A stretch of DNA of 64,000 bases, from contig OZ245842.1 in the NCBI GenBank assembly GCA_965228895.1, positions 4,960,001 to 5,024,000 of the forward strand, read 5' to 3'. How positions within the stretch are numbered: the first letter of the stretch is position 1; every line of letters starts with the position of its first letter. Below, in pieces: positions 1 to 64,000 of this stretch. The translations under genes were made by a program, and so were the position numbers. Below the pieces are notes generated by a model, which did no database searches, was not told the origin of the DNA, and saw nothing but the letters and a program-made list of their open reading frames with translations. Source of the DNA: Alphaproteobacteria bacterium (lineage in GTDB: Bacteria; Pseudomonadota; Alphaproteobacteria; SP197).

Positions 1-1
1 A

Positions 2-940
2 TGCATCGGCCGGCGCATGCGCGACTACCACATCTCCTGCCTGGTCAACCCGTCGGTCGGACGCGAAAGCGAATGGGACGGCGACAAGCCGCCGGCGACG
101 GAAAAACCGCGCCACGTGGTCGTGGTCGGCGGCGGCCCGGCCGGGCTTGAGGCAGCGCGGGTCGCCGCCGAGCGCGGCCACCGCGTCACGCTGGCCGAGC
201 GCCGCGACGAATTGGGCGGCCAGTTCAGGCTTGCCGCCGGGCAACCGGAACGCGGCGAGATCGGCGGCCTGCTCACCTGGTACCAAGGTCAGCTCGAGAA
301 ACTTCAGGTGCGCGTTTTGCTGCGGGCCGATCTGGACATCGACGCGATCCGCGCGCTGGAACCCGACGCCATCGTTCTGGCCACCGGGTCGGAGCCCGAC
401 CGGCGCGGCTTCCAGCGCGCCTTCCCGCATGTCGAGGCCTTGGAGGGCGCCGACCAAGACAATGTATGCACTATTCATGATGTCTTAGAGGGCGATATCG
501 TCCCCGGCACCAACGTCCTGTTGCTCGATGACCTCAACGGCTGGTGGCCGGCCAGCGGCACGGCGCTGCATCTGGCCGAACAGCGCCACATGGTCACGGT
601 GGTTACCGCGGCGGAACAGGCGGCCGGCGCGCTCGATCTCTCCCAGACCGGCGAGACGGCGCGCGAGCGGTTCATGAAGATGGGTGTGGAGGTGCTGACC
701 GCGACCGGGCTGGTCTCCTGGCAGGGCAACACGGCGACGCTGATCAACCTCTATACCGGCGATCAGGAAACCCGCGACTTCGACAGCCTGGTGCTCGCCA
801 CCACCAACCGTCCGGTCAACAGCCTGACGGCAGCATTCTCCGATAGCGCCACGGAGGTACACAGCATCGGCGACACGGTCGCGCCGCGCACCGCCTCCAT
901 GGCGTTCTACGAAGCGCGCAAACTGGCGCTCACATTGTAA
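2..940 (+). CDS. NADH:flavin oxidoreductase (Old Yellow Enzyme/TMADH/DgcA-like), C-terminal part; 5'-truncated by window
   Basis: Frame open from base 2 (CIGRRMRDYHISCLVNPSVGRE, end of the Fe-S motif); Rossmann VVVVGGGPAGLEAA, LGGQ, IGD motifs. Confidence 0.85.
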   Translation, partial: CIGRRMRDYHISCLVNPSVGRESEWDGDKPPATEKPRHVVVVGGGPAGLEAARVAAERGHRVTLAERRDELGGQFRLAAGQPERGEIGGLLTWYQGQLEKLQVRVLLRADLDIDAIRALEPDAIVLATGSEPDRRGFQRAFPHVEALEGADQDNVCTIHDVLEGDIVPGTNVLLLDDLNGWWPASGTALHLAEQRHMVTVVTAAEQAAGALDLSQTGETARERFMKMGVEVLTATGLVSWQGNTATLINLYTGDQETRDFDSLVLATTNRPVNSLTAAFSDSATEVHSIGDTVAPRTASMAFYEARKLALTL

Positions 941-1068
941 GACATGGGCGCTTTGGCCCACGATCCCGGCTGGCCATGCGGTTAGATCTGAGTGGACGAC
1001 CCGTCGCCGGCTGAGAGACAATCCTTCTTGCTGCGCATCCGGCGGATGGTGAAGAGATTGGAACCATC

Positions 1069-2466
1069 ATGCGATCGCTCCTGACACCGCTTGCCCACCC
1101 GATCTACCGGCGCCTGTTGGCGGCCCAGGTCGTCGCGCTGTTCGGCACCGGGTTGGCGACCGTGGCGCTCGGCCTGCTGGCCTATGAGCTGGCCGGCGCC
1201 GACGCCGGTCTGGTGCTGGGCATCGCGCTGGCGATCAAGATGATCGCCTATGTGGTCATCGCACCGATTGCCGGCGCCTTCGCGACCGTGCTGCCGCGGC
1301 GCGGCGTCTTGGTGGCCGCCGATCTGGTCCGCCTGGCGGCCGCCCTGGCGCTGCCGTTTGTCGAGGCGGTGTGGCAGATCTTCGGCCTGATCTTCATCCT
1401 CCAAGCGGCATCGGCGGTGTTCACACCGGTCTTCCAGGCGACCATCCCCGACGTCCTGGAAGACGAGACGACCTACACCAACGCGCTCTCGCTCTCGCGC
1501 CTGGCCTATGACCTCGAAGCGCTGTTGAGCCCGGCGCTTGCCGCGCTGCTGCTGCTGGTCGTGAGTTTCCCGTGGCTCTTCGACGGCACCGCCTTAGGCT
1601 TCCTGATCTCTGCCGTCTTGGTCTTGTCGCTCAGGCTACCCGGAGGCCAGTCCAGGGATGACGACACGGTGGGCGCGCGCCTCAAACGAGGCTTTTTGAT
1701 CTTTCTGCGCACGCCGCGGCTGAAGGCGCTGGTCGCCATCAACGCCGCAGTGGCAGCGGCCGGCGCCATGGTCATCGTCAACACGGTGGTCCTGGTGCGC
1801 GTCAGCCTCGGCGGCGGCGACGTCGCGGTCGCCGTGGCGCTGGCCGCCGCAGGCGCCGGGTCGATGATGGCGGCGCTCATCTTGCCGCGCCTCTTGGAGT
1901 CCTGGTCCGACCGCGCCGTCATGCTGGGCGGCTGCTTCGTGCTGGCCGCCGGCATGGCCGCGGGCTTTGCCCTGTTCCTGGCGGCGACACCCGGCTTCGG
2001 CCCACTGCTGGCCTTGTGGTTCATGCTGGGTGCCGCCAACGCGGCGGTCTTGACCCCGGTCGGGCGCCTGCTGCGCCGCTCGACCGCCAACGAAGACCGT
2101 CCGCCGGTGTTCGCGGCCCAGTTCGCCCTGAGCCATGCGTGCTGGCTCGTCACCTATCCCTTGGCCGGCTGGCTCGGCGTCGCCCTGGGGCTGGATGTCT
2201 CGTTCGCGGTCCTGGGCGGGCTTGCCCTGATCGCCACCCTGGCGGCGATCCGCCTGTGGCCCGCCGCCGACCGCGACGCCCTATGGCATCACCACGAGAC
2301 GGTGCGTCACCGGCATCAGCACATCCACGACGAACACCACCAGCACGATCACGAGGGCTGGGAAGGACCAGAGCCGCACAGTCATCCGCACCGTCACGGG
2401 CCGATACGCCATCGCCACGCCTATGTGATCGACCGCCACCATCCGATGTGGCCGCACGCTGAATAG
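1069..2466 (+). CDS. nreB: NreB/NrsD-like MFS transporter (putative Ni/Co efflux) with His-rich C-terminal tail
   Basis: GTGLATVALGLLAYELAG...AIKMIAYV N-terminus, AAQFALSHACWL motif, ~12 hydrophobic segments, poly-His tail. Confidence 0.75.
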   Translation: MRSLLTPLAHPIYRRLLAAQVVALFGTGLATVALGLLAYELAGADAGLVLGIALAIKMIAYVVIAPIAGAFATVLPRRGVLVAADLVRLAAALALPFVEAVWQIFGLIFILQAASAVFTPVFQATIPDVLEDETTYTNALSLSRLAYDLEALLSPALAALLLLVVSFPWLFDGTALGFLISAVLVLSLRLPGGQSRDDDTVGARLKRGFLIFLRTPRLKALVAINAAVAAAGAMVIVNTVVLVRVSLGGGDVAVAVALAAAGAGSMMAALILPRLLESWSDRAVMLGGCFVLAAGMAAGFALFLAATPGFGPLLALWFMLGAANAAVLTPVGRLLRRSTANEDRPPVFAAQFALSHACWLVTYPLAGWLGVALGLDVSFAVLGGLALIATLAAIRLWPAADRDALWHHHETVRHRHQHIHDEHHQHDHEGWEGPEPHSHPHRHGPIRHRHAYVIDRHHPMWPHAE

Positions 2467-2488
2467 CGCTGTCCCATTAGTTTACATC

Positions 2489-2553
2489 GCCAGCCCGCGC
2501 CCGCGCGCGGCCACCCAGGGCAGCATCGTCAGGGTGGCCGGGCGCGGGCTGGC
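2489..2553. repeat. ~70-nt palindromic repeat family 1, degenerate copy A
   Basis: GCCAGCCCGCGCCC..GGCCACCC-AGGGCAGCATCGTCA-GGGTGGCC-GGGCGCGGGCTGGC; same core as copies at 16358, 18611, 31979, 36759. Confidence 0.75.
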
Positions 2554-2579
2554 ACCGTTGTCGTGTGAACGACAGTCGA

Positions 2580-3755
2580 TCAATTGGGAAGGACGAGACA
2601 CCCCGGTTCGGCAGCGAGCGTGCCCAGAGGCTCGACCACCTCGATGGAGCCGCCGTCGATTCGGGCGATGAACATGGGCAAGGCGCAGTGATGGTTGTTG
2701 CTGCCGATCTGCGCCTGACCCGTGGGCAGCGCATAGGTCAGCCCCGGCAGCCCGGCTGCGATGGCCTCGCGTGACACCGCGCCGCCCTCCTCAAGCACCG
2801 TTTGAAGCGCGGTCATCGCGCCATAGTGGGTCATGGCGTATGAGGTGACGACCGTATCGTCGCCGCCGATGGCACGCACCGCCTCGACAAAGTCCCGCAC
2901 ATCGGGATCGGTCTCGACAAAAGGCACACAGCCATAGAGCGGTGCGGTGTGTTGGCGTTGATCCTTGTCCAGATAGGTTGCCAGGCCGCCAAGATCGGCC
3001 AGCGTCAAGGAGTCCAGCAGCCCAGCGCGGTCGGCGGCGTCAACGAAGCCCCAGTGTTTGGCGCCCGGCAGCGCCAGCACGACCACATCGGCCTCGGCGG
3101 CCGCCACTGCGTCGACGATCGGCGCAAAGTCGACATCCCCGGAAAGTGGGACAAAGAGTTTACCGAGCATGGTGCCGCCTTCGGCCCCGATCGTGGTTTC
3201 GGCCACCTCGAACAGACCGCGCGGCCACGCGTAGTCGGCGCCGACCAGATAAAACCGTTGGCCGATGTCACGATTGAGATAGGTGATTAGCGGCACCGCG
3301 GTCTGGTTCGGCACCGTGCTGAAATAGAACCAATAGCGGCCGCAGGCACCGCCTTCGTAGTCGGTCGCATAGAGTAGCGGTATCTGAGCCGCGGCGACGG
3401 TGTCGGCCATGGCATCGCGCGATGCCGACGTGATCGGCCCGGCGATCGCCAGGACGTGCTGGCGGGCGACCAGCCGTTGCGCCGCGGCGGCCGCCATTTC
3501 CGGGTCGCCCTCGTCATCCTCGTAAAGAACGACAACTTCCCGATCGCGGAGTCCGCCGGCGCTGTTGATCTCCATCGCCGCAAGCTCCAGACCAAGCTGC
3601 GCCTGGCGCCCGAAGACGGCGAGATCGCCGGTCAAAGGGAGAATCGCACCGATTTCGATTGTTTCTCCCGAGGCCAGCGACGGTGAGCCCAGACATAGAC
3701 CACCGGCGGCAAACACGGACGACGCTAACAATCGGCGCCGGCTCAGCCGTTCCAA
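2580..3755 (-). CDS. Orphan substrate-binding protein, UrtA/AmiC/branched-chain type, with Tat-like signal
   Basis: LSRRRLL twin-Arg motif; IGAILPLTG, EINSAGG, ITSASR, YEGG, GADYAWP motifs; TTG start after GAGGAA chosen (ORF extends to 3815). Confidence 0.8.
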   Translation of the reverse strand: MERLSRRRLLASSVFAAGGLCLGSPSLASGETIEIGAILPLTGDLAVFGRQAQLGLELAAMEINSAGGLRDREVVVLYEDDEGDPEMAAAAAQRLVARQHVLAIAGPITSASRDAMADTVAAAQIPLLYATDYEGGACGRYWFYFSTVPNQTAVPLITYLNRDIGQRFYLVGADYAWPRGLFEVAETTIGAEGGTMLGKLFVPLSGDVDFAPIVDAVAAAEADVVVLALPGAKHWGFVDAADRAGLLDSLTLADLGGLATYLDKDQRQHTAPLYGCVPFVETDPDVRDFVEAVRAIGGDDTVVTSYAMTHYGAMTALQTVLEEGGAVSREAIAAGLPGLTYALPTGQAQIGSNNHHCALPMFIARIDGGSIEVVEPLGTLAAEPGCLVLPN

Positions 3756-3914
3756 CCTGATTTCCTCACTGTCCACCCGCAGTCTTGTGCCGCGATAACA
3801 ATGCCGCCACCCCAATGGCCCGCCTTGTTGCCGAGCAGACTAACGCATCGCCATGACAACACGTTGGGAGAATAGGTGGATCAGCTATCCCAAGGGAGCA
3901 TGAACAAACCGCTA

Positions 3915-5306
3915 TCAAGGCCCGCGCGGGATATCAGACGGACCATGGGCCCAGCGGCGCGCCAAAAGCGCCGCCGACACGACCAGCCCGGCGACCATGC
4001 CCCACCAAAGACCGGCCGGACCAACATCGGTGGCAAAGGCGAGGACAATGGCGATCGGGATCGCTATGGCCCACGCGCCGGCGGCGGAGATCCACATGGG
4101 CACCCAGGTGTCCTGGCGTCCGCGCAGCGACCGTGCAGCGACGATATGGACAGCCTCCAACAGGATAAGCGGCGCTGCGACCAGACCGAGTATGCCGACC
4201 AGACGCAGCGCCGAGGCGTTCTGGGGATCATCGATGTTCAGGAAGATGAAGGCCGCCCCGTCGGGCGCGACCCACAGAAAGAGGGCGACCGGCGCGGCCA
4301 GGCAAAGCGCCACCACCATGGCGACCCAGCCGGCGCGCCGCGCGCTCGCCGGCTGGCCGCCGCCGATTTCCTGCGATACCCGCACGATCGAGGTGTGCGC
4401 GATCGCAATGACCAGGGTCGTGCTGAGGCCGGCAATGGAGGCGACGACGTGATGGGCGGCGAGCGCCGAGGCACCGAACAGTCCCATCAGGATTTTCACC
4501 ACCTGATAAGACGAGCCTTCGATCAGCCGCACACCGGCAACCGGCAGGCCAAGCCTGAAGATGCGCCGCCACAAGGCCGCGTCCATCTGGAGCAAGTTGG
4601 CAAACGGCCGATAAGCCCGGTAGGCCGGCACCTTGGCCACCCAAAGGGTCAGCGCCGCCAGGGAGAGCCAGGTCGTGATCGTGGTTGCCCAGCCTGCGCC
4701 GGCGATGCCCATGGCCGGCAGGCCCAGCCCGCCGAACACGAACCACCAGGTCATGGCCGCATTCAGCGGCAGCATGACGATCGATATCAGCGTGATGATC
4801 GCCGGGCGCGACAGCGCGGTCACCAGGTTGCGCATGACGCCGAACCACAGGGTCGGCAGCACCGCCCACATGACCGCATGGATGTACGCTTCACCATCCC
4901 TGATGACCCCGGCATCCTGGCCGGTCAGCGCCAGCAGGTCGGCCATGAACCAGTTCAGCACCATGAGCGGCAGTCCGTAGAGGGTCGCCAACCACAGTCC
5001 GTGGCGGAACGCCTTTTGGACCATGCTGGAATCGCCGGCGCCGAAACCGGTGCCGATAAAAACGCCGGTGATCGACAGAACGGCAAAGCCGACAAAGAGA
5101 AATTCCCAGAACAAACCGCCCAGAAGGCCGACCGCCGCCAGCGGCGTCGCGCCCAGACGCCCGACGATGATGGCGTCGGTGTACCACATGCCCAACTCGA
5201 CCAGGAACGTCGCCACGATCGGCACCGCAATACGGCGGTGCAGCCTGAGCTCGTCCTTCAGGCTGCCGGCCAACTCCGCGCGCGGCGCATGCTTTGTTTC
5301 GTTCAT
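3915..5306 (-). CDS. MATE (NorM-like) efflux transporter
   Basis: D..IVGRLG..LAAVGL, GLPAMGIAGAGWAT, LRGRQDTWVPM, GPAGLWWG motifs; ~12 TM. Confidence 0.9.
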   Translation of the reverse strand: MNETKHAPRAELAGSLKDELRLHRRIAVPIVATFLVELGMWYTDAIIVGRLGATPLAAVGLLGGLFWEFLFVGFAVLSITGVFIGTGFGAGDSSMVQKAFRHGLWLATLYGLPLMVLNWFMADLLALTGQDAGVIRDGEAYIHAVMWAVLPTLWFGVMRNLVTALSRPAIITLISIVMLPLNAAMTWWFVFGGLGLPAMGIAGAGWATTITTWLSLAALTLWVAKVPAYRAYRPFANLLQMDAALWRRIFRLGLPVAGVRLIEGSSYQVVKILMGLFGASALAAHHVVASIAGLSTTLVIAIAHTSIVRVSQEIGGGQPASARRAGWVAMVVALCLAAPVALFLWVAPDGAAFIFLNIDDPQNASALRLVGILGLVAAPLILLEAVHIVAARSLRGRQDTWVPMWISAAGAWAIAIPIAIVLAFATDVGPAGLWWGMVAGLVVSAALLARRWAHGPSDIPRGP

Positions 5307-5423
5307 GGTGGTCGTCCGAACTACGGGAACGTTCCGCGTCTGGAGACGTTCGCGCGGAGACTAATCGATTAGAGCCACGCTGTCCGGTCGGCCACCCGTC
5401 TCACGCGACAGACAGTTTCGTGG

Positions 5424-6281
5424 TTACCAGCGGCGTGCCCAATCAGGCGGCCCAATCTCCTCGGGCCCGAATGGGTTGAAATCGAAAAGTTCGGTTTCCA
5501 ACACTTCGGCTCCGTCGACAGTCACGCCGTAGAGCCGCCCATCGCGGACGACGACAAGGCGCCGGTCCGCGTCCCAGTCTGCCCAGGCCGCGTCAACCAG
5601 CGGCACGAGGTCCTCGGCCGCCTCCAGCCAAAAAGTGTCGCCATAGGGACCACCGAAACGGGTGAAGTCGACATCCTCGATCTGACGGCAGAGTTTGATG
5701 CCGGACTGCTCGGATGACTTTTCCCAGATCTCACGCTCGCCGACACGGCGATGGGTTCTCGGATCAAACCCGCGTTCGACCAGGCGCCAGCCGTCGCGCA
5801 GCAAGCGCTGTTCCCACGGCGCGCTATCGGCCGGGCAAAAATCGAAGGTCAGACCCTGGGGCGGGAAATCGGGATGGGGTTCTTTGTCGCAGGTGACGTC
5901 GAGCAACACATGCCGGTCGGTATCGAACACGCCGCCGCCATACCAACTGCCGAGATTGCGCCACAGCGCCAGCGCGGTGAAATAGGGCGGACGCGAGATG
6001 GCGGTCCAAGCTTCGCCGACATCGTCATCGTCTGGGCGCCGCCCGTGCTTGGCCGCGAAATAGATGAAGAAACGGCCATCGGGCGAGAGATCGCAACGCC
6101 GCTCATAGACGCGGCCATGAAACCACTGGCCGGTTTCGAAGGTGTCGTTCTTACGATCCCAGACCGTCAGTTGCGCCCACGCGCTGGGGCCGCGCCGCAG
6201 GATGACGGCCGTTGGCGCGCTGCGCGCAAGATAGACCGACAGGCGACACGGCGCCGTTTCGTTTGCTGACGACGTCCCCAC
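5424..6281 (-). CDS. Hypothetical Trp-rich soluble protein
   Basis: 285-aa ORF with natural composition, co-oriented just downstream of the Rieske genes; no motif recognised. Confidence 0.7.
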   Translation of the reverse strand: MGTSSANETAPCRLSVYLARSAPTAVILRRGPSAWAQLTVWDRKNDTFETGQWFHGRVYERRCDLSPDGRFFIYFAAKHGRRPDDDDVGEAWTAISRPPYFTALALWRNLGSWYGGGVFDTDRHVLLDVTCDKEPHPDFPPQGLTFDFCPADSAPWEQRLLRDGWRLVERGFDPRTHRRVGEREIWEKSSEQSGIKLCRQIEDVDFTRFGGPYGDTFWLEAAEDLVPLVDAAWADWDADRRLVVVRDGRLYGVTVDGAEVLETELFDFNPFGPEEIGPPDWARRW

Positions 6282-6343
6282 GCCGACGACCTTAACCGTC
6301 GCCGGTCAGAACGATCCAGGCAAAAAGCCGCGTTGATAGGTGC

Positions 6344-7468
6344 TTAGCTTTCGCCGAGCGCCATGCGGACCTTGTGCTGGAAATCGTGGACCGCGTGCTC
6401 GCTGATTTCGCTGCGCTCGCCGTCAACGATGAAGCGGCCCTGGCGATAGCCCAGGCTGTGCAGACCCTTCTGCACGCTTTCGCACAGCGGAATATCTTCC
6501 TTCCGGACGACGTCGACGAAGTCGATGACTTCCATTTCATCCTTGGTTGGCGTGTCGCCGGTGAAATAGTACTCGCAGTGCTGGATCGTGGATTCCGGGC
6601 CGGTCGGCTCATGATGGAAGACGGTCAGATTGCCGCCGGGATAGGCCTCGATGCACCAGTTGGGGAACAACATGAAGCTGCCGAACTCCTCCGGTTTGGC
6701 GGCCCCTTCCGTCGACGTCGTATAGCCCTGCGCCTCACCGACGCCGACCGAATAGTGGCTGTGGTGATGCTCGTGGGTCGTGATGCGATAGGAATCGTAG
6801 TCGATCGCGTTTTGCATCAACGTCGGGTGCTGGTTCGGGCAGTGGAAACACTCGCTGTAGTTCTCGACCGAGTTTTTCCAGTTGGCGTTCAGCGCATATT
6901 CGGCGCGGTGGGCGCACTTGAGTTCGGCGGCATGCGGCGAAAAAGCCCGCACCTCGACAGCCAGCGGTCCGGCAACCTCGGAGAGCGGTGGCGCCGAGCC
7001 GTCCAGGTTGACGAAGAGAAAGCCGAGGATGCTGTCGAGCCTGACCGGCTCCAGACAGAACGAGTCGACGTCGAAGGATTCAAGCTTCTCGCTGCCGCGC
7101 GCGCTGCGAAGCGAACCGTCCGTGCCATAGGCCCAGCTGTGATAGGGGCACGTGATGACGCCGCCGACCCGGCCTTCGCCTTCCAAGAGACGATGGGCGC
7201 GGTGCTGACAGACATTGAAGAACGCGCGCAATTCACCCTTGGTATCGCGCAGCACGACGACGCTCTGATCGAAGATATCGCGCACCAGATAGGCGCCTGG
7301 TTTGTCGACCATCGAGACGTGGCCGACATACTGCCAGGTCTTATAGAAGATCGCCTTCTTCTCACGGTCGTAGATCGCGGGATCGAAGTAAAAGGTTCGG
7401 TCGAGCGTCTGCGACCGCTCGGGGTCGACGTTGAAACCGGTGATCTTTTCAGCAGCAAGCGCGGCCAT
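6344..7468 (-). CDS. Rieske oxygenase alpha subunit, CntA/YeaW/choline-monooxygenase-like
   Basis: CQH...CPYH Rieske motif; NWKNSVENYSECFHCPNQH mononuclear Fe site; EDIPLCESVQKGL. Confidence 0.88.
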   Translation of the reverse strand: MAALAAEKITGFNVDPERSQTLDRTFYFDPAIYDREKKAIFYKTWQYVGHVSMVDKPGAYLVRDIFDQSVVVLRDTKGELRAFFNVCQHRAHRLLEGEGRVGGVITCPYHSWAYGTDGSLRSARGSEKLESFDVDSFCLEPVRLDSILGFLFVNLDGSAPPLSEVAGPLAVEVRAFSPHAAELKCAHRAEYALNANWKNSVENYSECFHCPNQHPTLMQNAIDYDSYRITTHEHHHSHYSVGVGEAQGYTTSTEGAAKPEEFGSFMLFPNWCIEAYPGGNLTVFHHEPTGPESTIQHCEYYFTGDTPTKDEMEVIDFVDVVRKEDIPLCESVQKGLHSLGYRQGRFIVDGERSEISEHAVHDFQHKVRMALGES

Positions 7469-7551
7469 GATCCAGTCTCCTCACCAGATTGGCGTTTATT
7501 GAATGAGCGTACAATAACCCGCCGAAGCTCGTCAAGCGGCGGAGAGCGCGG

Positions 7552-8760
7552 TTATTCCGCCACCAACTTCACACCCGGGCCCTCCAAAGGGACAAAATCC
7601 AACACGTTCGCCTGGAAGAAGGTGAGCGAGGTTTCACCGCTATCGGCGAGCGCACCGACCTTGAACATCGGCGAATGCAGCGCCTTCTGCTGCTGCTCGC
7701 AGACCCACATGTCCTCGATCTGGAAGTCCAGCGACTCCATGGCCGGACAGCCCAGCGTCTCGATCGAGATGTAGCGTTTGCCGTCGGCCATGATGTGACC
7801 GTGGCCCGACGTGCCCGACGGCCGTGTCGGCGGCTTGGTGGTGTCTTGCTTTTCCTTCGGCATCATCCAGGTGCGGAGCTCCAGGTAACACTGCTCCGGG
7901 CCGACCGGCACGATGGTGTACGCGGAAAAGAAGATCGACGTCGCCAGGATGCCGCTGTTCGGGAAGAGCTGCCACACGACGGGATGACGCCCGGAGGTAT
8001 CGACGCCGGGAATGGGCGTGAAGTGGCTGTCGCTGCGGCTGGGCGATTCGCCGTGGCTGATGAAGACCCAATGGCGGCCGACATCGTCCCAGTCCTGGTC
8101 CTCGACATCCGGGCCCATCAGCGTCTTGTCGTGCAGATAGCTGAGGTGATAGCCGTCCATGGCATTCTCACAGAACGCCTTCCAGTTCGCCATGATGTCG
8201 TAGCGCACCGGCCGCTTCTCCGAGAGCACCGAGATGTCATGCGGCCACATGTGGGTCTTCTGGACACCGGCGCACCAGGCCTCGAAATCCTCGTCCGGCC
8301 GCTCTTGCGGATTGACGAAGACGAGATCGCCGATCTGGCCGATGCCGCCTTTGTGCAGGCCAAGCTGGTCCATCTTGAGGTCGGGGAAGCACAGGTCCTT
8401 CTTCGGCAGGCCGCGCAACGCGCCGTCATCCACGTTGTAGGTCCAGGCGTGATAGGGACAGACAATGCCGTGGCGGCAGTTTGCCTTCGCCTCGAGCATC
8501 TTGGTGCCGCGGTGGCGGCAGGTGTTGTGATAGGCCTTGAGCGAACCGTCCTTAGCGCGGATGACAAACATCGGGTAGCGCCCGATCTGCACCGGATAGG
8601 CGTCGCCCGCCTCGGGCACGTCCTGGGCGACGCAGGCGAAGGTCCAGGCGCGGCTGAAGAGCTCACGCTGCTCGCGCTCGAACCACTCGGGCGCCATGTA
8701 GCAGTCCTTGGGCAGAAGCTGCTCGGCCCGTTTTGGTCTCGGCGGCGTGGTGATCGGCAT
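7552..8760 (-). CDS. Rieske oxygenase alpha subunit (second, divergent)
   Basis: CRHRG...CPYHAW; NWKAFCENAMDGYHLSYLH; EDMWVCEQQQ. Confidence 0.88.
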   Translation of the reverse strand: MPITTPPRPKRAEQLLPKDCYMAPEWFEREQRELFSRAWTFACVAQDVPEAGDAYPVQIGRYPMFVIRAKDGSLKAYHNTCRHRGTKMLEAKANCRHGIVCPYHAWTYNVDDGALRGLPKKDLCFPDLKMDQLGLHKGGIGQIGDLVFVNPQERPDEDFEAWCAGVQKTHMWPHDISVLSEKRPVRYDIMANWKAFCENAMDGYHLSYLHDKTLMGPDVEDQDWDDVGRHWVFISHGESPSRSDSHFTPIPGVDTSGRHPVVWQLFPNSGILATSIFFSAYTIVPVGPEQCYLELRTWMMPKEKQDTTKPPTRPSGTSGHGHIMADGKRYISIETLGCPAMESLDFQIEDMWVCEQQQKALHSPMFKVGALADSGETSLTFFQANVLDFVPLEGPGVKLVAE

Positions 8761-8875
8761 CCTGGTCCTCCCGACCGGGTGGCGTAGACTTGTCAGGCAA
8801 GTTTACGATGGAACCGGGCCCATCGATCAAGAGCCGTGACATAGTGGCCCGGTGGCGGCCCATAGGGAGCGAGCG

Positions 8876-9820
8876 ATGACTTGGATTAACGAGAAGCTGG
8901 CGAATGGCGGCATCCTGCTGCTGGACGGCGCGGTCGGCACCGAGCTGCAGCGGCGCGGCGTGCCGATGGACGACGATGCGTGGTGCGGCCGCGCCAACCT
9001 CTCCCATCCCGATGCGGTGCGCGCGATGCACCGCGACTACATTGCCGCCGGCGCCGACATCATCACAAGCAACACCTTCGGCACCAACCGTTACACCCTG
9101 GAGCCGGCGGGTCTCGCCGACCGGTTCGAGGAGATCAACCGATCCGCCGTACGCCTGGCGCAGGAGGCGCGCGACGATGCCGGCGGCGACATCGCAATCG
9201 CCGGCTCCATGTCGACCATGCCGGCGCTGGCCCATGTCGATGAAACGCCGTCGGCCGAAGCGGCGGCGGACGACTACCGGCGGCTTGCCGACACTTTGGC
9301 CGAGGGCGGCTGCGACGTGATCCTCTGCGAGATGATGATGACGCCCGACCACGCGGAAGCCTGTGTCGATGCCGCCCGCGCGACCGGCCTGCCGGTTTGG
9401 GTCGGGTTCAGCGTCCACGAAAAGGCGGGCCGCATGATCACCTTTCCGAATGAGCGCAGCATGGAGGGCCCCTCCAGTACGCCGCTGCGCGAGGCGGATA
9501 GAAAACGTCAGCCGTTCATCCCGTTCGCCGAGCGCGTCATGGCCAACGGCGGTGCCGCCGCCGGCATCATGCATTCAGAGGTCGAGGACACGGCGTCAGG
9601 CCTGGATGCGCTGAAGACCGTGTGGTCAGGACCACTGCTGGCCTATGCCCACAGTGGCACGTTCACGCCGCCGGATTGGACGTTCCGCGACATCATCGAG
9701 CCGGAGCCCTATGCCGAAGCGGCCGCCTGTTGGGTCGCCGAGCAAGGCGTCCAGATCGTCGGCGGCTGCTGCGGCCTGACGCCCGACCACATCCGCGCGC
9801 TGAAGGAGCGGCTGAACTAG
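8876..9820 (+). CDS. Homocysteine S-methyltransferase family protein
   Basis: LLDGAVGTEL, H.DYIAAGADIITSNTF, IAGSM, IVGGCCG Zn motif; ATG at 8876 after GGGAG. Confidence 0.9.
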   Translation: MTWINEKLANGGILLLDGAVGTELQRRGVPMDDDAWCGRANLSHPDAVRAMHRDYIAAGADIITSNTFGTNRYTLEPAGLADRFEEINRSAVRLAQEARDDAGGDIAIAGSMSTMPALAHVDETPSAEAAADDYRRLADTLAEGGCDVILCEMMMTPDHAEACVDAARATGLPVWVGFSVHEKAGRMITFPNERSMEGPSSTPLREADRKRQPFIPFAERVMANGGAAAGIMHSEVEDTASGLDALKTVWSGPLLAYAHSGTFTPPDWTFRDIIEPEPYAEAAACWVAEQGVQIVGGCCGLTPDHIRALKERLN

Positions 9821-9856
9821 GGTGTCACCGTTTAGCCGGCACCGATGCCGCGGCGA

Positions 9857-10114
9857 TTACGCCAGAATCGTGAGGTCGTCGACCGCGAGGCGGCCGTTAT
9901 CCATGGCCCAGGTCAGGCTCACGGTCTGACCGGGCTGGACCAGCGGAGCCTTCAGTCCCTTGACGAGGTGGTAGATGACGCCGGTATCAAGGGTCAGGGT
10001 GCCAGCCTTGGTGTCGACGGCCGCCACGGTTCCGGTTTCCGTCTCGCCGGCATAGGTCCACGATGACACCGCCAGTGCGGCCGAACAGGCGGACGGAAGA
10101 ACGAGCTCACGCAT
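9857..10114 (-). CDS. Small exported protein, DUF1344-like
   Basis: Signal peptide then GTVAAVDTKAGTLTLDTG..Y.L...VQPGQTVSLTW pattern. Confidence 0.6.
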   Translation of the reverse strand: MRELVLPSACSAALAVSSWTYAGETETGTVAAVDTKAGTLTLDTGVIYHLVKGLKAPLVQPGQTVSLTWAMDNGRLAVDDLTILA

Positions 10115-10284
10115 GGTCTTTTCAATCCTTGCTGCGCATCGGCGGTTTTTTGGCCCGCCTGATGACGATCGGTTAGGCGCTGAAGCAGGCTCCCAAAGCC
10201 TGCCGCTTCAAGCGTCCTATCTGGTACCGAAAAGCCGCCGGTCAATCGTCTGCAACAAGGTCATTTCGTGGCAATCCAGCGGAT

Positions 10285-11352
10285 TCACGCAACCCTGCCA
10301 TGCTTCCTGAGCGCGAGGCCAGCCGCCAAGTACATGATGATGTAGACGATGACGCGATAGACCACAGCGCTGCCCGGCGGGATGCAGATGAAGCTCATGC
10401 CGGTCAGGCCGCGCCGCCCGATCTCGTGCGCGATACGGATGACCTCGTAATCGGTCATGCCGACCGGTTCGGCGAGCTCGCCCAGGATGTCGCCGGGCGC
10501 CGGCCCGGCGCCGCCGATGCAGTCCATGTCGAAGTGGATGTACTGACCTTTGGTGCCGTCATAGGCCTGGTCGAGCGCCTTCACCAAACCTTCGATACCG
10601 AGGCCGGACCGGAGCTCCCACGAACTGATGAAACGTGCGCCGTCGTTCAAATAACGCCGGACGATGCGCTTGTCCTCCAGCATGCCGCGCTCGCCGATCT
10701 CGACCAGATGTTTGGGATGCATGTTGTCGAGGAACTCATACATCTTGTGCTTCCACGACGACGAACCGGCGATGCGCGGGTCGCCGGTCAGATAATCCAA
10801 CTCATGCGCGTCCCAGTGGGTGTCGAGGCTGATGCAGCCGACCGCACCGTCAGTGTGCTCGGCGACCGGTTTGGCGATGGCGAAGCTGCCGCACGGGCTG
10901 TTCTGACCGATGACGATGGGCACGGCGCCCGCATCCAGCGCATCGTTGACCTTGGCCTCGACTGCGGCCTGGGCGGCAAGAATGTTTTCCGCCGTTGGTG
11001 TTTCCATGGATTCGGGCGGGATGTCGGCGTCGCCGTAGTCGACCAGCTTGATCGTCTCGAAGACGTCGAGATCGAAGTCCTGGATGTAGGCAGAAGGATA
11101 ACGCGCCGACTGCTGGCGCACCCGTTTCGGCGCGGCGATCCAGTCTTCCATCGGCACGCCTGCATACATGCCGCCCGACGCCGCGACATAGGGTGCGCCG
11201 ATCACGGCAATATCCGCGCCCTTCAGGTCGGCCGGTGTCTTGGCAACCGGCTGGCTCATGAAACTCGGTGTCTCCGGCGCCAACATCGGGTAGTCGCGCC
11301 CGGCGGCGAAGCTCGTTGAGGTAAAGGTCTCCCAGTCCGGATAGCTACTCAT
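10285..11352 (-). CDS. Arginase/agmatinase-fold (ureohydrolase superfamily) protein, divergent
   Basis: TPSFM, IAVIGAPY, VDYGDAD, LDTHWD, IGERG, HFDMD, EPVGMT motifs; ATG at 11352 overlaps MarR stop. Confidence 0.8.
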   Translation of the reverse strand: MSSYPDWETFTSTSFAAGRDYPMLAPETPSFMSQPVAKTPADLKGADIAVIGAPYVAASGGMYAGVPMEDWIAAPKRVRQQSARYPSAYIQDFDLDVFETIKLVDYGDADIPPESMETPTAENILAAQAAVEAKVNDALDAGAVPIVIGQNSPCGSFAIAKPVAEHTDGAVGCISLDTHWDAHELDYLTGDPRIAGSSSWKHKMYEFLDNMHPKHLVEIGERGMLEDKRIVRRYLNDGARFISSWELRSGLGIEGLVKALDQAYDGTKGQYIHFDMDCIGGAGPAPGDILGELAEPVGMTDYEVIRIAHEIGRRGLTGMSFICIPPGSAVVYRVIVYIIMYLAAGLALRKHGRVA

Positions 11353-11881
11353 CGTCGTCGTCCTTCCCTTCGAAGCCCAACAGCGGGCAATTGCGCCTGC
11401 GGCAATTGTGGCGATCGCATAACCGGCACACGTGATCTGCCGTCTCACCGTCATTGGTCAATTCCGGCAACAGACGCCCAAGCAACGCCAGCAACAAGCG
11501 TCGTTCATGTTTGGCAAGATCACCCGTCACGTTCTCCAACGCGGCAATCCGCGCCGCAAGCAGACGATCACGACATTCTTCGCCGAAGGCGGTCAAGAAG
11601 AGCGCGAGCTCACGCTTGTCACGACCGTCACGCCGGACGACGTGACCGGCGGTCTGCAGACGGTCGACCAGTCTGACCGTCGCCGACTGCGACAAACCCA
11701 ACTGGCGCTCCAGCGCGCGCACGGTGATGCCGGGCGTCGCGCCCAGGATGACCAGCGCGGTGTTGTCGGATTGACCCAAGCCTGAAGCCTCGGTCATCGC
11801 CGTCTCGATCCGTTCGTCGAGCGCTGTTGCCAATGCGCCCAACCGGTTGGCGACGACCTGGCGCATACGTGGTTTTGCCAC
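11345..11881 (-). CDS. MarR-family regulator with Cys-rich C-terminal tail
   Basis: wHTH LGLSQSATVRLVDRL...DKRE...LTAFG; tail CRLCDRHNC...CP; GTG start after GGAGGG. Confidence 0.85.
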   Translation of the reverse strand: MAKPRMRQVVANRLGALATALDERIETAMTEASGLGQSDNTALVILGATPGITVRALERQLGLSQSATVRLVDRLQTAGHVVRRDGRDKRELALFLTAFGEECRDRLLAARIAALENVTGDLAKHERRLLLALLGRLLPELTNDGETADHVCRLCDRHNCRRRNCPLLGFEGKDDDDE

Positions 11882-11924
11882 TGTCCCCTCCCCTTTCTTC
11901 GTTGGGGAAAGCCTACACCACAAT

Positions 11925-11952
11925 GTATGCGACATGCAGCCAACCTGCATAC
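11925..11952. promoter_or_regulatory. Candidate MarR operator in divergent promoter
   Basis: Nested inverted repeats GTATGC...GCATAC and ATGCAG-N5-CTGCAT between marR and the amidohydrolase. Confidence 0.4.
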
Positions 11953-12048
11953 GGCGGCTGTGACGCATCACGGCCGCGCACGCAACGACCCAACACATAC
12001 ATGGCGGCGCTTGATAGACTTCGGTGCAACGCGAACGGGAGGAACGAC

Positions 12049-13578
12049 ATGGCGAGCAAGTTGATCAAAGGGAAATGGGTTATCACCGACGCAATGAGCC
12101 CGGCGATCTCCGACGGCGCCGTGCTGGTCGAGGGCGAGAGGATTGCCGCGACGGGTTCGTTTGCGGAAGTCTCAGCCGCCTGTCCCGATGCCGAGGTCAT
12201 CGGTTCCGACAACCATGCGGTGATGCCGGGCCTGATCAACGCCCACCACCATCACGGCGGCATCACCGGTATTCAGCACGGCGTGCCCGACATGCTGCTG
12301 GAAAGCTGGATCCGCGCGCTGGACGCCGGCCGGCCCGGCGACGAACGCCTTGACGTCTTGTTGGCATGCGCGCGTCTGCTGCGGTCCGGCGTCACCAGCG
12401 TTGTCGACATGGCGTCAGGGCGCGGCACGCCGGAGGCCTGGCGTGACACGATGACACGTGCGCTCGACGCCTATCGTCAATCCGGCATACGCGCGGCCTT
12501 TGCGCCCGGCGCCAACGATCAGGGCTGGCTCGGCGTCGGACCCGGCGCCTGTGACGAAGAGTTTCTGAAAACCCTGCCGGGCGATCTGGCCGAAGCCGTG
12601 CGGCCGGAGCTGCCCAACAAATCGTCCATCACGCCGGGCGACTATCTGGCCATCATGGACGAGCTTATCGCTGGGGCCGACGACGATGACCGGGTCACCG
12701 TTTGGTATGGTCCGCCGGGCGTGCCATGGATCACCGATCGTTTCTATGGCGAGATCGCCGACGCGGCACGGCGTCACAATACCGGCCTGCAGACGCATGT
12801 TTCGGAGTCCTATTACGAAGGCCTGATGGGGCCGAAGTTTCACGACGCGCCGATGATGCAGCACCTGCACGAGCAGGGCGTCAGCGGGCCGAACGTGTCG
12901 ATCGCCCACGGCGTGTGGATCACCGAAGACGAGATGGCGCTGATGGCGGAAACCGGCACGGCGGTCAGCCACAACCCCAGCTCGAACCTGCGCCTGCGCG
13001 CCGGCACGGCGCCGCTCAACGCCTATCTCGCCGCCGGCGTGACAACCGGCCTGGGTCTCGACAACACGGCGATCGGCGACGACGACGACATGTTTGCGGA
13101 AATGCGGTTGGCGCTGCGCCTGGCGCGCAGCCCGACCTATCACGAGCCGGCGCCGGCGAACGCGGATGTGCTGGCGCTCGCCACGACAGGCGGCGCCAAG
13201 CTGATGCGGAGGGACCACGAACTCGGCCGCCTGGCGGACGGCTATCTGGCCGACATCGTGCTGGTGCGCCTTGACCGCATCACCTGGCCGTGGGTCGCGC
13301 CGGAGGCCGATCCGCGCGAGCTCGTCCTGCTGCGCGCCCGCGCCGACGATGTCGACAAGGTCCTGATCTCAGGCGAGCTGGTGCTCGACGACGGCCGCCC
13401 GACACGCTTCGATATCGACGAGATCGGCCAAGAGGCCGCCGCGCTGATGGCCAAGACCGCCTATCCCGACGATGCCGCGCGGATCGCCGCGGCACTCATT
13501 CCGCACATCGAGGCCTGGTACGGCGGTTGGGACCACAAGGAACGCGTTGCCTATCAACCGATGAACTCTCGGGTCTAG
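12049..13578 (+). CDS. Metal-dependent amidohydrolase (AtzA/SsnA/deaminase-like)
   Basis: MPGLINAHHH, QTHVSES, IAHGVW, HNPSSNLRL, GLGLD, G.LADGYLADIV; ATG after GGAGG. Confidence 0.9.
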   Translation: MASKLIKGKWVITDAMSPAISDGAVLVEGERIAATGSFAEVSAACPDAEVIGSDNHAVMPGLINAHHHHGGITGIQHGVPDMLLESWIRALDAGRPGDERLDVLLACARLLRSGVTSVVDMASGRGTPEAWRDTMTRALDAYRQSGIRAAFAPGANDQGWLGVGPGACDEEFLKTLPGDLAEAVRPELPNKSSITPGDYLAIMDELIAGADDDDRVTVWYGPPGVPWITDRFYGEIADAARRHNTGLQTHVSESYYEGLMGPKFHDAPMMQHLHEQGVSGPNVSIAHGVWITEDEMALMAETGTAVSHNPSSNLRLRAGTAPLNAYLAAGVTTGLGLDNTAIGDDDDMFAEMRLALRLARSPTYHEPAPANADVLALATTGGAKLMRRDHELGRLADGYLADIVLVRLDRITWPWVAPEADPRELVLLRARADDVDKVLISGELVLDDGRPTRFDIDEIGQEAAALMAKTAYPDDAARIAAALIPHIEAWYGGWDHKERVAYQPMNSRV

Positions 13579-13599
13579 CGCGAAGCCGCCGCAACAACA

Positions 13600-13763
13600 C
13601 CCTCTCCCCTTGAGGGAGAGGGTTGCGCAGGGTTGGGTCCGGACAATGTCCGGACCTTAGCCGGAGCTGGGTGAGGGGATTCTGCTAGCCGCCACCAACA
13701 CGCTCTCTTATTGCGCTGACCCGCAACCCCCTCACCCCATCCCTCTCCCTCAAGGGGAGAGGG
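13600..13763. repeat. REP-like doublet (CCCTCTCCC-type) between convergent genes
   Basis: Perfect 23-bp inverted repeats at 13600-13622 and 13741-13763, inner GGGTGAGGGG/CCCCTCACCC pair, internal hairpin GGTCCGGACAATGTCCGGACC. Confidence 0.85.
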
Positions 13764-13779
13764 AGAATTAGCGGCGGCC

Positions 13780-15165
13780 TTAACGCCCCCGAGTCAGGCG
13801 CCAGGTCTTCAGATGGAAGCGCCAAATCAGCAGGAGCGCCGAGACGCCGAGACCGAGCGCGAGGCCCCACCACAGGCCCTGCGGTCCCCAGCCGGCGACG
13901 AAACCCAGGAGATAACCGCCGGTGACACCAAAACCCCACAGGCCGAAGCAGGCGAGCAGCATGGGCACCAGCGTGTCCTTCAGGCCGCGCAGCGACTGGA
14001 CAGCGATCATCTGTAGGCCGTCGAAGATCTGGAAGATGGCGGCGACCGTGAACAAGCTGATGGCGAGTGCCGCGACATCGGTGTCCGCGTATTCCAGTGC
14101 ACCCAGGAACAGGCCGACGATCGGTTCCGGTATCGTCCAGACGACAGCGGCGGCAATCAGGATGATGACCGATCCCATGGCAAGCGCCAGGAAACCCGCG
14201 TTGCGCGACTGCTGCGGCTGACCGGCGCCGATGCCGTAGGCAACGCGGATCGCCGCTGCCTCGCCCAGCGCAAAGGCAAGCACCAAGCCGATATCGATAA
14301 TGCCGAAGACGATCTGGCTCGCCGCCAGCGCCACCGCGCCGAACAGACCCATCAGGATAGCGACGACCGAAAACATGCCGCTCTCCGCAAAGGTAATCCC
14401 GGCAATCGGCAGACCGTGGCGCAGGATGTCACCCCACACCTTGGGTTCCGGGCGCTGCAGACCGGGAAAGATCATGTAGTCCTGGATCGCCTTCGACCAG
14501 CGGACGTAGCCCGACAGGCAGGCGAGCGTGAAGAAACTCACGATGACGCTGCCATAGCCGGCACCCGCCACGCCGAGTGCCGGAAATCCGAAGTTGCCGA
14601 ACACAAGCGTGTAGTTGACCAGCATGTTGAGGCCAACCGCGAGGATGGCAACGACCATGATGACGTGGGCGCGCCCGAGCGCCGCCAGGAAGTTGGCGAG
14701 CACGGCGTAGATCATGGTCGGCGGGAACGACCACATGAACGCATAAACGTAGTCTTCCGCCGACGCCATGACCGCCGGATCCTGGCCGGTCAGCGTCAGC
14801 ACCGGCACCAGGGCCAGGCAGAAACCGATGCCAACCACCGACATCATGGCCGCCATCCACATGCCCTGACGCACGCACAGGCTGACCTCTGCCTTGTCGC
14901 CTTTGCCATGAGCCTGGGCGACGAGAACGCCGACGATGGAGATGACGCCGATCGAGACCGACAGCGCGTCCCACATCAGGTTGCCGGAAAGGCCAACCGC
15001 TGCCAGTTCCACCGTGCCCAGGCGTCCGACAAACATCATGTCGGTGAGATAGATGCCGAACTCGGCCAGATACGCTGCCGCCAGCGGCGCGGCGATGGCG
15101 ATCAGCGTGCCGATTTCACGCCGCTTGGTGTGCTTGCGCGGCGCGGAGGACGGTGCAGTGGTCAT
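13780..15165 (-). CDS. MATE (NorM-like) efflux transporter
   Basis: DMMFVGRLGTVELAAVGL, FGNFGFPALGVAGAG, FQIFDGLQ, LRGLKDT, GPQGLWWGL; ATG at 15165. Confidence 0.9.
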   Translation of the reverse strand: MTTAPSSAPRKHTKRREIGTLIAIAAPLAAAYLAEFGIYLTDMMFVGRLGTVELAAVGLSGNLMWDALSVSIGVISIVGVLVAQAHGKGDKAEVSLCVRQGMWMAAMMSVVGIGFCLALVPVLTLTGQDPAVMASAEDYVYAFMWSFPPTMIYAVLANFLAALGRAHVIMVVAILAVGLNMLVNYTLVFGNFGFPALGVAGAGYGSVIVSFFTLACLSGYVRWSKAIQDYMIFPGLQRPEPKVWGDILRHGLPIAGITFAESGMFSVVAILMGLFGAVALAASQIVFGIIDIGLVLAFALGEAAAIRVAYGIGAGQPQQSRNAGFLALAMGSVIILIAAAVVWTIPEPIVGLFLGALEYADTDVAALAISLFTVAAIFQIFDGLQMIAVQSLRGLKDTLVPMLLACFGLWGFGVTGGYLLGFVAGWGPQGLWWGLALGLGVSALLLIWRFHLKTWRLTRGR

Positions 15166-15360
15166 CGCAAAACCGCCGGCCCGGCAACAGGCGCCCTGTT
15201 CCGCACGCCCAACATGTACTCCATGATCTCGACCCCCTGGCCACCCGGCGGCGGCGGGGCGGATTATGGGCTCAGCCCGGTGCCCATCGCAAGGTCGCCC
15301 TATTCGCGATCCATCCTTGGGGGACTTGCGATGACCGGCAAAACAACCTAGGTCCAAACA

Positions 15361-16329
15361 ATGGTTCTGAGCTTTGCCGCACGCCGCATCCGTTATCTCG
15401 CCTTGGCTGGCGTGATAACCGTGTGCCTGGGGTGGATTGCACCGGCGGCAGCCGATATCGAGGCCGATATCAACGCCGCATTCGCCGCCGCCGAGGCCGG
15501 TGACATCACAGGTGCCCACGAAAAGCTGACCGCGATCATCCGCGCCGGCGAACTGCCGCCCGAACGGCTTGCCATCATGTATTTCAACCGTGGTGTCGCG
15601 CGTCAGCTATTGGGCCGGCTGGGCGACGCGGTCGATGACTTCGACCAGGCGATTGCGCTGGCGCCGGCCTATGCGGACGCCCTCTATAATCGCGGCGAGA
15701 CGTTGCTGGTCTTGGGCCAGCCGGAAGCCGCGTTCGGCGACTTCGAGCGTGTTCTGCTGCTGCAGCCCAACGCCTTGGACGCCCGGGTATCGCGCGCCGA
15801 CGCCCTGTTCGCCATGGGCCAGCCCAAGGAAGCGCTCGATGCCTATACCGAGGCGCTGGAGTATGACCCCACGCTTGTCTACGCCTATGTCGGGCGCGCC
15901 CGCGCCTGGCGTTCGGTCGGCAACCTGTCGCGCGCCGTGGTCGATTACATCGCCGCCTTGAACATCACGCCCGGCGACCCCGACCTTCTGGCTGAGCGCG
16001 GCACCGTTCTGGCCGAACTCGGCGACCATGAAAGCGCGCTCAGCGATTTCAACCGCGTGCTGGCAATCTACCCCGACCAGGCCGGCGCACTTTATGGCCG
16101 CGGTGTCGTCTATGGTCAGCAGGGCAGCTACGAGCTGGCGCTCGCCGACTTCAACTATCTGATCGAGATCGCACCGGAACTGGGCGACGCCTATTTCATG
16201 CGCGGCATGGCGCGGCTCGCCATGGGCGATGAGGCCGGTGCCGAGGACGACTTCATGAGCGCCTATGCCAACGGCGCGCAGAACGATCGTCTGGATGCGA
16301 TCCTCAGGGAACGCGGCATCATCGAGTGA
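15361..16329 (+). CDS. Exported tetratricopeptide-repeat protein
   Basis: Signal peptide plus ~7 34-aa repeats (YFNRG..A..DFDQAI.L.P, LYNRG, YVGRA, LYGRG, YFMRG). Confidence 0.88.
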   Translation: MVLSFAARRIRYLALAGVITVCLGWIAPAAADIEADINAAFAAAEAGDITGAHEKLTAIIRAGELPPERLAIMYFNRGVARQLLGRLGDAVDDFDQAIALAPAYADALYNRGETLLVLGQPEAAFGDFERVLLLQPNALDARVSRADALFAMGQPKEALDAYTEALEYDPTLVYAYVGRARAWRSVGNLSRAVVDYIAALNITPGDPDLLAERGTVLAELGDHESALSDFNRVLAIYPDQAGALYGRGVVYGQQGSYELALADFNYLIEIAPELGDAYFMRGMARLAMGDEAGAEDDFMSAYANGAQNDRLDAILRERGIIE

Positions 16330-16357
16330 GTGTGTTGTCCGTCCGGACAACGCCGGT

Positions 16358-16428
16358 GCCTGCCCGCTCCCCCACCCGGCCACCCCGAGAATGCTGCCCT
16401 GGGTGGCCGGGTGGGGGAGCGGGCAGGC
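16358..16428. repeat. Palindromic repeat family 1, copy B (inverted orientation)
   Basis: GCCTGCCCGCTCCCCCACCCGGCCACCC-CGAGAATGCTGCCCT-GGGTGGCCGGGTGGGGGAGCGGGCAGGC. Confidence 0.9.
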
Positions 16429-16450
16429 GAGGTGACTATCCAGTCACTGC

Positions 16451-17421
16451 TCAGCGCATGAGACGCCGTAACACCGGCGGCAGTTTGCCTTCCAGCGCCA
16501 GGATGGCGACGATGACGAGCGCCGCGCCGGCGAGCTGTGCCGGCGTCATGACCTCGCCCAACAGCAGAGCGGCCAGCACCAGGGTCGAGACGGGGCCGAC
16601 GGTGGAGACCAGGGCCGAGCGCGACGCGCCGACCCGGCGGATGCCTTCGGTGATCAGCAGGAACGGCATGACCGAGCAGAACAGCGCCATCGCCGCGATC
16701 ATGATGAAGGCGCTCCACGACATAGAGAGCGCGGCGACCGGTGTCGTCACCAGGAACTGAGTCGTCGTGCCGATGACCGCGCCGGTCACCGCGCCCAGCG
16801 CCATGCGCGCCGAGCCCAGCCTGGGACCGAGCGCCTGGTTGATCATGAAATAGATGGCGAACGCGAACGCCGAACCGATCGCCCATAGACCGCCGATCAG
16901 GTTGGTGTGAAAGAGTTCGCCGTTGGCGACGCCCATGACCAGGATGATGCCCTGATGCCCGCTTCCGCGCCGACCAGCGCGACGAGCTGCCGCGCCGGCG
17001 GCCAACGCCGCCGCCGGATCGAGTCAAAGGCGAGCACGAAGATCGGAAAACTGAACAACAGCACACGCTCGACCGAGACGTCGATCAACGCCAGCGCCGT
17101 GAAGTCCAGATATCCGGCGAGCCAATAGCCGATCAGCCCGCCGCCAAGCGTGTAGACGAAGTCGCGCGGCGCCATGGCGAGATTGGCGAAACCACCGCGC
17201 AGCGCCGCCGCCGCCAGCACCATCATCGGAAACGCCAGGCCGTAACGCACGGCCAGCAGCGTCACGACATCGACACCTTCGGCGTAGATGTACTTCGCCA
17301 GAATGCCTTTCAGCGACAACGCCAGCGCGGAGATGACGACGCACGCAATGCCGATTAACTCGGTGCGGCGTGTCGTCTGCATGGCATCGTTGGCCGACGC
17401 GATGGGATCTGGACCGCTCAT
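16451..17421 (-). pseudogene. EamA/DMT transporter frameshifted by an 8-bp tandem duplication
   Basis: Two ORFs (16897-17421, 16451-17005) carry the two EamA halves; TGATGCCC repeated at 16945-16960; deleting one copy gives the continuous reading ALVGAEAGIILVMG. Confidence 0.85.
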
Positions 17422-17476
17422 GGTGGGCGTCTTTAGCCCGCGCTAGTGGTGCGCGTCCAACGTCGACTGGCGATCG

Positions 17477-17893
17477 TCAGTCCGATGGCCCGTCCGGTCT
17501 GGTGACGACATAGAGGGCGGCAGGGATCATGCAGGCGGCCTGGATGGCGAGGATCCACCAGGCGAGCCCGGCGACCAGACTGACGATAAAGGTCAGCGCC
17601 ATGACGGCGCAGGCGATGATCTTGTAAGGCCGGGCAATCGCGCCATAGGTCTCCCAGTCGTGGATCAGCGGGCCGAACCGGGCATGGCTGATCAGCCAAT
17701 GACGCAGGCGCGGCGATCCCTTGCCGAACGCGAAGGCGGCCAGGATGACAAAGGGTGTGGTCGGCAAGACCGGCAGCACCGCGCCGACCGCCCCCAGCGC
17801 CAGCGACACCCAACCGAGCGTCAGCCACAAGAGGTCGCGATGGCGCCGGCGTCGCGTCGCAACCGCTACGTCACACTCGTCGGGCATGGGCAC
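17477..17893 (-). CDS. YbaN/DUF454 inner-membrane protein
   Basis: LGAVGAVLPVLPTTPFVILAAFAF.KGSPRL..WL..H..FGP. Confidence 0.88.
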   Translation of the reverse strand: MPMPDECDVAVATRRRRHRDLLWLTLGWVSLALGAVGAVLPVLPTTPFVILAAFAFGKGSPRLRHWLISHARFGPLIHDWETYGAIARPYKIIACAVMALTFIVSLVAGLAWWILAIQAACMIPAALYVVTRPDGPSD

Positions 17894-17924
17894 TAAGGTT
17901 GGCCGGCTCGGCCATGGCGCCGCG

Positions 17925-18305
17925 TCAGCCGTCGGGCGCGATCAGCGGGCCGAGCGGCTTGCCGGCCATGATGTGGACGTGGAAGTGGGGCACCAGCTGA
18001 CCGCTGGCAGCGCCCTGGTTCGCGATCAACCGGTGACCCTCGGCGGTGACGCCCAGGTCGTCGCAGATCTTGGCGACGGCGCGCCAGAAGCCCGTGATCT
18101 CGGCATCGCTGGCCGTCGCATGAAAGTCGTCATGGGCGATATACTTGCCCTTCGGGATCACCAGCACATGCACCGGCGCCTGCGGCGCGATGTCGTGAAA
18201 CGCCAGCACGACATCATCTTCGTAGACCGTCTTGTTGGGCAATTCGCCGCGCAGAATCTTGGCGAAGATGTTGTCGTCGTCATAGGTCTCGAAGTCGATC
18301 GCCAT
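17925..18305 (-). CDS. HIT-family nucleotide phosphoramidase (HinT-like)
   Basis: NIFAKILRGELP, AFHDIAPQAPVHVLVIPK, GQLVPHFHVHIM histidine triad. Confidence 0.93.
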   Translation of the reverse strand: MAIDFETYDDDNIFAKILRGELPNKTVYEDDVVLAFHDIAPQAPVHVLVIPKGKYIAHDDFHATASDAEITGFWRAVAKICDDLGVTAEGHRLIANQGAASGQLVPHFHVHIMAGKPLGPLIAPDG

Positions 18306-18610
18306 GGTCGGGCCCTCCGCCGGATGTCACGAAATCGCCTAACACAGGGCCATCGAACTGTCACGATAGGCTGTCAGGTTCCGCGCCGCGACGATCGAGC
18401 GCCTTTCATCGGGAGATCGAGATCATGCCTGTCACCAATGGCGACACCAGACGGCTTTCTGAGCGCGTGGCTGATCCAATGAGACGGGGTCCCAATTGCG
18501 CCGTGCGTGAACGCGCACCGGCGATCAAGATGATGCCGGGACCGCTTATCTATCTGTCGCTTGCCGCGCGGCGGCGGTTTTAGGACATTCGTGGCTCACG
18601 CTTGTGCCAG

Positions 18611-18681
18611 GCCGGCCCACTCCCCCTCCCGGCCACCCATGGCAGCATCCTTGGGGTGGCCGGGAGGGGGAGTGGGCCGGC
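18611..18681. repeat. Palindromic repeat family 1, copy C
   Basis: GCCGGCCCACTCCCCCTCCCGGCCACCC-ATGGCAGCATCCTTG-GGGTGGCCGGGAGGGGGAGTGGGCCGGC. Confidence 0.9.
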
Positions 18682-18703
18682 AACGCAAACGAAACAGGGA
18701 ACT

Positions 18704-19426
18704 CTAGGCGGCGGCGCGCTCGCGCTTTTCGACCAGTTCAAGCCAGCGCGACGAGACGGCGTTGCAGAAAGCCCGCGAGTTCTTTTCGTGGGCTTTGAAA
18801 TCCGCCTCCCAGCGCTCGAGATACCAGGGGTGGTGGGCTTCCAGATCGGGCTGCACGCCGGGCATCCACTGGTGCCACAACTCGATGCTGACCTCGAAAT
18901 GGCACTGAAAGCCGTAGCTGGCATCCTTGCGGAACGCCTGGTTCGGACACTTGTCGCCGGTCATCAGCACGTCAGCGCCCGGCGGGATGTCGAACGTGTC
19001 CTCGTGATACTCCATCAGATACTGGGACGGGGCGAGGCCGCCCAGCAGTGGGTCGTCATGCGCGCTTTCGGTCGCCGTCAACTCGGTGAATCCCAGCTCG
19101 GTCCAGCCTTGTTTGTGGACCCGGGCGCCGAGCGCGCGCGCCAAGACCTGGGAGCCCAGGCAGACGCCCAGGATCGGCTTGCCGTGCTCGTGCACCGCGC
19201 GGGCAAAGATCGCGGCATCCGCCAGATAAGGATGGTTGCCGTCGTCCTCGGCATACTGGGCGCCGCCCAGCATGACCAAACCATCGAAGGCCGCGTCCGA
19301 GGCCGGCAGGACCTCGCGCTTGTCGGGACGAACGGTGAGGGTTCGGACGCCCGCCGCCTCGAAGGACTCGGCGATGACGCCCAAATGGCAGCCGGGATAG
19401 AACTGCAAAACCAGGATTTCGGTCAT
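18704..19426 (-). CDS. Class I glutamine amidotransferase-like protein
   Basis: DGLVMLGG, PILGVCLGSQ (Cys nucleophile), YHEDTF, GFQCHFE (His-Glu); ATG at 19426. Confidence 0.88.
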   Translation of the reverse strand: MTEILVLQFYPGCHLGVIAESFEAAGVRTLTVRPDKREVLPASDAAFDGLVMLGGAQYAEDDGNHPYLADAAIFARAVHEHGKPILGVCLGSQVLARALGARVHKQGWTELGFTELTATESAHDDPLLGGLAPSQYLMEYHEDTFDIPPGADVLMTGDKCPNQAFRKDASYGFQCHFEVSIELWHQWMPGVQPDLEAHHPWYLERWEADFKAHEKNSRAFCNAVSSRWLELVEKRERAAA

Positions 19427-19501
19427 GCTTCTGGTTATCGTGTCCCGCGCGCGGCGACAAGATGGAATACGGCGGTGACTCAAGGGCAGCATCGTGACCT
19501 G

Positions 19502-19520
19502 CCATGCAGAAAACGCATGG
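19502..19520. promoter_or_regulatory. LysR-type palindromic operator upstream of DUF1127 gene 1
   Basis: Perfect CCATGC-N7-GCATGG (contains T-N11-A) followed by an AT-rich tract; ATGC-N7-GCAT recurs at 21064. Confidence 0.55.
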
Positions 19521-19672
19521 TCACTGTGCAAGTGCAGCATTGGTAAAATTCAATAAATTCACCATATTAGCTTTGTTGAAAGCACTAAGCTTTCGCACTG
19601 CAGCAAGATCGGGCGATGGACTTTTGGTCCCATCCGATGGTCTTGCTGACAATCATGATGAGGAGAAACACC

Positions 19673-19843
19673 ATGTTGCGAGATGTGATGAACAGCTATC
19701 GCAGCTGGCGGCGCCAGGCCCAGACCCGTCGGGAAGTGGCCCGTCTCGATCCTCGCCTGCGGGCCGATATCGGCCTGCCGGAACAGGGTGACCCGACGCT
19801 GGTTGGTACCAGCTGGTTCGCCCAGCCGCGCGACCGGTTCTAA
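19673..19843 (+). CDS. DUF1127 (YjiS-like) small Arg-rich protein
   Basis: WRRQAQTRREVARLDPRLRADIGL; strong GAGGAG RBS. Confidence 0.8.
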   Translation: MLRDVMNSYRSWRRQAQTRREVARLDPRLRADIGLPEQGDPTLVGTSWFAQPRDRF

Positions 19844-19898
19844 CCGGGCGGCGGCAGGGATCGCGATGAAACAGCCCGCTTGCTGTGACAACGCTTCA

Positions 19899-19970
19899 GG
19901 CCGGGACTGAACCACCGTCTTCCGCGCGTATGCCGGGGGAGGTGTTAGGTCCCGGCCCTTTCTTTTCTTC
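19899..19970 (+). terminator. Long hairpin plus U-rich tract after DUF1127 gene 1
   Basis: GGCCGGGAC...GTCCCGGCC closing stem, further inner pairing, then CTTTCTTTTCTTC. Confidence 0.6.
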
Positions 19971-20032
19971 AGACACATTCGATTTCCGCTGCCGACCCTT
20001 GACAGTTTGGGCCGGCCCGGCGATGAGGCGCC

Positions 20033-20917
20033 ATGGAGACCATGACGCTTGAACGCCTGCCCTTGCACGCCCGCGGCAAGGTGCGCGATATCTATGATCT
20101 CGACGACCGCCGCCTGCTGCTGGTCGCCAGCGACCGGCTGAGCGCTTTCGACGTCGTTTTGCCGACCCCGATCCCCGACAAGGGGCGCCTTTTGACCGGT
20201 TTGAGCCTATTCTGGTTCGACTTCCTTAAAAACATCGTCCCCAACCACATCATCGGCACCGATCTGGCCGGGCTGGACGTCACCGACGACGAGCGCGCCT
20301 GGCTTGACGGGCGCGCCGTTATCGTGCGCAAGGCCGAAGTCTTGCCGGTCGAGTGCATCGCGCGCGGTTACCTGGCCGGCAGCGGCTGGAAGGACTATGG
20401 CGCGACCGGTGCGATCAGCGGCGTTGCCCTGCCCGCCGGCCTGCGCCTGGCGGACCGCCTGCCCGAACCGATCTTCACGCCGTCGACCAAGGCCGAGGTC
20501 GGCACCCATGACGAGAACATCAGCTTCGAGGCCGCCGCCGCCACGGCGGGTGACGCCTTGATGGCGCGGGTTCGCGACATCGCCCTGGCGCTTTATGGCC
20601 GGGCCCGCGATCACGCGGCCGAACGCGGCATTATCATTGCCGACACCAAGTTCGAGTTCGGCCTGATCGACGGCGAACTGACCCTGGTCGACGAATGCCT
20701 GACATCCGACAGTTCGCGCTTCTGGCCGGCCGATTCCTGGGCGCCCGGCGCCTCGCCGCCATCGTTCGATAAACAGTTCGTGCGCGACTGGCTGGAGAAC
20801 GAGTCGGATTGGGACAAAACACCGCCCGGACCGGCCCTGCCGCCGGAGATCGTGGAACGCACCCGCGCGAAATATGTCGAGGCCTATGAAAGGCTCTCAA
20901 ACCGGCAGTTTTCCTGA
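20033..20917 (+). CDS. purC: SAICAR synthetase
   Basis: RGKVRDIY, SDRLSAFD, ECIARGYLAGSG, FTPSTKA, ADTKFEFG, DSSRFW, SFDKQFVRDW. Confidence 0.97.
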   Translation: METMTLERLPLHARGKVRDIYDLDDRRLLLVASDRLSAFDVVLPTPIPDKGRLLTGLSLFWFDFLKNIVPNHIIGTDLAGLDVTDDERAWLDGRAVIVRKAEVLPVECIARGYLAGSGWKDYGATGAISGVALPAGLRLADRLPEPIFTPSTKAEVGTHDENISFEAAAATAGDALMARVRDIALALYGRARDHAAERGIIIADTKFEFGLIDGELTLVDECLTSDSSRFWPADSWAPGASPPSFDKQFVRDWLENESDWDKTPPGPALPPEIVERTRAKYVEAYERLSNRQFS

Positions 20918-20918
20918 C

Positions 20919-21058
20919 CTAGAGCAGATCCGGTTTTGGCGGAATCGCATTGCGATTCCGTCAAGACAGGTGAATCTGCTCTATTCATAAATAGAGAGCG
21001 GATTCACATGGTTAGGCGGAACCGTCCGACGGTTCCGCCTAACCATGATCCGCTCGAT
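20919..21058. mobile_element. 140-bp GANTC-rich MITE-like repeat (CIR/RIME/BRU-RS-like), copy 1
   Basis: Starts CTAGAGCAGATC, two internal palindromic arms, four GANTC sites; inverted copy at 55548-55687. Confidence 0.8.
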
Positions 21059-21063
21059 GAGCT

Positions 21064-21078
21064 ATGCTGGCGGCGCAT
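21064..21078. promoter_or_regulatory. LysR-type box upstream of DUF1127 gene 2
   Basis: ATGC-TGGCGGC-GCAT followed by CAGCATTG...TTCAA..AATT, as upstream of DUF1127 gene 1. Confidence 0.5.
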
Positions 21079-21192
21079 GCCAGCATTGATGTTCAACCAA
21101 TTGTCGCGCCAACCCAGAAGCCCCACTTTTCTTGCCAGAATAGGGCTGATCCTTTGGATCGGTCTAACGCCTGCACAAGAAAGGGCGAAATC

Positions 21193-21348
21193 ATGAGCCA
21201 GATTGCCAACACCGTCCGTCGCCTGCGCGACCGTTCCATCCTTCGCCGCGAGATGGGCCTGCTTTCCGACCATCAGCTGCGCGACATCGGCATGGAGCGT
21301 ATCGACGTACCGAACACCGGGTTTGTTTATCGGCGCACCGCCGGTTGA
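21193..21348 (+). CDS. DUF1127 (YjiS-like) small protein
   Basis: RRLRDRSILRREMGLLSDHQLRDIGMERIDV signature. Confidence 0.82.
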   Translation: MSQIANTVRRLRDRSILRREMGLLSDHQLRDIGMERIDVPNTGFVYRRTAG

Positions 21349-21595
21349 TAACGATTTAGCCCGCACCACTTTTGGGTCTTTGCCTGAAAGCGGTGCCGGG
21401 CCTATAAACCACCCGGCTTCGGTGACCGTAAGATACGGCAACACACGAACGTAAGAGGCCTAGGGTTCGATGGGCCAGTGTTCCGCGCTTTGGGACGCCA
21501 TCGAGCGCTATCATGACCGGCGAAGATCCCTGGGATCGTGCTGATCCCAACGCCGTGCTGTTCTTGGCCACAAGACGTCCGGACCTGGTGGTTTT

Positions 21596-22687
21596 ATGAA
21601 GTCGTCACATATCCTTGCCGTCGTTCTGGCGGTCGCGGTCGTTGCTTGGGTGCTGTCGGGTCAGTTGACCAGCGAGACACCTGCGACGGCTGACGTCACG
21701 TCGACGGAAACCGACACCGAGGGAGCGGCCGAGACAGCGCCGCCTGCCGAGGTGCGCGTCGGCACCGTTAGCGCGGCCCCCTACAGCCTGGAACTCGTCG
21801 TGACCGGCCGTACCGCGGCAAGCCGCGATGTGGAACTGGAGGTCGAGACTGCCGGTCGCATCGTTGAAATCGCGGTTGCCGAAGGCGACCAGGTCGCCGA
21901 AGGCGATCTAATCGCCCGGATCGCCCAGGACGACCGTCCCGAACGTCTGGCCGAGGCCCGCGCGCTGGTCGAGCAACGCCAGATTCAGTACGACGCCTCA
22001 CAAGAGTTGATGGAAAGCGGCTGGCGCGAAAAGACCACCAACGCGCAGGACAAGGCCGAGTTGGACGCTGCGCTGGCCGATCTCGCCGCCATCCGTCTGG
22101 ACATCGCGCGCACCGAGATCACAGCACCGTTCGACGGCGTGCTGGATGAACTGATGATCGAGGTCGGCGACGTCGTCGACATCAACGAAACCATCGGCAT
22201 GATCTACGATCTGGACCCGGTGATCGTCGTGGCGTCGGTCAGCGAACGCGAAGTCGGCCATATCGAGGTCGGCGATGTCGGCCGCGCCCGCCTGGTCACG
22301 GGCGAGGAAGTCGACGGCGTCATCCGCTTCGTCTCCAAGGTCGCCCAAAGCGAGACACGGACGTTCCGGGTCGAGCTGGAACTGGCCAATCCCGACAGTA
22401 CCATTCCCGACGGCCTGACCGCCGACGTCGTCCTGCCGCTGGCAACCGTGCCGGCGCATCTCATCTCGCCGTCGGTTCTGGCGCTGGCCGATGACGGCAC
22501 CATCGGCGTCAAGATCGTGGGCGCCGACGATACCGTCGAGTTCGTGGCGATCACCATCATCGCCGATACGCCGCAAGGCATCTGGGTCGCCGGGCTGCCG
22601 CAGACCGCAACACTGATCACGGTCGGTCAGGAGTTCGTCGCCACGGGCCAAAAGGTGACACCGGTAACCGTCGCCGAAGCGCCGTGA
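21596..22687 (+). CDS. RND efflux periplasmic adaptor (MFP)
   Basis: N-terminal anchor, GRIVEIAVAEGDQVAEGD, ITAPFDGV, TRTFRVEL. Confidence 0.92.
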   Translation: MKSSHILAVVLAVAVVAWVLSGQLTSETPATADVTSTETDTEGAAETAPPAEVRVGTVSAAPYSLELVVTGRTAASRDVELEVETAGRIVEIAVAEGDQVAEGDLIARIAQDDRPERLAEARALVEQRQIQYDASQELMESGWREKTTNAQDKAELDAALADLAAIRLDIARTEITAPFDGVLDELMIEVGDVVDINETIGMIYDLDPVIVVASVSEREVGHIEVGDVGRARLVTGEEVDGVIRFVSKVAQSETRTFRVELELANPDSTIPDGLTADVVLPLATVPAHLISPSVLALADDGTIGVKIVGADDTVEFVAITIIADTPQGIWVAGLPQTATLITVGQEFVATGQKVTPVTVAEAP

Positions 22688-25600
22688 ACGGGATCATCAA
22701 TGCGGCGTTCAGTCGGCCGCGCACGATGTTGTCTTTGCTGGTGCTGATCCTGATCGCCGGCACCGTCTCCTACATCACGATCCCCAAGGAGTCGGACCCC
22801 GACATCAACATCCCCATTATCTACGTTTCGATGTCGCACGAGGGTATCTCGCCCGACGATGCCGAACGGCTTTTGGTCCGCGCTATGGAACAGGAGCTGA
22901 AGAGTATCGAGGGCGTGAAGGAGATGACATCGACCGCCTATGAGGGCGGCGCCAACGTGCTGTTGGAGTTCGACGCCGGCTTCAACCCGGACACCGCGCT
23001 GGAAGATGTACGCACCCAGGTCGACCTGGCACGCCCGGAACTGCCCGACGAGACCGACGAGCCGACCGTCAACGAGGTCAATCTGAGCCTGTTCCCGGTC
23101 GTCGTCGTGACGCTGTCGGGCGACCTGCCGGAACGCACGCTGCTGAAGTTGGCGCAGGATCTTGAAGAAGAGATCGAGAGCATTCCGGCGGTGCTGGAAG
23201 CCACCATCGGCGGCGAACGCGAGGAACTGGTCGAGATCATCATCGATCCGATGAAAGTCGAAAGCTACGGCCTCGACGTCGTCGAGATCGCCGATTTCAT
23301 CAGCCGCTCGAACCGCCTGGTGGCGGCGGGATCGCTGGACACCGGTTCTGGCCGGTTCGCGATCAAGGTGCCCGGCCTGATCGAAAGCCTGGGCGATATT
23401 CTGGACCTGCCGCTGAAGATCGAGGGCGATGCGGTGACCAGGGTGCGCGACATCGCGGAGGTGCGTTCGACCTTCAAAGATCCCGAAGGTTTCGCCCGGG
23501 TCGGCGGCGAAAGCGCGTTTACGCTCGAGGTCTCCAAACGCACCGGCGAAAACATCATCGACACCATCGAGCAGGTGCGCGCGGTGGTCGCCGCGGAGTC
23601 CGTCAACTGGCCCGACGGCGTCGAGGTGACGTTCTCGCAAGACCGTTCGACCGACATCCGCACCATGTTGAACGACCTGCAGAACAACGTCCTGAGCGCC
23701 ATCCTGCTGGTCATGATCGTCATTGTCTGGGCGCTTGGCTGGCGCACCGCCGGATTGGTCGGCGTTGCCATTCCAGGCTCGTTCCTGGCCGGTATCCTGG
23801 TGCTGAACGCGATTGGCCTGACCATGAACGTCGTCGTTCTGTTCAGCCTGATCCTGGCGGTCGGCATGCTGGTCGACGGCGCCATCGTCGTCACCGAATA
23901 CGCCGACCGCAAGATGATCGAAGGCATCCACCGGCGCGAGGCCTACCGCATGGCAGCGCAACGCATGGCCTGGCCGATCACCGCGTCGACCATGACCACG
24001 CTGGCGGCGTTCCTACCCTTGATGTTCTGGCCCGACATCGTCGGCGAGTTCATGAAGTTCCTGCCGATCACGCTGATCGCGACGCTGACCGCCTCGCTCT
24101 TCATGGCGTTGCTCTTTGTGCCGACACTGGGCAGCCTTGTTGGCAAGGCAAGCTCGGGCGATTCGGAAAAGATGCAGGCGCTGGCCGCCGATTCCGGCAG
24201 CCTGGACGACCTGAAAGGCCCCACCGGCATCTATATCGGCGTCCTGCGCCGCGCGTTGCGCCATCCCGGCCTGATCCTGACCGGGGCTGTCGTTTGTCTG
24301 GTCGGCGCCCAGGTCGCCTATGGCGCGTTCGGCAAAGGCGTTGAGTTCTTCCCGGCCGTCGAACCGGAACAGGCGGCGTTGCAGATCCACGCCCGCGGCA
24401 ACCTGTCTGTCTGGGAAAAAGACGCGCTGGTGCATGAGGTCGAGCGACGCATTCTGGATATGGACGAGCTGGATAGCGTCTACGCGCGCACCGGATCGGC
24501 CGAAGGCGCGAACGACCAGGCCGAAGATGTCATCGGGACCATCCAGATCGAGTTCGTCGACTGGGATCAGCGCCGCACGGCCGACGAGATTTTTGCCGAC
24601 ATCCGCGAACGCACGGCCGATCTGGCCGGCATTGTCGTCGAGCCGCGCAAGCAGGAGGCCGGCCCGCCCGGCGGCAAGGCGATCGAGATCGAGATCGGCT
24701 CGCGTTTTCCCGAACTGATCGAACCGGTAGTCGCCGATGTCCGCGCACATCTCGACCAGATGACCGGCCTGATCGATGTTGAGGACAGCCGGCCGCTGCC
24801 CGGCATCGAATGGGAGATCGAGATCGACCGTGCCCAGGCCGCCAAGTTCGGCGCCGACGTGCAGCTTCTGGGTTCGATGGTGCAGCTTGTCACCAACGGG
24901 CTTCTGCTCAGCACGTATCGGCCCGATGGTTCGCGCGACGAGATCGATATCCGCGCCCGCTTCCCGGTAGACTGGCGCACGCTTGACCAGTTGGACCGTC
25001 TGCGGATCCAAACCAATCAGGGTCTGGTGCCGGTCAGCAACTTCGTCATCCGCTCGCCGCAGCCGAAGATCGGCACCATCGAGCGCATCGACAGCCGGCG
25101 CACCATGACCGTGCTGGCCGATGTCGCGCCCGGCGTGCTGGCCGATGCCAAGGTTCGCGAGATCCGCGCCTGGATGGACGAACAGGGTTTCGACCCGCGC
25201 ATCAGCATCACCTTCAAGGGTGAGGACGAGGATCAGAAAAACGCGCAAGCTTTCCTGACGAAAGCGTTCGCGATCGCGCTCTTCATGATGGCGATCATCC
25301 TGGTCACCCAGTTCAACAGTTTCTACAGCGCCTTCCTGATCCTCTCCGCCGTCGTCATGTCGACCATCGGCGTCATGATCGGCCTCCTGGTTACCGGTCA
25401 GCCGTTCGGCATCGTCATGTCGGGTATCGGCGTCATCGCGCTCGCCGGCATCGTCGTGAACAACAACATCGTCTTGATCGACACGTTCGACCGGCTGGCC
25501 AAAACGACGCCGGACGCCATGGAGGCGATCCTGAAGACGGGCGCCCAACGTTTCCGGCCGGTGCTGTTGACGACGATCACGACGATCCTGGGCCTGATGC

Positions 25601-25851
25601 CCATGGTGTTGTCGACCAATATCGACTTCTTCTCGCGTCAGATCTCGATCGGCGCGCCGTCGACCCAGTGGTGGACGCAATTGGCCACGGCCATCGTCTT
25701 CGGCCTGGCCTTTGCCACCATGCTGACCTTGATCGTCACGCCCAGCGCCTTGATGGCGCGCGCCAATGTGCGCGCCTGGCGTCAACGCCGCCGCGACCGC
25801 CGCGTCGCCCGCCGTGCCGACAAAGAAGCGGCGGCCACACCGGCAGAGTAA
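22684..25851 (+). CDS. RND efflux permease (AcrB/AcrD/AcrF family)
   Basis: 1055 aa; ILAVGMLVDGAIVVTE, GEFMKFLP, GIVVNNNIVLID, RFRPVLLTTITT. Confidence 0.95.
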   Translation: MNGIINAAFSRPRTMLSLLVLILIAGTVSYITIPKESDPDINIPIIYVSMSHEGISPDDAERLLVRAMEQELKSIEGVKEMTSTAYEGGANVLLEFDAGFNPDTALEDVRTQVDLARPELPDETDEPTVNEVNLSLFPVVVVTLSGDLPERTLLKLAQDLEEEIESIPAVLEATIGGEREELVEIIIDPMKVESYGLDVVEIADFISRSNRLVAAGSLDTGSGRFAIKVPGLIESLGDILDLPLKIEGDAVTRVRDIAEVRSTFKDPEGFARVGGESAFTLEVSKRTGENIIDTIEQVRAVVAAESVNWPDGVEVTFSQDRSTDIRTMLNDLQNNVLSAILLVMIVIVWALGWRTAGLVGVAIPGSFLAGILVLNAIGLTMNVVVLFSLILAVGMLVDGAIVVTEYADRKMIEGIHRREAYRMAAQRMAWPITASTMTTLAAFLPLMFWPDIVGEFMKFLPITLIATLTASLFMALLFVPTLGSLVGKASSGDSEKMQALAADSGSLDDLKGPTGIYIGVLRRALRHPGLILTGAVVCLVGAQVAYGAFGKGVEFFPAVEPEQAALQIHARGNLSVWEKDALVHEVERRILDMDELDSVYARTGSAEGANDQAEDVIGTIQIEFVDWDQRRTADEIFADIRERTADLAGIVVEPRKQEAGPPGGKAIEIEIGSRFPELIEPVVADVRAHLDQMTGLIDVEDSRPLPGIEWEIEIDRAQAAKFGADVQLLGSMVQLVTNGLLLSTYRPDGSRDEIDIRARFPVDWRTLDQLDRLRIQTNQGLVPVSNFVIRSPQPKIGTIERIDSRRTMTVLADVAPGVLADAKVREIRAWMDEQGFDPRISITFKGEDEDQKNAQAFLTKAFAIALFMMAIILVTQFNSFYSAFLILSAVVMSTIGVMIGLLVTGQPFGIVMSGIGVIALAGIVVNNNIVLIDTFDRLAKTTPDAMEAILKTGAQRFRPVLLTTITTILGLMPMVLSTNIDFFSRQISIGAPSTQWWTQLATAIVFGLAFATMLTLIVTPSALMARANVRAWRQRRRDRRVARRADKEAAATPAE

Positions 25852-25881
25852 GCGCCGGCGAAGTTGGGCTAGTATCGGTTC

Positions 25882-26511
25882 ATGACCGATGCCCACCTGA
25901 ACGACCGGTTCATCGAACTGGCGCTCGCCAACCCGGCCAACCAGGCGATCCTGGAACGGCTGCCCGCCCTGGGCGCGCCGGATGCCTGGCTCGTCGCCGG
26001 GTGTCTCTACCAGGCGGTGTGGAACGACAAAGCCGGGCGGGCGCCGGCCGAAAACGTCAAGGATTATGACATCTTCTATTGCGACCGGTCGGACCTGAGC
26101 TGGGACGCCGAAGACGCTGTCATCAGACGCGCCGACACGCTGTTCGCTGACCTCAGGATCGATCACGAGGTGCGCAACCAGGCGCGGGTTCACCTGTGGT
26201 ACGAAAAGAAATTCGGCGAGCCCGGCACGATGCTGACCACGAGCCGCGAGGGTATCGAGCGGTTTCTGGTCGCCTGCACGTGCGTCGGTCTGCGTCCTGG
26301 CGCGGACGGCCCGGAACTCTGCGCGCCGCATGGCCTTCAGGATCTGTTCGATGGACGCCTGGCGCCCAACCCGCTCCAACCCAGCGGCAACTTCCGCGCC
26401 AAAGCGCTTTCCTATCAGGCGCGCTGGCCATGGCTTGAAATCGTCGACGAGGTGCCGGCCGAACAGGCCACGACATCGGGCGGCATTGAAAGCTTGCCCG
26501 GCGGTCGATGA
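25882..26511 (+). CDS. Nucleotidyltransferase-family protein (DUF925-like)
   Basis: WLVAGCLYQAVWN, KDYDIFY, EVRNQARVHLWY, APHGLQDLF, RWPWL. Confidence 0.8.
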   Translation: MTDAHLNDRFIELALANPANQAILERLPALGAPDAWLVAGCLYQAVWNDKAGRAPAENVKDYDIFYCDRSDLSWDAEDAVIRRADTLFADLRIDHEVRNQARVHLWYEKKFGEPGTMLTTSREGIERFLVACTCVGLRPGADGPELCAPHGLQDLFDGRLAPNPLQPSGNFRAKALSYQARWPWLEIVDEVPAEQATTSGGIESLPGGR

Positions 26512-26605
26512 CGGGCTACAGCGCCGCTCATCCCGTCGCCGAATATTGGGGTCAGCCGGACCGCGGCAGCCATACCACGGCAAGCGCGGTTCGATCGTGG
26601 GTGCG

Positions 26606-27766
26606 ATGACAGAACCGTTCGTCTATCTGGAGGACCAGATCGCTGGTCAGGAGCGCTTTTACAGCGCACCGGTGCGCCGCATCACGGCCCATCGCCTCGA
26701 CGACGTCGAGCCTTGCTTCGCGGTCATGGCCGAATGCCTTGACCAGGGATTGCACCTTGCCGGTTACGCCAGTTACGAGCTCGGCTATGGCCTGGAACCC
26801 AAACTGGCTGGATTGCTGCCCACCGGCCGCCTGACTCCGCTTTTGGACTTCGCCGCTTTTGAGCGTGTCCAGGACCGGCGGCCCGTTGCGTTTGACGGTG
26901 ATGCCGCTTGTGCGTTCGGAACCCTGCAACCGGCCTGGTCGCTGGATGATTATGTCAGCCGGTTCGAACGCGTGATGGATTACATCCGCGCCGGCGACGT
27001 CTATCAGATCAATTTGACCTTTCCATTGACCGGCACGGTGGATGGCGACGCGATCGGACTTTTCCACCAATTGCGGCAACGCCAACCGGTTCGTTACGGC
27101 GGCATCGTCAGTCTGAGCACGCCAGCGATCGTCACGGTGTCGCCGGAGCTGTTCTTCCGGTTGGACGGCCGCCGCATCCGCGTGCGTCCGATGAAAGGCA
27201 CTGCCGGTCGCGGCGCCAGCCAGGCCGATGACGTGGCCATCGCGCGCGCTATGCAAGCGGACGAAAAGTCACGCGCGGAAAACCTGATGATCGTCGATCT
27301 GTTGCGCAACGATGTCGGGCGGGTAAGCGAGATCGGCTCGGTCGAGGTCACCGACCTCTTTACGGTCGAGACGTTCCCGACACTGCATCAGATGACCTCG
27401 GGCATCGAGGCCCGGCTGTGCGATGACGTCGACATTCCACAGGTCTTCCGCAGCCTGTTCCCTTGCGGCTCGGTGACCGGTGCGCCGAAAATCCGCGCCA
27501 TGGAGATCATCCGAGAGATCGAGAGCGAACCGCGCGGCGCTTACTGCGGCGCTATCGGATACATCGAGCCCAGCGGCGAGGCGTGTTTTAATGTCGCGAT
27601 CAGAACCGTGAGCCTCTTCAGCGACGGTCGGTTCGTTTACAACGTTGGCAGCGCCATCGTGTCTGATTCGCGCGCGCATTCGGAGTATGAGGAGTGTCTG
27701 TTGAAAGCCAGAGTCATGACCAGCACCCATGAATCATCGATGCCGGCCGGAGCGTTGTCCGCATGA
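26606..27766 (+). CDS. pabB: Aminodeoxychorismate synthase component I
   Basis: AGDVYQINL, SPELFF, PMKGT, KSRAENLMIVDLLRND, FPCGSVTGAPKIRAM, FNVAIRT. Confidence 0.85.
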   Translation: MTEPFVYLEDQIAGQERFYSAPVRRITAHRLDDVEPCFAVMAECLDQGLHLAGYASYELGYGLEPKLAGLLPTGRLTPLLDFAAFERVQDRRPVAFDGDAACAFGTLQPAWSLDDYVSRFERVMDYIRAGDVYQINLTFPLTGTVDGDAIGLFHQLRQRQPVRYGGIVSLSTPAIVTVSPELFFRLDGRRIRVRPMKGTAGRGASQADDVAIARAMQADEKSRAENLMIVDLLRNDVGRVSEIGSVEVTDLFTVETFPTLHQMTSGIEARLCDDVDIPQVFRSLFPCGSVTGAPKIRAMEIIREIESEPRGAYCGAIGYIEPSGEACFNVAIRTVSLFSDGRFVYNVGSAIVSDSRAHSEYEECLLKARVMTSTHESSMPAGALSA

Positions 27767-28089
27767 TCCGTCATATCGTTCTGTTCCGCGCGGCAGACCC
27801 AGCCAATGTCGAAGCCGTCAAGAATGGCCTCAGGCGATTGTGCGAGATCCCGGCCGCGACCGTTCTGGAGGTCGAGCTCAACGCCCGCAAGGATATGCTG
27901 TCCGACGAGATCGACGTCGTGGTCTATGGCGAGTTCGAAGACGAGGCAGCACTCGAGGCCTTCAAGGCGCACCCGATCTATGACGAGACCATCCAGGTCG
28001 TCCGCCCGATGCGCGACCTGCGCATTGCCGTCGACTTCGAATCCACGGCGACAGTACCCAAGTCACGGCGTGACGGAGACGCGGCGTGA
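27763..28089 (+). CDS. Dabb (stress-responsive A/B barrel) protein
   Basis: MIRHIVLF...EF.DEAALEAFKAHP.Y...AVDF. Confidence 0.8.
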   Translation: MIRHIVLFRAADPANVEAVKNGLRRLCEIPAATVLEVELNARKDMLSDEIDVVVYGEFEDEAALEAFKAHPIYDETIQVVRPMRDLRIAVDFESTATVPKSRRDGDAA

Positions 28090-28892
28090 CATCGCTGACG
28101 CTCGCCACATGGAACATCAACTCGGTGCGCCTCAGGCTCGATACGGTGCTCGCCTATTTGAAGGAACACCAACCGGATGTGTTGGCCCTGCAGGAGATCA
28201 AGGCGACCGACGAGCAGTTCCCCGCCGACGCCATACGCGACGCAGGCTGGGAGCACATCGCGGTCAACGGCTTCAAAGGTTACAACGGTGTTGCGATCGT
28301 CAGCCGCGTGCCGTTCTCCGACAGCGGCCGCAAAGACTGGTGCGGCAAGACAGACGGGCGTCATGTCTGGGCGGTGCTACCCGGCAAGATCGAACTCAAC
28401 AACTTCTATGTGCCCGCCGGCGGCGACGTGCCGGATCCCGACCTGAACCCAAAGTTTGCCCACAAGCTGCAGTTCGTCGACGACATGACGTCATGGTTTG
28501 CCGCGCGCAAGAAACCGAAGAACCGCTTCGTCATGGTCGGCGATCTCAACATCGCGCCGCTTGAGACGGACGTCTGGTCGCACAAACAGCTCTTGAAGGT
28601 GGTCAGCCACACGCCGGTCGAAGTCGCCGCCATGGAGCGGCTGCGCAAGGCGCACGACTGGGTCGACGCTGTCCGCTACTTCGTTCCCGAAGACGAGAAA
28701 CTCTATTCGTGGTGGAGTTACCGGGCGAAAGACTGGGAAACCACCGACAAAGGCCGGCGTCTGGATCATGTCTGGGTCACCCCGCCGCTGCGCCGCCACC
28801 TAAAGGGTGCCGAGGTGCAGAAGCATGTGCGCGGCTGGGAACTACCCAGCGACCATGCGCCGGTCAGCGTCACACTGGACGTGCCGTCATGA
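28086..28892 (+). CDS. xth: Exodeoxyribonuclease III
   Basis: ATWNINSVR, LQEIK, YNGVAI, GDLNIAP, YSWWSYR, GRRLDH, SDHAPV. Confidence 0.95.
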   Translation: MTSLTLATWNINSVRLRLDTVLAYLKEHQPDVLALQEIKATDEQFPADAIRDAGWEHIAVNGFKGYNGVAIVSRVPFSDSGRKDWCGKTDGRHVWAVLPGKIELNNFYVPAGGDVPDPDLNPKFAHKLQFVDDMTSWFAARKKPKNRFVMVGDLNIAPLETDVWSHKQLLKVVSHTPVEVAAMERLRKAHDWVDAVRYFVPEDEKLYSWWSYRAKDWETTDKGRRLDHVWVTPPLRRHLKGAEVQKHVRGWELPSDHAPVSVTLDVPS

Positions 28893-29653
28893 GCGACAGC
28901 GACGTCCTCAACGTCAGCGTCGACGGCGCGATCGCGACGATTACCTTGAACCGGCCAGCCAAGCACAACCTGTTGCAGATCTCCGACATGGGCGCGTTCA
29001 CCGCCCTGCTTGACGACATCGACGCGCGTGTCGATCTGCGCGTCCTGCTGCTGACCGGCACCGGCGAACGCAGTTTTTGCGCCGGTGTCGACCTGGGCGC
29101 GGTGCAGGAAACCGACTGGTCGAACAACCCGTTGGAGCGCCTGTGCGATCGCATGGAGGCGATGGCGCTGCCGACGGTGTGCGCGCTTAACGGCAGTGTC
29201 TATGGCGGTGCCTGCGATCTCGCGCTGGCCTGCGACTTCCGCATCGGCGTCGACGGCATGAAGCTCGTGATGCCGCCGGCGCGCCTGGGCGTGATCTATC
29301 ATGAGACCGGACTGAAACGTTTTGTCGAGCGCCTGGGTCCCCAGGCCGCGCGCCGCTTGTTCCTGGCCGGCGAGATCATGCCGTCGGACGAACTGCTCAA
29401 GCTCGGTTTCCTCGACCGCGTGGTCGCGCGCGGCGATCTCGCCCGGACCGTCGAGACCTTTGTTGACGAACTCGCCGGCATGTCGCCACTGGCCTTGCGC
29501 GGTATGAAACGCGCCATCAACGAGATCAGCCGCGGTACCCTTGATGCCGCGCGCTTGAAGGAGGAGACACTCGCCTGTTTCGCCTCCGACGATCTTGCCG
29601 AAGGCTTGGCTGCCAGCCGACAGAAGCGCAAGCCCGACTTTCGCGGAACCTGA
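28889..29653 (+). CDS. Enoyl-CoA hydratase/isomerase family protein
   Basis: ITLNRPAKHN, FCAGVDL, ALNGSVYGG, LACDFRI, KRKPDFRG. Confidence 0.9.
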   Translation: MSDSDVLNVSVDGAIATITLNRPAKHNLLQISDMGAFTALLDDIDARVDLRVLLLTGTGERSFCAGVDLGAVQETDWSNNPLERLCDRMEAMALPTVCALNGSVYGGACDLALACDFRIGVDGMKLVMPPARLGVIYHETGLKRFVERLGPQAARRLFLAGEIMPSDELLKLGFLDRVVARGDLARTVETFVDELAGMSPLALRGMKRAINEISRGTLDAARLKEETLACFASDDLAEGLAASRQKRKPDFRGT

Positions 29654-29709
29654 TCCGACCATACGCGACATCGTGGCCTGCCAAGCGGCCCATCCCGTGT
29701 CGTCTTCGG

Positions 29710-29742
29710 TCGACATAAATCCGTTATATTTCTGTAACAAAA
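29710..29742 (+). promoter_or_regulatory. Candidate PhoB (pho) box
   Basis: Three tandem 11-bp units TCGACATAAAT-CCGTTATATTT-CTGTAACAAAA resembling CTGTCATAAAT, ~60 bp upstream of a phosphate transporter. Confidence 0.65.
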
Positions 29743-29800
29743 CAACCTTCTGCCGGTTGCAGCGCCGGCTCTCGACAACTGGTGCGGTCGCGGAGGCGGT

Positions 29801-31462
29801 ATGCCCGCAACACTCTTGATTCTCAACCTGCTGGGTTCGGTCGCGCTTCTCCTGTGGGGTCTGCGCATGGTCCGCACCGGGGCGCAGCGCGCCTATGGCA
29901 GCGCGCTGCGTGGTCTCTTGAGACGAACCCTGGGCAATCGGTTGCGCGCCTTCGCGGCGGGTGCGGCGGTTACGGCGGTCATGCAGTCGAGCACGGCGAC
30001 CTGCCTGATCATCGCCTCCTTCACCGGCAGTGCGATCATTGCCGGCGCACCGGCCTTGGCCGTCATGCTGGGGGCCGATGTCGGCACCGCCTTGGTCGCC
30101 CAGATCCTCAGCCTGAACATCGCCTGGGCGCCGCCCCTTCTGGTGCTGATCGGTTTTGCTTTGTTCGCGTCGAGCGAGGAGCGCCGGCGGCGCAGCCTGG
30201 GCCGGCTGATTATTGGCGTCGGTTTGATCCTGTTGGCGCTTTCCATGACCGTGCAGAACGCCGAGCCGATCGGCGAATCCTGGCTGATCCTGCAGATCGT
30301 AAGGGCGCTGGGTGGCGAACCGTTGATCGCGCTGGTGTTGGCGGCACTCCTGACCTGGCTGGCCCATTCAAGTCTCGCGACCGTGCTGTTCATCGCCTCG
30401 CTGGCGGCGACCGGCGCGCTCCCCGTCGAGGTCGCCTTGGTGCTGGTGCTGGGAGCCAATCTGGGTGGCGGCGCACCGGCGATCATGGCGACCTGGCGTT
30501 CGAGCCCAGCGGCGCGCCGGGTCGCGCTTGGCAACGGCCTTTTCAAGCTGGTCGGCTGTCTCGCCGCCTTGCCGTTGCTCGGCCTTGCCGGCGACGCGCT
30601 GACGGCGATCGACGACGCGCCGGAGCGCCAGGTCATCTACGCCCATCTTGCGTTCAACCTGGCGCTTGCCACGATCTTTCTGCCGGTCACCAGCGCGATG
30701 TCGCGGCTGATGGAACGGTTGGTCCCGGATGCCGGCGAGGTCGAGGACGCGGACGTCGAACAAGTACGGTATCTGGCGACGACGGATCTGGAAGATCCGT
30801 CGCTGGCGCTGGCCAACGCTGCGCGCGAGACCTTGCGCATGGGCGATATCGCCGACCGCATGCTGGCCGGTGTCGGCGGTCTGTTGCGTGGCGGCGACCG
30901 TGAGACCATCGCCACCATCTCTCGGCTCGATGATGCCTTGGACAACCTCTACCGCAACATCAAGACCTACCTGACCGAGGTGCGGCGCGAACCGCTGGAG
31001 CCGGACGAAAGCCGACGCTGCGGCGACATCATGGACTTCACCACCAACCTCGAACATGTCGGCGACATCATCGACAAGAACCTCTTGGACATCGTCACCA
31101 AGAAACTCAAACGCGGCTTGTCATTCTCCGATGAGGGCCTGGAAGAGCTTGATGACATACTGGTGCGCCTACGCGATCACCTCCGTTTGGCGCTGAACGT
31201 CTTCATGTCCGGCGATCGCGCTCAGGCACGACGCCTGTTCGAGGAAAAAGAGGTCTTTCGCGATCTCGAACGTTCGGTGCAGGAACGCCACTATGAACGT
31301 CTGCAACAGGGCGTCGCCGCCACGGTCGAAACATCGGCACTGCATCTGGACCTGCTGCGTGATCTCAAACGCATCAACGCGCATCTGACCAGCGTGGCCT
31401 ATCCGATCCTGGAAGATTCCGGCGAACTGCGCCCGTCTCGCCTGCGCAAGAAGGCAAGCTAG
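29801..31462 (+). CDS. Na/Pi cotransporter with PhoU domains (YjbB/NptA-like)
   Basis: QSSTAT and HSSLA repeats, LGADVGT, LGANLG, NLEHVGDII, ETSALHLDLLRDLKRIN. Confidence 0.92.
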   Translation: MPATLLILNLLGSVALLLWGLRMVRTGAQRAYGSALRGLLRRTLGNRLRAFAAGAAVTAVMQSSTATCLIIASFTGSAIIAGAPALAVMLGADVGTALVAQILSLNIAWAPPLLVLIGFALFASSEERRRRSLGRLIIGVGLILLALSMTVQNAEPIGESWLILQIVRALGGEPLIALVLAALLTWLAHSSLATVLFIASLAATGALPVEVALVLVLGANLGGGAPAIMATWRSSPAARRVALGNGLFKLVGCLAALPLLGLAGDALTAIDDAPERQVIYAHLAFNLALATIFLPVTSAMSRLMERLVPDAGEVEDADVEQVRYLATTDLEDPSLALANAARETLRMGDIADRMLAGVGGLLRGGDRETIATISRLDDALDNLYRNIKTYLTEVRREPLEPDESRRCGDIMDFTTNLEHVGDIIDKNLLDIVTKKLKRGLSFSDEGLEELDDILVRLRDHLRLALNVFMSGDRAQARRLFEEKEVFRDLERSVQERHYERLQQGVAATVETSALHLDLLRDLKRINAHLTSVAYPILEDSGELRPSRLRKKAS

Positions 31463-31468
31463 CGAGCG

Positions 31469-31954
31469 TCAGGCCCGGTACATGAAATAGCGGCCGGGCG
31501 CGACGCCGTCGGGCAGCGCAAGCGGCTGCCAGGATGACCCGACGAGTTCCTGGTCAGCCAGCGCGACACCGTTCGTGGTCAACAGGTCTCTCGTCGCCTC
31601 CGCCATCCACGTCGCCAGGGCTACGTTGGCCGCTTCGTCGCCGGAGCCGATATCGAAATGGATCATCGCCGCGGGTGCACCAACGCGCGCCAGCGCCTGC
31701 GGCACGGTGTCGCGGAAATCGCCGAGGATCATGTGCTCGTCGTCGGGAATGCAGTCGGGGTGCGCGGCGACCTGACGGTCGAACTCAAAGATTTCGCGTT
31801 CCGGCAGGATCTGCCGCAAATGGTCGAAGGTACGTCCGTTGCCGAGACCGAACTCCAAAACCGGTCCCGGGACATCGGCAATCATTGCGGCGGCAGTCTC
31901 CAGACATGTTCGCTGGGCTTCAAGGCGACGGATCGCGCTATCGAGACGACTCAC
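31469..31954 (-). CDS. Small class I SAM-dependent methyltransferase-like protein
   Basis: MSRLDSAIRRLEAQR start (GTG 31954), VLEFGLGNGRTFDHLR motif I. Confidence 0.8.
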   Translation of the reverse strand: MSRLDSAIRRLEAQRTCLETAAAMIADVPGPVLEFGLGNGRTFDHLRQILPEREIFEFDRQVAAHPDCIPDDEHMILGDFRDTVPQALARVGAPAAMIHFDIGSGDEAANVALATWMAEATRDLLTTNGVALADQELVGSSWQPLALPDGVAPGRYFMYRA

Positions 31955-31978
31955 GGTGTTGTCGTGTAGCTGGCACCA

Positions 31979-32047
31979 CCGGCCCACTCCCCCGCCCGGC
32001 CACCCATGGCAGCATCCTCGGGGTGGCCGGGCGGGGGAGTGGGCCGG
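31979..32047. repeat. Palindromic repeat family 1, copy D (intra-operonic)
   Basis: CCGGCCCACTCCCCCGCCCGGCCACCC-ATGGCAGCATCCTCG-GGGTGGCCGGGCGGGGGAGTGGGCCGG. Confidence 0.9.
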
Positions 32048-32071
32048 AGCCGGGGAAAATGCGGTTGCACG

Positions 32072-32527
32072 TCAGTGCTTCTGCTGCGAGACGGCTTCGC
32101 GCAACTGCGCGGTCGTGCGTTCGACGCGGCGCGCCAGCTCACGCATGATCTCGATCGACATCGACGGGAACTGCGTGACCAGCTGGAAGAACAGATCCTT
32201 CGAAATCATCAACGCTGTCAGATCCGATTTCGCCTTCACCGTCGCCGTTCGCGGCACGTCGCACAGGATCGCCGTTTCGCCGAGAAAATCGTTGGTCTTG
32301 AGTGTCGCGACGGTCACCGGGCCTGTCTCGGTATCGACAATGACGTCGGCTTCACCGTCAATGATGATATAGGCGGAATCGCCCTGGTCACCCTGATGGC
32401 ACAGTTCGTCGCCGGAGGCGAAACTCAGGCGTTCGGCGGTAAAAGCCAGGAGCTTGAGTTTGCTTGGCTCGATCTTGGCGAACAGCGGAATGTTGCGCAG
32501 CAGATCGACATCTTGCTGAAGACTCAT
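32072..32527 (-). CDS. Stand-alone cyclic-nucleotide-binding domain protein
   Basis: LRNIPLF, QGDQGDSAYIIIDG, FLGETAILCDVPRTATVKA phosphate-binding cassette; no HTH. Confidence 0.92.
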   Translation of the reverse strand: MSLQQDVDLLRNIPLFAKIEPSKLKLLAFTAERLSFASGDELCHQGDQGDSAYIIIDGEADVIVDTETGPVTVATLKTNDFLGETAILCDVPRTATVKAKSDLTALMISKDLFFQLVTQFPSMSIEIMRELARRVERTTAQLREAVSQQKH

Positions 32528-32552
32528 GGTCGGGTGCTCCCTTTTTCCTTCT

Positions 32553-35258
32553 TCATTCTGCCGCCATCAGGTCGGCTAGAGTTGACTGACCCTCGGCCAG
32601 ATCCTCAAAACGACCTCTCTCGACAATCTTGCCGCCCTTCATGACGACAACCTGGTCGAACCCGCGCGCCTGGCTTGGCCGGTGCAGGATCCAGATCAGC
32701 GCCCGGCCCTCGCACTCCTTGCGAATGTTTCTCAATATGGTGCTTTGGGCGGCGCCATCCAATGCGGCGGTGGCTTCGGAGAGAATCATGATGTCCGGCC
32801 GTTTCAGGATGGCGCGCGCGATGGCGACCTTCTGACGCTGGGCCGGGGACAGCCGCGAGCCGCCGACGCCGACCTCGAAATCAAGGCCGACCTCGATCAC
32901 GGTCGGCCTCAGGTCGAGCTGAGCAATGACCTCGGAGATCAGCTCGCCGACCTTGGTCTGGGCCTGGGCGCGGCCATAGGCGAGCTTGCCGAACAGAATG
33001 TTGTCCTGAAGCGACGAGGCGGCGTTGTAGAGCGTGCGCTCGAAGAACTCGACCGAACCCTTGAGGTCGTCGGGCAGGTTTTCGGCGAAGAGCGCGCGCG
33101 CTTTCAGGATGCGCGACCGAATGTCCTCGTCGATCAGGCCCAGGCGATGGCGCGAGGGGATCAGCTTGAACGGCAGTGACAACAGCTTCAGCCGCTCGTC
33201 GCCTTCCAGCGCTTTGACACCATCGCGTTCGGCGCGACGAACAATCGCCTGATAGTCCGGCAGGTCGTCGAGCGAGATGAACGCGAACTGAGCGAAGAAC
33301 TCGTGCTCGGGCGGCAGGTCGGCGAACAGCTCGATCATGGTCTGGGCGACCTCGAAACCCATGTCGAGAAGCTCGTCCTCCAGACCTACCTTGCCCAGCG
33401 TCTCCATGACGTAAGCGTTTTCCGCCAGGCGCTCCAAATCAAAGGCATCGCCGACCGGCGTGCCGAACAGGAGGTTCTCGGCCAGCGTCGCATTGGTGTT
33501 GTAGGTGAGCGCATCGAACGGCTCGACCAGTCCGCGATAGGCCGGATCATCCAGGCGCTGCTGCAGCATGCGGCGCGCCTCCAACAACATCTCGGCCGCT
33601 TCCGGACGCTCTTCGGGGTCCAAGGTTCCGCGCAGTCCAAGGTTGTACGCATCCTCGGTCATGTCGGCGACTTCCAGCGCGCGCAAAACCGCCTGGTTCA
33701 AACCCTGCGCGTCGCTGACGCCGGCCGCGGCGTAGTCGATCCATTCGGCGTGTCGGTCTTCCGTCGTGTTGCCCGTGCGCTCCGCTTCCGATTTGGCACG
33801 GGCCATCGCACGTTTCTCATCGGGGTCGTCGGGTTCGCGCGCCTCGAGCTGGGCGTGTTTCAGGCCATAAAGCAGGTTGTCGGCCAGACTGGCGGAGATC
33901 AGGTGGGTCGACCCACCGACAAAACCGATGCGCTGGCCTGTCGACGCCTCGGGCAAACGCGAGGCGTCTTCGCCGCTCATGCGCAGGTTGCCGCCGGTGC
34001 CGTCGATCAGGTGGGCAAGCAGCAGAGCGACTTCGGTCTTGCCGCTTGACGCATCGCCGACAACCGCAATGTGACTGGTCGCGCCGACGTCCAGGGTCAG
34101 CCCGTCGATGATCGAATCACCGTCTTCGGCATATTGCAGATTGCTGGCGGACAGCCCCTGGGTGAACGGTTTGACCTGGTGGTCGTTGCCAAAAACGATG
34201 TCTTCATCGCGCATGCCCGGCGGCGCGAACTGGGTGACCACCTGGTCGTACTTGATCTTCGAATCTTCCCGGATCTGATAGAAGTTCAGCAATTCCTTCC
34301 AGGGCGGCTGCAGGTCCTTGTAGGCGGCCAGAACCGCGACCAGACCGCCGAGCGACAAATCGCCCTGAATGACCAGATAACCGCCGACCGCGTAGAAGAA
34401 GAACGGCGTCAGCTGGGCCAGGAAGTTGTTCAGGAATTTGATGAAGAACTTCTTCCTGAAGATGTCGTAGCGGATCTCGAAGATGCGCTGCATGCGCCAC
34501 GCAAAATCAGCGAGCTCGAAACGCATGGTGTCGTTGGCATGCATTTCCTGGCTCGACTGAACGGTCTCGGAGATGCGTTCGGAGAGCTTGCGCACCTCCT
34601 TGACCCGCGCCTTGCCGAGCAGGTTCACCTGGCGCTGCAGCTTGGGAATGATCCAGCCCTGGATCGGATAGAGCGAAACGGCCGCCGCGCCCATCCAGGG
34701 GTCCTGCATGAAGATGAACACCAGCGCGGTGATCAAAAGGCCGCCCTGATAGAGCGGCAGCGCGATCGAATCACCGATAAAGCCGCCCAATGGTTCGACT
34801 TCCTGGGTGATCATCGGAATGATCTCGCCCGAGCCGACCCGGCGGAAATGGGGCAGCGGAAATCTGAGCACACGGCTGAAAAGCTGATAGCGCAGGCGGC
34901 GCAGCATGCGCTCGCCCAACAGGCCCTTATAGACGTTGATGAACCACTTGAAGCCGCCGTTCATCAGGACCAGGAACAGGAACAGGCCGCAATAGATAGC
35001 CAACAGATGCAGCCGGTCGACGTCGCCAAGCTGGATGCCCATGACTTCCAGATAGCGCGGCACCGAATCCGCCGTTGCCGACTCCCGCATGCTCTCGGGC
35101 ACGTATTCGGGAATGTCGGTAAGAACGTTGTTGACGATCAGCTTGGGAATATCGAGCGAGGCATAATAAAACGGCAACGAAAGCAGCGTGAAACACAGAA
35201 TGAAAATCTGTTGCCGCTTCGAATAGCGAAAGATGAACTTGTAAATTGTACGTTCCAT
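32553..35258 (-). CDS. Fused ABC exporter (TMD plus NBD with large insertion)
   Basis: 6-TM exporter TMD; Walker A GDASSGKT; signature LSPAQRQK; Walker B IMILSE; ~300-aa insertion within the NBD. Confidence 0.88.
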   Translation of the reverse strand: MERTIYKFIFRYSKRQQIFILCFTLLSLPFYYASLDIPKLIVNNVLTDIPEYVPESMRESATADSVPRYLEVMGIQLGDVDRLHLLAIYCGLFLFLVLMNGGFKWFINVYKGLLGERMLRRLRYQLFSRVLRFPLPHFRRVGSGEIIPMITQEVEPLGGFIGDSIALPLYQGGLLITALVFIFMQDPWMGAAAVSLYPIQGWIIPKLQRQVNLLGKARVKEVRKLSERISETVQSSQEMHANDTMRFELADFAWRMQRIFEIRYDIFRKKFFIKFLNNFLAQLTPFFFYAVGGYLVIQGDLSLGGLVAVLAAYKDLQPPWKELLNFYQIREDSKIKYDQVVTQFAPPGMRDEDIVFGNDHQVKPFTQGLSASNLQYAEDGDSIIDGLTLDVGATSHIAVVGDASSGKTEVALLLAHLIDGTGGNLRMSGEDASRLPEASTGQRIGFVGGSTHLISASLADNLLYGLKHAQLEAREPDDPDEKRAMARAKSEAERTGNTTEDRHAEWIDYAAAGVSDAQGLNQAVLRALEVADMTEDAYNLGLRGTLDPEERPEAAEMLLEARRMLQQRLDDPAYRGLVEPFDALTYNTNATLAENLLFGTPVGDAFDLERLAENAYVMETLGKVGLEDELLDMGFEVAQTMIELFADLPPEHEFFAQFAFISLDDLPDYQAIVRRAERDGVKALEGDERLKLLSLPFKLIPSRHRLGLIDEDIRSRILKARALFAENLPDDLKGSVEFFERTLYNAASSLQDNILFGKLAYGRAQAQTKVGELISEVIAQLDLRPTVIEVGLDFEVGVGGSRLSPAQRQKVAIARAILKRPDIMILSEATAALDGAAQSTILRNIRKECEGRALIWILHRPSQARGFDQVVVMKGGKIVERGRFEDLAEGQSTLADLMAAE

Positions 35259-35460
35259 GAAACGGCACGAAGCGGCCTTGCCCCCCCAATTTGGCCTTAT
35301 TTGGCGGCCAGAAAGACTACAGAAGCGACGTGGACCGGTAAACGGGTTCCCAACACCACGTCCTTAGGGCCGCAAACCGGTCAAATGTAAGCCTTTTCGG
35401 CGCTTGCCGCCCTGTGCCATAGTTCGACGCAACTGGGGATGGGGTGATTCGGGAGGCGCC

Positions 35461-36720
35461 ATGATGACGGCAGCCAACAGGCCGCGTGTCCTGATTTACA
35501 GCCATGACAGCTTTGGCCTTGGCCACTTGCGGCGTTGCCGTGCGCTGGCCCACGCGATGGTCGGCGATATCGACAACCTGACCGTTCTGATCCTTTCCGG
35601 CTCGCCGATCATCGGCAGCTTCGACTTCCGCGCCCGTGTCGACTTCGTGCGCGTGCCCGGCGTCATTAAGCTTCGCAATGGCGAATACACCGCGCTCAAC
35701 CTGCTGCTCGATACCGAGCAGACGATGGCGATGCGCGCATCGATCATCAAACACACCGCCGACATCTTCGATCCCGACATCCTGCTGGTCGACAAGGAAC
35801 CGCTTGGCCTGCGCGGCGAGGTCAAGGAAACCATGGAGATGCTGAAGGCGCGCGGCACCAAGCTCATCCTGGGCCTGCGCGACGTCATGGACGATGCGGC
35901 GCTGCTGGCGCCGGAATGGGAACGCAAAGGCGCCATGCCGGCGCTGCGCGACATCTATGACGAGATCTGGGTCTACGGCCTGCCCCAGATCCACGATCCC
36001 CTGGAACACCTCAGCGTGCCGCAATCGGTGCGCCACAAGATGGTCTATACCGGCTATCTCGAACGCTCGGTGCCCCAGGCCCTGCCCGACCAGGGTCTGC
36101 CCGATGGCGTCGAAGAGCCGTTCATCCTAGTCACCACCGGCGGCGGTGGCGACGGCGACCAGTTGGTCGACTGGGTGTTGAAGGCCTATGAAAGCGATAT
36201 GGCGCCGCCGACCCATGCACTGATTGTCTTTGGCCCCTTCATGCAGCCGGAGCTGAAATCGGATTTCCAGGACCGTGTCGACAAGCTGGACAACGTCACC
36301 GCCATCACCTTCGACGCACACTTGGAAACACTGATGGCCCAGGCCGCCGGGGTTGTCGCGATGGGTGGCTACAACACGTTCTGCGAGATCCTGTCGTTCG
36401 ATAAACCGGCGCTCATCGTTCCCCGCCAGGTGCCGCGCCGCGAGCAGCTGATCCGCGCCTCGCGCGCCCAGGAGATGGGCCTGGTCTCCATGCTGACCGA
36501 AGACAGCGCCCAGAACCCCACGGTCATGGCAACCGCAATGCGCCAGCTGACGCAACAGCGCCGTCCCAGCAATGTCGTTGTGCCCGGGCTGCTTGACGGA
36601 CTGGAGAACGTCAACCGCCTGGTCAAGATGCACTTGGCCGAAGGCCGGCACGCGGCGCGCAAGACCAATGCCGCACGCCAGCGCAAACTGACGGTCGCGC
36701 AGGACAGCGCCGTTTCGTGA
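35461..36720 (+). CDS. GT-B glycosyltransferase (GT28/RedA-like)
   Basis: YSHDSFGLGHLRR, LGLRDVMD, VTTGGGGDG, MGGYNTFCE, PRREQLIRA. Confidence 0.85.
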   Translation: MMTAANRPRVLIYSHDSFGLGHLRRCRALAHAMVGDIDNLTVLILSGSPIIGSFDFRARVDFVRVPGVIKLRNGEYTALNLLLDTEQTMAMRASIIKHTADIFDPDILLVDKEPLGLRGEVKETMEMLKARGTKLILGLRDVMDDAALLAPEWERKGAMPALRDIYDEIWVYGLPQIHDPLEHLSVPQSVRHKMVYTGYLERSVPQALPDQGLPDGVEEPFILVTTGGGGDGDQLVDWVLKAYESDMAPPTHALIVFGPFMQPELKSDFQDRVDKLDNVTAITFDAHLETLMAQAAGVVAMGGYNTFCEILSFDKPALIVPRQVPRREQLIRASRAQEMGLVSMLTEDSAQNPTVMATAMRQLTQQRRPSNVVVPGLLDGLENVNRLVKMHLAEGRHAARKTNAARQRKLTVAQDSAVS

Positions 36721-36758
36721 CACGTGTTTTTATTTGGTCCGTTCACACGGGGCCGGGG

Positions 36759-36827
36759 CCAGCCCACTCCCCCGCCCGGCCACCCATGGCAGCATCCTCG
36801 GGGTGGCCGGGCGGGGGAGTGGGCTGG
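36759..36827. repeat. Palindromic repeat family 1, copy E (intra-operonic)
   Basis: CCAGCCCACTCCCCCGCCCGGCCACCC-ATGGCAGCATCCTCG-GGGTGGCCGGGCGGGGGAGTGGGCTGG. Confidence 0.9.
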
Positions 36828-36836
36828 TGATGTCCC

Positions 36837-38084
36837 TTGGAGCGCGAGCCCTCTAAGACAGACCGGGTCGCCTTCCTTCTGAAAGGCTACCCCCGGCTCA
36901 GCGAGACGTTTATCGCCCAGGAGATCCTGGCGCTGGAGCAACGCGGTCTGGCAATCGAGATCGTCTCGCTGCGCCACCCGACCGACACCAGCACCCATCC
37001 GGTGCATGACGAGATCACCGCACCCGTTACCTATCTGCCCGAATATCTCTATCAGGAGCCGCGACGCGTCTTCGCGGCGTGGCTGAAGGCACGCCGCCTG
37101 CCCGGTTACGGCCAAGCGTTCCGAACCTGGGTCCGTGACCTCCGGCGCGACAGGACGCCGAACCGCATCCGGCGCTTCGGCCAGGCTTGTGTCGTCGCCG
37201 CCGAGGTCGCACCGCGGGTCAAACACCTGCACGCGCACTTTCTGCACACGCCCGCCTCGGTCGCCCGCTACGCCGCCATGATGACCGGGCTACCGTGGAC
37301 CTGCTCGGCCCATGCCAAGGATATCTACACGAGCCCGAACTGGGAGATCAGCGAGAAGCTCGGCGATTGCGGCTGGCTGGTCACCTGTACCGCCGCGAAC
37401 CGCGACCATCTGAGCGACCTGGCGCCCGATCCCGACAAGGTCGCGCTGGTCTATCACGGCCTTGATCTCGGCCGCTGGCCGGCGCCGGAACGCCGCGACG
37501 GCGTTCGCGATGGCAGCGATGCCGACAACCCCGTCCGCCTGGTTTCCGTCGGCCGCGCGGTCGAGAAAAAGGGCTATGACGACCTGCTGGCCGCGCTAGC
37601 CCTGTTGCCCAAGGATCTTGCCTGGCGCCTGGATCACATCGGCGGCGGGCCCCTGCGCGCGAAGCTGCAACAGCTTGCTGAGCAGATGGGGCTTCAGGAC
37701 CGCATCACCTGGCACGGCGCCCAGGCTCAGGACGCGGTCCGGCGCGCTTACCGGGACGCCGACCTTTTTGTGCTGGCGCCGCGCATTGCCGCCGATGGCG
37801 ACCGCGACGGCCTGCCCAATGTCATGATGGAGGCGCAAAGTCAGGGCCTGGCGGCGGTCACGACCGCTGTATCGGCTGTGCCCGAATTGATCAGCGACGG
37901 CGTTAATGGGCTGTTGAGCCCACCTGGTGACCCCACGGCTTTGGCAACATCGCTGGCGCGCCTGATCGGCGATCCCGCTCTGCGGCGACGCATGGGAGAC
38001 GCCGGCCGTCAGCGGGTCGTAGACGACTTCGCCATGGAACATGGGATCGATGATCTGGCTGCCCGTTTCGGTCTGGGCCAGTAG
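36837..38084 (+). CDS. GT4 glycosyltransferase (WcaL/RedB-like)
   Basis: KGYPRLSETFI, HAHF, SAHAKDI, GRAVEKKG, DGLPNVMMEA. Confidence 0.9.
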   Translation: MEREPSKTDRVAFLLKGYPRLSETFIAQEILALEQRGLAIEIVSLRHPTDTSTHPVHDEITAPVTYLPEYLYQEPRRVFAAWLKARRLPGYGQAFRTWVRDLRRDRTPNRIRRFGQACVVAAEVAPRVKHLHAHFLHTPASVARYAAMMTGLPWTCSAHAKDIYTSPNWEISEKLGDCGWLVTCTAANRDHLSDLAPDPDKVALVYHGLDLGRWPAPERRDGVRDGSDADNPVRLVSVGRAVEKKGYDDLLAALALLPKDLAWRLDHIGGGPLRAKLQQLAEQMGLQDRITWHGAQAQDAVRRAYRDADLFVLAPRIAADGDRDGLPNVMMEAQSQGLAAVTTAVSAVPELISDGVNGLLSPPGDPTALATSLARLIGDPALRRRMGDAGRQRVVDDFAMEHGIDDLAARFGLGQ

Positions 38085-38093
38085 GATCGCACC

Positions 38094-39209
38094 ATGCGCA
38101 TCGCGTTCTACGCCCCCATGAAACCGCCGACCCATCGCGTGCCGTCAGGCGACCGGGCCGTGGCGCGCCTGCTGATCCGCGCGCTCAGACAACAGGGGCA
38201 CGATGTTTTTCTGGCCTCGACCCTGCGCGCCTATGACGGCACGGGCGATCATCGCCGCCAGTTGAAGCTCGCCAAGCGCGGCGCGGCCCATGCCAAACGC
38301 CTGATCGATGAATGGCGCGATGCGCCGCCGGACGCCTGGTTCACCTATCACCTCTATCACAAGGCGCCGGACTATCTGGGACCACGTATCGCCGATACCT
38401 TCGACGTGCCCTATCTGGTCGCCGAACCTTCGGTCGCCATGAAACAACAGGACGGGCCGTGGTCTCTGGGCTTCGCCGTTGCTGCTGCGGCCTTACGCCG
38501 TGCCGACGGTCTTTTCACCATGACGCCGGAGGACGAAGCCGGGCTTGCCGATATCCAGATCGATCCCGAACGCTGTCACCGCCTGCCGCCGTTCCTGGAC
38601 ACGCGGCCCTATGCGTTGCAGCGGCACAAGGCGGCGCGGCGCGAAGTGGCGCGGCGTTATGGCCTTGATCCGCGCAAGACCTGGTTGCTGACCGTCGCCA
38701 TGATGCGGCCGGGCGATAAGCTCGCCAGCTACAGACGGCTGGCGGCAGCGGTTGATCGGCTGGCCGGCGACGACTGGAGCCTGTTGATCGTCGGCGACGG
38801 GCCGTGCCGCGCCGAGGTCGAGACCCTGTTCGCCGGATGCGCGATCTTTGCCGGGGCGCTGCCGGAGCGTTCCCTACCGCTGCATTATGCGGCGGCCGAC
38901 CTGTTCGTCTGGCCCGCGGTCAACGAGGCCTATGGCATGGCGCTTTTGTCCGCCCAGGCCGCCGGCGTGCCGGTGATCGCCGGGCGCGAGCGCGGCGTGC
39001 CGGAGGTTGTCGCCGATGGCCAGACCGGCGTCTTGACCAGCCCTGGCGACGATCAGGCCTTTGCCAAAGCCGTAGACACCTTGCTGGCCGACCCTGATCG
39101 CAGAGCCGCGATGTCCGCGAAGGCCGCCGAGACGGTGCGCCGCGATCACAGCCTGGAGACGGCAGGCGCGATCCTGACGCGTGTGATCGATCGGGTCAGC
39201 CGATCATGA
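38094..39209 (+). CDS. GT4 glycosyltransferase
   Basis: MRIAFYAPMK...PSGDR, DLFVWPAVNEAYGMALL, GVPEVVADG. Confidence 0.88.
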   Translation: MRIAFYAPMKPPTHRVPSGDRAVARLLIRALRQQGHDVFLASTLRAYDGTGDHRRQLKLAKRGAAHAKRLIDEWRDAPPDAWFTYHLYHKAPDYLGPRIADTFDVPYLVAEPSVAMKQQDGPWSLGFAVAAAALRRADGLFTMTPEDEAGLADIQIDPERCHRLPPFLDTRPYALQRHKAARREVARRYGLDPRKTWLLTVAMMRPGDKLASYRRLAAAVDRLAGDDWSLLIVGDGPCRAEVETLFAGCAIFAGALPERSLPLHYAAADLFVWPAVNEAYGMALLSAQAAGVPVIAGRERGVPEVVADGQTGVLTSPGDDQAFAKAVDTLLADPDRRAAMSAKAAETVRRDHSLETAGAILTRVIDRVSRS

Positions 39210-39796
39210 CCGTGGTCGCTTTGATCCGGCACGCGCCGACGACCTGGAACGACCAGCGCCTGATCCAGGGTCGAAGCGACACCGCGCTATCGGAAGCCGG
39301 CATCGCGATGGCGCGATCCTGGCGCGTGCCGGAAGCGCTGACCGGCATGCCCTGGGTCACCAGCACGCTTAGCCGCACCCGGGAGACCGCGCGCCACATG
39401 GGTATCGAACCGCTGGCCGCCGATTCACGCCTGGACGAGATGGATTGGGGCGAATGGGCCGGGCGCAGTCTGACTGACCTGCGCGCCGAGTTTGGATCCA
39501 CCATGGCCGAGAACGAAGCGCTGGGCCTCGACTTTCGCCCGACCGGCGGTGAAAGCCCACGCGAGGTGCAACGCAGGCTGAGCGCCTGGCTGAAGGATAT
39601 CGCCGAGGCAGGCGCCGACATTGGCGCCATCACCCATCGTGGCGTTCAACGCGCAGCGATAGGATTGGCAACAGGATGGGACTTCATGGACAAGCCGCCC
39701 CTGAAGCTCGCGCGTGGCGCCATTCTTCTGCTGGCGCTAGATGACGTCGGACGGCCTCGCCTTGGCCGGACGGATCTACGGCTGGACGCCCCTTGA
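39206..39796 (+). CDS. Histidine phosphatase (PGM/CobC-like)
   Basis: LIRHAPT.WN, QGRSD, S.LSRTRETA, LDEMDWGEW, GGES, THRG. Confidence 0.9.
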   Translation: MTVVALIRHAPTTWNDQRLIQGRSDTALSEAGIAMARSWRVPEALTGMPWVTSTLSRTRETARHMGIEPLAADSRLDEMDWGEWAGRSLTDLRAEFGSTMAENEALGLDFRPTGGESPREVQRRLSAWLKDIAEAGADIGAITHRGVQRAAIGLATGWDFMDKPPLKLARGAILLLALDDVGRPRLGRTDLRLDAP

Positions 39797-40938
39797 CCGG
39801 CCACGTCACTCTTTGGGTGCAGCATCTGCTCGGTACCGGTCACCTGCGCCGCTGCGCCGCCATTGCCAAGGCGACGGCGGACAAGGGACTGGAGGTGACC
39901 GTGCTCTCCGGCGGCATGCCGGTACCGCATCTGGATGTCGGCACTGCCCGGCTGGTGCAGCTGAGCCCGCTGCGCGCGGTCGACGAAACCTTCTCCGGTC
40001 TCGCTCTTGCTTCCGGCGATGCCGCGACCCCGGACGATCTGGACCGCCGCCGCACTGAAGCGCTGGCGGCCTTGGCGGCGGCCGGGCCCGATCTCCTGAT
40101 TACGGAAACCTTTCCGTTTGGTCGGCGCCAACTACGCGATGAAGCGCTGGCCCTCATCAAACATGCACGCGAAAACGGCGCCACAACGGCCGTGTCGGTG
40201 CGCGATATCCTGCAACGCCAGACCAAGGCCGGGCGCTATGAGGAGATGCTGGCGCTGGCGCTGGAACATGCCGACCACGTCATGGTGCACGGCGATCCAA
40301 GCCTGGTGCCCTTCGATTTGACGTTTCCCCTGGCCGCACAGCTCGGCGAACGCCTCGACTACACCGGTTACATCGCCGGTAAGGCCGCGCGGCGGCAGAC
40401 GGATGGGCCAGGCGACGGCGAGATCGTCGTCTCGGTCGGCGGCGGCGCGACCGGCGCTCCGCTGCTGGCCGCCGCGCTTGATGCCAGGGCCGCCGCCAAG
40501 GCGGCAGGCGATCGGGTGTGGCGGCTTCTGGTCGGCCACGATCTGGCCGCCGGTGCCTTGGCGCCCCGCCTTGCCGATCCACCGCCCGGCGTCATCGTTG
40601 AGGCAGCCCGGCCCGACTTCGCCGCGCTCTTGGCCAACTGCGCTGTCTCCGTCTCCCAGGCGGGCTATAATACGGTCGTCGACATCTTGGCCGCCGGAGC
40701 GCGCTCGGTCCTCGTACCCTTCGCGCGCGGCGGCGAAACCGAACAACGGGACCGGGCAGAACGGCTTGCCGATCTGGGAGTGGCCATCATGGTTGAAGAA
40801 ACGGCGCTGTCGCCGGAACGGTTGGCTGCGGCGGTTGATGCCGCGCTCGGCAACGCGCCACCCGACCCTGCCAAATTCGACCTGGATGGCGCTGCAAGAA
40901 GCGCTTCGCTGATAGACGCTTGGACCCGCCGTGGCTGA
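39793..40938 (+). CDS. GT-B glycosyltransferase (GT28 C-terminal-like)
   Basis: VQHLLGTGHLRR, ETFPFGRR, SVRDIL, SVGGG, SQAGYNTV, ETEQ..RA. Confidence 0.85.
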   Translation: MTGHVTLWVQHLLGTGHLRRCAAIAKATADKGLEVTVLSGGMPVPHLDVGTARLVQLSPLRAVDETFSGLALASGDAATPDDLDRRRTEALAALAAAGPDLLITETFPFGRRQLRDEALALIKHARENGATTAVSVRDILQRQTKAGRYEEMLALALEHADHVMVHGDPSLVPFDLTFPLAAQLGERLDYTGYIAGKAARRQTDGPGDGEIVVSVGGGATGAPLLAAALDARAAAKAAGDRVWRLLVGHDLAAGALAPRLADPPPGVIVEAARPDFAALLANCAVSVSQAGYNTVVDILAAGARSVLVPFARGGETEQRDRAERLADLGVAIMVEETALSPERLAAAVDAALGNAPPDPAKFDLDGAARSASLIDAWTRRG

Positions 40939-41695
40939 GTGGAACGACCTGACCGACGAGCTCGACCGATGGCGCCAGTCCGGACGCCGCGCGACGTTCT
41001 GGTGGCGCGACGACGATGCCGGTCCCGACGACGGCAAACTCCAGGCCTTTTTGGATCAGCGACGTCACCTCGATGCGCCCCTGGCGCTTGCCACCGTGCC
41101 GGCCTGGCTTACCGCACCGACAACCCGACAGATTCTGGCCGACCGGGGCACCAGCGTGCTGCAGCATGGCTGGGCACACCGCAATAACGCCGCGCCACCT
41201 GCCAAAAAGACCGAATTGGCCGACGGGGTCCAAAATCTAGAGGACGACCTTAGAAAGGGCCGGGAGACGCTTCAGGCGGCCTTTGACGCGCGGTTTCAGC
41301 CGGTCATGGTGCCACCGTGGAACCGAATCGGGCCGTCGATCAAAGCAAAACTCGCCGGATTAGGGTATAGAGGTCTAAGTACGCACGGTCCGCGTGCAGA
41401 AACGCCAGAATTTGGCGTCCATACGGTCAACGTTCACATCGATATCATCGATTGGCGAACCCGGTCTTTCTGCGGTGATGCCGTGGCGTTGGCGCAAGCC
41501 ATCAGCCATCTTGAGGCCCGCCGAACCGGTCACGCCGATGCCCAGGAGCCGACCGGGCTGATGACCCACCACCGCGACCACGACGCGGCCTGCGAGCGGT
41601 TTGTCGACCGGTTTGTCGCGGCTATCCGAGATCACGACGCCGGCCAGTGGCTCGACGCGCGGAGCCTTTTCGGTGCGCGCCAGGAGGCGGCATGA
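40931..41695 (+). CDS. Polysaccharide deacetylase (CE4-like)
   Basis: WWRDDD, QHGWAH metal motif, VPPWNR, MTHH. Confidence 0.8.
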   Translation: MAEWNDLTDELDRWRQSGRRATFWWRDDDAGPDDGKLQAFLDQRRHLDAPLALATVPAWLTAPTTRQILADRGTSVLQHGWAHRNNAAPPAKKTELADGVQNLEDDLRKGRETLQAAFDARFQPVMVPPWNRIGPSIKAKLAGLGYRGLSTHGPRAETPEFGVHTVNVHIDIIDWRTRSFCGDAVALAQAISHLEARRTGHADAQEPTGLMTHHRDHDAACERFVDRFVAAIRDHDAGQWLDARSLFGARQEAA

Positions 41696-42198
41696 GCGAA
41701 CACCGCTATGAAACCCGCGTCCTGACAGGCGATTACATCCGCTCCAGCGCCGGTGTCCTCTTGACCTGGGGACCATTGTTGATCGTTGAGGCCGCGCCCA
41801 TCATGGTTTACATCCTTGGTGCGCTGGGGGGCGTTTTTGCGGTCTTCGGGATCAGAACCCTGATCCGTCAGATGACCACCATTGAGGTTTCCGAGGACGG
41901 GATCCATGCCAGAGGTCCCGCCGGGAAGGCTGTGTTGTGGGATGACTTGAACAGTATGAAGCTCGCTTACTATTCCACCCGGCGAGATCGGCAACGAGGC
42001 TGGATGCACCTGACCGTCAAGGACGGTGCGAAGAAACTGGGTGTCGATTCTTCGATCAGCGATTTCGACACGATCGCCAGCGCCGCGCTGCGGGCCGCCA
42101 CGGCGCGCCGACTGAGCTTGTCCGACGTCACCCGGTCCAACTTTGAAGCCCTGGGTCTAACGCCCGATCCCCATGGCCTGCCGGATGACCACCTGTGA
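41692..42198 (+). CDS. Hypothetical 2-TM membrane protein with PH-like soluble domain
   Basis: ATGA overlap after GGAGG; two hydrophobic segments, then a beta-rich region; coupled to both neighbours. Confidence 0.7.
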   Translation: MSEHRYETRVLTGDYIRSSAGVLLTWGPLLIVEAAPIMVYILGALGGVFAVFGIRTLIRQMTTIEVSEDGIHARGPAGKAVLWDDLNSMKLAYYSTRRDRQRGWMHLTVKDGAKKLGVDSSISDFDTIASAALRAATARRLSLSDVTRSNFEALGLTPDPHGLPDDHL

Positions 42199-44075
42199 GC
42201 AGCCTGGTCGATATCCGTAATCTGGGCGTCGAGTTCGAAGTCGGCGACGGCCGGGTCAAAGCGGTCCGCGGCGCCAGCTTCACCATCCGGCAGGGACGAA
42301 CCCTGGCGCTGGTCGGCGAGTCCGGATCGGGCAAGACCGTGATCTCCCAGGCGATCATGCGCATCCTGCCGCAGAACGCCCACATCACCCGCGGCCAGAT
42401 CCTGTTCAACGATCCCGACATGGACGGTCAGGTCACCGACATCGCCGCGTTGCCACCCGACGGCAAACGCATGCGCGGCATTCGCGGCGGACGTATCTCG
42501 ATCATTTTCCAGGAGCCGATGACCTCGCTCTCGCCGCTGCACACGGTCGGTGATCAGGTCTCCGAGGCGCTTCACCTTCATCGCAACTGCGATCGCCAGG
42601 AAGGCAAGGAGCTGACCATTTCGATGCTGCGTCTGGTCGGCTTTCCCGACGCCGAGAAAGCCTGGCGCAGCTATCCCTTCGAACTCTCCGGCGGTCTGCG
42701 GCAGCGCGCCATGATCGCCATGGCGCTGGTGTGCCGGCCCGCCCTTCTGGTCGCCGACGAGCCGACCACGGCCTTGGATGTCACCATTCAGGCGCAGATT
42801 CTGAAACTGCTGGACGATCTGCAGGACGAGCTCGGCATGGCGGTGCTGATGATCACCCACGATTTGGGCGTCGTCGCCAACGTCGCCGAAGAGGTGGTCG
42901 TCATGTACCACGGCGAGGTGATGGAGAAGGGCTCGCTGGACGACATCTTCCGCCACGCCGAACATCCCTACCTCAAAGCCCTGTTGCGCGCCGTTCCGCG
43001 TTTCGACATGAAACCGGGCGAGCGTCTGGTGCCGCTGCGCGAGGTCAAACATGCGCATGCCGAGCGCCACCAAAATCGCAGACCCTGGCCGGAGAATGAC
43101 GACCGGCCGCTGCTGAAAGTCAGTCATCTGACCAAGACGTTCAGCATTCGCAAATCGGAATGGCTGGGCGGCAAGAAGGTCGAGCATCTGGCGGTCGACG
43201 ACATCAGTTTCGATGTGCGGCGCGGCGAATGTCTGGGACTGGTCGGCGAGTCCGGTTGCGGCAAGACGACGACCAGCAAGATGATCATGAAGGCGCTGAC
43301 GCCCGACAGCGGTGAGTTGGTCTATAACGACCGGGGCACCGAGATCGACATCCGGACACTCTCCGGTCCCGCGCTGTTCGACTTCAGGCGCGATGTTCAG
43401 TTCATCTTTCAGGACCCCTTCGGATCGCTGAACCCGCGCATGACCGTCATGGACATCATTTCCGAACCGCTGATGATCCATAACGTTTGCAGCGGTCAGG
43501 AGCGCGCCGACCGGGTTATGGAGCTGATGCGGCTTGTCGGTCTGGACGTCCGCCACCTGCGTCGCTACCCACACAGTTTTTCCGGCGGTCAGCGGCAACG
43601 CATCGGCATCGCGCGCGCCCTGGCGCTGGAACCCGACCTCCTGATCTGCGACGAGCCGGTGTCGGCGCTCGACGTATCGATCCAGGCGCAGATCCTGAAT
43701 CTCTTGAAGGATCTGCAGGACGAACTGGGTCTGACCTATCTCTTCATCTCGCACAATCTGGCCGTGATCGATTACATGGCCGATCGCATCGCGGTGATGT
43801 GCGCCGGGCGTCTGGTCGAGCAGGCGGAACGGCGCGAGCTGTTCGAGAACCCCGTCCACCCCTACACCCGCGCGCTTCTGGCCGCCGTGCCGAAACCCGA
43901 CCCCAACCACAAGCTCGACCTGACCGCGCTGATGGCCGGGCGCGCCAGCAACCCGGACGCCTGGCCCGAGCCCTTCACCGTCTCCGCCAACGCCAAGCTC
44001 GACATGATCGATATCGGCAACGGTCACCTGGTGCGCGCCAGTCGCGCGCCGAGCCCCGAGGAGCTTGCCGCGTGA
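42195..44075 (+). CDS. Dpp/Opp-type ABC transporter, double ATP-binding subunit
   Basis: GESGSGKT and [16 protein letters not shown] and [16 protein letters not shown]. Confidence 0.95.
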
Positions 44076-45979
44076 TCCGCTGCCTGACCGGCCTTGTGGT
44101 CCTTGCATGGCTCGCCGTATCGCCGGCCATGGCAGAAGACCTCATTGAACCGCCCTATTGGGCCGACGCGGTCGCGGCCGGCGAATTGCCGCCGGTCGCC
44201 GAACGGGTCACCGGGTCACCGCTGGTCGTCACCTTGGATGGCGAGCGCACCGTCGGCACCTATGGCAGCGAATGGCAGATGCTGGTCAACCGGGTCAAAG
44301 ACACCCGCCTTCTGGTCGTGTTCGGCTATGCACGCCTGATCGCCTACAACACCGACCTGGACCTGGTGCCCGACATCCTGGAGAGCTATGAGGTTGAGGA
44401 TGGGCGCATCTTTACGTTTCATCTGAGGCCCGACCACCACTGGTCAAACGGCGATCCGTTTACCGCCGAGGATTTTCGTTACTGGTGGGAAGACGTCGCG
44501 ACCCACCCCGATCTATCTCCCTCCGGCCCGCCCAAGCTGATGACCGTCGATGATGAGCTGCCGCGTTTCGAGGTGATCGACGAACTGACGGTCCGTTACA
44601 CGTGGTTGAAGCCCAACCCCGACTTCCTGCCGGCCCTGGCGAGCGCCGCGCCGCTCTTCATCTACCGGCCAGCCGAATACATGAAGCAGTATCACCCCGA
44701 CTACGGCGACATCGACTGGATCAACGCCCAGGTCGAGGAAGCCGGCAAGTCGAGCTGGGCGTCCCTGCATAACGGTGTCGACAATCTCTACAAGTTCGAC
44801 AACCCGGAACTGCCGACCCTGCAGCCGTGGATGATCACCAACGCGGCCCCGGCGCAGCGGTTTATCGGCGTGCGCAATCCGTATTTTCACAAGATCGATC
44901 AGGCCGGGCATCAGTTGCCCTACATCGACCGCATCATCATGAACGTGGTTGACAGCAAGCTGATCCCGCTGAAGACCTGGGCCGGCGAATCCGACCTCCA
45001 GGCGCGCGGCCTGTCGTTCAACGACTATACGTTCCTGAAGGAAGGCGAAGGCCACAACGACTACCAGGTGCGCCTGTGGCGCACGGTGCGCGGCTCACAG
45101 TTGGCGCTCTATCCCAACCTGAACGTCAACGACCCGGTGTGGCGCGACCTGTTGCGCGACGTCCGGTTCCGCCGCGCTTTGTCGCTCGCCATCAACCGCC
45201 ATGAGATCAACCAGGTCATCTATTATGGCCTGGGCATCGAGGGCAACAACACGGTCCTGCCGTTGAGCCCGCTCTATGACGAGAGCTATCGCAGCCAGTG
45301 GGCCCAGTTCGATCTGGACGAGGCGAACCGCCTGCTCGACGAGATCGGCCTGACCGAACGCGACAGCCAGGGATATCGTCTGATGCCGGACGGACGGCGG
45401 CTGCAGATCATTGTCGAGACCGCCGGCGAAGATCCGCAGGAGTCGGACATTCTCGAGCTGATCCACGACAGTTGGCGCGACGCCGGCATCAAGCTCTTCA
45501 CCAAGCCGATGCAGCGCGAAGTCTTGCGCAACCGCGTCTTCGCCGGCGAGACCGTGATGTCGATCTGGTTCGGCCTGGAGAACGGCGTGCCGACGCCGGA
45601 GATGACGCCAGCGGAATTCGCGCCGACCAGCCAACAACTCCTGCAGTGGCCAAAGTGGGGTCAGTTTTACGAGACGTCGGGCGCCAGCGGCGAGCCGATC
45701 GACATGGCCGATGCCGAGCGGCTGATGGAACTGGCGCACGATTGGCAAAGTGCCGGCAGCGAGGCCGAACAAGAGCAGATCTGGGAAGAGATCTTGCAGA
45801 CCTACGCCGACGGTGTTTACTCGATCGGTTTGATCGCCGGCATCTTTCAGCCAGTCGTCGTTTCCGATCGTCTGCACAATGTGCCCGAGGAAGCCATGTT
45901 CAATTGGGATCCGGGCAGTCAGTTCGGCATCTACGAACCCGAGACCTTCTGGTTCACCGACGGTAGCAACGGGCGGTAG
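44072..45979 (+). CDS. Family-5 ABC substrate-binding protein (peptide/oligosaccharide type)
   Basis: Signal peptide, GELPPVAERV, FHLR..H.WSNGDPFTAED, NPYFHKID.AG.QLPYIDR, FRRALSLAINR. Confidence 0.92.
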   Translation: MIRCLTGLVVLAWLAVSPAMAEDLIEPPYWADAVAAGELPPVAERVTGSPLVVTLDGERTVGTYGSEWQMLVNRVKDTRLLVVFGYARLIAYNTDLDLVPDILESYEVEDGRIFTFHLRPDHHWSNGDPFTAEDFRYWWEDVATHPDLSPSGPPKLMTVDDELPRFEVIDELTVRYTWLKPNPDFLPALASAAPLFIYRPAEYMKQYHPDYGDIDWINAQVEEAGKSSWASLHNGVDNLYKFDNPELPTLQPWMITNAAPAQRFIGVRNPYFHKIDQAGHQLPYIDRIIMNVVDSKLIPLKTWAGESDLQARGLSFNDYTFLKEGEGHNDYQVRLWRTVRGSQLALYPNLNVNDPVWRDLLRDVRFRRALSLAINRHEINQVIYYGLGIEGNNTVLPLSPLYDESYRSQWAQFDLDEANRLLDEIGLTERDSQGYRLMPDGRRLQIIVETAGEDPQESDILELIHDSWRDAGIKLFTKPMQREVLRNRVFAGETVMSIWFGLENGVPTPEMTPAEFAPTSQQLLQWPKWGQFYETSGASGEPIDMADAERLMELAHDWQSAGSEAEQEQIWEEILQTYADGVYSIGLIAGIFQPVVVSDRLHNVPEEAMFNWDPGSQFGIYEPETFWFTDGSNGR

Positions 45980-45984
45980 CGGGC

Positions 45985-46983
45985 ATGATCAACTACATCG
46001 CCCAGCGCCTGTTGATCATGGTGCCGACCTTGATCGGCATCAGCCTGATCACCTTCATCATCATCCAGCTGCCGCCGGGCGACTTTCTGTCGACCATGAT
46101 CGCCGAGTGCGAGGCCCAGGGCGAAAGCTCGTGCGCCGATCAGATCGAGATCTATCGCCAGGAGTTCGGCCTCGATAAGCCGGTCTGGCAGCAATACCTG
46201 TTCTGGGTCGGCGGCTTGCTGCAGGGCGATCTTGGCCTGAGCTTCGAATACAACAAGCCGGTCAATCAGGTGATCGGTGAAAGCCTGCTACTCACGATCA
46301 TCGTGTCGGCGGCGACCATCGTCTTCACGTGGGTTGTCGCCTTTCCCATCGGCGTCTATTCGGCCACCCACCAGTACTCCTGGGGCGATCACGGCCTGAC
46401 CTTTATCGGTTTTCTGGGTCTGGCAACGCCGAACTTCCTGTTGGCGCTGGTCCTGCTGTTCCTGGCCAATGTCTGGTTCGGCACGTCGATCGGCGGCCTG
46501 ATGGATCCGGAATATCTCGACCAGCCGTGGAGCTGGGCCAAGTTCCTCTCTGTCCTCGAACACCTATGGATCCCGGTGGTCGTGATCGGCACGTCCGGCA
46601 CCGCCGGCCTGATCCGGCGCCTGCGCGCCAATCTGCTGGACGAGTTGCAGAAACAATATGTCGTCACCGCGCGCGCCAAGGGCCTGTCGCCGGGCAGGGC
46701 GCTCATGAAGTATCCGCTGCGCATGGCGCTCAACCCGTTCATCGCCGACATCGGCAACCTCTTGCCCCAGGTCATCTCCGGCGCCGTCATCGTCTCGGTC
46801 GTGTTGTCGCTGCCGACCACGGGCCCGATCCTGCTGCGCGCGCTGCAGACCCAGGACATGTACCTCGCCGGCTCGTTCCTGATGTGCCTGGCGCTGTTGA
46901 CCGTGATCGGCGTCTTGATTTCCGATCTTCTGCTCGCCGTGCTCGATCCACGCATTCGGCTGGCTTCGGGGGCCGGTCACTGA
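45985..46983 (+). CDS. ABC permease (DppB/OppB-like)
   Basis: FGLDKP, GDLGLS, YVVTARAKGL (EAA-like), SDLLLAVLDPRIR. Confidence 0.93.
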   Translation: MINYIAQRLLIMVPTLIGISLITFIIIQLPPGDFLSTMIAECEAQGESSCADQIEIYRQEFGLDKPVWQQYLFWVGGLLQGDLGLSFEYNKPVNQVIGESLLLTIIVSAATIVFTWVVAFPIGVYSATHQYSWGDHGLTFIGFLGLATPNFLLALVLLFLANVWFGTSIGGLMDPEYLDQPWSWAKFLSVLEHLWIPVVVIGTSGTAGLIRRLRANLLDELQKQYVVTARAKGLSPGRALMKYPLRMALNPFIADIGNLLPQVISGAVIVSVVLSLPTTGPILLRALQTQDMYLAGSFLMCLALLTVIGVLISDLLLAVLDPRIRLASGAGH

Positions 46984-48158
46984 TGAGCGACACCACCCGC
47001 AAGGACGACGATACGATCGAACGTTTCGTCTCCGACAAACCCTTCGATCCCTATTCCGTCGAGCAGCTGACGCCCGAACAGGAACGCTTCTACATGGCGT
47101 CCCAGTGGAAGCTGATGTGGTGGAAGTTCCGGCGCCACCAGATCGCCGTGATTTCAGGCGTGCTGCTGCTGCTGACCTTCTTCTCGATCCTGATCTCGGA
47201 GATCCTGGCGCCCTACAATCTCGCCACCCGCCACACCGACTTCATCTACGCGCCGCCCCAGGCGGTCCACTTTTTCCATGACGGATCGTTCGTTGGCCCG
47301 TTTGTCTACGGCCTCAACTACGAACTCGACATGGACACCCTGCAGCGGGTCTATACGTCGAACACCCAGGACGTGCAGCCGATCCGCTTTTTCTGTCTGG
47401 GCGATGAGTATGAGTTCTGGGGCGCAGTTCCCATGCGCTTCCACATCGTATGCCCGGCCGAGGACGGCCAGATGTTCCTGTTGGGCACCGACCGGCTGGG
47501 CCGCGACATGCTGTCGCGCATCATCTATGGCGCGCGTATCTCGCTCACCGTCGGCCTGATCGGCATCACCATCAGCTTCGTGCTGGGCATCATCCTGGGC
47601 GGCCTGTCGGGTTACTACGGCGGCTGGATCGACACGCTGGTCCAGCGCCTGATCGAGATCATCCGCAGTTTCCCGGAACTGCCGCTATGGATGGCGCTGT
47701 CGGCGGCCTTGCCGGTGACCTGGAGTCCGCTGCTGATCTATTTCGGTATCACCATCATTCTGGGCCTGTTCGACTGGACCGGGTTGGCGCGCGCGGTGCG
47801 CTCAAAGCTCCTGTCGTTGCGCGAGGAGGATTTCGCGACCGCGGCCGTCTTGATGGGCGCGACGCCCAAGCGCGTCATCTTCCGCCACCTGTTGCCCAGC
47901 TTCACCAGTCATCTGATTGCCAGCGCCACCTTGTCGATCCCGGCCATGATCCTGGGCGAGACGGCGCTGTCGTTCCTGGGGCTCGGCCTGCGCCCGCCAA
48001 TCACCAGTTGGGGCGTGCTGCTGAACGAGGCGCAGAACATCAACGTCGTCGCGCTCTATCCCTGGCTGATGCTGCCCGTGGTGCCGGTCATCATCGTGGT
48101 GCTCGCCTTCAACTTTCTGGGCGACGGCCTGCGCGACGCCGCCGATCCCTACAAATAG
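46983..48158 (+). CDS. ABC permease (DppC/OppC-like)
   Basis: LGTDRLGRDMLSRIIYGARISL, ETALSFLGLG, FNFLGDGLRDAADP. Confidence 0.93.
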   Translation: MSDTTRKDDDTIERFVSDKPFDPYSVEQLTPEQERFYMASQWKLMWWKFRRHQIAVISGVLLLLTFFSILISEILAPYNLATRHTDFIYAPPQAVHFFHDGSFVGPFVYGLNYELDMDTLQRVYTSNTQDVQPIRFFCLGDEYEFWGAVPMRFHIVCPAEDGQMFLLGTDRLGRDMLSRIIYGARISLTVGLIGITISFVLGIILGGLSGYYGGWIDTLVQRLIEIIRSFPELPLWMALSAALPVTWSPLLIYFGITIILGLFDWTGLARAVRSKLLSLREEDFATAAVLMGATPKRVIFRHLLPSFTSHLIASATLSIPAMILGETALSFLGLGLRPPITSWGVLLNEAQNINVVALYPWLMLPVVPVIIVVLAFNFLGDGLRDAADPYK

Positions 48159-48233
48159 GGCCCGCCTCGCGTCCCGGCTCAAGGCCCGGGTGCAGCGGTG
48201 TGTCTGTTATGAAGCGCGCGCGATTGCCGCTGT

Positions 48234-48554
48234 CTAGCGCATCTTCCAGACGGCGAGGACGGCGAAGATCAAAAGCGCGATCGGCCAGTGGTAGAAGGCA
48301 AGGCCGCCCTCCATGACGCCGAGCGCCAGCATGGAACCGATCGGCAGGAAGAAACACCCGGCCCACCCGCCATAATCGGCCAGCCACTGGTTGAAGACTT
48401 CCAGGCTGGCGCGGGTAAAACCACGGGGCAAGCCGGCCGGTATCGGCAAACGTGCGCGGAAAAACAGCATCCAAACGCTGCCGGCGATCATGGCGACGGA
48501 CAACGCGAAGACGTGCCCCGCCCCGGTGGTGAAAAAGTCGATCATGGGGACCAT
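48234..48554 (-). CDS. Small hypothetical membrane protein
   Basis: Three hydrophobic segments; start uncertain (48545 or 48554). Confidence 0.5.
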   Translation of the reverse strand: MVPMIDFFTTGAGHVFALSVAMIAGSVWMLFFRARLPIPAGLPRGFTRASLEVFNQWLADYGGWAGCFFLPIGSMLALGVMEGGLAFYHWPIALLIFAVLAVWKMR

Positions 48555-48768
48555 TTTGGCCCAAAAAGCAGTCTTTTCAAGCCGGCGGCGGTGGCGCAGA
48601 CGCTTGGTAACGATCACATCTGTGTTGGCATCCTGGCCTTCCCCGGCCTGAATCGCTTCTCGACAACCCCGATTCCGGACCCGAACTTGTCCGCCGCCGC
48701 CACCGCCAACGGCACGCCCAACGTCCAACGTTGGCGCCTAAGAGGCCGATCAATGCAAAGGAGCACCC

Positions 48769-49329
48769 ATGTCGCTAACCAACCTCCTCGTGCCGACCTA
48801 TGGAAACATGCTGCAGGCGTTGTCGGGCTGGCTGGACAAGGCAGAGCAGCAGGCCGCCGAGCCGGAAGCGCTGCTCGCCGCGCGGCTTACGTCCGATATG
48901 TTCCCGCTGTCATCGCAGATTCGCTTCGTTTGCCTACAAGCCCAGGAAGCGACGTTTCGGCTTCAAGGTGAGCCACTACCAGACGGCTTGGAGCAGTTGG
49001 CGCGCGAGGGTCAGAAGGCCGGCGAGCATCCAGGCTCGATGGCGGACGCCCAGGGGCGGATCAGCGGCGCTCTCTCGTTTCTGGGCGGTCTTGGACCGGA
49101 CGCGCTCGATGCCGGCGCGCAACGTTCGATCACCCTTGACCTTCCGAACGGCATGACTTTTGACATGACGGGTGAGGAATATGCCCGGGACTGGGCGCTA
49201 CCCCAGTTCTACTTCCACCTGGTTACCGCCTACGCCATCCTTCGAAGCCATTCGATTGAGCTGGGGAAAGCGGATTACGTCCAGCACATGTTCGCCTATC
49301 TCAGGCCCGGATCGATGCCGGAAAGCTAA
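48769..49329 (+). CDS. DUF1993 (DinB-like) protein
   Basis: LLAARL..DMFPL..QI, ALPQFYFHLVTAYAILR..GKADY. Confidence 0.88.
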   Translation: MSLTNLLVPTYGNMLQALSGWLDKAEQQAAEPEALLAARLTSDMFPLSSQIRFVCLQAQEATFRLQGEPLPDGLEQLAREGQKAGEHPGSMADAQGRISGALSFLGGLGPDALDAGAQRSITLDLPNGMTFDMTGEEYARDWALPQFYFHLVTAYAILRSHSIELGKADYVQHMFAYLRPGSMPES

Positions 49330-49337
49330 GCGACACA

Positions 49338-49661
49338 TCAGCGTGTTCGCCACGCCACCACGACGGGAATCACAACGAAACCGGCAAAAAAAGCGGCCGC
49401 ACCCAGGCCGAGCTCCCAGTACGTCAGCACGTAGGACATGATGAGGTAGCCGAGAATCACCAGGCTGATACCCAGGACCGTCAGCCCATCGAGCTCATCG
49501 TTGCGTTGTCGAACCTTTTGCGCCCTGGCGGGCGGCATTCCCGGCCATGTCGGCTGGGGGCTTGGCTTGACGGCCAGTGTGCGGCGCAAACAGACCAAGA
49601 CACCGGCCCACAAGGCAAGCAAGCCGAGAAGGAATACCGAGGTGATGTCGCCGCCGGGCAT
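49338..49661 (-). CDS. Small hypothetical membrane protein
   Basis: Three hydrophobic segments; starts 9 bp after the SDR stop. Confidence 0.55.
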   Translation of the reverse strand: MPGGDITSVFLLGLLALWAGVLVCLRRTLAVKPSPQPTWPGMPPARAQKVRQRNDELDGLTVLGISLVILGYLIMSYVLTYWELGLGAAAFFAGFVVIPVVVAWRTR

Positions 49662-49670
49662 GTCGTTACC

Positions 49671-50483
49671 CTAGACCGGCTGCGAATAGGCGTCGCGCGC
49701 GACATCCTCGAGCAGCGGCATCGAGGGGTAATCCAGGATCATCAGCCCGCCGTCGACGATCAGGGTCTGGCCGGTGATGAAGCTTGCCTCGTCGGATGCC
49801 AGGAACAGCACGGCGGCGGCGATCTCCTGGGGCGTACCCATGCGGTTCATCAGCGATGGCGGCATCGCCCAACTGCCGTCCGACGAGCCGGAGGGCGGGG
49901 CCGCCGCATCGTTCTCGGTGGCAATCCAGCCCGGGCTGACGCCGTTCACGCGCACGCCCATGGGCCCGCCCTCGGCGGCGAAGGAACGCGTCAGACCCTC
50001 CACCGCCGCCTTGGCGATGCCGTAGAGCCCCCAGTTGCCGTGCCAGGTCGCGGTCGAGGAAATGTTGACCATGGCGCCTTTGGTCTTGGCCAGATGCGGC
50101 AGCGCATAGGCCGAGACGAAATAAGGCGCATCGAGGTTCGGGCCACGCAGCTTGTCCCAACGCACACCCGGCCCGTCCGCATCCCGAACACCGGCACGCC
50201 GGCCACCGACACCCGCGTTGTTGATGACGACGTCGATCCGGCCGTAATCGGCGACAACCCGGTCGATCAGACCAGCGACGGCGTCCTCATCTGCCAGTTC
50301 GACGGGATAGAAGCCACCGTCGCCGCCGCGCTCTTTGATCTCGGCCTCGACATTGGCGCCCTTCGCCTTGTCACGGCCGACGAACGGCACCCGGGCGCGC
50401 TCTTCGATCAGCCGGTGCACCATGCCCCGGCCGATGCCGGAATTGCCGCCGGTGACCAACACCACCTTGTCCTTGAAACGCAT
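49671..50483 (-). CDS. Short-chain dehydrogenase/reductase
   Basis: TGGNSGIG, NNAG, YGIAK (YxxxK), RVNGVSPG, TGQTLIVDGG. Confidence 0.93.
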   Translation of the reverse strand: MRFKDKVVLVTGGNSGIGRGMVHRLIEERARVPFVGRDKAKGANVEAEIKERGGDGGFYPVELADEDAVAGLIDRVVADYGRIDVVINNAGVGGRRAGVRDADGPGVRWDKLRGPNLDAPYFVSAYALPHLAKTKGAMVNISSTATWHGNWGLYGIAKAAVEGLTRSFAAEGGPMGVRVNGVSPGWIATENDAAAPPSGSSDGSWAMPPSLMNRMGTPQEIAAAVLFLASDEASFITGQTLIVDGGLMILDYPSMPLLEDVARDAYSQPV

Positions 50484-50528
50484 AGCCCCTGCCCTCGTGC
50501 CGTAAGCGGTTGGGTACGAGGAACCAGC

Positions 50529-51902
50529 CTACGCCGGCGTCACCGCATCGCAAGGATTGTCCTTGAGTACGGCAATCGCCAGGGGCTCGGTGACACCGTC
50601 AATGGGGCGCGCGGTAAGCTGCGCAAACGTCGCTGGTGACGCGCCCTGCTCGGCCGCGAGCGCGAGGGCGGCGGTCGAGGCGGTGGCGCGAACGCCTTCG
50701 GCCTTGCAGTGTTTCTCGAGCTTGGCGGCCAGATTTACCGCGTCGCCGATGACCGTGTACTCCAGGCGGCTGTCATCACCGACTGCGCCGAACACCACCT
50801 GGCCGGTCGCAAGACCCATGCCGTAGCCCAACGGCGCCAGACCTTCAGCGCGGCGGCGTTCGTTCCATGCCGCCATGCCGGAATCGATGCGCACGACGGC
50901 GGCCATCGCGTCGCGCGCGTAGGTTTCGCTGGGCGCCGCCGCGCCGAACGTCGCCATGACGCCGTCACCCAAAAACTTGTCGATCGAGCCGCCGTTCTCC
51001 TGCACCGCCGGCACGACGATCGCCTGATACTGCGACAGCATCGCCACTGTTTCCGACGGCCCGACGTCGCGCGACATCGGTGTGAAACCGCGGATGTCGA
51101 CAAACAGAATCGCGGCGTCGCGGACCACGCCTTCGCCCGGGTTGACCATGTCATCGGCGCGTACGATCTGCTCGGCGATCTCCGGCGCGAAGAACCGTGA
51201 GAGATCGGCCGCCGCCTGGCTTTCGGCGACCGAGCGAATGAGCTGGCGGCGCGCGCGGGTCAGCGCAATGAAGAGCACGCCGGTCACCAGCACGATCGAC
51301 AGAATCTTGTCGATCTCGCCGCCGATCAGAATGTCGCTGGATTGCAGGTAGTGGATGTAGTCCTGCGTGATCGGGCTGGTCGCCGGCGCCAGCATCACCG
51401 CGTAAACCAAAAGGGCGGCCCACCCGACCACCGCGGCAATGCCCGCCATGGCGACATAGCGGGGATCAAAACGCAGCGTGCGCAGCGCGATCAAGCCGAA
51501 CAGGTAGAGCATGGTCGGGCCTTTGAGGGAAAAGCCCGGCGGCTGCATGTACTGGATATGGAAACTCCAGATCGTGACCAGCAGCACGCTCACGTCGACC
51601 ACGATCGACATGACGATCATCCAAGACGGCAGGCGCCGGAGATGGGCCAGGACGAGCCGGATGACCGTAAACACCGTGTAGGCGCCGAGCGCCCAGGGCA
51701 CCGGCTCCAGCATGGCGTCGGCGGGAAAGGTCTTGCGCGTCAGGCTGTAGAGCACGGCAAAGAAGGCGATGCCGCAGATCTGCACCCAGCCGATCAGGAT
51801 CTCGCTGTCGGCCTGGTCGCGCGCGATCTGCGCCTGCACACGTTCCGGCAGGCGGCCTTCGACAGGCGCGCCGAACAAGAGCCTTGCCACGCGTTTCAGC
51901 AC
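50529..51902 (-). CDS. Membrane-bound class III adenylate cyclase
   Basis: ~6 TM N-terminus; ILFVDIRGFT, IDKFLGDG, EYTVIGDAVNLAAKLE. Confidence 0.92.
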   Translation of the reverse strand: MLKRVARLLFGAPVEGRLPERVQAQIARDQADSEILIGWVQICGIAFFAVLYSLTRKTFPADAMLEPVPWALGAYTVFTVIRLVLAHLRRLPSWMIVMSIVVDVSVLLVTIWSFHIQYMQPPGFSLKGPTMLYLFGLIALRTLRFDPRYVAMAGIAAVVGWAALLVYAVMLAPATSPITQDYIHYLQSSDILIGGEIDKILSIVLVTGVLFIALTRARRQLIRSVAESQAAADLSRFFAPEIAEQIVRADDMVNPGEGVVRDAAILFVDIRGFTPMSRDVGPSETVAMLSQYQAIVVPAVQENGGSIDKFLGDGVMATFGAAAPSETYARDAMAAVVRIDSGMAAWNERRRAEGLAPLGYGMGLATGQVVFGAVGDDSRLEYTVIGDAVNLAAKLEKHCKAEGVRATASTAALALAAEQGASPATFAQLTARPIDGVTEPLAIAVLKDNPCDAVTPA

Positions 51903-52001
51903 CCGATCCTCCAGATCCCCGCCATGGCCATTATACGCAGGCCAAAGGCTGACGCGCCGTCAAAGGCCCGTGTCGGGCGTGTGAGGCCCCAGAGGAGCGG
52001 T

Positions 52002-52853
52002 TCAGCGGCGCCTGAGCCACAGGCTGGTCTCGAACGCACCGTCGGGCAGCGGAAGCCGTGACACCACCGAACGGCTCAGCAAATCGGCCCGGCGCGTCAC
52101 CATGTAGCGGCTGGCGAAGAGCGGCTGCCATGCGCCGCTGGTCATCGGCCCGACCAGCGCCAGCTGCTCGCCATAGCCGCGCCATGCCCAGGCCGTCGGA
52201 TAGTCGTCCGGCAGGAAGATATCGTGAATGTGGACCAGCACGCCCTGGGGCAGTTCGGGCAGGACATGGTTGAAAAGAAAATCCACGTCGCTGCCCGGCA
52301 TCAGGATGTGACTTGAATCGATAAACAGAATGTCGCCCTCGCCCAAGCGACGAAACAACGCCTGGTCGGCGCGATGCACGGGCTCGCTGATCCATTCGAC
52401 GTCGAGGTCGCGGATTGCTGCCCGCGGCGCCGGATCGATCGCTGCCAACCGTGTGCTGAGGCCGCCATCGGCAATGGCACGGGCCATGAACCGGGTCGAG
52501 TGGCCGGACCCGACCTCCAGGATACGCGACGGCTCGGCTGCGCGGACCATGGCATAGGCGACCGCCGCGTCGAGGCGCGGAAACCAGTCCTGATGCCAGC
52601 GTGGGCCGGGTGCGGGATCGTCAGCGGCGATCGCTTCCAGCGCTTCAGCTTGGTCGTCGACCCGGTCGAGCGTCGCCTGAAAGATCGCTTCATGGGCAGC
52701 GAACAAACGCTCGACCGAGTCATAAGCCGAACGGTGACCCGGACCCGGCAACTGGTCGGCGTAGCGGTAGGGCACGAAATAGCCGCGCGGCTTCAGCCCA
52801 AGAACCGTCGACAAGGCAAACCACAAACGCCGCCAGCGTGCCCGCAAGCTCAC
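52002..52853 (-). CDS. Class I SAM-dependent methyltransferase (Methyltransf_24-like)
   Basis: ILEVGSGHST, IDPAP, LFIDSSH, VHIHDIFLP. Confidence 0.85.
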   Translation of the reverse strand: MSLRARWRRLWFALSTVLGLKPRGYFVPYRYADQLPGPGHRSAYDSVERLFAAHEAIFQATLDRVDDQAEALEAIAADDPAPGPRWHQDWFPRLDAAVAYAMVRAAEPSRILEVGSGHSTRFMARAIADGGLSTRLAAIDPAPRAAIRDLDVEWISEPVHRADQALFRRLGEGDILFIDSSHILMPGSDVDFLFNHVLPELPQGVLVHIHDIFLPDDYPTAWAWRGYGEQLALVGPMTSGAWQPLFASRYMVTRRADLLSRSVVSRLPLPDGAFETSLWLRRR

Positions 52854-53683
52854 GGCCGCAGCACCAGACCTTCGCGCGCCACGATAGAGCCGGGCCGGGC
52901 GGCTTCGGCGTCGCCGGCTACAGCGTCCATGAAGTCATCGTCATGGCTGGGATCGTGATGAAAGATGACATAGGTCTTAACGCCTGCTTGTTCGCACAAC
53001 CGGACACCTTCCTGCCATGTCGAGTGGCCCCATGTGATGAAACGCGGAAACTCGTCGTCCGTGTAGGTCGCGTCATAGATGACAATATCCGCGCCGTCGA
53101 TCAGGCCGAGCACGTTGGCGTCGGGATGATCGGGCACATGCTCGGTATCGGTGACATAACAGATCGATCGTCCGTCATAGGTGACGCGATAGCCCGTGGC
53201 GCCGTTGGGATGATTGAGCGGCGCCGTTGCAACCGTGATGCCATCGCCCAGATCCAGCGCGTCACCCTGTGCGAAGGGGCGCCAGTCAATGGACGCAAGG
53301 ACGTTGCCCTGATGCACGGGCGTTGCCTTGTCTTCAAGGAAACGGCCCATGACCGATTCAAGCGTGTGGGGCGGCTTCAGGTGGCCGGACCAAGCCCTAA
53401 GCTGCGTGGTCGATTGCGCGAGGGCGCGAAAATAGGGCCAGCCGCAGACGTGATCGAGATGGGTGTGGGTCATCAACAGGTCGGCATGAAGCGGAACGCC
53501 GGCATCAAGCGATTCATCGAGCAGGCGAAGGCCGGTCCCGGCGTCCAAAATCAGCAACCGGTCGCCACAACGCACTTCCAGGCAGCTGGTGTTGCCGCCA
53601 TAACGCACCGTGGCCGGTCCCGGACTGGCTATGCTGCCCCTGACACCCCAGAAACGGACGTAAAACTCGCCGTAACCACTCAA
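52850..53683 (-). CDS. MBL-fold metallo-hydrolase (RNase Z/phosphodiesterase-like)
   Basis: FWGVRGS, YGGNTSC, DAGTG, THTHLDH, HPNG, TDTE, WGHS, FHHDP. Confidence 0.9.
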   Translation of the reverse strand: MSGYGEFYVRFWGVRGSIASPGPATVRYGGNTSCLEVRCGDRLLILDAGTGLRLLDESLDAGVPLHADLLMTHTHLDHVCGWPYFRALAQSTTQLRAWSGHLKPPHTLESVMGRFLEDKATPVHQGNVLASIDWRPFAQGDALDLGDGITVATAPLNHPNGATGYRVTYDGRSICYVTDTEHVPDHPDANVLGLIDGADIVIYDATYTDDEFPRFITWGHSTWQEGVRLCEQAGVKTYVIFHHDPSHDDDFMDAVAGDAEAARPGSIVAREGLVLRP

Positions 53684-53786
53684 AAGACGTTAGCCTCACA
53701 TTCTGCCGCCGGCGATACGCCCGGTCGGTCCAACGCTCATAGGCGAAACATCGCCATCTGTCGATTCACGTACGAGGAGTGCCGGT

Positions 53787-54353
53787 TTGAACGACTTGAA
53801 GACCCCGGACGCCGCCAAGGCGCGGCTTCTCGATCTGATCCGTGAGCACGCGCTGCTCAAAGACGGCGATTTTGTCCTGGCATCGGGCGCCCATGCGTCG
53901 ACCTATGTCGATCTGCGCCGGGTCACCATGCATCCCGACGGCGCCACGCTGATCGGTCACATGCTGGCGCCGCGCCTGGCCAAGGCCGGCATCACGGCGG
54001 TCGGCGGCATGGCGACGGCGGCGATCCCCGTGGTCAGCGCCGTCGTCATGGCAAGCGCCGGGACCGACCATCCGATCCGCGGTTTTTACGTCCGCGACAA
54101 GGCCAAGACCCGGGGCACCCAACGCCAGATTGAAGGTCAGCTTGAGGCCGGCGACACCGTGGCGCTGCTGGAAGACACCATGACCACCGGCGGCTCGACC
54201 ATGACGGCGGTCGAGGCGGTGCGCGAAGCCGGGTCGTCGGTCGCCCAGGTCATCACCGTGGTCGATCGTCAGCAAGGCGGTGCCAACCTCTACCGCGACG
54301 CCGGCATCCCGTTCGACGCCCTGGTCACCCTTGACGACATCAACAACGGCTGA
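53787..54353 (+). CDS. pyrE: Orotate phosphoribosyltransferase
   Basis: GDFVLASG..S.YVD, VRDKAK.RG...IEG, LEDTMTTGGS PRPP motif, VVDR. Confidence 0.92.
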   Translation: MNDLKTPDAAKARLLDLIREHALLKDGDFVLASGAHASTYVDLRRVTMHPDGATLIGHMLAPRLAKAGITAVGGMATAAIPVVSAVVMASAGTDHPIRGFYVRDKAKTRGTQRQIEGQLEAGDTVALLEDTMTTGGSTMTAVEAVREAGSSVAQVITVVDRQQGGANLYRDAGIPFDALVTLDDINNG

Positions 54354-55551
54354 TCACGCAAAAACCGATTGGACCGGGGTCGCGTTGGGTCTGGCGCTGG
54401 CCGTCCTGGCGGCGTTCCAGATGCTGAAACTGGCGCCTGCCCTGCCGCTGATGATTACAGCCTACGACTATTCCTACATCTTGGCCGGCGCCATGGTGTC
54501 GATCTTTGCGGCGGTCGGCCTTGTTCTGACGCCGCCGCTCGGCGGGCTCATGGAACGCTGGCCGGGCCTTGTCCTGGGCAGCGGTTTCGCTGCGTTGGCG
54601 GTGGGCAACGTGGTGGTGCTCGCCTGGGCCGACCTGAACGGTGTTGCACTGGCCGGGCGTGGTCTTGAAGGCGTTGGCTACGCGATATTCGCGCTGGCCG
54701 GCACGGTGATCGTCAACCGCAGTGCCGGTCCGCAGCACTTGTCGATCGTCGCCGGCATGATCGGCTCCTGGGTGCCGATCGGCCAGATCGTGGCCCTGGC
54801 CATCGCCTGGCCGTTCCTTGATGCTGGCCTGTGGCGCCCTATCTGGTGGGCGTCCCTGGTTCTGACCGGTTTGGTTGCCCTGTGGCTCTGGGCCCGCCGG
54901 CGCGCCACCCTGCCCCTGATCGCCGTTGCGCGCAGCAGCCCAGCTCAGACGCGACCGAGCGGCCACGAATGGCGCATTCTGCTGCTGGCAGCCGGTGTCT
55001 TTGGTCTGTGGAGTGGCCAGTACCTCGCCTTTATGACCTGGTTGCCCAAGAACCTGGTCAGCGGGCACGGTCTGGGCGCCGACACTGCGGCCCTGATCAA
55101 TCTGGTGCCGGTCGTGGGCGTTCTGTTGATGTGCCTGGCCACCGGTTTCCTGCTGCGCGCCGGCCTTTCCTTCACTGGTCTGTTTTTCGGCGCGACGGCG
55201 ATCCAGGCGCCGATCTGGTTATTCGCCGACAGCCTGGGCCATGGCATTGGCCTGGCCGCGATCGCGGCTTATGGCTTGGCCTGCGGTGTCAGCCCGGTCT
55301 GCCTGTTTGCGGTGCCGGCACGACTTCTGGGCGGCGACAGGGTGAACCCAGGCGCTTTCGCGCCGATCATGTCGGGACGTAATCTGGGCATCCTGGCGGC
55401 GCCGGTGATGCTGGGCGCGCTGATTAGCGGCGACGACGATTGGACGATCGTCTGGCCCGTCTTCGCGGCCATTACCGCGGCGGCCGCGCTGGGCGCGCTG
55501 CTCATAGGCCTGACGCTCGCCAGGACTGCGACCGGAGGCCCCAAACACTAG
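54331..55551 (+). CDS. MFS transporter (CynX-like)
   Basis: ~12 TM, KLAPALP, GRGLEGVG, MTWLP; start uncertain (TTG 54331 overlaps pyrE); TAG stop lies in the repeat end. Confidence 0.8.
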   Translation: MTTSTTADHAKTDWTGVALGLALAVLAAFQMLKLAPALPLMITAYDYSYILAGAMVSIFAAVGLVLTPPLGGLMERWPGLVLGSGFAALAVGNVVVLAWADLNGVALAGRGLEGVGYAIFALAGTVIVNRSAGPQHLSIVAGMIGSWVPIGQIVALAIAWPFLDAGLWRPIWWASLVLTGLVALWLWARRRATLPLIAVARSSPAQTRPSGHEWRILLLAAGVFGLWSGQYLAFMTWLPKNLVSGHGLGADTAALINLVPVVGVLLMCLATGFLLRAGLSFTGLFFGATAIQAPIWLFADSLGHGIGLAAIAAYGLACGVSPVCLFAVPARLLGGDRVNPGAFAPIMSGRNLGILAAPVMLGALISGDDDWTIVWPVFAAITAAAALGALLIGLTLARTATGGPKH

Positions 55552-55687
55552 AGCGGATCATGGTTAGATGGAACCGCTTGACGGTCCCAACTAACCATGT
55601 GAATCCGCTCTTTATCGATGAGTAGAGCAGATTCACCCGTCTTGATGTCATCGCGAAGCGATTCCATCAAAACAGGATCTGCTCTAG
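55548..55687. mobile_element. 140-bp GANTC-rich MITE-like repeat, copy 2 (inverted)
   Basis: Termini CTAGAGCGGATC...GATCTGCTCTAG; reverse complement resembles 20919-21058. Confidence 0.85.
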
Positions 55688-56373
55688 GGATTGAGTCGGT
55701 AACCGCCGGGTTCGGTGATCAAGAGACGAGCCTGGGAGGGATCCTCCTCGATCTTCTGGCGCAGGCGGTAGATATGTGTCTCCAGCGTATGGGTCGCGAC
55801 CCCGGCGTTATAGCCCCAGACCTTGTCGAGCAGCTCTTCGCGACCGACCGCCTTGGCACCGGAGCGGTAGAGGAACTTCAAAATCGCCGCTTCCTTTTCG
55901 GTCAGGCGGATCTTCTGGTTCTTCTCGTCATGAACCAGGAGCTTGGCCGCGGGCCGGAAGGTATAGGGGCCGATCGTGAAGACCGCGTCTTCGCTTTGTT
56001 CATGCTGCCTCAATTGGGCGCGCACCCGCGCCATCAAGACACCCAGCTTGAACGGCTTGGTGACATAGTCGTTGGCGCCGGATTCAAGGCCCAGAATGGT
56101 GTCGGCCTCGCCGTCGGCGGCGGTCAGCATGATGATCGGCATCTTGTGACCGGACCGGCGCATCAGGCGGCACAGCTCGCGGCCGTCCATGTCGGGCAGA
56201 CCGACATCCAACAGCAAAAGGTCGAAGCGATCGTCCTTAACGATATCCATCGCCTCTGAACCGCTGCCGACCTCCTCGACGTCGAATTCTTCGTGCAAAT
56301 GGAGCTGCTCGGCCAGCGAATGGCGCAGCGCCTCGTCGTCGTCGACGATCAGAATGGATCGGCCAGTGGACAT
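55684..56373 (-). CDS. cenR: OmpR-family response regulator, CenR/OtpR-like
   Basis: LAEQL.LHEEF, HEQSEDAVF.IGPY.FRPAAK, IRLTEKE..ILK.LYR, VWGYNAGV.THTLETHIYRLRQKIE match CenR as I recall it; near ldt and yggS. Confidence 0.82.
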   Translation of the reverse strand: MSTGRSILIVDDDEALRHSLAEQLHLHEEFDVEEVGSGSEAMDIVKDDRFDLLLLDVGLPDMDGRELCRLMRRSGHKMPIIMLTAADGEADTILGLESGANDYVTKPFKLGVLMARVRAQLRQHEQSEDAVFTIGPYTFRPAAKLLVHDEKNQKIRLTEKEAAILKFLYRSGAKAVGREELLDKVWGYNAGVATHTLETHIYRLRQKIEEDPSQARLLITEPGGYRLNP

Positions 56374-56439
56374 CGGCGAATTCCCCTTTGGGCATGAACA
56401 ACCAGCGATCGAAGCCTCAGGGCTCCGTCAGGTGCTGCT

Positions 56440-57345
56440 CTATATAGTGTCGTTTTCGCGCGGTGCATCAGCCTGGATCATTTGAACGAGATGGCGGGAA
56501 AGCGGGCTTTTAGGCTCCGCAAGCTCCTCGATAATAGAAAAGTGATGATGGCCGGGCATGGTTTGCGCCGTGACCGGTACGCCTGCGCTGTCAAGTGCGT
56601 CCGCATACCGCGCGAGATTGCGATGAAACTCGTCGGTTTCGTCCACACCGACCGCAAGGTGGACGGGAATATACGGTTTCGGGGTAAACGGCGCGAGCCG
56701 GACCGGGCTGTTTCGCGCTGCCGCTTGGGCATCCAGCTGCAAATCGACGTTCAAGAAGGTCGATCGCAGGACATCCAGATCAAACAGGCCGCTGATGGCC
56801 GTCATGCTGCGCACAAATCCCGAATGAACCCGGTTTTCCGTGAAACCCGACCAATCAGTCGCCAGGATCATCGCGGCCAAATGACCACCGGCGGAATGGC
56901 CGCTGATGTGCAACCGGTTGCCGTCACCGTTCCAGGTGGCCGCATGATCGTGCAGCCAAACGGCGGCATCGCGGCATTGGCGCACGATGACGTCCATCTC
57001 AACCGAAGGTGCCAGATCGTAGTTGATGACCGCCACGGTCGCGTCGGCCGGCGCCAGGCCCATGGCGACAAAGCTGAACTTGGCCTTGTCGAGCGAGCGC
57101 CAATAGCCGCCATGGATGAACATATGCACCGGCGCACCGGGTGCGGATGCCGGAAAGATATCGAGTTTCTGGCCGGGATCAGGGCCATAGGCGACGTCGT
57201 AGTTGCCGCGAAAACCGTTACGCGTCTGCTCGCTTAGCACGTCGTAACGGTCAAAATACGCCTGATGGTCGGAGACCCTGCCACGCAGATCGTATTGCAG
57301 ATTCAGTTCCTCGCGGCTGTAGCCGTGAAACGTGTCCGATGGCAT
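56440..57345 (-). CDS. Alpha/beta hydrolase (kynurenine formamidase/arylformamidase-like)
   Basis: FIHGGYW, YDLAP, GHSAGGHL, ISGLFDL, HHFS. Confidence 0.87.
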   Translation of the reverse strand: MPSDTFHGYSREELNLQYDLRGRVSDHQAYFDRYDVLSEQTRNGFRGNYDVAYGPDPGQKLDIFPASAPGAPVHMFIHGGYWRSLDKAKFSFVAMGLAPADATVAVINYDLAPSVEMDVIVRQCRDAAVWLHDHAATWNGDGNRLHISGHSAGGHLAAMILATDWSGFTENRVHSGFVRSMTAISGLFDLDVLRSTFLNVDLQLDAQAAARNSPVRLAPFTPKPYIPVHLAVGVDETDEFHRNLARYADALDSAGVPVTAQTMPGHHHFSIIEELAEPKSPLSRHLVQMIQADAPRENDTI

Positions 57346-57587
57346 GGGCGCCTGCTGTTCCAGGTTTCGTAAGAGACGAGGTTAAGGTCGCCATACCCAG
57401 GGCTGCAAGGGGGCCCGTTGGAGCCGGTAACCAACGCGGGGGTCACAGTCGCCTCACGGATATGTGATGGCGTAGGCCGACTGGCGGTTCCGCCATCAAC
57501 GCCTTGGACGGCAACAGACCTAGCTTACATACTGTGGCGCCGCCGCGCCATTCTGCCGGCCCCTCGCCATGGAGTACCGCGCCCACC

Positions 57588-59975
57588 ATGACCGCAAAAT
57601 CCCTGCGCGCCGAACAGATCGGCAAACCATCGTTCGCCGGCCGTTTCGAGCTGCCCGACGCCAAAGACGACGACATCCGCCTGTTCGACCTGCCGAGCCA
57701 CAAGCGCGCCCGCGAGGCCTTGGACTTCGCGCTGCCGATCAGGGACATCGGCTACAACATCTTTGTGCTGGGCGAAGACCGCACCGGTCGCATGGACGCG
57801 ACCATGACCTATGTGAAGGACTTCATCGACGGTCAGAAACCGTCAGACGACTGGGTCTATCTCAACAACTTTCGGCGCCCCCACAAACCGCGTCCGATCC
57901 GCCTGCCCGCCGGCAAGGGACGCCGGTTCCGCGACGACATGAAGGAATTGGTGCCGGCCATCACGGAGGCGCTGCGCAAGGCCTTTACCGGCGACGCCTA
58001 CGCCGACGAGGTGCGCACCGAGCAGGAGCGTACCAAAAAACAGTTGGACGCGGCCTATAGCGGACTGCGCGAACAGGCGCGGGCCGAAGGACTGGACGTT
58101 TGGTCCAGCCAACAGGGATTGTCCCTTGTCGTCTTGGGCGACGACGGCAAACCGCGCAGCCAGGAAGAACTGATGGCGCTGCCCGACGATGAGCGCAAAC
58201 GTCTGGAGGAAGCCATCGACCGTTTGAATCCGGCGATGGTGGACATGCGCGCGACGGCGCGCCGCGCGGAGGTCGAGCTGGCCCGCAACATCCGCGACAT
58301 CAACCGCCGCATCGCCGATGAGACGACGGGCACGCTGCTGACGGATCTGGAGGAGGAGTATGCCGCCCACCCCGGTCTGCGACGCTGGCTCGTCGAGCTG
58401 AGGAACGACATTCTGGACAACCTGCACCTGTTTCAGGTGCAAGAGCCACCGGAAGGCCAGGCGCAACAGGATCCGATGACGCGCTATGCGGTCAACCTGC
58501 TGGTCGACAACGGCGACACCAAACACCCGAATGTCGTGCTGGAGGCGAACCCGACCTATCAGAACATCTTCGGCTCGATCGAGTACCGGCCGGTCAGCGG
58601 TACGCTTCAGACAGATTTCACAATGATCCGCGGCGGCGCCCTGCACCGGGCCAATGGCGGAATTCTTGTGCTGCGCGCCGAGGCGATCGCGGCCGAACCG
58701 GCGGCGTGGCATTTCTTGAAGGGCGCGCTGCGCGACAACGAGATCCGTATCGAGGAGCTCTATCGTTTCGGCGGTGTGCCCATGACCGGCACTCCCCAAC
58801 CCAAAGCAATTCCGTTGGACGTCAAGGTCGTGCTGATCGGCGCGCCAATCTGGTACCAGCGTTTTTTGAACCTTGATTCGGACTTCCGCACGTTTTTCAA
58901 GATCAAGGCCGAGATCGACGGCGAGGTCGAAGCCGAAGGCGACGACGCCAACATCCAGACCTTCGCGCGCCTGATTCAAAGAGCAGCCGGCAGAGCCGGG
59001 CGGGTTTGCGACGCCGGCGCGATCGACAACCTGATGGGTCACGCCGCGCGCTGGGCATCGGACCGCGACAAACTCTCCGCGCGTTTCGAGCTGGTCGAGG
59101 ACGTTCTGACCGAAGCCTGCCTGTTGTGCGGCAAAGATGAACCGCTGACGGCGGAGCAGGTCGAAAAGGCGCTGAACGACAGGCTCAGACGCAACAGCCG
59201 ACCGGAAGACCGCAGCCAGGAGCAGATCGAAAAAGGCACGGTCATGATCGATACCGACGGCGCGGCGCCGGGTCAGGTCAACGGCTTGGTCTATCTGAAC
59301 GTTGGCGATCATACCTTCGGTCTGCCGTCGCGCATTACCGCGCGTGCCTCGGTTGGCTCCTACGGCGTCGTCAACATCGAACGCATGGTCAACATGGGCG
59401 GGCCGATCCAGCAGAAAGGCGCGTTAATCGTCGAGGGTTTCTTGTCGGGTCTGTTCGCTCAGCGTTTCCCGCTCTCGTTCTCCTGCTCCATCACGTTCGA
59501 ACAATCCTATGGCGGCGTCGAGGGCGACAGCGCGTCGCTTGCCGAGGTCTGTGCGATTCTCTCGGCGCTGTCGGGACTGCCGCTACGCCAGGACATCGCC
59601 ATGACCGGGTCGGTCAACCAGGCCGGCGATGTCCAGGCAATCGGCGGCGCCATCGAAAAGATTGAGGGTTTCTACCGGGTCTGTTCAGAGCGCGGTTTGA
59701 CCGGCAACCAGGGCGCGCTGGTGCCTGCAGCCAACGAGCGCCACTTGATCTTGAAGCCGGAGATCGTCGAAGCGGTTTCCGATGGCCGGTTCCACGTCTG
59801 GAGCGCGACGCGGGTGAGCGACGCCATCGAACTGTTGACCGGCCGGCCGGCCGGCGAACCGGACGCCGACGGCAACTACCCGCCCGACAGCGTCTTCGGT
59901 CTTGCCATGGCGCAGCTGGAAGCGTTCGACCAGGCGCTGACCGAGCGCGGCGCCATTCGTCTGGGTGGTCTTTGA
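57588..59975 (+). CDS. Lon-like protease (LonC type)
   Basis: GALHRANGG, GQVNGL, FEQSYGGVEGDSAS (Ser), TGSVNQ, IGG..EKIEGF (Lys). Confidence 0.9.
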   Translation: MTAKSLRAEQIGKPSFAGRFELPDAKDDDIRLFDLPSHKRAREALDFALPIRDIGYNIFVLGEDRTGRMDATMTYVKDFIDGQKPSDDWVYLNNFRRPHKPRPIRLPAGKGRRFRDDMKELVPAITEALRKAFTGDAYADEVRTEQERTKKQLDAAYSGLREQARAEGLDVWSSQQGLSLVVLGDDGKPRSQEELMALPDDERKRLEEAIDRLNPAMVDMRATARRAEVELARNIRDINRRIADETTGTLLTDLEEEYAAHPGLRRWLVELRNDILDNLHLFQVQEPPEGQAQQDPMTRYAVNLLVDNGDTKHPNVVLEANPTYQNIFGSIEYRPVSGTLQTDFTMIRGGALHRANGGILVLRAEAIAAEPAAWHFLKGALRDNEIRIEELYRFGGVPMTGTPQPKAIPLDVKVVLIGAPIWYQRFLNLDSDFRTFFKIKAEIDGEVEAEGDDANIQTFARLIQRAAGRAGRVCDAGAIDNLMGHAARWASDRDKLSARFELVEDVLTEACLLCGKDEPLTAEQVEKALNDRLRRNSRPEDRSQEQIEKGTVMIDTDGAAPGQVNGLVYLNVGDHTFGLPSRITARASVGSYGVVNIERMVNMGGPIQQKGALIVEGFLSGLFAQRFPLSFSCSITFEQSYGGVEGDSASLAEVCAILSALSGLPLRQDIAMTGSVNQAGDVQAIGGAIEKIEGFYRVCSERGLTGNQGALVPAANERHLILKPEIVEAVSDGRFHVWSATRVSDAIELLTGRPAGEPDADGNYPPDSVFGLAMAQLEAFDQALTERGAIRLGGL

Positions 59976-60484
59976 TGGCAGGCGCCGACCTGGTCGTCTC
60001 GCCGGACGGCCACGCCAAGCTCGGTCGGCGCCGTTTTCGCTGCGCCGTGGGCCGCGGTGGCGTCAGGGGTTTCAAGCTGGAAGGTGACGGCGCGACGCCG
60101 GCGGGTGTCTTCCCGCTACGCCGCCTGTTCTACCGCCCCGACCGCATCCGCGATCCGGAAACCGGCCTGCCGTGCGTGACCCTGACGCCGGCCGACGGCT
60201 GGTGCGATGACCCCGCCGATCCCAACTACAACCGTCCGGTCAAGCGACCGTTCTGGAAAGGCCACGAGGTCATGTGGCGCGGCGACCACCTTTACGACCT
60301 CGTCGTCGACGTCGGCTACAACGACGACCCGCCGGTGCCCGGCCGCGGCAGCGCGATCTTTCTGCATCTCGCGCGTCCCGACTACAGCCCGACGGAGGGC
60401 TGCGTCGCCTTTTCGCGCGATGACTTTCTTTGGATTCTCTCACGGCTGACGCCGCAGTCACGCCTGGTTGTCGAACCCAAGTGA
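59972..60484 (+). CDS. L,D-transpeptidase family protein
   Basis: EGDGATP.G, WCDDP, GSAIFLH...PTEGCVA. Confidence 0.88.
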   Translation: MMAGADLVVSPDGHAKLGRRRFRCAVGRGGVRGFKLEGDGATPAGVFPLRRLFYRPDRIRDPETGLPCVTLTPADGWCDDPADPNYNRPVKRPFWKGHEVMWRGDHLYDLVVDVGYNDDPPVPGRGSAIFLHLARPDYSPTEGCVAFSRDDFLWILSRLTPQSRLVVEPK

Positions 60485-60492
60485 GCTGACGG

Positions 60493-61182
60493 TCAGGCCG
60501 ATGGCAGCGGCGGTCTGTGCCCGAAGATGGCCGTGCCTACGCGGACATGGGTCGCGCCGAAGGTGACGGCGATTGGAAAATCGCCGCTCATACCCATGGA
60601 GAGCTGATCAAGGCCGTTGCGCCGCGCGATCTCGCGTAGCAACGCAAAGTGCATGGACGGTTCTTCGTCGAAGGGCGGGATACACATCAGCCCGACGACG
60701 TTCAGCCCGCTATCGCGCGCAATGGTAACCAGCCCGTCTGTGTCGTCAGGCAGCACGCCCGCTTTCTGCGGCTCTTCGCCCGTGTTGACCTGAACGAAGC
60801 AGGCGGGACGGCGATCCTGCTTGTCCATCTCTTTGGCCAGCGCGCGGACCAGCTTTTCGCGATCGATGGTTTGGATGACGTCAAACAGCGCGATGGCATT
60901 CTTTGCCTTGTTGGTCTGCAGAGGCCCGATCAGGTGCAGCTCGACATCGGGGAACTGTTCTATGAGTGCGGGCCACTTGGTCTCCGCCTCCTGCACCCGG
61001 TTCTCGCCGAAGACACGATGACCGGCATGGAGGACGGGCAGGATGTGCGCGGCATCATGGGTCTTGCTGACCGCAATCAAGGTGACGTCGTCGCGATTTC
61101 TGCCGGCGTCGCGCGCGGCCGCTGCGATTGCCGCGTGCACCTCCTTCAAGTTCGCCGCGACGTCTAGGTCATCACCCGTCAT
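60493..61182 (-). CDS. yggS: PLP homeostasis protein
   Basis: LIAVSKT, FGENRVQEA, HLIGPLQTNK, GLMCIPP, LSMGMSGD, VRVGTAIFG; start 61182 or 61197. Confidence 0.95.
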   Translation of the reverse strand: MTGDDLDVAANLKEVHAAIAAAARDAGRNRDDVTLIAVSKTHDAAHILPVLHAGHRVFGENRVQEAETKWPALIEQFPDVELHLIGPLQTNKAKNAIALFDVIQTIDREKLVRALAKEMDKQDRRPACFVQVNTGEEPQKAGVLPDDTDGLVTIARDSGLNVVGLMCIPPFDEEPSMHFALLREIARRNGLDQLSMGMSGDFPIAVTFGATHVRVGTAIFGHRPPLPSA

Positions 61183-62014
61183 GTCCGTCACTTCCATAAC
61201 CGAACCGTGCCATCTGTGTGCCATGGTCCGCCACAATACGGGCAGACTGTTCGTCGGTCAGCACCTGTCGCCACGTGCCGGATTGTCCGACGCGAAAAAA
61301 CTGGTCCTGGCGGTGCGAGCGTTCGACAAAGCCGGAAGTTCTTTCCTGGCGACTCAACTGCCGGAACGACGTGTTGGCCAGCGCACGGCGAAACACCTGT
61401 TCGTCGCTCGTGAGACCTAGAAAACGCAGAACGCCCGCAAAGGAAGTCTCGGGATCGCACAGCAGATCCTCATAGCGAACGGTGTGTACACTGTCGTTGC
61501 CCGGCGCCGTCCACGTCGCGACGTTCTGCGACCAGCTGCCGGGAAACTCCGTGACATGGGTTTCGTCCAGTTGGGTATGGGCGTGCTCTGTCGCCATGAT
61601 CTCGATGACGCGATCGATGGTCACCGCCAAATGATCGGCATAGGACACGGCGACATCGCGTGGGTCGCGCACCAGATAGACGGCGCCCGCCGTGACGTCG
61701 ATGGCGTGGCTCGGCTTGCCGCCGATGCGGGTCAGCGCCGAGTGGGTCTTGATCAGCATGTTGGCCGAGCCGGACCGGGCGAGCGAGCGTTGTACGTCAG
61801 CTCTGAGGGCCGCGATTCCGGCATCGCCCAACGCGTCGAGCGGCTGGTCGGCAACATGTTCGAAGTCGGGACGCCAGGCATCGCTGCGCGATGACTTGGC
61901 GAGAGCATTGAGATCAAGCGGCCCGCCCTTGTCATGCAGAACATTGTGCAAGAAGGCGCGCAGCCAGGTGTTGCCGGATTTCGGGTAGCTGGCGAGCCAG
62001 ACGATCCTGCCCAT
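61172..62014 (-). CDS. PAPS-dependent sulfotransferase (array member)
   Basis: WLASYPKSGNTW (5'-PSB), KTH, YLVRDPRDVAVS (3'-PB), RYEDL, FFRVGQSGTW. Confidence 0.9.
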   Translation of the reverse strand: MGRIVWLASYPKSGNTWLRAFLHNVLHDKGGPLDLNALAKSSRSDAWRPDFEHVADQPLDALGDAGIAALRADVQRSLARSGSANMLIKTHSALTRIGGKPSHAIDVTAGAVYLVRDPRDVAVSYADHLAVTIDRVIEIMATEHAHTQLDETHVTEFPGSWSQNVATWTAPGNDSVHTVRYEDLLCDPETSFAGVLRFLGLTSDEQVFRRALANTSFRQLSRQERTSGFVERSHRQDQFFRVGQSGTWRQVLTDEQSARIVADHGTQMARFGYGSDGHDG

Positions 62015-62026
62015 GGCGGAGCCGGC

Positions 62027-62863
62027 CTAGAATCCGTCCGGCAGGTAACCGAAGCGCGCCATCTGCGGTCGGTGTGCCTCGACGATCCTGCGCACCTGGG
62101 CGTCGCTCAGAACTTCGCGCCATTCCTCGACACGGCCTGAGCGGAAGAAATGATCTTGCACCGGCGTACGTTCAACAAACCCGGTTTTGGCTTCCATCCT
62201 TCTGGCTGTGTCGAACGCGGCGTGCCTGACCGCGCGATCGATCTTTTCGGGCGTTGTCTCGATCCGCATGAAGCTGACGAGATCACCAAAGGCGGTTTTG
62301 GCATCGTCCACCATATCCTCGTAGCGCATGATGTGGATCATCGGGCTGTCGGTCGCCGTCCAACTTGTCACATGCTGCGACCAACTGCCCATGACCTCAT
62401 ACACATTGGTCGCGTTGGTCGGCGTGCGAAACATATCGGTCGCCATGATCTCGGTCATGGCGTCAATCGCGATGCCCTGGTGATGGGCATAGGAGATGAC
62501 GACGTCCAGCGGGTTTCTGACCACATAGACCGCGCCGTGGGTCACCGTCATGTTGATCGTCGGGACACCGCCGACCTTGACGAACGCGCTGTGGGTCTTG
62601 ACCGGAACAACACCCTCGCGTGTCTGGCTGATGCGCTCCTGAACCTGGGGCCTCAGACGCGCGATGTCGGCGTCGGACCAGTCCTGCCACGGCCGCTGAT
62701 CGAACAACGCAAAACCTGCGGTGCCCGGTTCGGCAAGCGTCACCTCGCCGATCCGGTTGATGTCGAAGGGTGTCGGGCTATCCGCCAAGAGGTTACTGAG
62801 GAAAAGACGCAGCCACGTGTTGCCGGATTTCGGATAGCTGGCGAGCCACAGAATCTTACCCAT
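62027..62863 (-). CDS. PAPS-dependent sulfotransferase (array member)
   Basis: WLASYPKSGNTW, KTH, VRNPLDVVIS, RYEDM, FFRSG..EEW. Confidence 0.9.
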   Translation of the reverse strand: MGKILWLASYPKSGNTWLRLFLSNLLADSPTPFDINRIGEVTLAEPGTAGFALFDQRPWQDWSDADIARLRPQVQERISQTREGVVPVKTHSAFVKVGGVPTINMTVTHGAVYVVRNPLDVVISYAHHQGIAIDAMTEIMATDMFRTPTNATNVYEVMGSWSQHVTSWTATDSPMIHIMRYEDMVDDAKTAFGDLVSFMRIETTPEKIDRAVRHAAFDTARRMEAKTGFVERTPVQDHFFRSGRVEEWREVLSDAQVRRIVEAHRPQMARFGYLPDGF

Positions 62864-62872
62864 GTGGCGACC

Positions 62873-63709
62873 TCACATGCCGTCCGGCACGTAGCCGAAG
62901 CGCGCCATCTGCACACGGTGCCGTTCGACAAGACGCGTCACCTGACGTTCGCTGAGGACCTTGCGCCATCCGCCGCTTTGGCCGTCGCCAAAGAAGCGCC
63001 CCTGGTTTTTCGTCCGTTCGTGAAAACCGCCCTCGTCTTCGAGACGGCGCAGTACATCGATCCGCGAATGAGAAACCGCGCGCGCCAAGTTCTCCGGCGT
63101 CACCTTCAAAGTCAGGAAACCGCAAATCTCGGCGAACGTGGCTTCGGTATCAGCGATCATGTCTTCGTAGCGCACGACGTGGATCGCAGGATTGGGTTGC
63201 ATGGTCCAGCTTGCCACGTTCTGCGACCAACCGCCCTGCACGAATTCCGTCAGAGCCTCGGTGCGCGGCAGCATATGGCCAGGCGTCGACATCAAGGTAA
63301 TCGTCTGGTCGTGATCAAGCCCGGCGTGACGCGCGTAGGAGATGACGATGTCGAGCGGGTTGCGGACGATGTAAATGGCGCCGGCGCTGACCGACATGTC
63401 GAATGCCGGTTGGCCGCACATCGGCATTAGCGCGGCGTGCGTCTTGATGAAGATGCTGTCGTCGCGCAGGCCCGCCAAGTAGCGCTGCACCTTAAGCCGC
63501 AACCGTGCGACATCATCGGTTGTCCAGGACTTGGGTGGACGATCATCGACCTCGCCGTACCAGCGCATCACCGTATCGCCGGTCGACATGCGGCTGACCT
63601 CGTCCAACTGCGCCGGTTGCTCCGAGCCCGAGAAGAGGTTCAACAGCAGCATCCTGAGCCAGGTGTTGCCGGATTTCGGATAGCTGGCGAGCCAGACGAT
63701 ATTGCCCAC
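62873..63709 (-). CDS. PAPS-dependent sulfotransferase (array member)
   Basis: WLASYPKSGNTW, KTH, VRNPLDIVIS, RYEDM, FFGDGQSGGW. Confidence 0.9.
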   Translation of the reverse strand: MGNIVWLASYPKSGNTWLRMLLLNLFSGSEQPAQLDEVSRMSTGDTVMRWYGEVDDRPPKSWTTDDVARLRLKVQRYLAGLRDDSIFIKTHAALMPMCGQPAFDMSVSAGAIYIVRNPLDIVISYARHAGLDHDQTITLMSTPGHMLPRTEALTEFVQGGWSQNVASWTMQPNPAIHVVRYEDMIADTEATFAEICGFLTLKVTPENLARAVSHSRIDVLRRLEDEGGFHERTKNQGRFFGDGQSGGWRKVLSERQVTRLVERHRVQMARFGYVPDGM

Positions 63710-63780
63710 GGGTAACCGGCCGCTCCTAGGACCTGGCTAAATCGACGGGCGCACCGGCCACGAATAGGGCGTCGGAAACG

Positions 63781-64000
63781 CTAGAGGCCGTCGGGCACAT
63801 AACTGAACCGCTCCATCTGTTTGCGGTGTGCGGCAACCACGGCGCGTGCCTCATCATCGGTCAGCTCGCCGCGCCACGACCCGGACTTCCCGGTTCGAAA
63901 GAAGCGACGCTGCGCCATCGTTCGTTCACGAAAGCCATCCCGTTCCTCAAGCGCGCGAAGAACACTGAAGGACGAGTTCTCGACGGCGCGTTCGATCCGT
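63781..64000 (-). CDS. Fourth sulfotransferase, C-terminal fragment truncated by window (not in ORF track)
   Basis: Manual translation RIERAVENSSFSVLRALEERDGFRERTMAQRRFFRTGKSGSWRGELTDDEARAVVAAHRKQMERFSYVPDGL* aligns with the C-termini of the three neighbours. Confidence 0.88.
   Translation of the reverse strand, partial: RIERAVENSSFSVLRALEERDGFRERTMAQRRFFRTGKSGSWRGELTDDEARAVVAAHRKQMERFSYVPDGL

Follow-up and report, generated by a model that had tools for sequence, protein, structure and literature searches.

The rhizobial Nod-factor pathway (NodC, NodB, NodS and NodIJ) combines glycosyl transfer, de-N-acetylation by a CE4 enzyme, SAM-dependent methylation and ABC-type export to produce a small modified oligosaccharide. 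The early steps of mycothiol and bacillithiol synthesis use a GT4 glycosyltransferase (MshA or BshA), a phosphatase (MshA2) and a deacetylase (MshB or BshB). We compared these pathways with a gene cluster in a 64,000-nucleotide stretch of an alphaproteobacterial genome (contig OZ245842.1), hereafter the window, in which all coordinates are counted. The locus follows the same logic as the Nod-factor pathway, including a cytoplasmic enzyme of the CE4/NodB fold and a dedicated ABC-type export step, which we infer here. However, it lacks a GT2 chitin-oligosaccharide synthase, an acyltransferase and an ABC-2 exporter of the NodIJ kind, and its deacetylase fails the Pfam CE4 model. Its own components are four glycosyltransferases of the GT-B type, a phosphatase, an importer coupled to them and a cyclic-nucleotide (cNMP) sensor. 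The triad of GT4 enzyme, phosphatase and deacetylase known from mycothiol and bacillithiol is encoded by neighboring genes of the locus, but the deacetylase has the CE4 fold and is not of the LmbE type, a Cys ligase and an acetyltransferase are both absent, and three further glycosyltransferases are present.

A reading of the window from its sequence alone (the sequence-only reading) had named a putative redA/redB-type rhizobial cluster as similar; a homologous cluster does exist on rhizobial megaplasmids. It is uncharacterized and is found on S. meliloti pSymB (~815-852 kb), on Shinella pShin-02 and on Rhizobium and Ensifer chromids. Identities to the locus proteins are 48-70% for the importer, 53-54% for GT28a, 51-56% for GT4a, 40-42% for GT28b, 41-46% for GT4b, 42-50% for the cNMP-binding protein, 37% for the ABC-like protein and 30-35% for the deacetylase (DAC), and only Shinella has a match to the methyltransferase MT17 (41%). 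A cyclase and an MBL-fold gene are further members of the S. meliloti cluster; the ABC-like gene of S. meliloti 1021 is divided between two ORFs. The rhizobial clusters differ in their changed gene order, in the absence of the histidine phosphatase and in extra genes for a polysaccharide lyase, nucleotide-sugar dehydrogenases, an epimerase, an FkbM methyltransferase, an MscS channel and a DUF3095 protein. The lyase, dehydrogenases and epimerase point to a uronic-acid polymer in those bacteria.

Layout and conservation of the gene cluster

All 14 genes named in the sequence-only reading lie at the coordinates it gave or only a few bases from them, and the coordinates bear out its right arm as a single tightly coupled operon of 11 plus-strand genes. 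The features are:

31469..31987, minus strand, Methyltransf_17 SAM methyltransferase (MT17), final left-arm gene (PF12692, E=7e-55)
32072..32527, minus strand, stand-alone cyclic-nucleotide-binding protein, 151 aa (PF00027, E=7e-20)
32553..35258, minus strand, ABC_membrane and ABC_tran protein of exporter fold, 901 aa (PF00664, PF00005)
35259..35460, no strand, divergent intergenic region, 202 nt (sequence read)
35461..36720, plus strand, GT28a, GT-B glycosyltransferase with a GT1-like fold (Glyco_tran_28_C, E=4e-08)
36837..38084, plus strand, GT4a, GT4 glycosyltransferase (Glycos_transf_1, E=5e-33)
38094..39209, plus strand, GT4b, GT4 glycosyltransferase (Glycos_transf_1, E=4e-26)
39206..39796, plus strand, HisP, phosphatase of the histidine-phosphatase superfamily (His_Phos_1, E=2e-34)
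39793..40938, plus strand, GT28b, GT-B glycosyltransferase (Glyco_tran_28_C, E=4e-13)
40931..41695, plus strand, DAC, cytoplasmic CE4/NodB-fold deacetylase-like protein, 254 aa (predicted fold, motifs)
41692..42198, plus strand, Memb, small membrane protein (hydrophobic stretch; alternative GTG start at 41647)
42195..44075, plus strand, fused double ABC ATPase of a family-5 importer, DppD/DppF-like (two ABC_tran and oligo_HPY)
44072..45979, plus strand, SBP, large family-5 (cluster C) periplasmic binding protein (SBP_bac_5, E=9e-61)
45985..46983, plus strand, PermB, importer permease (BPD_transp_1)
46983..48158, plus strand, PermC, importer permease (BPD_transp_1, OppC_N)
50529..51902, minus strand, membrane-anchored class III nucleotide cyclase (Guanylate_cyc, E=3e-13, residues 262-413)
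52002..52853, minus strand, MT24, Methyltransf_24 SAM methyltransferase (PF13578, E=1e-11)
52850..53683, minus strand, MBL-fold hydrolase, Lactamase_B_2 (PF12706, E=5e-24)

Overlaps of 4 nt join GT4b to HisP, HisP to GT28b, Memb to the ATPase and the ATPase to SBP, and probably also DAC to Memb, depending on where Memb starts. GT28b and DAC overlap by 8 nt and PermB and PermC by 1 nt, while short gaps separate GT4a from GT4b (9 nt) and SBP from PermB (5 nt). The sole real gap in the right arm, 116 nt between GT28a and GT4a, is occupied by a REP-like palindrome. In the divergent region, the one promoter-like motif seen (TGTGCCATAGT, 35413-35423) lies upstream of GT28a and is kept in the window and five close loci, and a Shine-Dalgarno GGGAGG precedes the GT28a ATG at 35461. 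The 8-mers GCCATAGT and GGCATAGT occur in 8/41 and 6/41 intergenic regions, respectively. No CRP-like box scoring at least 8 of 10 was detected in the 12 intergenic regions tested. As noted earlier from the sequence, Wzx, Wzy, Wza, a priming glycosyltransferase and sugar-nucleotide genes are missing from the scanned predicted genes of the whole window; PCP/OPX, ABC-2 exporter and acyltransferase genes were not found in the window either.

We profiled gene neighborhoods with DAC as the anchor, keeping 80 loci with 10-kb flanks, 47 of which were full-length (at least 20.6 kb). Among the matches listed, 589 of 599 pattern-matched stretches encode a DAC relative. GT28a, GT4a, GT4b and GT28b each accompany the anchor in all 47 full-length loci, a recurrence of the glycosyltransferase/deacetylase core that puts the arrangement far beyond chance. 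HisP occurs in 42/47 and the small membrane protein in 41/47, and the importer is similarly frequent (ATPase and SBP 44/47 each, permeases 45/47). The ABC-like protein (38/47) and the cNMP-binding protein (37/47) follow, then MT17 (26/47, often just beyond the fetched flank), MT24 (18/47) and the cyclase (15/47), which MT24 adjoins. As a contrast, the window-specific neighbors NaPi and SDR were found in 0/47 and 2/47 full-length loci.

The ABC-like or cNMP gene is missing from the fetched 10-kb flank in 9-10 of the 47 full-length loci, several of them because insertions push the genes past the flank edge; in four loci (L063, L051, L064 and L072) other genes occupy their place. Gene order is mostly preserved across loci; loci of gamma- and betaproteobacteria, like those of rhizobia, have the modules in rearranged positions. 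GT28a is the most conserved enzyme (49-85% identity across loci), and among all locus proteins conservation is highest in the permeases (reaching 98% identity in L001). The genes thus co-occur in other genomes, and the cluster is one conserved unit across many bacteria, so far uncharacterized: we found no published description of it in the literature searched.

The span given in the sequence-only reading was right for its genes, but the conserved unit is bigger and takes in the cyclase/Methyltransf_24/MBL-fold operon at 50529-53683. In many loci the cyclase lies directly downstream of PermC. The N-terminal ~215 residues of the cyclase look hydrophobic, with about six transmembrane helices by eye, not computed. 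MT24 precedes the cyclase on the same strand, and the MBL-fold gene overlaps the MT24 start by 4 nt. Homologs of the MBL-fold protein, whose nearest solved relatives (RNase Z and ELAC1) are weak matches, occur in 26/80 loci, near the right-hand flank limit.

Enzymes of the biosynthetic arm

The description of GT28a as GT28-like is correct for its Pfam GT28_C domain, but its predicted fold instead resembles GT1 small-molecule glycosyltransferases. The top Foldseek matches to its AF2 model (pLDDT 84.5) were CalG4, CalG3, CalG1, plant UGTs, OleD and YjiC (E 1e-13 to 1e-11, TM 0.5-0.59). GT28b is a distant paralog of GT28a (24% identity over the full length) that shares its N-terminal motif G-x-G-H-L-R-R-C and has weak PDB matches to CalG4 (1e-4) and MurG (5e-4). 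The best NCBIfam match of GT4a is EpsE (164 bits against a cut-off of 400). GT4b is most similar in the PDB to MshA (1e-16), followed by PimB', BshA, GlgM and SPS, a likeness that is generic because GT4a matches the same structures. No glycosyltransferase of the locus reached a curated NCBIfam cut-off, all scores falling far below, and none is an ortholog of a described LPS or EPS enzyme, in agreement with the sequence-only reading. Acceptors cannot be read from GT-B folds, which leave room for MurG-like, lipid-linked ones.

HisP has an RH..., E and H144 core, and its closest relatives of known structure are alpha-ribazole-phosphate phosphatase and PhoE (2e-09). One locus (L072) lacks HisP and has a HAD-domain protein beside GT28a instead. 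DAC can be called a CE4 deacetylase by its predicted fold and motifs only, with no Pfam match at E<=0.01. Its AF2 model (pLDDT 93.8) retrieved CE4 deacetylases by Foldseek (E ~1e-7, TM 0.5-0.63), and its invariant residues include D27, D28, D29, H79, H83, H169, D171, W175, H213 and H214. No hydrophobic N-terminus is visible in DAC or in the other locus enzymes checked. MT17 had no NCBIfam match. The small membrane protein, which matched neither Pfam nor NCBIfam, has one hydrophobic stretch near residues 20-60, read by eye as two transmembrane helices. Its nearest named Atlas clusters are bPH_6 and bPH_7 (at 0.93), and a bacterial PH-like domain is possible and offers a lead.

Membrane protein, nucleotide sensor and importer

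The left-arm membrane protein had been called an ABC exporter. It does have the exporter fold, but it is not a canonical ATPase, as the Mg-ATP ligands are gone in 46/48 homologs. PF00664 covers residues 80-310, and PF00005 is split (385-487 and ~750-897) by an insert of ~260 residues between Walker A and the signature motif. The insert, present in at least 3334 homologs, carries internal repeats (z=8.8; as high in 0/300 shuffles). Among the homologs, the Walker A Ser/Thr and the Walker B Asp are each found in 2/48 and the Q-loop Gln in 8/48. The catalytic Glu (41/48) and the basic Walker A residue (46/48) are mostly retained, so the degenerate nucleotide-binding domain (NBD) may still bind ATP. 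The best curated matches were the Type IV exporters MsbA, HepA, the glucan exporter NdvA/ChvA and PglK, which share the transmembrane family PF00664, and the locus protein keeps an NBD remnant. The NBD-less SbmA/BacA transporters are a further comparison. The locus protein differs from the Type IV exporters in its scores (130-185 bits against cut-offs of 600-870), the lost Mg-ATP ligands, the repeat insert and its pairing with a cNMP-binding protein.

The gene for this cNMP-binding protein adjoins the ABC-like gene in 37/47 full-length loci. PF00027 is its only domain, with no HTH, and the phosphate-binding cassette GE..AIL..VPRTATV is kept (G83 and R93 invariant; E84, T94 and A95 at least 90%). 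A single ORF in one genome (L075) joins ABC_membrane, ABC_tran, cNMP_binding and GGDEF domains, and close relatives of the sensor are fused to Methyltransf_17 (PF12692; P0250) and to a cyclase domain (P0248). The proposed link to cyclic nucleotides is therefore sustained by adjacency, fusions and the nearby cyclase (15/47), but control looks post-translational and directed at the membrane protein, because the sensor lacks a DNA-binding domain. Complex prediction for the two proteins, with alignments built for this analysis, gave a score of 0.52 (best of 3 controls, 0.00) and weak support, as the mark is passed by 116/157 solved complexes and 2/215 mismatched pairs, but passing scores of 0.60 or less comprise only 18 of the 157 solved complexes and both passing mismatches. 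At least 93% of the contacts are shared between runs, with a partner pLDDT of at least 80. A similar gene pair is known from bacteriocin-type export cassettes (TIGR03896), where a cNMP-binding protein gene also lies beside an ABC exporter. The sensor matches TIGR03896 at E=4e-12 (46 bits against a cut-off of 161), but the locus lacks the HlyD partner, peptidase domain and precursor peptide of those cassettes.

The importer ATPase is most similar in NCBIfam to GsiA (625 bits against a cut-off of 1077). The SBP has a signal-like N-terminus ending in AMA, and its PDB matches are T. maritima 'OppA' (5ipw, 2e-78), SPH1118 (2e-65) and AgpA (9e-24). The match to 5ipw is closer than that to SPH1118, the nearest binder with a defined ligand. 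SPH1118 is the pectin-oligosaccharide binding protein of a Sphingomonas sp. A1 ABC importer, and it hardly bound yeast extract or tryptone in DSF (PMC9314435). It is likewise a large cluster-C family-5 binder annotated as oligopeptide-binding, and the match is nearly full-length. In one pairwise HMMER alignment, on which the residue mapping rests, the locus SBP keeps the stacking Trp (W594 to W612; W in 51/61 homologs), the Phe (F592 to F610; Y or F in 56/61) and one Arg. At three of the four Arg sites, however, it has Val, Asp/Ser/Asn or Asp/Glu: carboxylate-binding R57 corresponds to V82 (R in 0/61), R438 to D454 (R in 6/61) and R496 to E510 (D or E in 40/61). An acidic ligand is unlikely because three of the four carboxylate-holding arginines are replaced. 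By sequence and residues, the SBP resembles oligosaccharide binders more than it does classical peptide binders, as the sequence-only reading would have it.

Competing explanations and proposed function

A cell-envelope polymer or glycolipid (exopolysaccharide, adhesin glycan or aminoglycolipid) could be the product rather than a small glycoside, with the ABC-fold protein flipping or exporting it and the importer salvaging fragments. We consider this unlikely but deserving of serious weight. It would suit the best curated matches of the ABC-like protein and of GT4a (the EPS enzyme EpsE), all far below cut-offs, the Pfam grouping of both GT-B enzymes with MurG-type GT28_C, the lyase, dehydrogenases and epimerase added in rhizobia, and a nearest ligand-defined binding protein that takes polysaccharide fragments. 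GGDEF domains also turn up in Azospirillum and in L075, as an insertion in the locus or a fusion to it. GGDEF association is usual for biofilm polysaccharides. However, the window has no priming glycosyltransferase, Wzx/Wzy, PCP/OPX, ABC-2 exporter or acyltransferase, and the extra families that recur in the 80 loci include none of these. The first matches of the GT28a model are small-molecule GT1 enzymes, the phosphatase step and its non-orthologous HAD replacement fit soluble phospho-intermediates, and translational coupling ties the importer to the biosynthetic genes.

The flow could also run in reverse, the importer bringing in an external peptide, oligosaccharide or antibiotic-like compound that the glycosyltransferases modify, in the manner of macrolide-glycosyltransferase self-protection, before the ABC-fold protein expels it. 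OleD, MGT and CalG enzymes have the GT1-like fold, the importer ATPase and permeases resemble Gsi, Yej and Opp systems for peptides and peptide antibiotics, and no part of the locus is better conserved than the importer. We find this improbable: the TIGR01426 macrolide-glycosyltransferase matches of both GT-B enzymes are weak (only 22-29 bits against a cut-off of 260), four glycosyltransferases, a deacetylase, a phosphatase and two methyltransferases exceed the needs of detoxification, the SBP retains sugar-stacking aromatics, and the synteny stays steady across free-living marine, soil and plant-associated lineages, which favors an endogenous product.

It is very improbable that the cyclase and the cNMP-binding protein are a Pycsar-like anti-phage pair merely beside a glycan locus. 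The cyclase does score higher against PADLOC PycC (95 bits, E=1e-27) than against Pfam Guanylate_cyc (50 bits), and the sensor matches the nucleotide-binding part of the PycTIR/effector models (2e-16, PADLOC), but among class III cyclases and among CNB domains such cross-matches follow from common descent. In the window, 18 kb separate the two genes, and the sensor has no TIR or transmembrane effector domain and shows conserved synteny with the ABC-like protein, to which it is fused in one case. The other locus proteins have no PADLOC match, bar a weak generic NBD match, and the whole set is order-conserved across families and classes, unlike defense islands. That unrelated exporter, glycosyltransferase-cluster and peptide-importer operons lie side by side by chance, as the common families of each module and their shuffling in gamma- and betaproteobacteria and rhizobia might suggest, is the least probable reading and already contradicted by the co-occurrence data, since the families stay together despite shuffling (47, 44-45 and 37-38 of 47 full-length loci), start and stop codons overlap across the glycosyltransferase/importer boundary, and fusions tie the sensor to the ABC-like protein, MT17 and a cyclase.

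We tentatively read the whole locus, at somewhat less than even chances, as one unit of three modules for glycoside assembly, gated release and recapture. The GT1-like model, the lack of polymer machinery, the lack of hydrophobic N-termini in the enzymes checked and the HAD stand-in for the phosphatase suggest small-molecule-type chemistry. Gene content, coupling, co-occurrence, folds, motif states and domain fusions are direct observations. We infer in what order the reactions run, how large the product is and what it is, which way the ABC-like protein transports it, that this protein is gated, and that the compound exported is the one imported. In the cytoplasm, the two GT1-like and two GT4 enzymes would build a short glycoside or oligosaccharide by at least four glycosyl transfers. 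One step would pass through a phosphorylated intermediate, the phosphate being removed by the histidine phosphatase. The CE4-like enzyme would de-N-acetylate one N-acetyl-hexosamine, and one or two SAM methyltransferases would add methyl groups. The product would cross the inner membrane via the ABC-exporter-fold protein, whose NBD has lost the residues coordinating Mg-ATP and gained a triplicated helical segment. The cNMP-binding protein may partner and gate it in response to a nucleotide, probably cAMP, from the nearby membrane-anchored class III cyclase. The importer would then recapture the product or a fragment of it through a binding protein that resembles oligosaccharide binders and may be tuned to a non-acidic, possibly cationic sugar.

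Gene organization of the locus

Listing the open reading frames (ORFs) and their Pfam matches bore out the gene map that had been read from the sequence alone, with a left arm and an 11-gene right arm diverging from a 202-nt gap. The locus is bigger than that reading stated, as an operon with genes for an MBL-fold hydrolase, a methyltransferase and a cyclase lies downstream of the right arm.

Genes of the locus, in window coordinates
31469-31987, minus strand: MT17 (Methyltransf_17; Pfam), left arm
32072-32527, minus strand: cNMP protein (cNMP-binding domain only, 151 aa; Pfam), left arm
32553-35258, minus strand: ABC-like protein (ABC_membrane and ABC_tran, 901 aa; Pfam), left arm
35461-36720, plus strand: glycosyltransferase GT28a
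36837-38084, plus strand: glycosyltransferase GT4a
38094-39209, plus strand: glycosyltransferase GT4b
39206-39796, plus strand: His_Phos_1 phosphatase
39793-40938, plus strand: glycosyltransferase GT28b
40931-41695, plus strand: DAC, deacetylase-like protein (254 aa, no Pfam match)
41692 or 41647 to 42198, plus strand: small membrane protein
42195-44075, plus strand: fused double ATPase of the importer
44072-45979, plus strand: SBP_bac_5 binding protein (SBP) with a signal-like N-terminus
45985-46983 and 46983-48158, plus strand: two importer permeases
50529-51902, minus strand: membrane-anchored class III cyclase, downstream operon
52002-52853, minus strand: MT24 (Methyltransf_24), downstream operon
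52850-53683, minus strand: MBL-fold hydrolase, downstream operon

From GT4a onwards, the right-arm genes are at most 9 nt apart or overlap by 1-8 nt. The sole larger gap, 116 nt between GT28a and GT4a, is occupied by a 63-nt GC-rich palindrome (REP-like, perfect and intergenic) with four copies in the window (16362-16424, 18615-18677, 31982-32044 and 36762-36824). The two copies within the locus are identical, and the other two vary with changes mirrored on both arms, so that the hairpin is preserved. The only matches in an Rfam scan of 28000-54000 (E ≤ 1) were to miRNA families, all sub-threshold, and turned out to be copies of this palindrome. The window has a G+C content of about 64%, with no compositional break at the locus. 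A scan for sigma-70 promoters and terminators gave counts not above those in shuffles, and no CRP box was found in the 12 divergent regions searched.

Among the scanned predicted genes of the window there was no Wzx, Wzy, Wza, priming transferase or sugar-nucleotide enzyme, as the sequence-only reading had claimed. Neither a priming phosphoglycosyltransferase, a flippase/polymerase or ABC-2 pair, nor PCP/OPX proteins were detected in this gene set, and the same EPS/LPS/capsule hallmark genes were absent from the recurrent extra families of the 80 related loci described below. Elsewhere in the window, two overlapping ORFs in different frames with one EamA domain each (16451-17421, minus strand) possibly represent one EamA transporter gene with a frameshift. 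Downstream of the locus there is a gene for a Lon-like (LonB/LonC-type AAA) protease (57504-59975), and a tandem pair of Sulfotransfer_1 genes is found at 62027-63709 (minus strand); a TPR-sulfotransferase is also near the cluster in related locus L064.

Conservation and carriers

Scoring of 8000 candidates gave 4967 relatives of the anchor protein DAC at E ≤ 0.001, none with a Pfam domain. We scanned one genome per species with the DAC alignment and obtained at least 599 pattern matches, 589 of those listed encoding a relative. The best 80 loci of these at least 589 relatives were retained, all window proteins were compared with them by tblastn, and genes were counted in the 47 loci with complete 10-kb flanks. 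Each of the four glycosyltransferases occurs in all 47 loci, the importer permeases in 45, and its ATPase and SBP in 44 each. They are joined by the His-phosphatase (42/47), the small membrane protein (41/47), the ABC-like protein (38/47), the cNMP protein (37/47) and MT17 (26/47). Two neighbours specific to the window, an SDR gene and a Na/Pi transporter gene, were found in two and none of the 47, respectively. The neighbourhood check proposed from the sequence alone thus indicates that the genes belong together.

The cyclase (15/47) and MT24 (18/47) directly follow the last permease in many loci, and the MBL gene was detected in 26 of the 80; these three counts are lower bounds, because the genes fall close to the flank limit. 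Several left-arm genes scored as absent were displaced beyond the fetched flank by insertions such as an MFS gene (L010-L026) and a PAS-GGDEF gene (Azospirillum), and in L051, L063, L064 and L072 other genes occupy the left-arm position. The Azospirillum insertion is a PAS-GGDEF diguanylate cyclase gene between GT4b and GT4a (L038:1729-2730; also L035, L037, L041 and L060), and the left and right arms of these loci are also rearranged. At the short-flanked edges of the 80 loci, an OmpR-type regulator (55684-56373 in the window) recurs on the right in nine and an EEP-family gene (28086-28892) on the left in six. The N-terminus of the EEP protein presumably resembles exodeoxyribonuclease III. 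The gene was set aside as mere synteny.

Carriers among the best 80 loci are mainly Rhodospirillales-type Alphaproteobacteria (Azospirillum, Inquilinus, Thalassospira, Virgifigura and many MAGs). In a number of MAGs from Gamma- and Betaproteobacteria the same genes occur in shuffled order, and the sequences of these MAGs fall at two separate positions in a quick GT28a tree. MAGs labelled Mycobacteriaceae and Flavobacteriales (L076 and L078) also carry the locus; these are likely mis-binned contigs, because in the quick tree the L078 GT28a groups as sister to a sequence from Alphaproteobacteria. When plasmids were searched with right-arm DNA at near identity, only the permease genes matched (72-74%), and the Azospirillum chromosomal locus was absent from the plasmid collection. 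An Azospirillum oryzae plasmid (L081:3549-4793) has a solitary GT28a gene, 66% identical, beside Tn3 and IS6 transposases and with no other genes of the locus nearby.

A protein search of plasmids with GT28a returned 275 records, mainly Rhizobium and Sinorhizobium chromids. The regions with gene annotation come from pShin-02 of Shinella and from a pSymB-type replicon of S. meliloti; the S. meliloti 1021 copy was located as well. The annotated regions encode orthologues of the importer, GT28a, GT4a, GT28b, the ABC-like protein, the cNMP protein, GT4b and DAC at 30-70% identity. Of these two regions, only that of Shinella has an MT17 match, and neither has the His-phosphatase. Two nucleotide-sugar dehydrogenases are added in both, along with an epimerase in Shinella and a cyclase, polysaccharide lyase, FkbM methyltransferase, MBL-fold gene and MscS channel in S. 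meliloti. All PGAP names of the rhizobial cluster proteins are generic. The sequence-only reading had pointed to a similar rhizobial cluster; this holds in substance, as the genes are orthologous, but its label "redA/redB" was not confirmed. In its excerpted text, the Clr-regulon study concerns another pSymB cluster, nodP2-smb21248 (PMC5498481).

S. meliloti 1021 pSymB has the ABC-like gene in two pieces, as overlapping ORFs read in different frames (L084:26685-27398 and 27148-29436), and the gene table of S. meliloti strain Ak57 does not list it; the Shinella copy is intact (903 aa). The S. meliloti gene may be a pseudogene. In a gammaproteobacterial MAG (L034:2303-4858) and in S. meliloti (L083:1178-3298), the cluster also includes a gene for an MscS-type mechanosensitive channel, which hints at an osmotic connection.

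Biosynthetic enzymes and the coupled importer

The protein DAC had been called a CE4 deacetylase. CE4 enzymes have Asp-Asp and H-x3-H motifs and a later His. The AF2 model of DAC (pLDDT 93.8) has the predicted NodB-type deformed (beta/alpha) barrel fold, and its best Foldseek matches in the PDB are CE4 enzymes (3rxz, 3qbu, 5lgc, BA3943, Bc1960 and ArnD; E 2e-7 to 1e-5, TM 0.5-0.63). Invariant in 25 sequences are D27, D28, D29, H79, H83, H169, D171, W175, H213 and H214; we take the Asp triplet, the H-x3-H pair and the later His, Asp and Trp to be the CE4 metal and catalytic residues. The assignment therefore stands for fold and motif residues but not at the level of curated sequence models, as no Pfam model matched at E ≤ 0.01 (Polysacc_deac_1 was unmatched and DUF2334 appeared only at 0.069) and no NCBIfam model matched. 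The protein has no visible hydrophobic N-terminus and should therefore act in the cytoplasm.

The GT28a model is a GT-B fold (pLDDT 84.5) whose first matches are GT1 natural-product and plant UDP-glycosyltransferases; single-sequence and profile searches of PDB sequences returned nothing. GT28b is a paralogue (24% identical) with a common N-terminal motif, G-x-G-H-L-R-R-C. GT4a and GT4b match identical retaining GT4 structures (MshA, BshA, SPS, GlgM and PimB'). A MshA-like reading of GT4b was downgraded, since GT4a matches the same structures, and these matches do not indicate the acceptor. The best NCBIfam scores were far from the cut-offs: 164 against 400 bits for GT4a (EpsE), 73 against 274 for GT4b (BshA), 38 against 196 for GT28a (MJ1255) and 42 against 250 for GT28b (MurG). 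By these scores, none of the four enzymes belongs to a described glycosyltransferase orthologue group, and no protein of the locus reached an NCBIfam cut-off.

In the phosphatase, the superfamily residues (Arg-His, Glu and the second His) are retained. Locus L072 has no His-phosphatase; next to its GT28a is a protein of 672 aa that includes a HAD-phosphatase domain (L072:3098-5116). This protein is a possible non-orthologous replacement, which hints that the pathway requires dephosphorylation. Atlas gave only a bPH lead for the small membrane protein.

The importer has the family-5 (cluster C) set of SBP_bac_5, two BPD_transp_1 permeases and Dpp/Opp-type ATPases with oligo_HPY. Curated SBP models for peptides, nickel and opines all scored far under their cut-offs, the best being Opp4A (82 against 650 bits). 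The nearest solved proteins are T. maritima 'OppA' (5ipw, 2e-78), the oligogalacturonide binder SPH1118 (2e-65), the alpha-galactoside binder AgpA and a chitin-oligosaccharide binder; SPH1118 is the closest of these with a defined ligand. Excerpts of the SPH1118 study state that this protein binds unsaturated trigalacturonate and barely binds yeast extract or tryptone (PMC9314435). We mapped its ligand contacts onto the SBP through one HMMER alignment and counted residue states in 61 orthologues.

SPH1118 ligand contacts, the aligned SBP residues and their states in 61 orthologues
W594 (stacking): SBP W612; Trp in 51/61
F592 (stacking): SBP F610; Tyr or Phe in 56/61
R466: SBP R482; Arg in 53/61
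R57: SBP V82; Arg in 0/61
R438: SBP D454; Arg in 6/61
R496: SBP E510; Asp or Glu in 40/61

From these aligned positions, we infer that the ligand is probably a carbohydrate that is not polyanionic and possibly carries positive charge. A cationic carbohydrate would fit a de-N-acetylated amino sugar.

The ABC-like protein and cyclic nucleotides

The ABC-like protein had been read as an ABC exporter. It does have the order of transmembrane and nucleotide-binding domains of a type IV exporter (PF00664, E = 1e-19, then PF00005, E = 1e-13, in two stretches), but it lacks the Mg-coordinating residues of Walker A and B and falls below the curated exporter cut-offs (MsbA 185 against 602 bits, NHLM ABC1 176 against 853, HepA 175 against 725). 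The Walker A Ser/Thr is kept in only 2 of 48 homologues, with Asp in 24 and Glu in 11, and the Walker B Asp likewise in 2, with Asn in 26 and Ser in 17. The Walker A basic residue is Lys in 28 and Arg in 18. The Q-loop Gln is kept in 8 and replaced mostly by Pro (25) or Ala (13), while the H-loop His is present in 31/48 and the catalytic Glu in 41/48.

The Pfam match to the nucleotide-binding domain is in two pieces about 260 residues apart. The insert has two extra copies of the post-Q-loop segment ("..L.ENLLFG.."); comparison of residues 560-720 with 720-800 gave z = 8.8, a score not reached in any of 300 shuffles. Atlas returned no named family for the insert, and proteins with this insert form a family of at least 3334 members, none with more than a generic annotation. 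The locus encodes no second half-transporter, so a homodimer would have two degenerate sites.

The adjacent cNMP protein retains a complete phosphate-binding cassette (GE.AIL..VPRTATV). Its 151 residues match PF00027 only, with no further domain in the alignment and no CRP/FNR-type C-terminal helix-turn-helix; the CRP model aligns residues 23-143 to profile positions 15-137 of 214. Domain fusions connect this protein with further components of the locus. In a Rhodospirillales MAG (L075:6457-9960), one ORF of 1167 aa combines ABC_membrane, ABC_tran, cNMP_binding and GGDEF. In a set of 12 longer sensor relatives, Methyltransf_17 and a class III cyclase domain each occur once as the fusion partner, and MFS permeases twice. 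The fused close relatives (P0248, P0250, P0256 and P0257) are each single-member clusters and may be assembly or gene-calling artefacts.

Complex prediction for the sensor with residues 345-901 of the ABC-like protein scored 0.52 against 0.00 for the best of three controls, which is "weak support": the mark was reached by 116/157 solved complexes and 2/215 mismatches, and scores of at most 0.60 that reached it came from only 18/157 solved complexes and from both passing mismatches. The runs share at least 93% of contacts, with partner pLDDT of at least 80 (author-made alignments).

A source of nucleotide is suggested by the downstream cyclase (PF00211, E = 3e-13), in which FVDIRGFT, DKFLGDG and EYTVIGD are seen. 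Class III cyclases have metal-binding Asp residues and a purine-specifying Lys in the cyclase homology domain. By these rules, the Lys of DKFLGDG and the Thr of EYTVIGD suggest that ATP may be the substrate, although the PADLOC PycC model scores higher on this protein than the Pfam model does.

Proposed function and its alternatives

The best reading, held tentatively and at somewhat short of even odds, is one of assembly, gated passage and recapture. A modified glycoside or oligosaccharide would be assembled in the cytoplasm and pass through the pseudo-ATPase ABC-fold protein under cNMP gating. The coupled importer would then recapture it, with the downstream cyclase operon supplying the nucleotide.

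The main alternative, to which we give somewhat less weight, has an envelope polymer or glycolipid as the product, with salvage of its fragments. The polysaccharide lyase and dehydrogenases of the rhizobial versions speak for this, as do the GGDEF links. A route in which a compound is imported, modified and expelled is improbable. The PADLOC PycC model outscores the Pfam model on the cyclase, which raises a Pycsar-like pair; a Pycsar system would place PycC next to a CNB effector with a TIR or TM killing domain, and although the models match, the genes here are 18 kb apart, no effector domain is present and the synteny is stable and housekeeping-like, so that a defence role is very unlikely. 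Chance adjacency of modules is more remote still.

A more specific form of the assembly-and-recapture reading is doubtful, ranking between the envelope alternative and the import-modify-expel route. The ABC-like protein would be a bacterial transporter of a new type, a homodimer ("pseudo-ABC") in which the dead, triplicated nucleotide-binding domain serves as both docking and regulatory platform for a separate cAMP receptor. The second messenger, not ATP, would switch the release of a cationic (de-N-acetylated, methylated) oligosaccharide, and recapture by its own importer would make this a shared extracellular signal or public good.

All component families are already known. Our search of the literature, with subscription journals and supplements outside its scope, found no paper on the cluster; the excerpted Azospirillum brasilense cyst transcriptome names glycosyl transferases in general terms only (PMC6159551). 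New relative to the literature found are the gene combination, the degenerate triplicated nucleotide-binding domain with a cNMP partner, and biosynthesis translationally coupled to an importer.

The interest of the locus lies in its breadth, its tractable plant-associated carriers and its unusual transporter. At least several hundred species-level genomes carry it, members of the anchor family number in the thousands, and no protein of the locus bears a functional name from a curated model. The system occurs in hundreds of Alpha-, Gamma- and Betaproteobacteria, plant-associated Azospirillum and rhizobia among them; A. brasilense and the rhizobia are genetically tractable and agriculturally relevant. 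Alphaproteobacteria encode many cyclases with few known targets. If the assembly-and-recapture reading is true, the locus would provide a new glycoside class, secreted or recycled, an output through which cAMP-type signalling in Alphaproteobacteria acts directly and not by transcription, and an ABC-exporter fold that gave up canonical ATP hydrolysis. If the product is instead an envelope polymer, this would still be an undescribed export route without Wzx/Wzy or an ABC-2 system.
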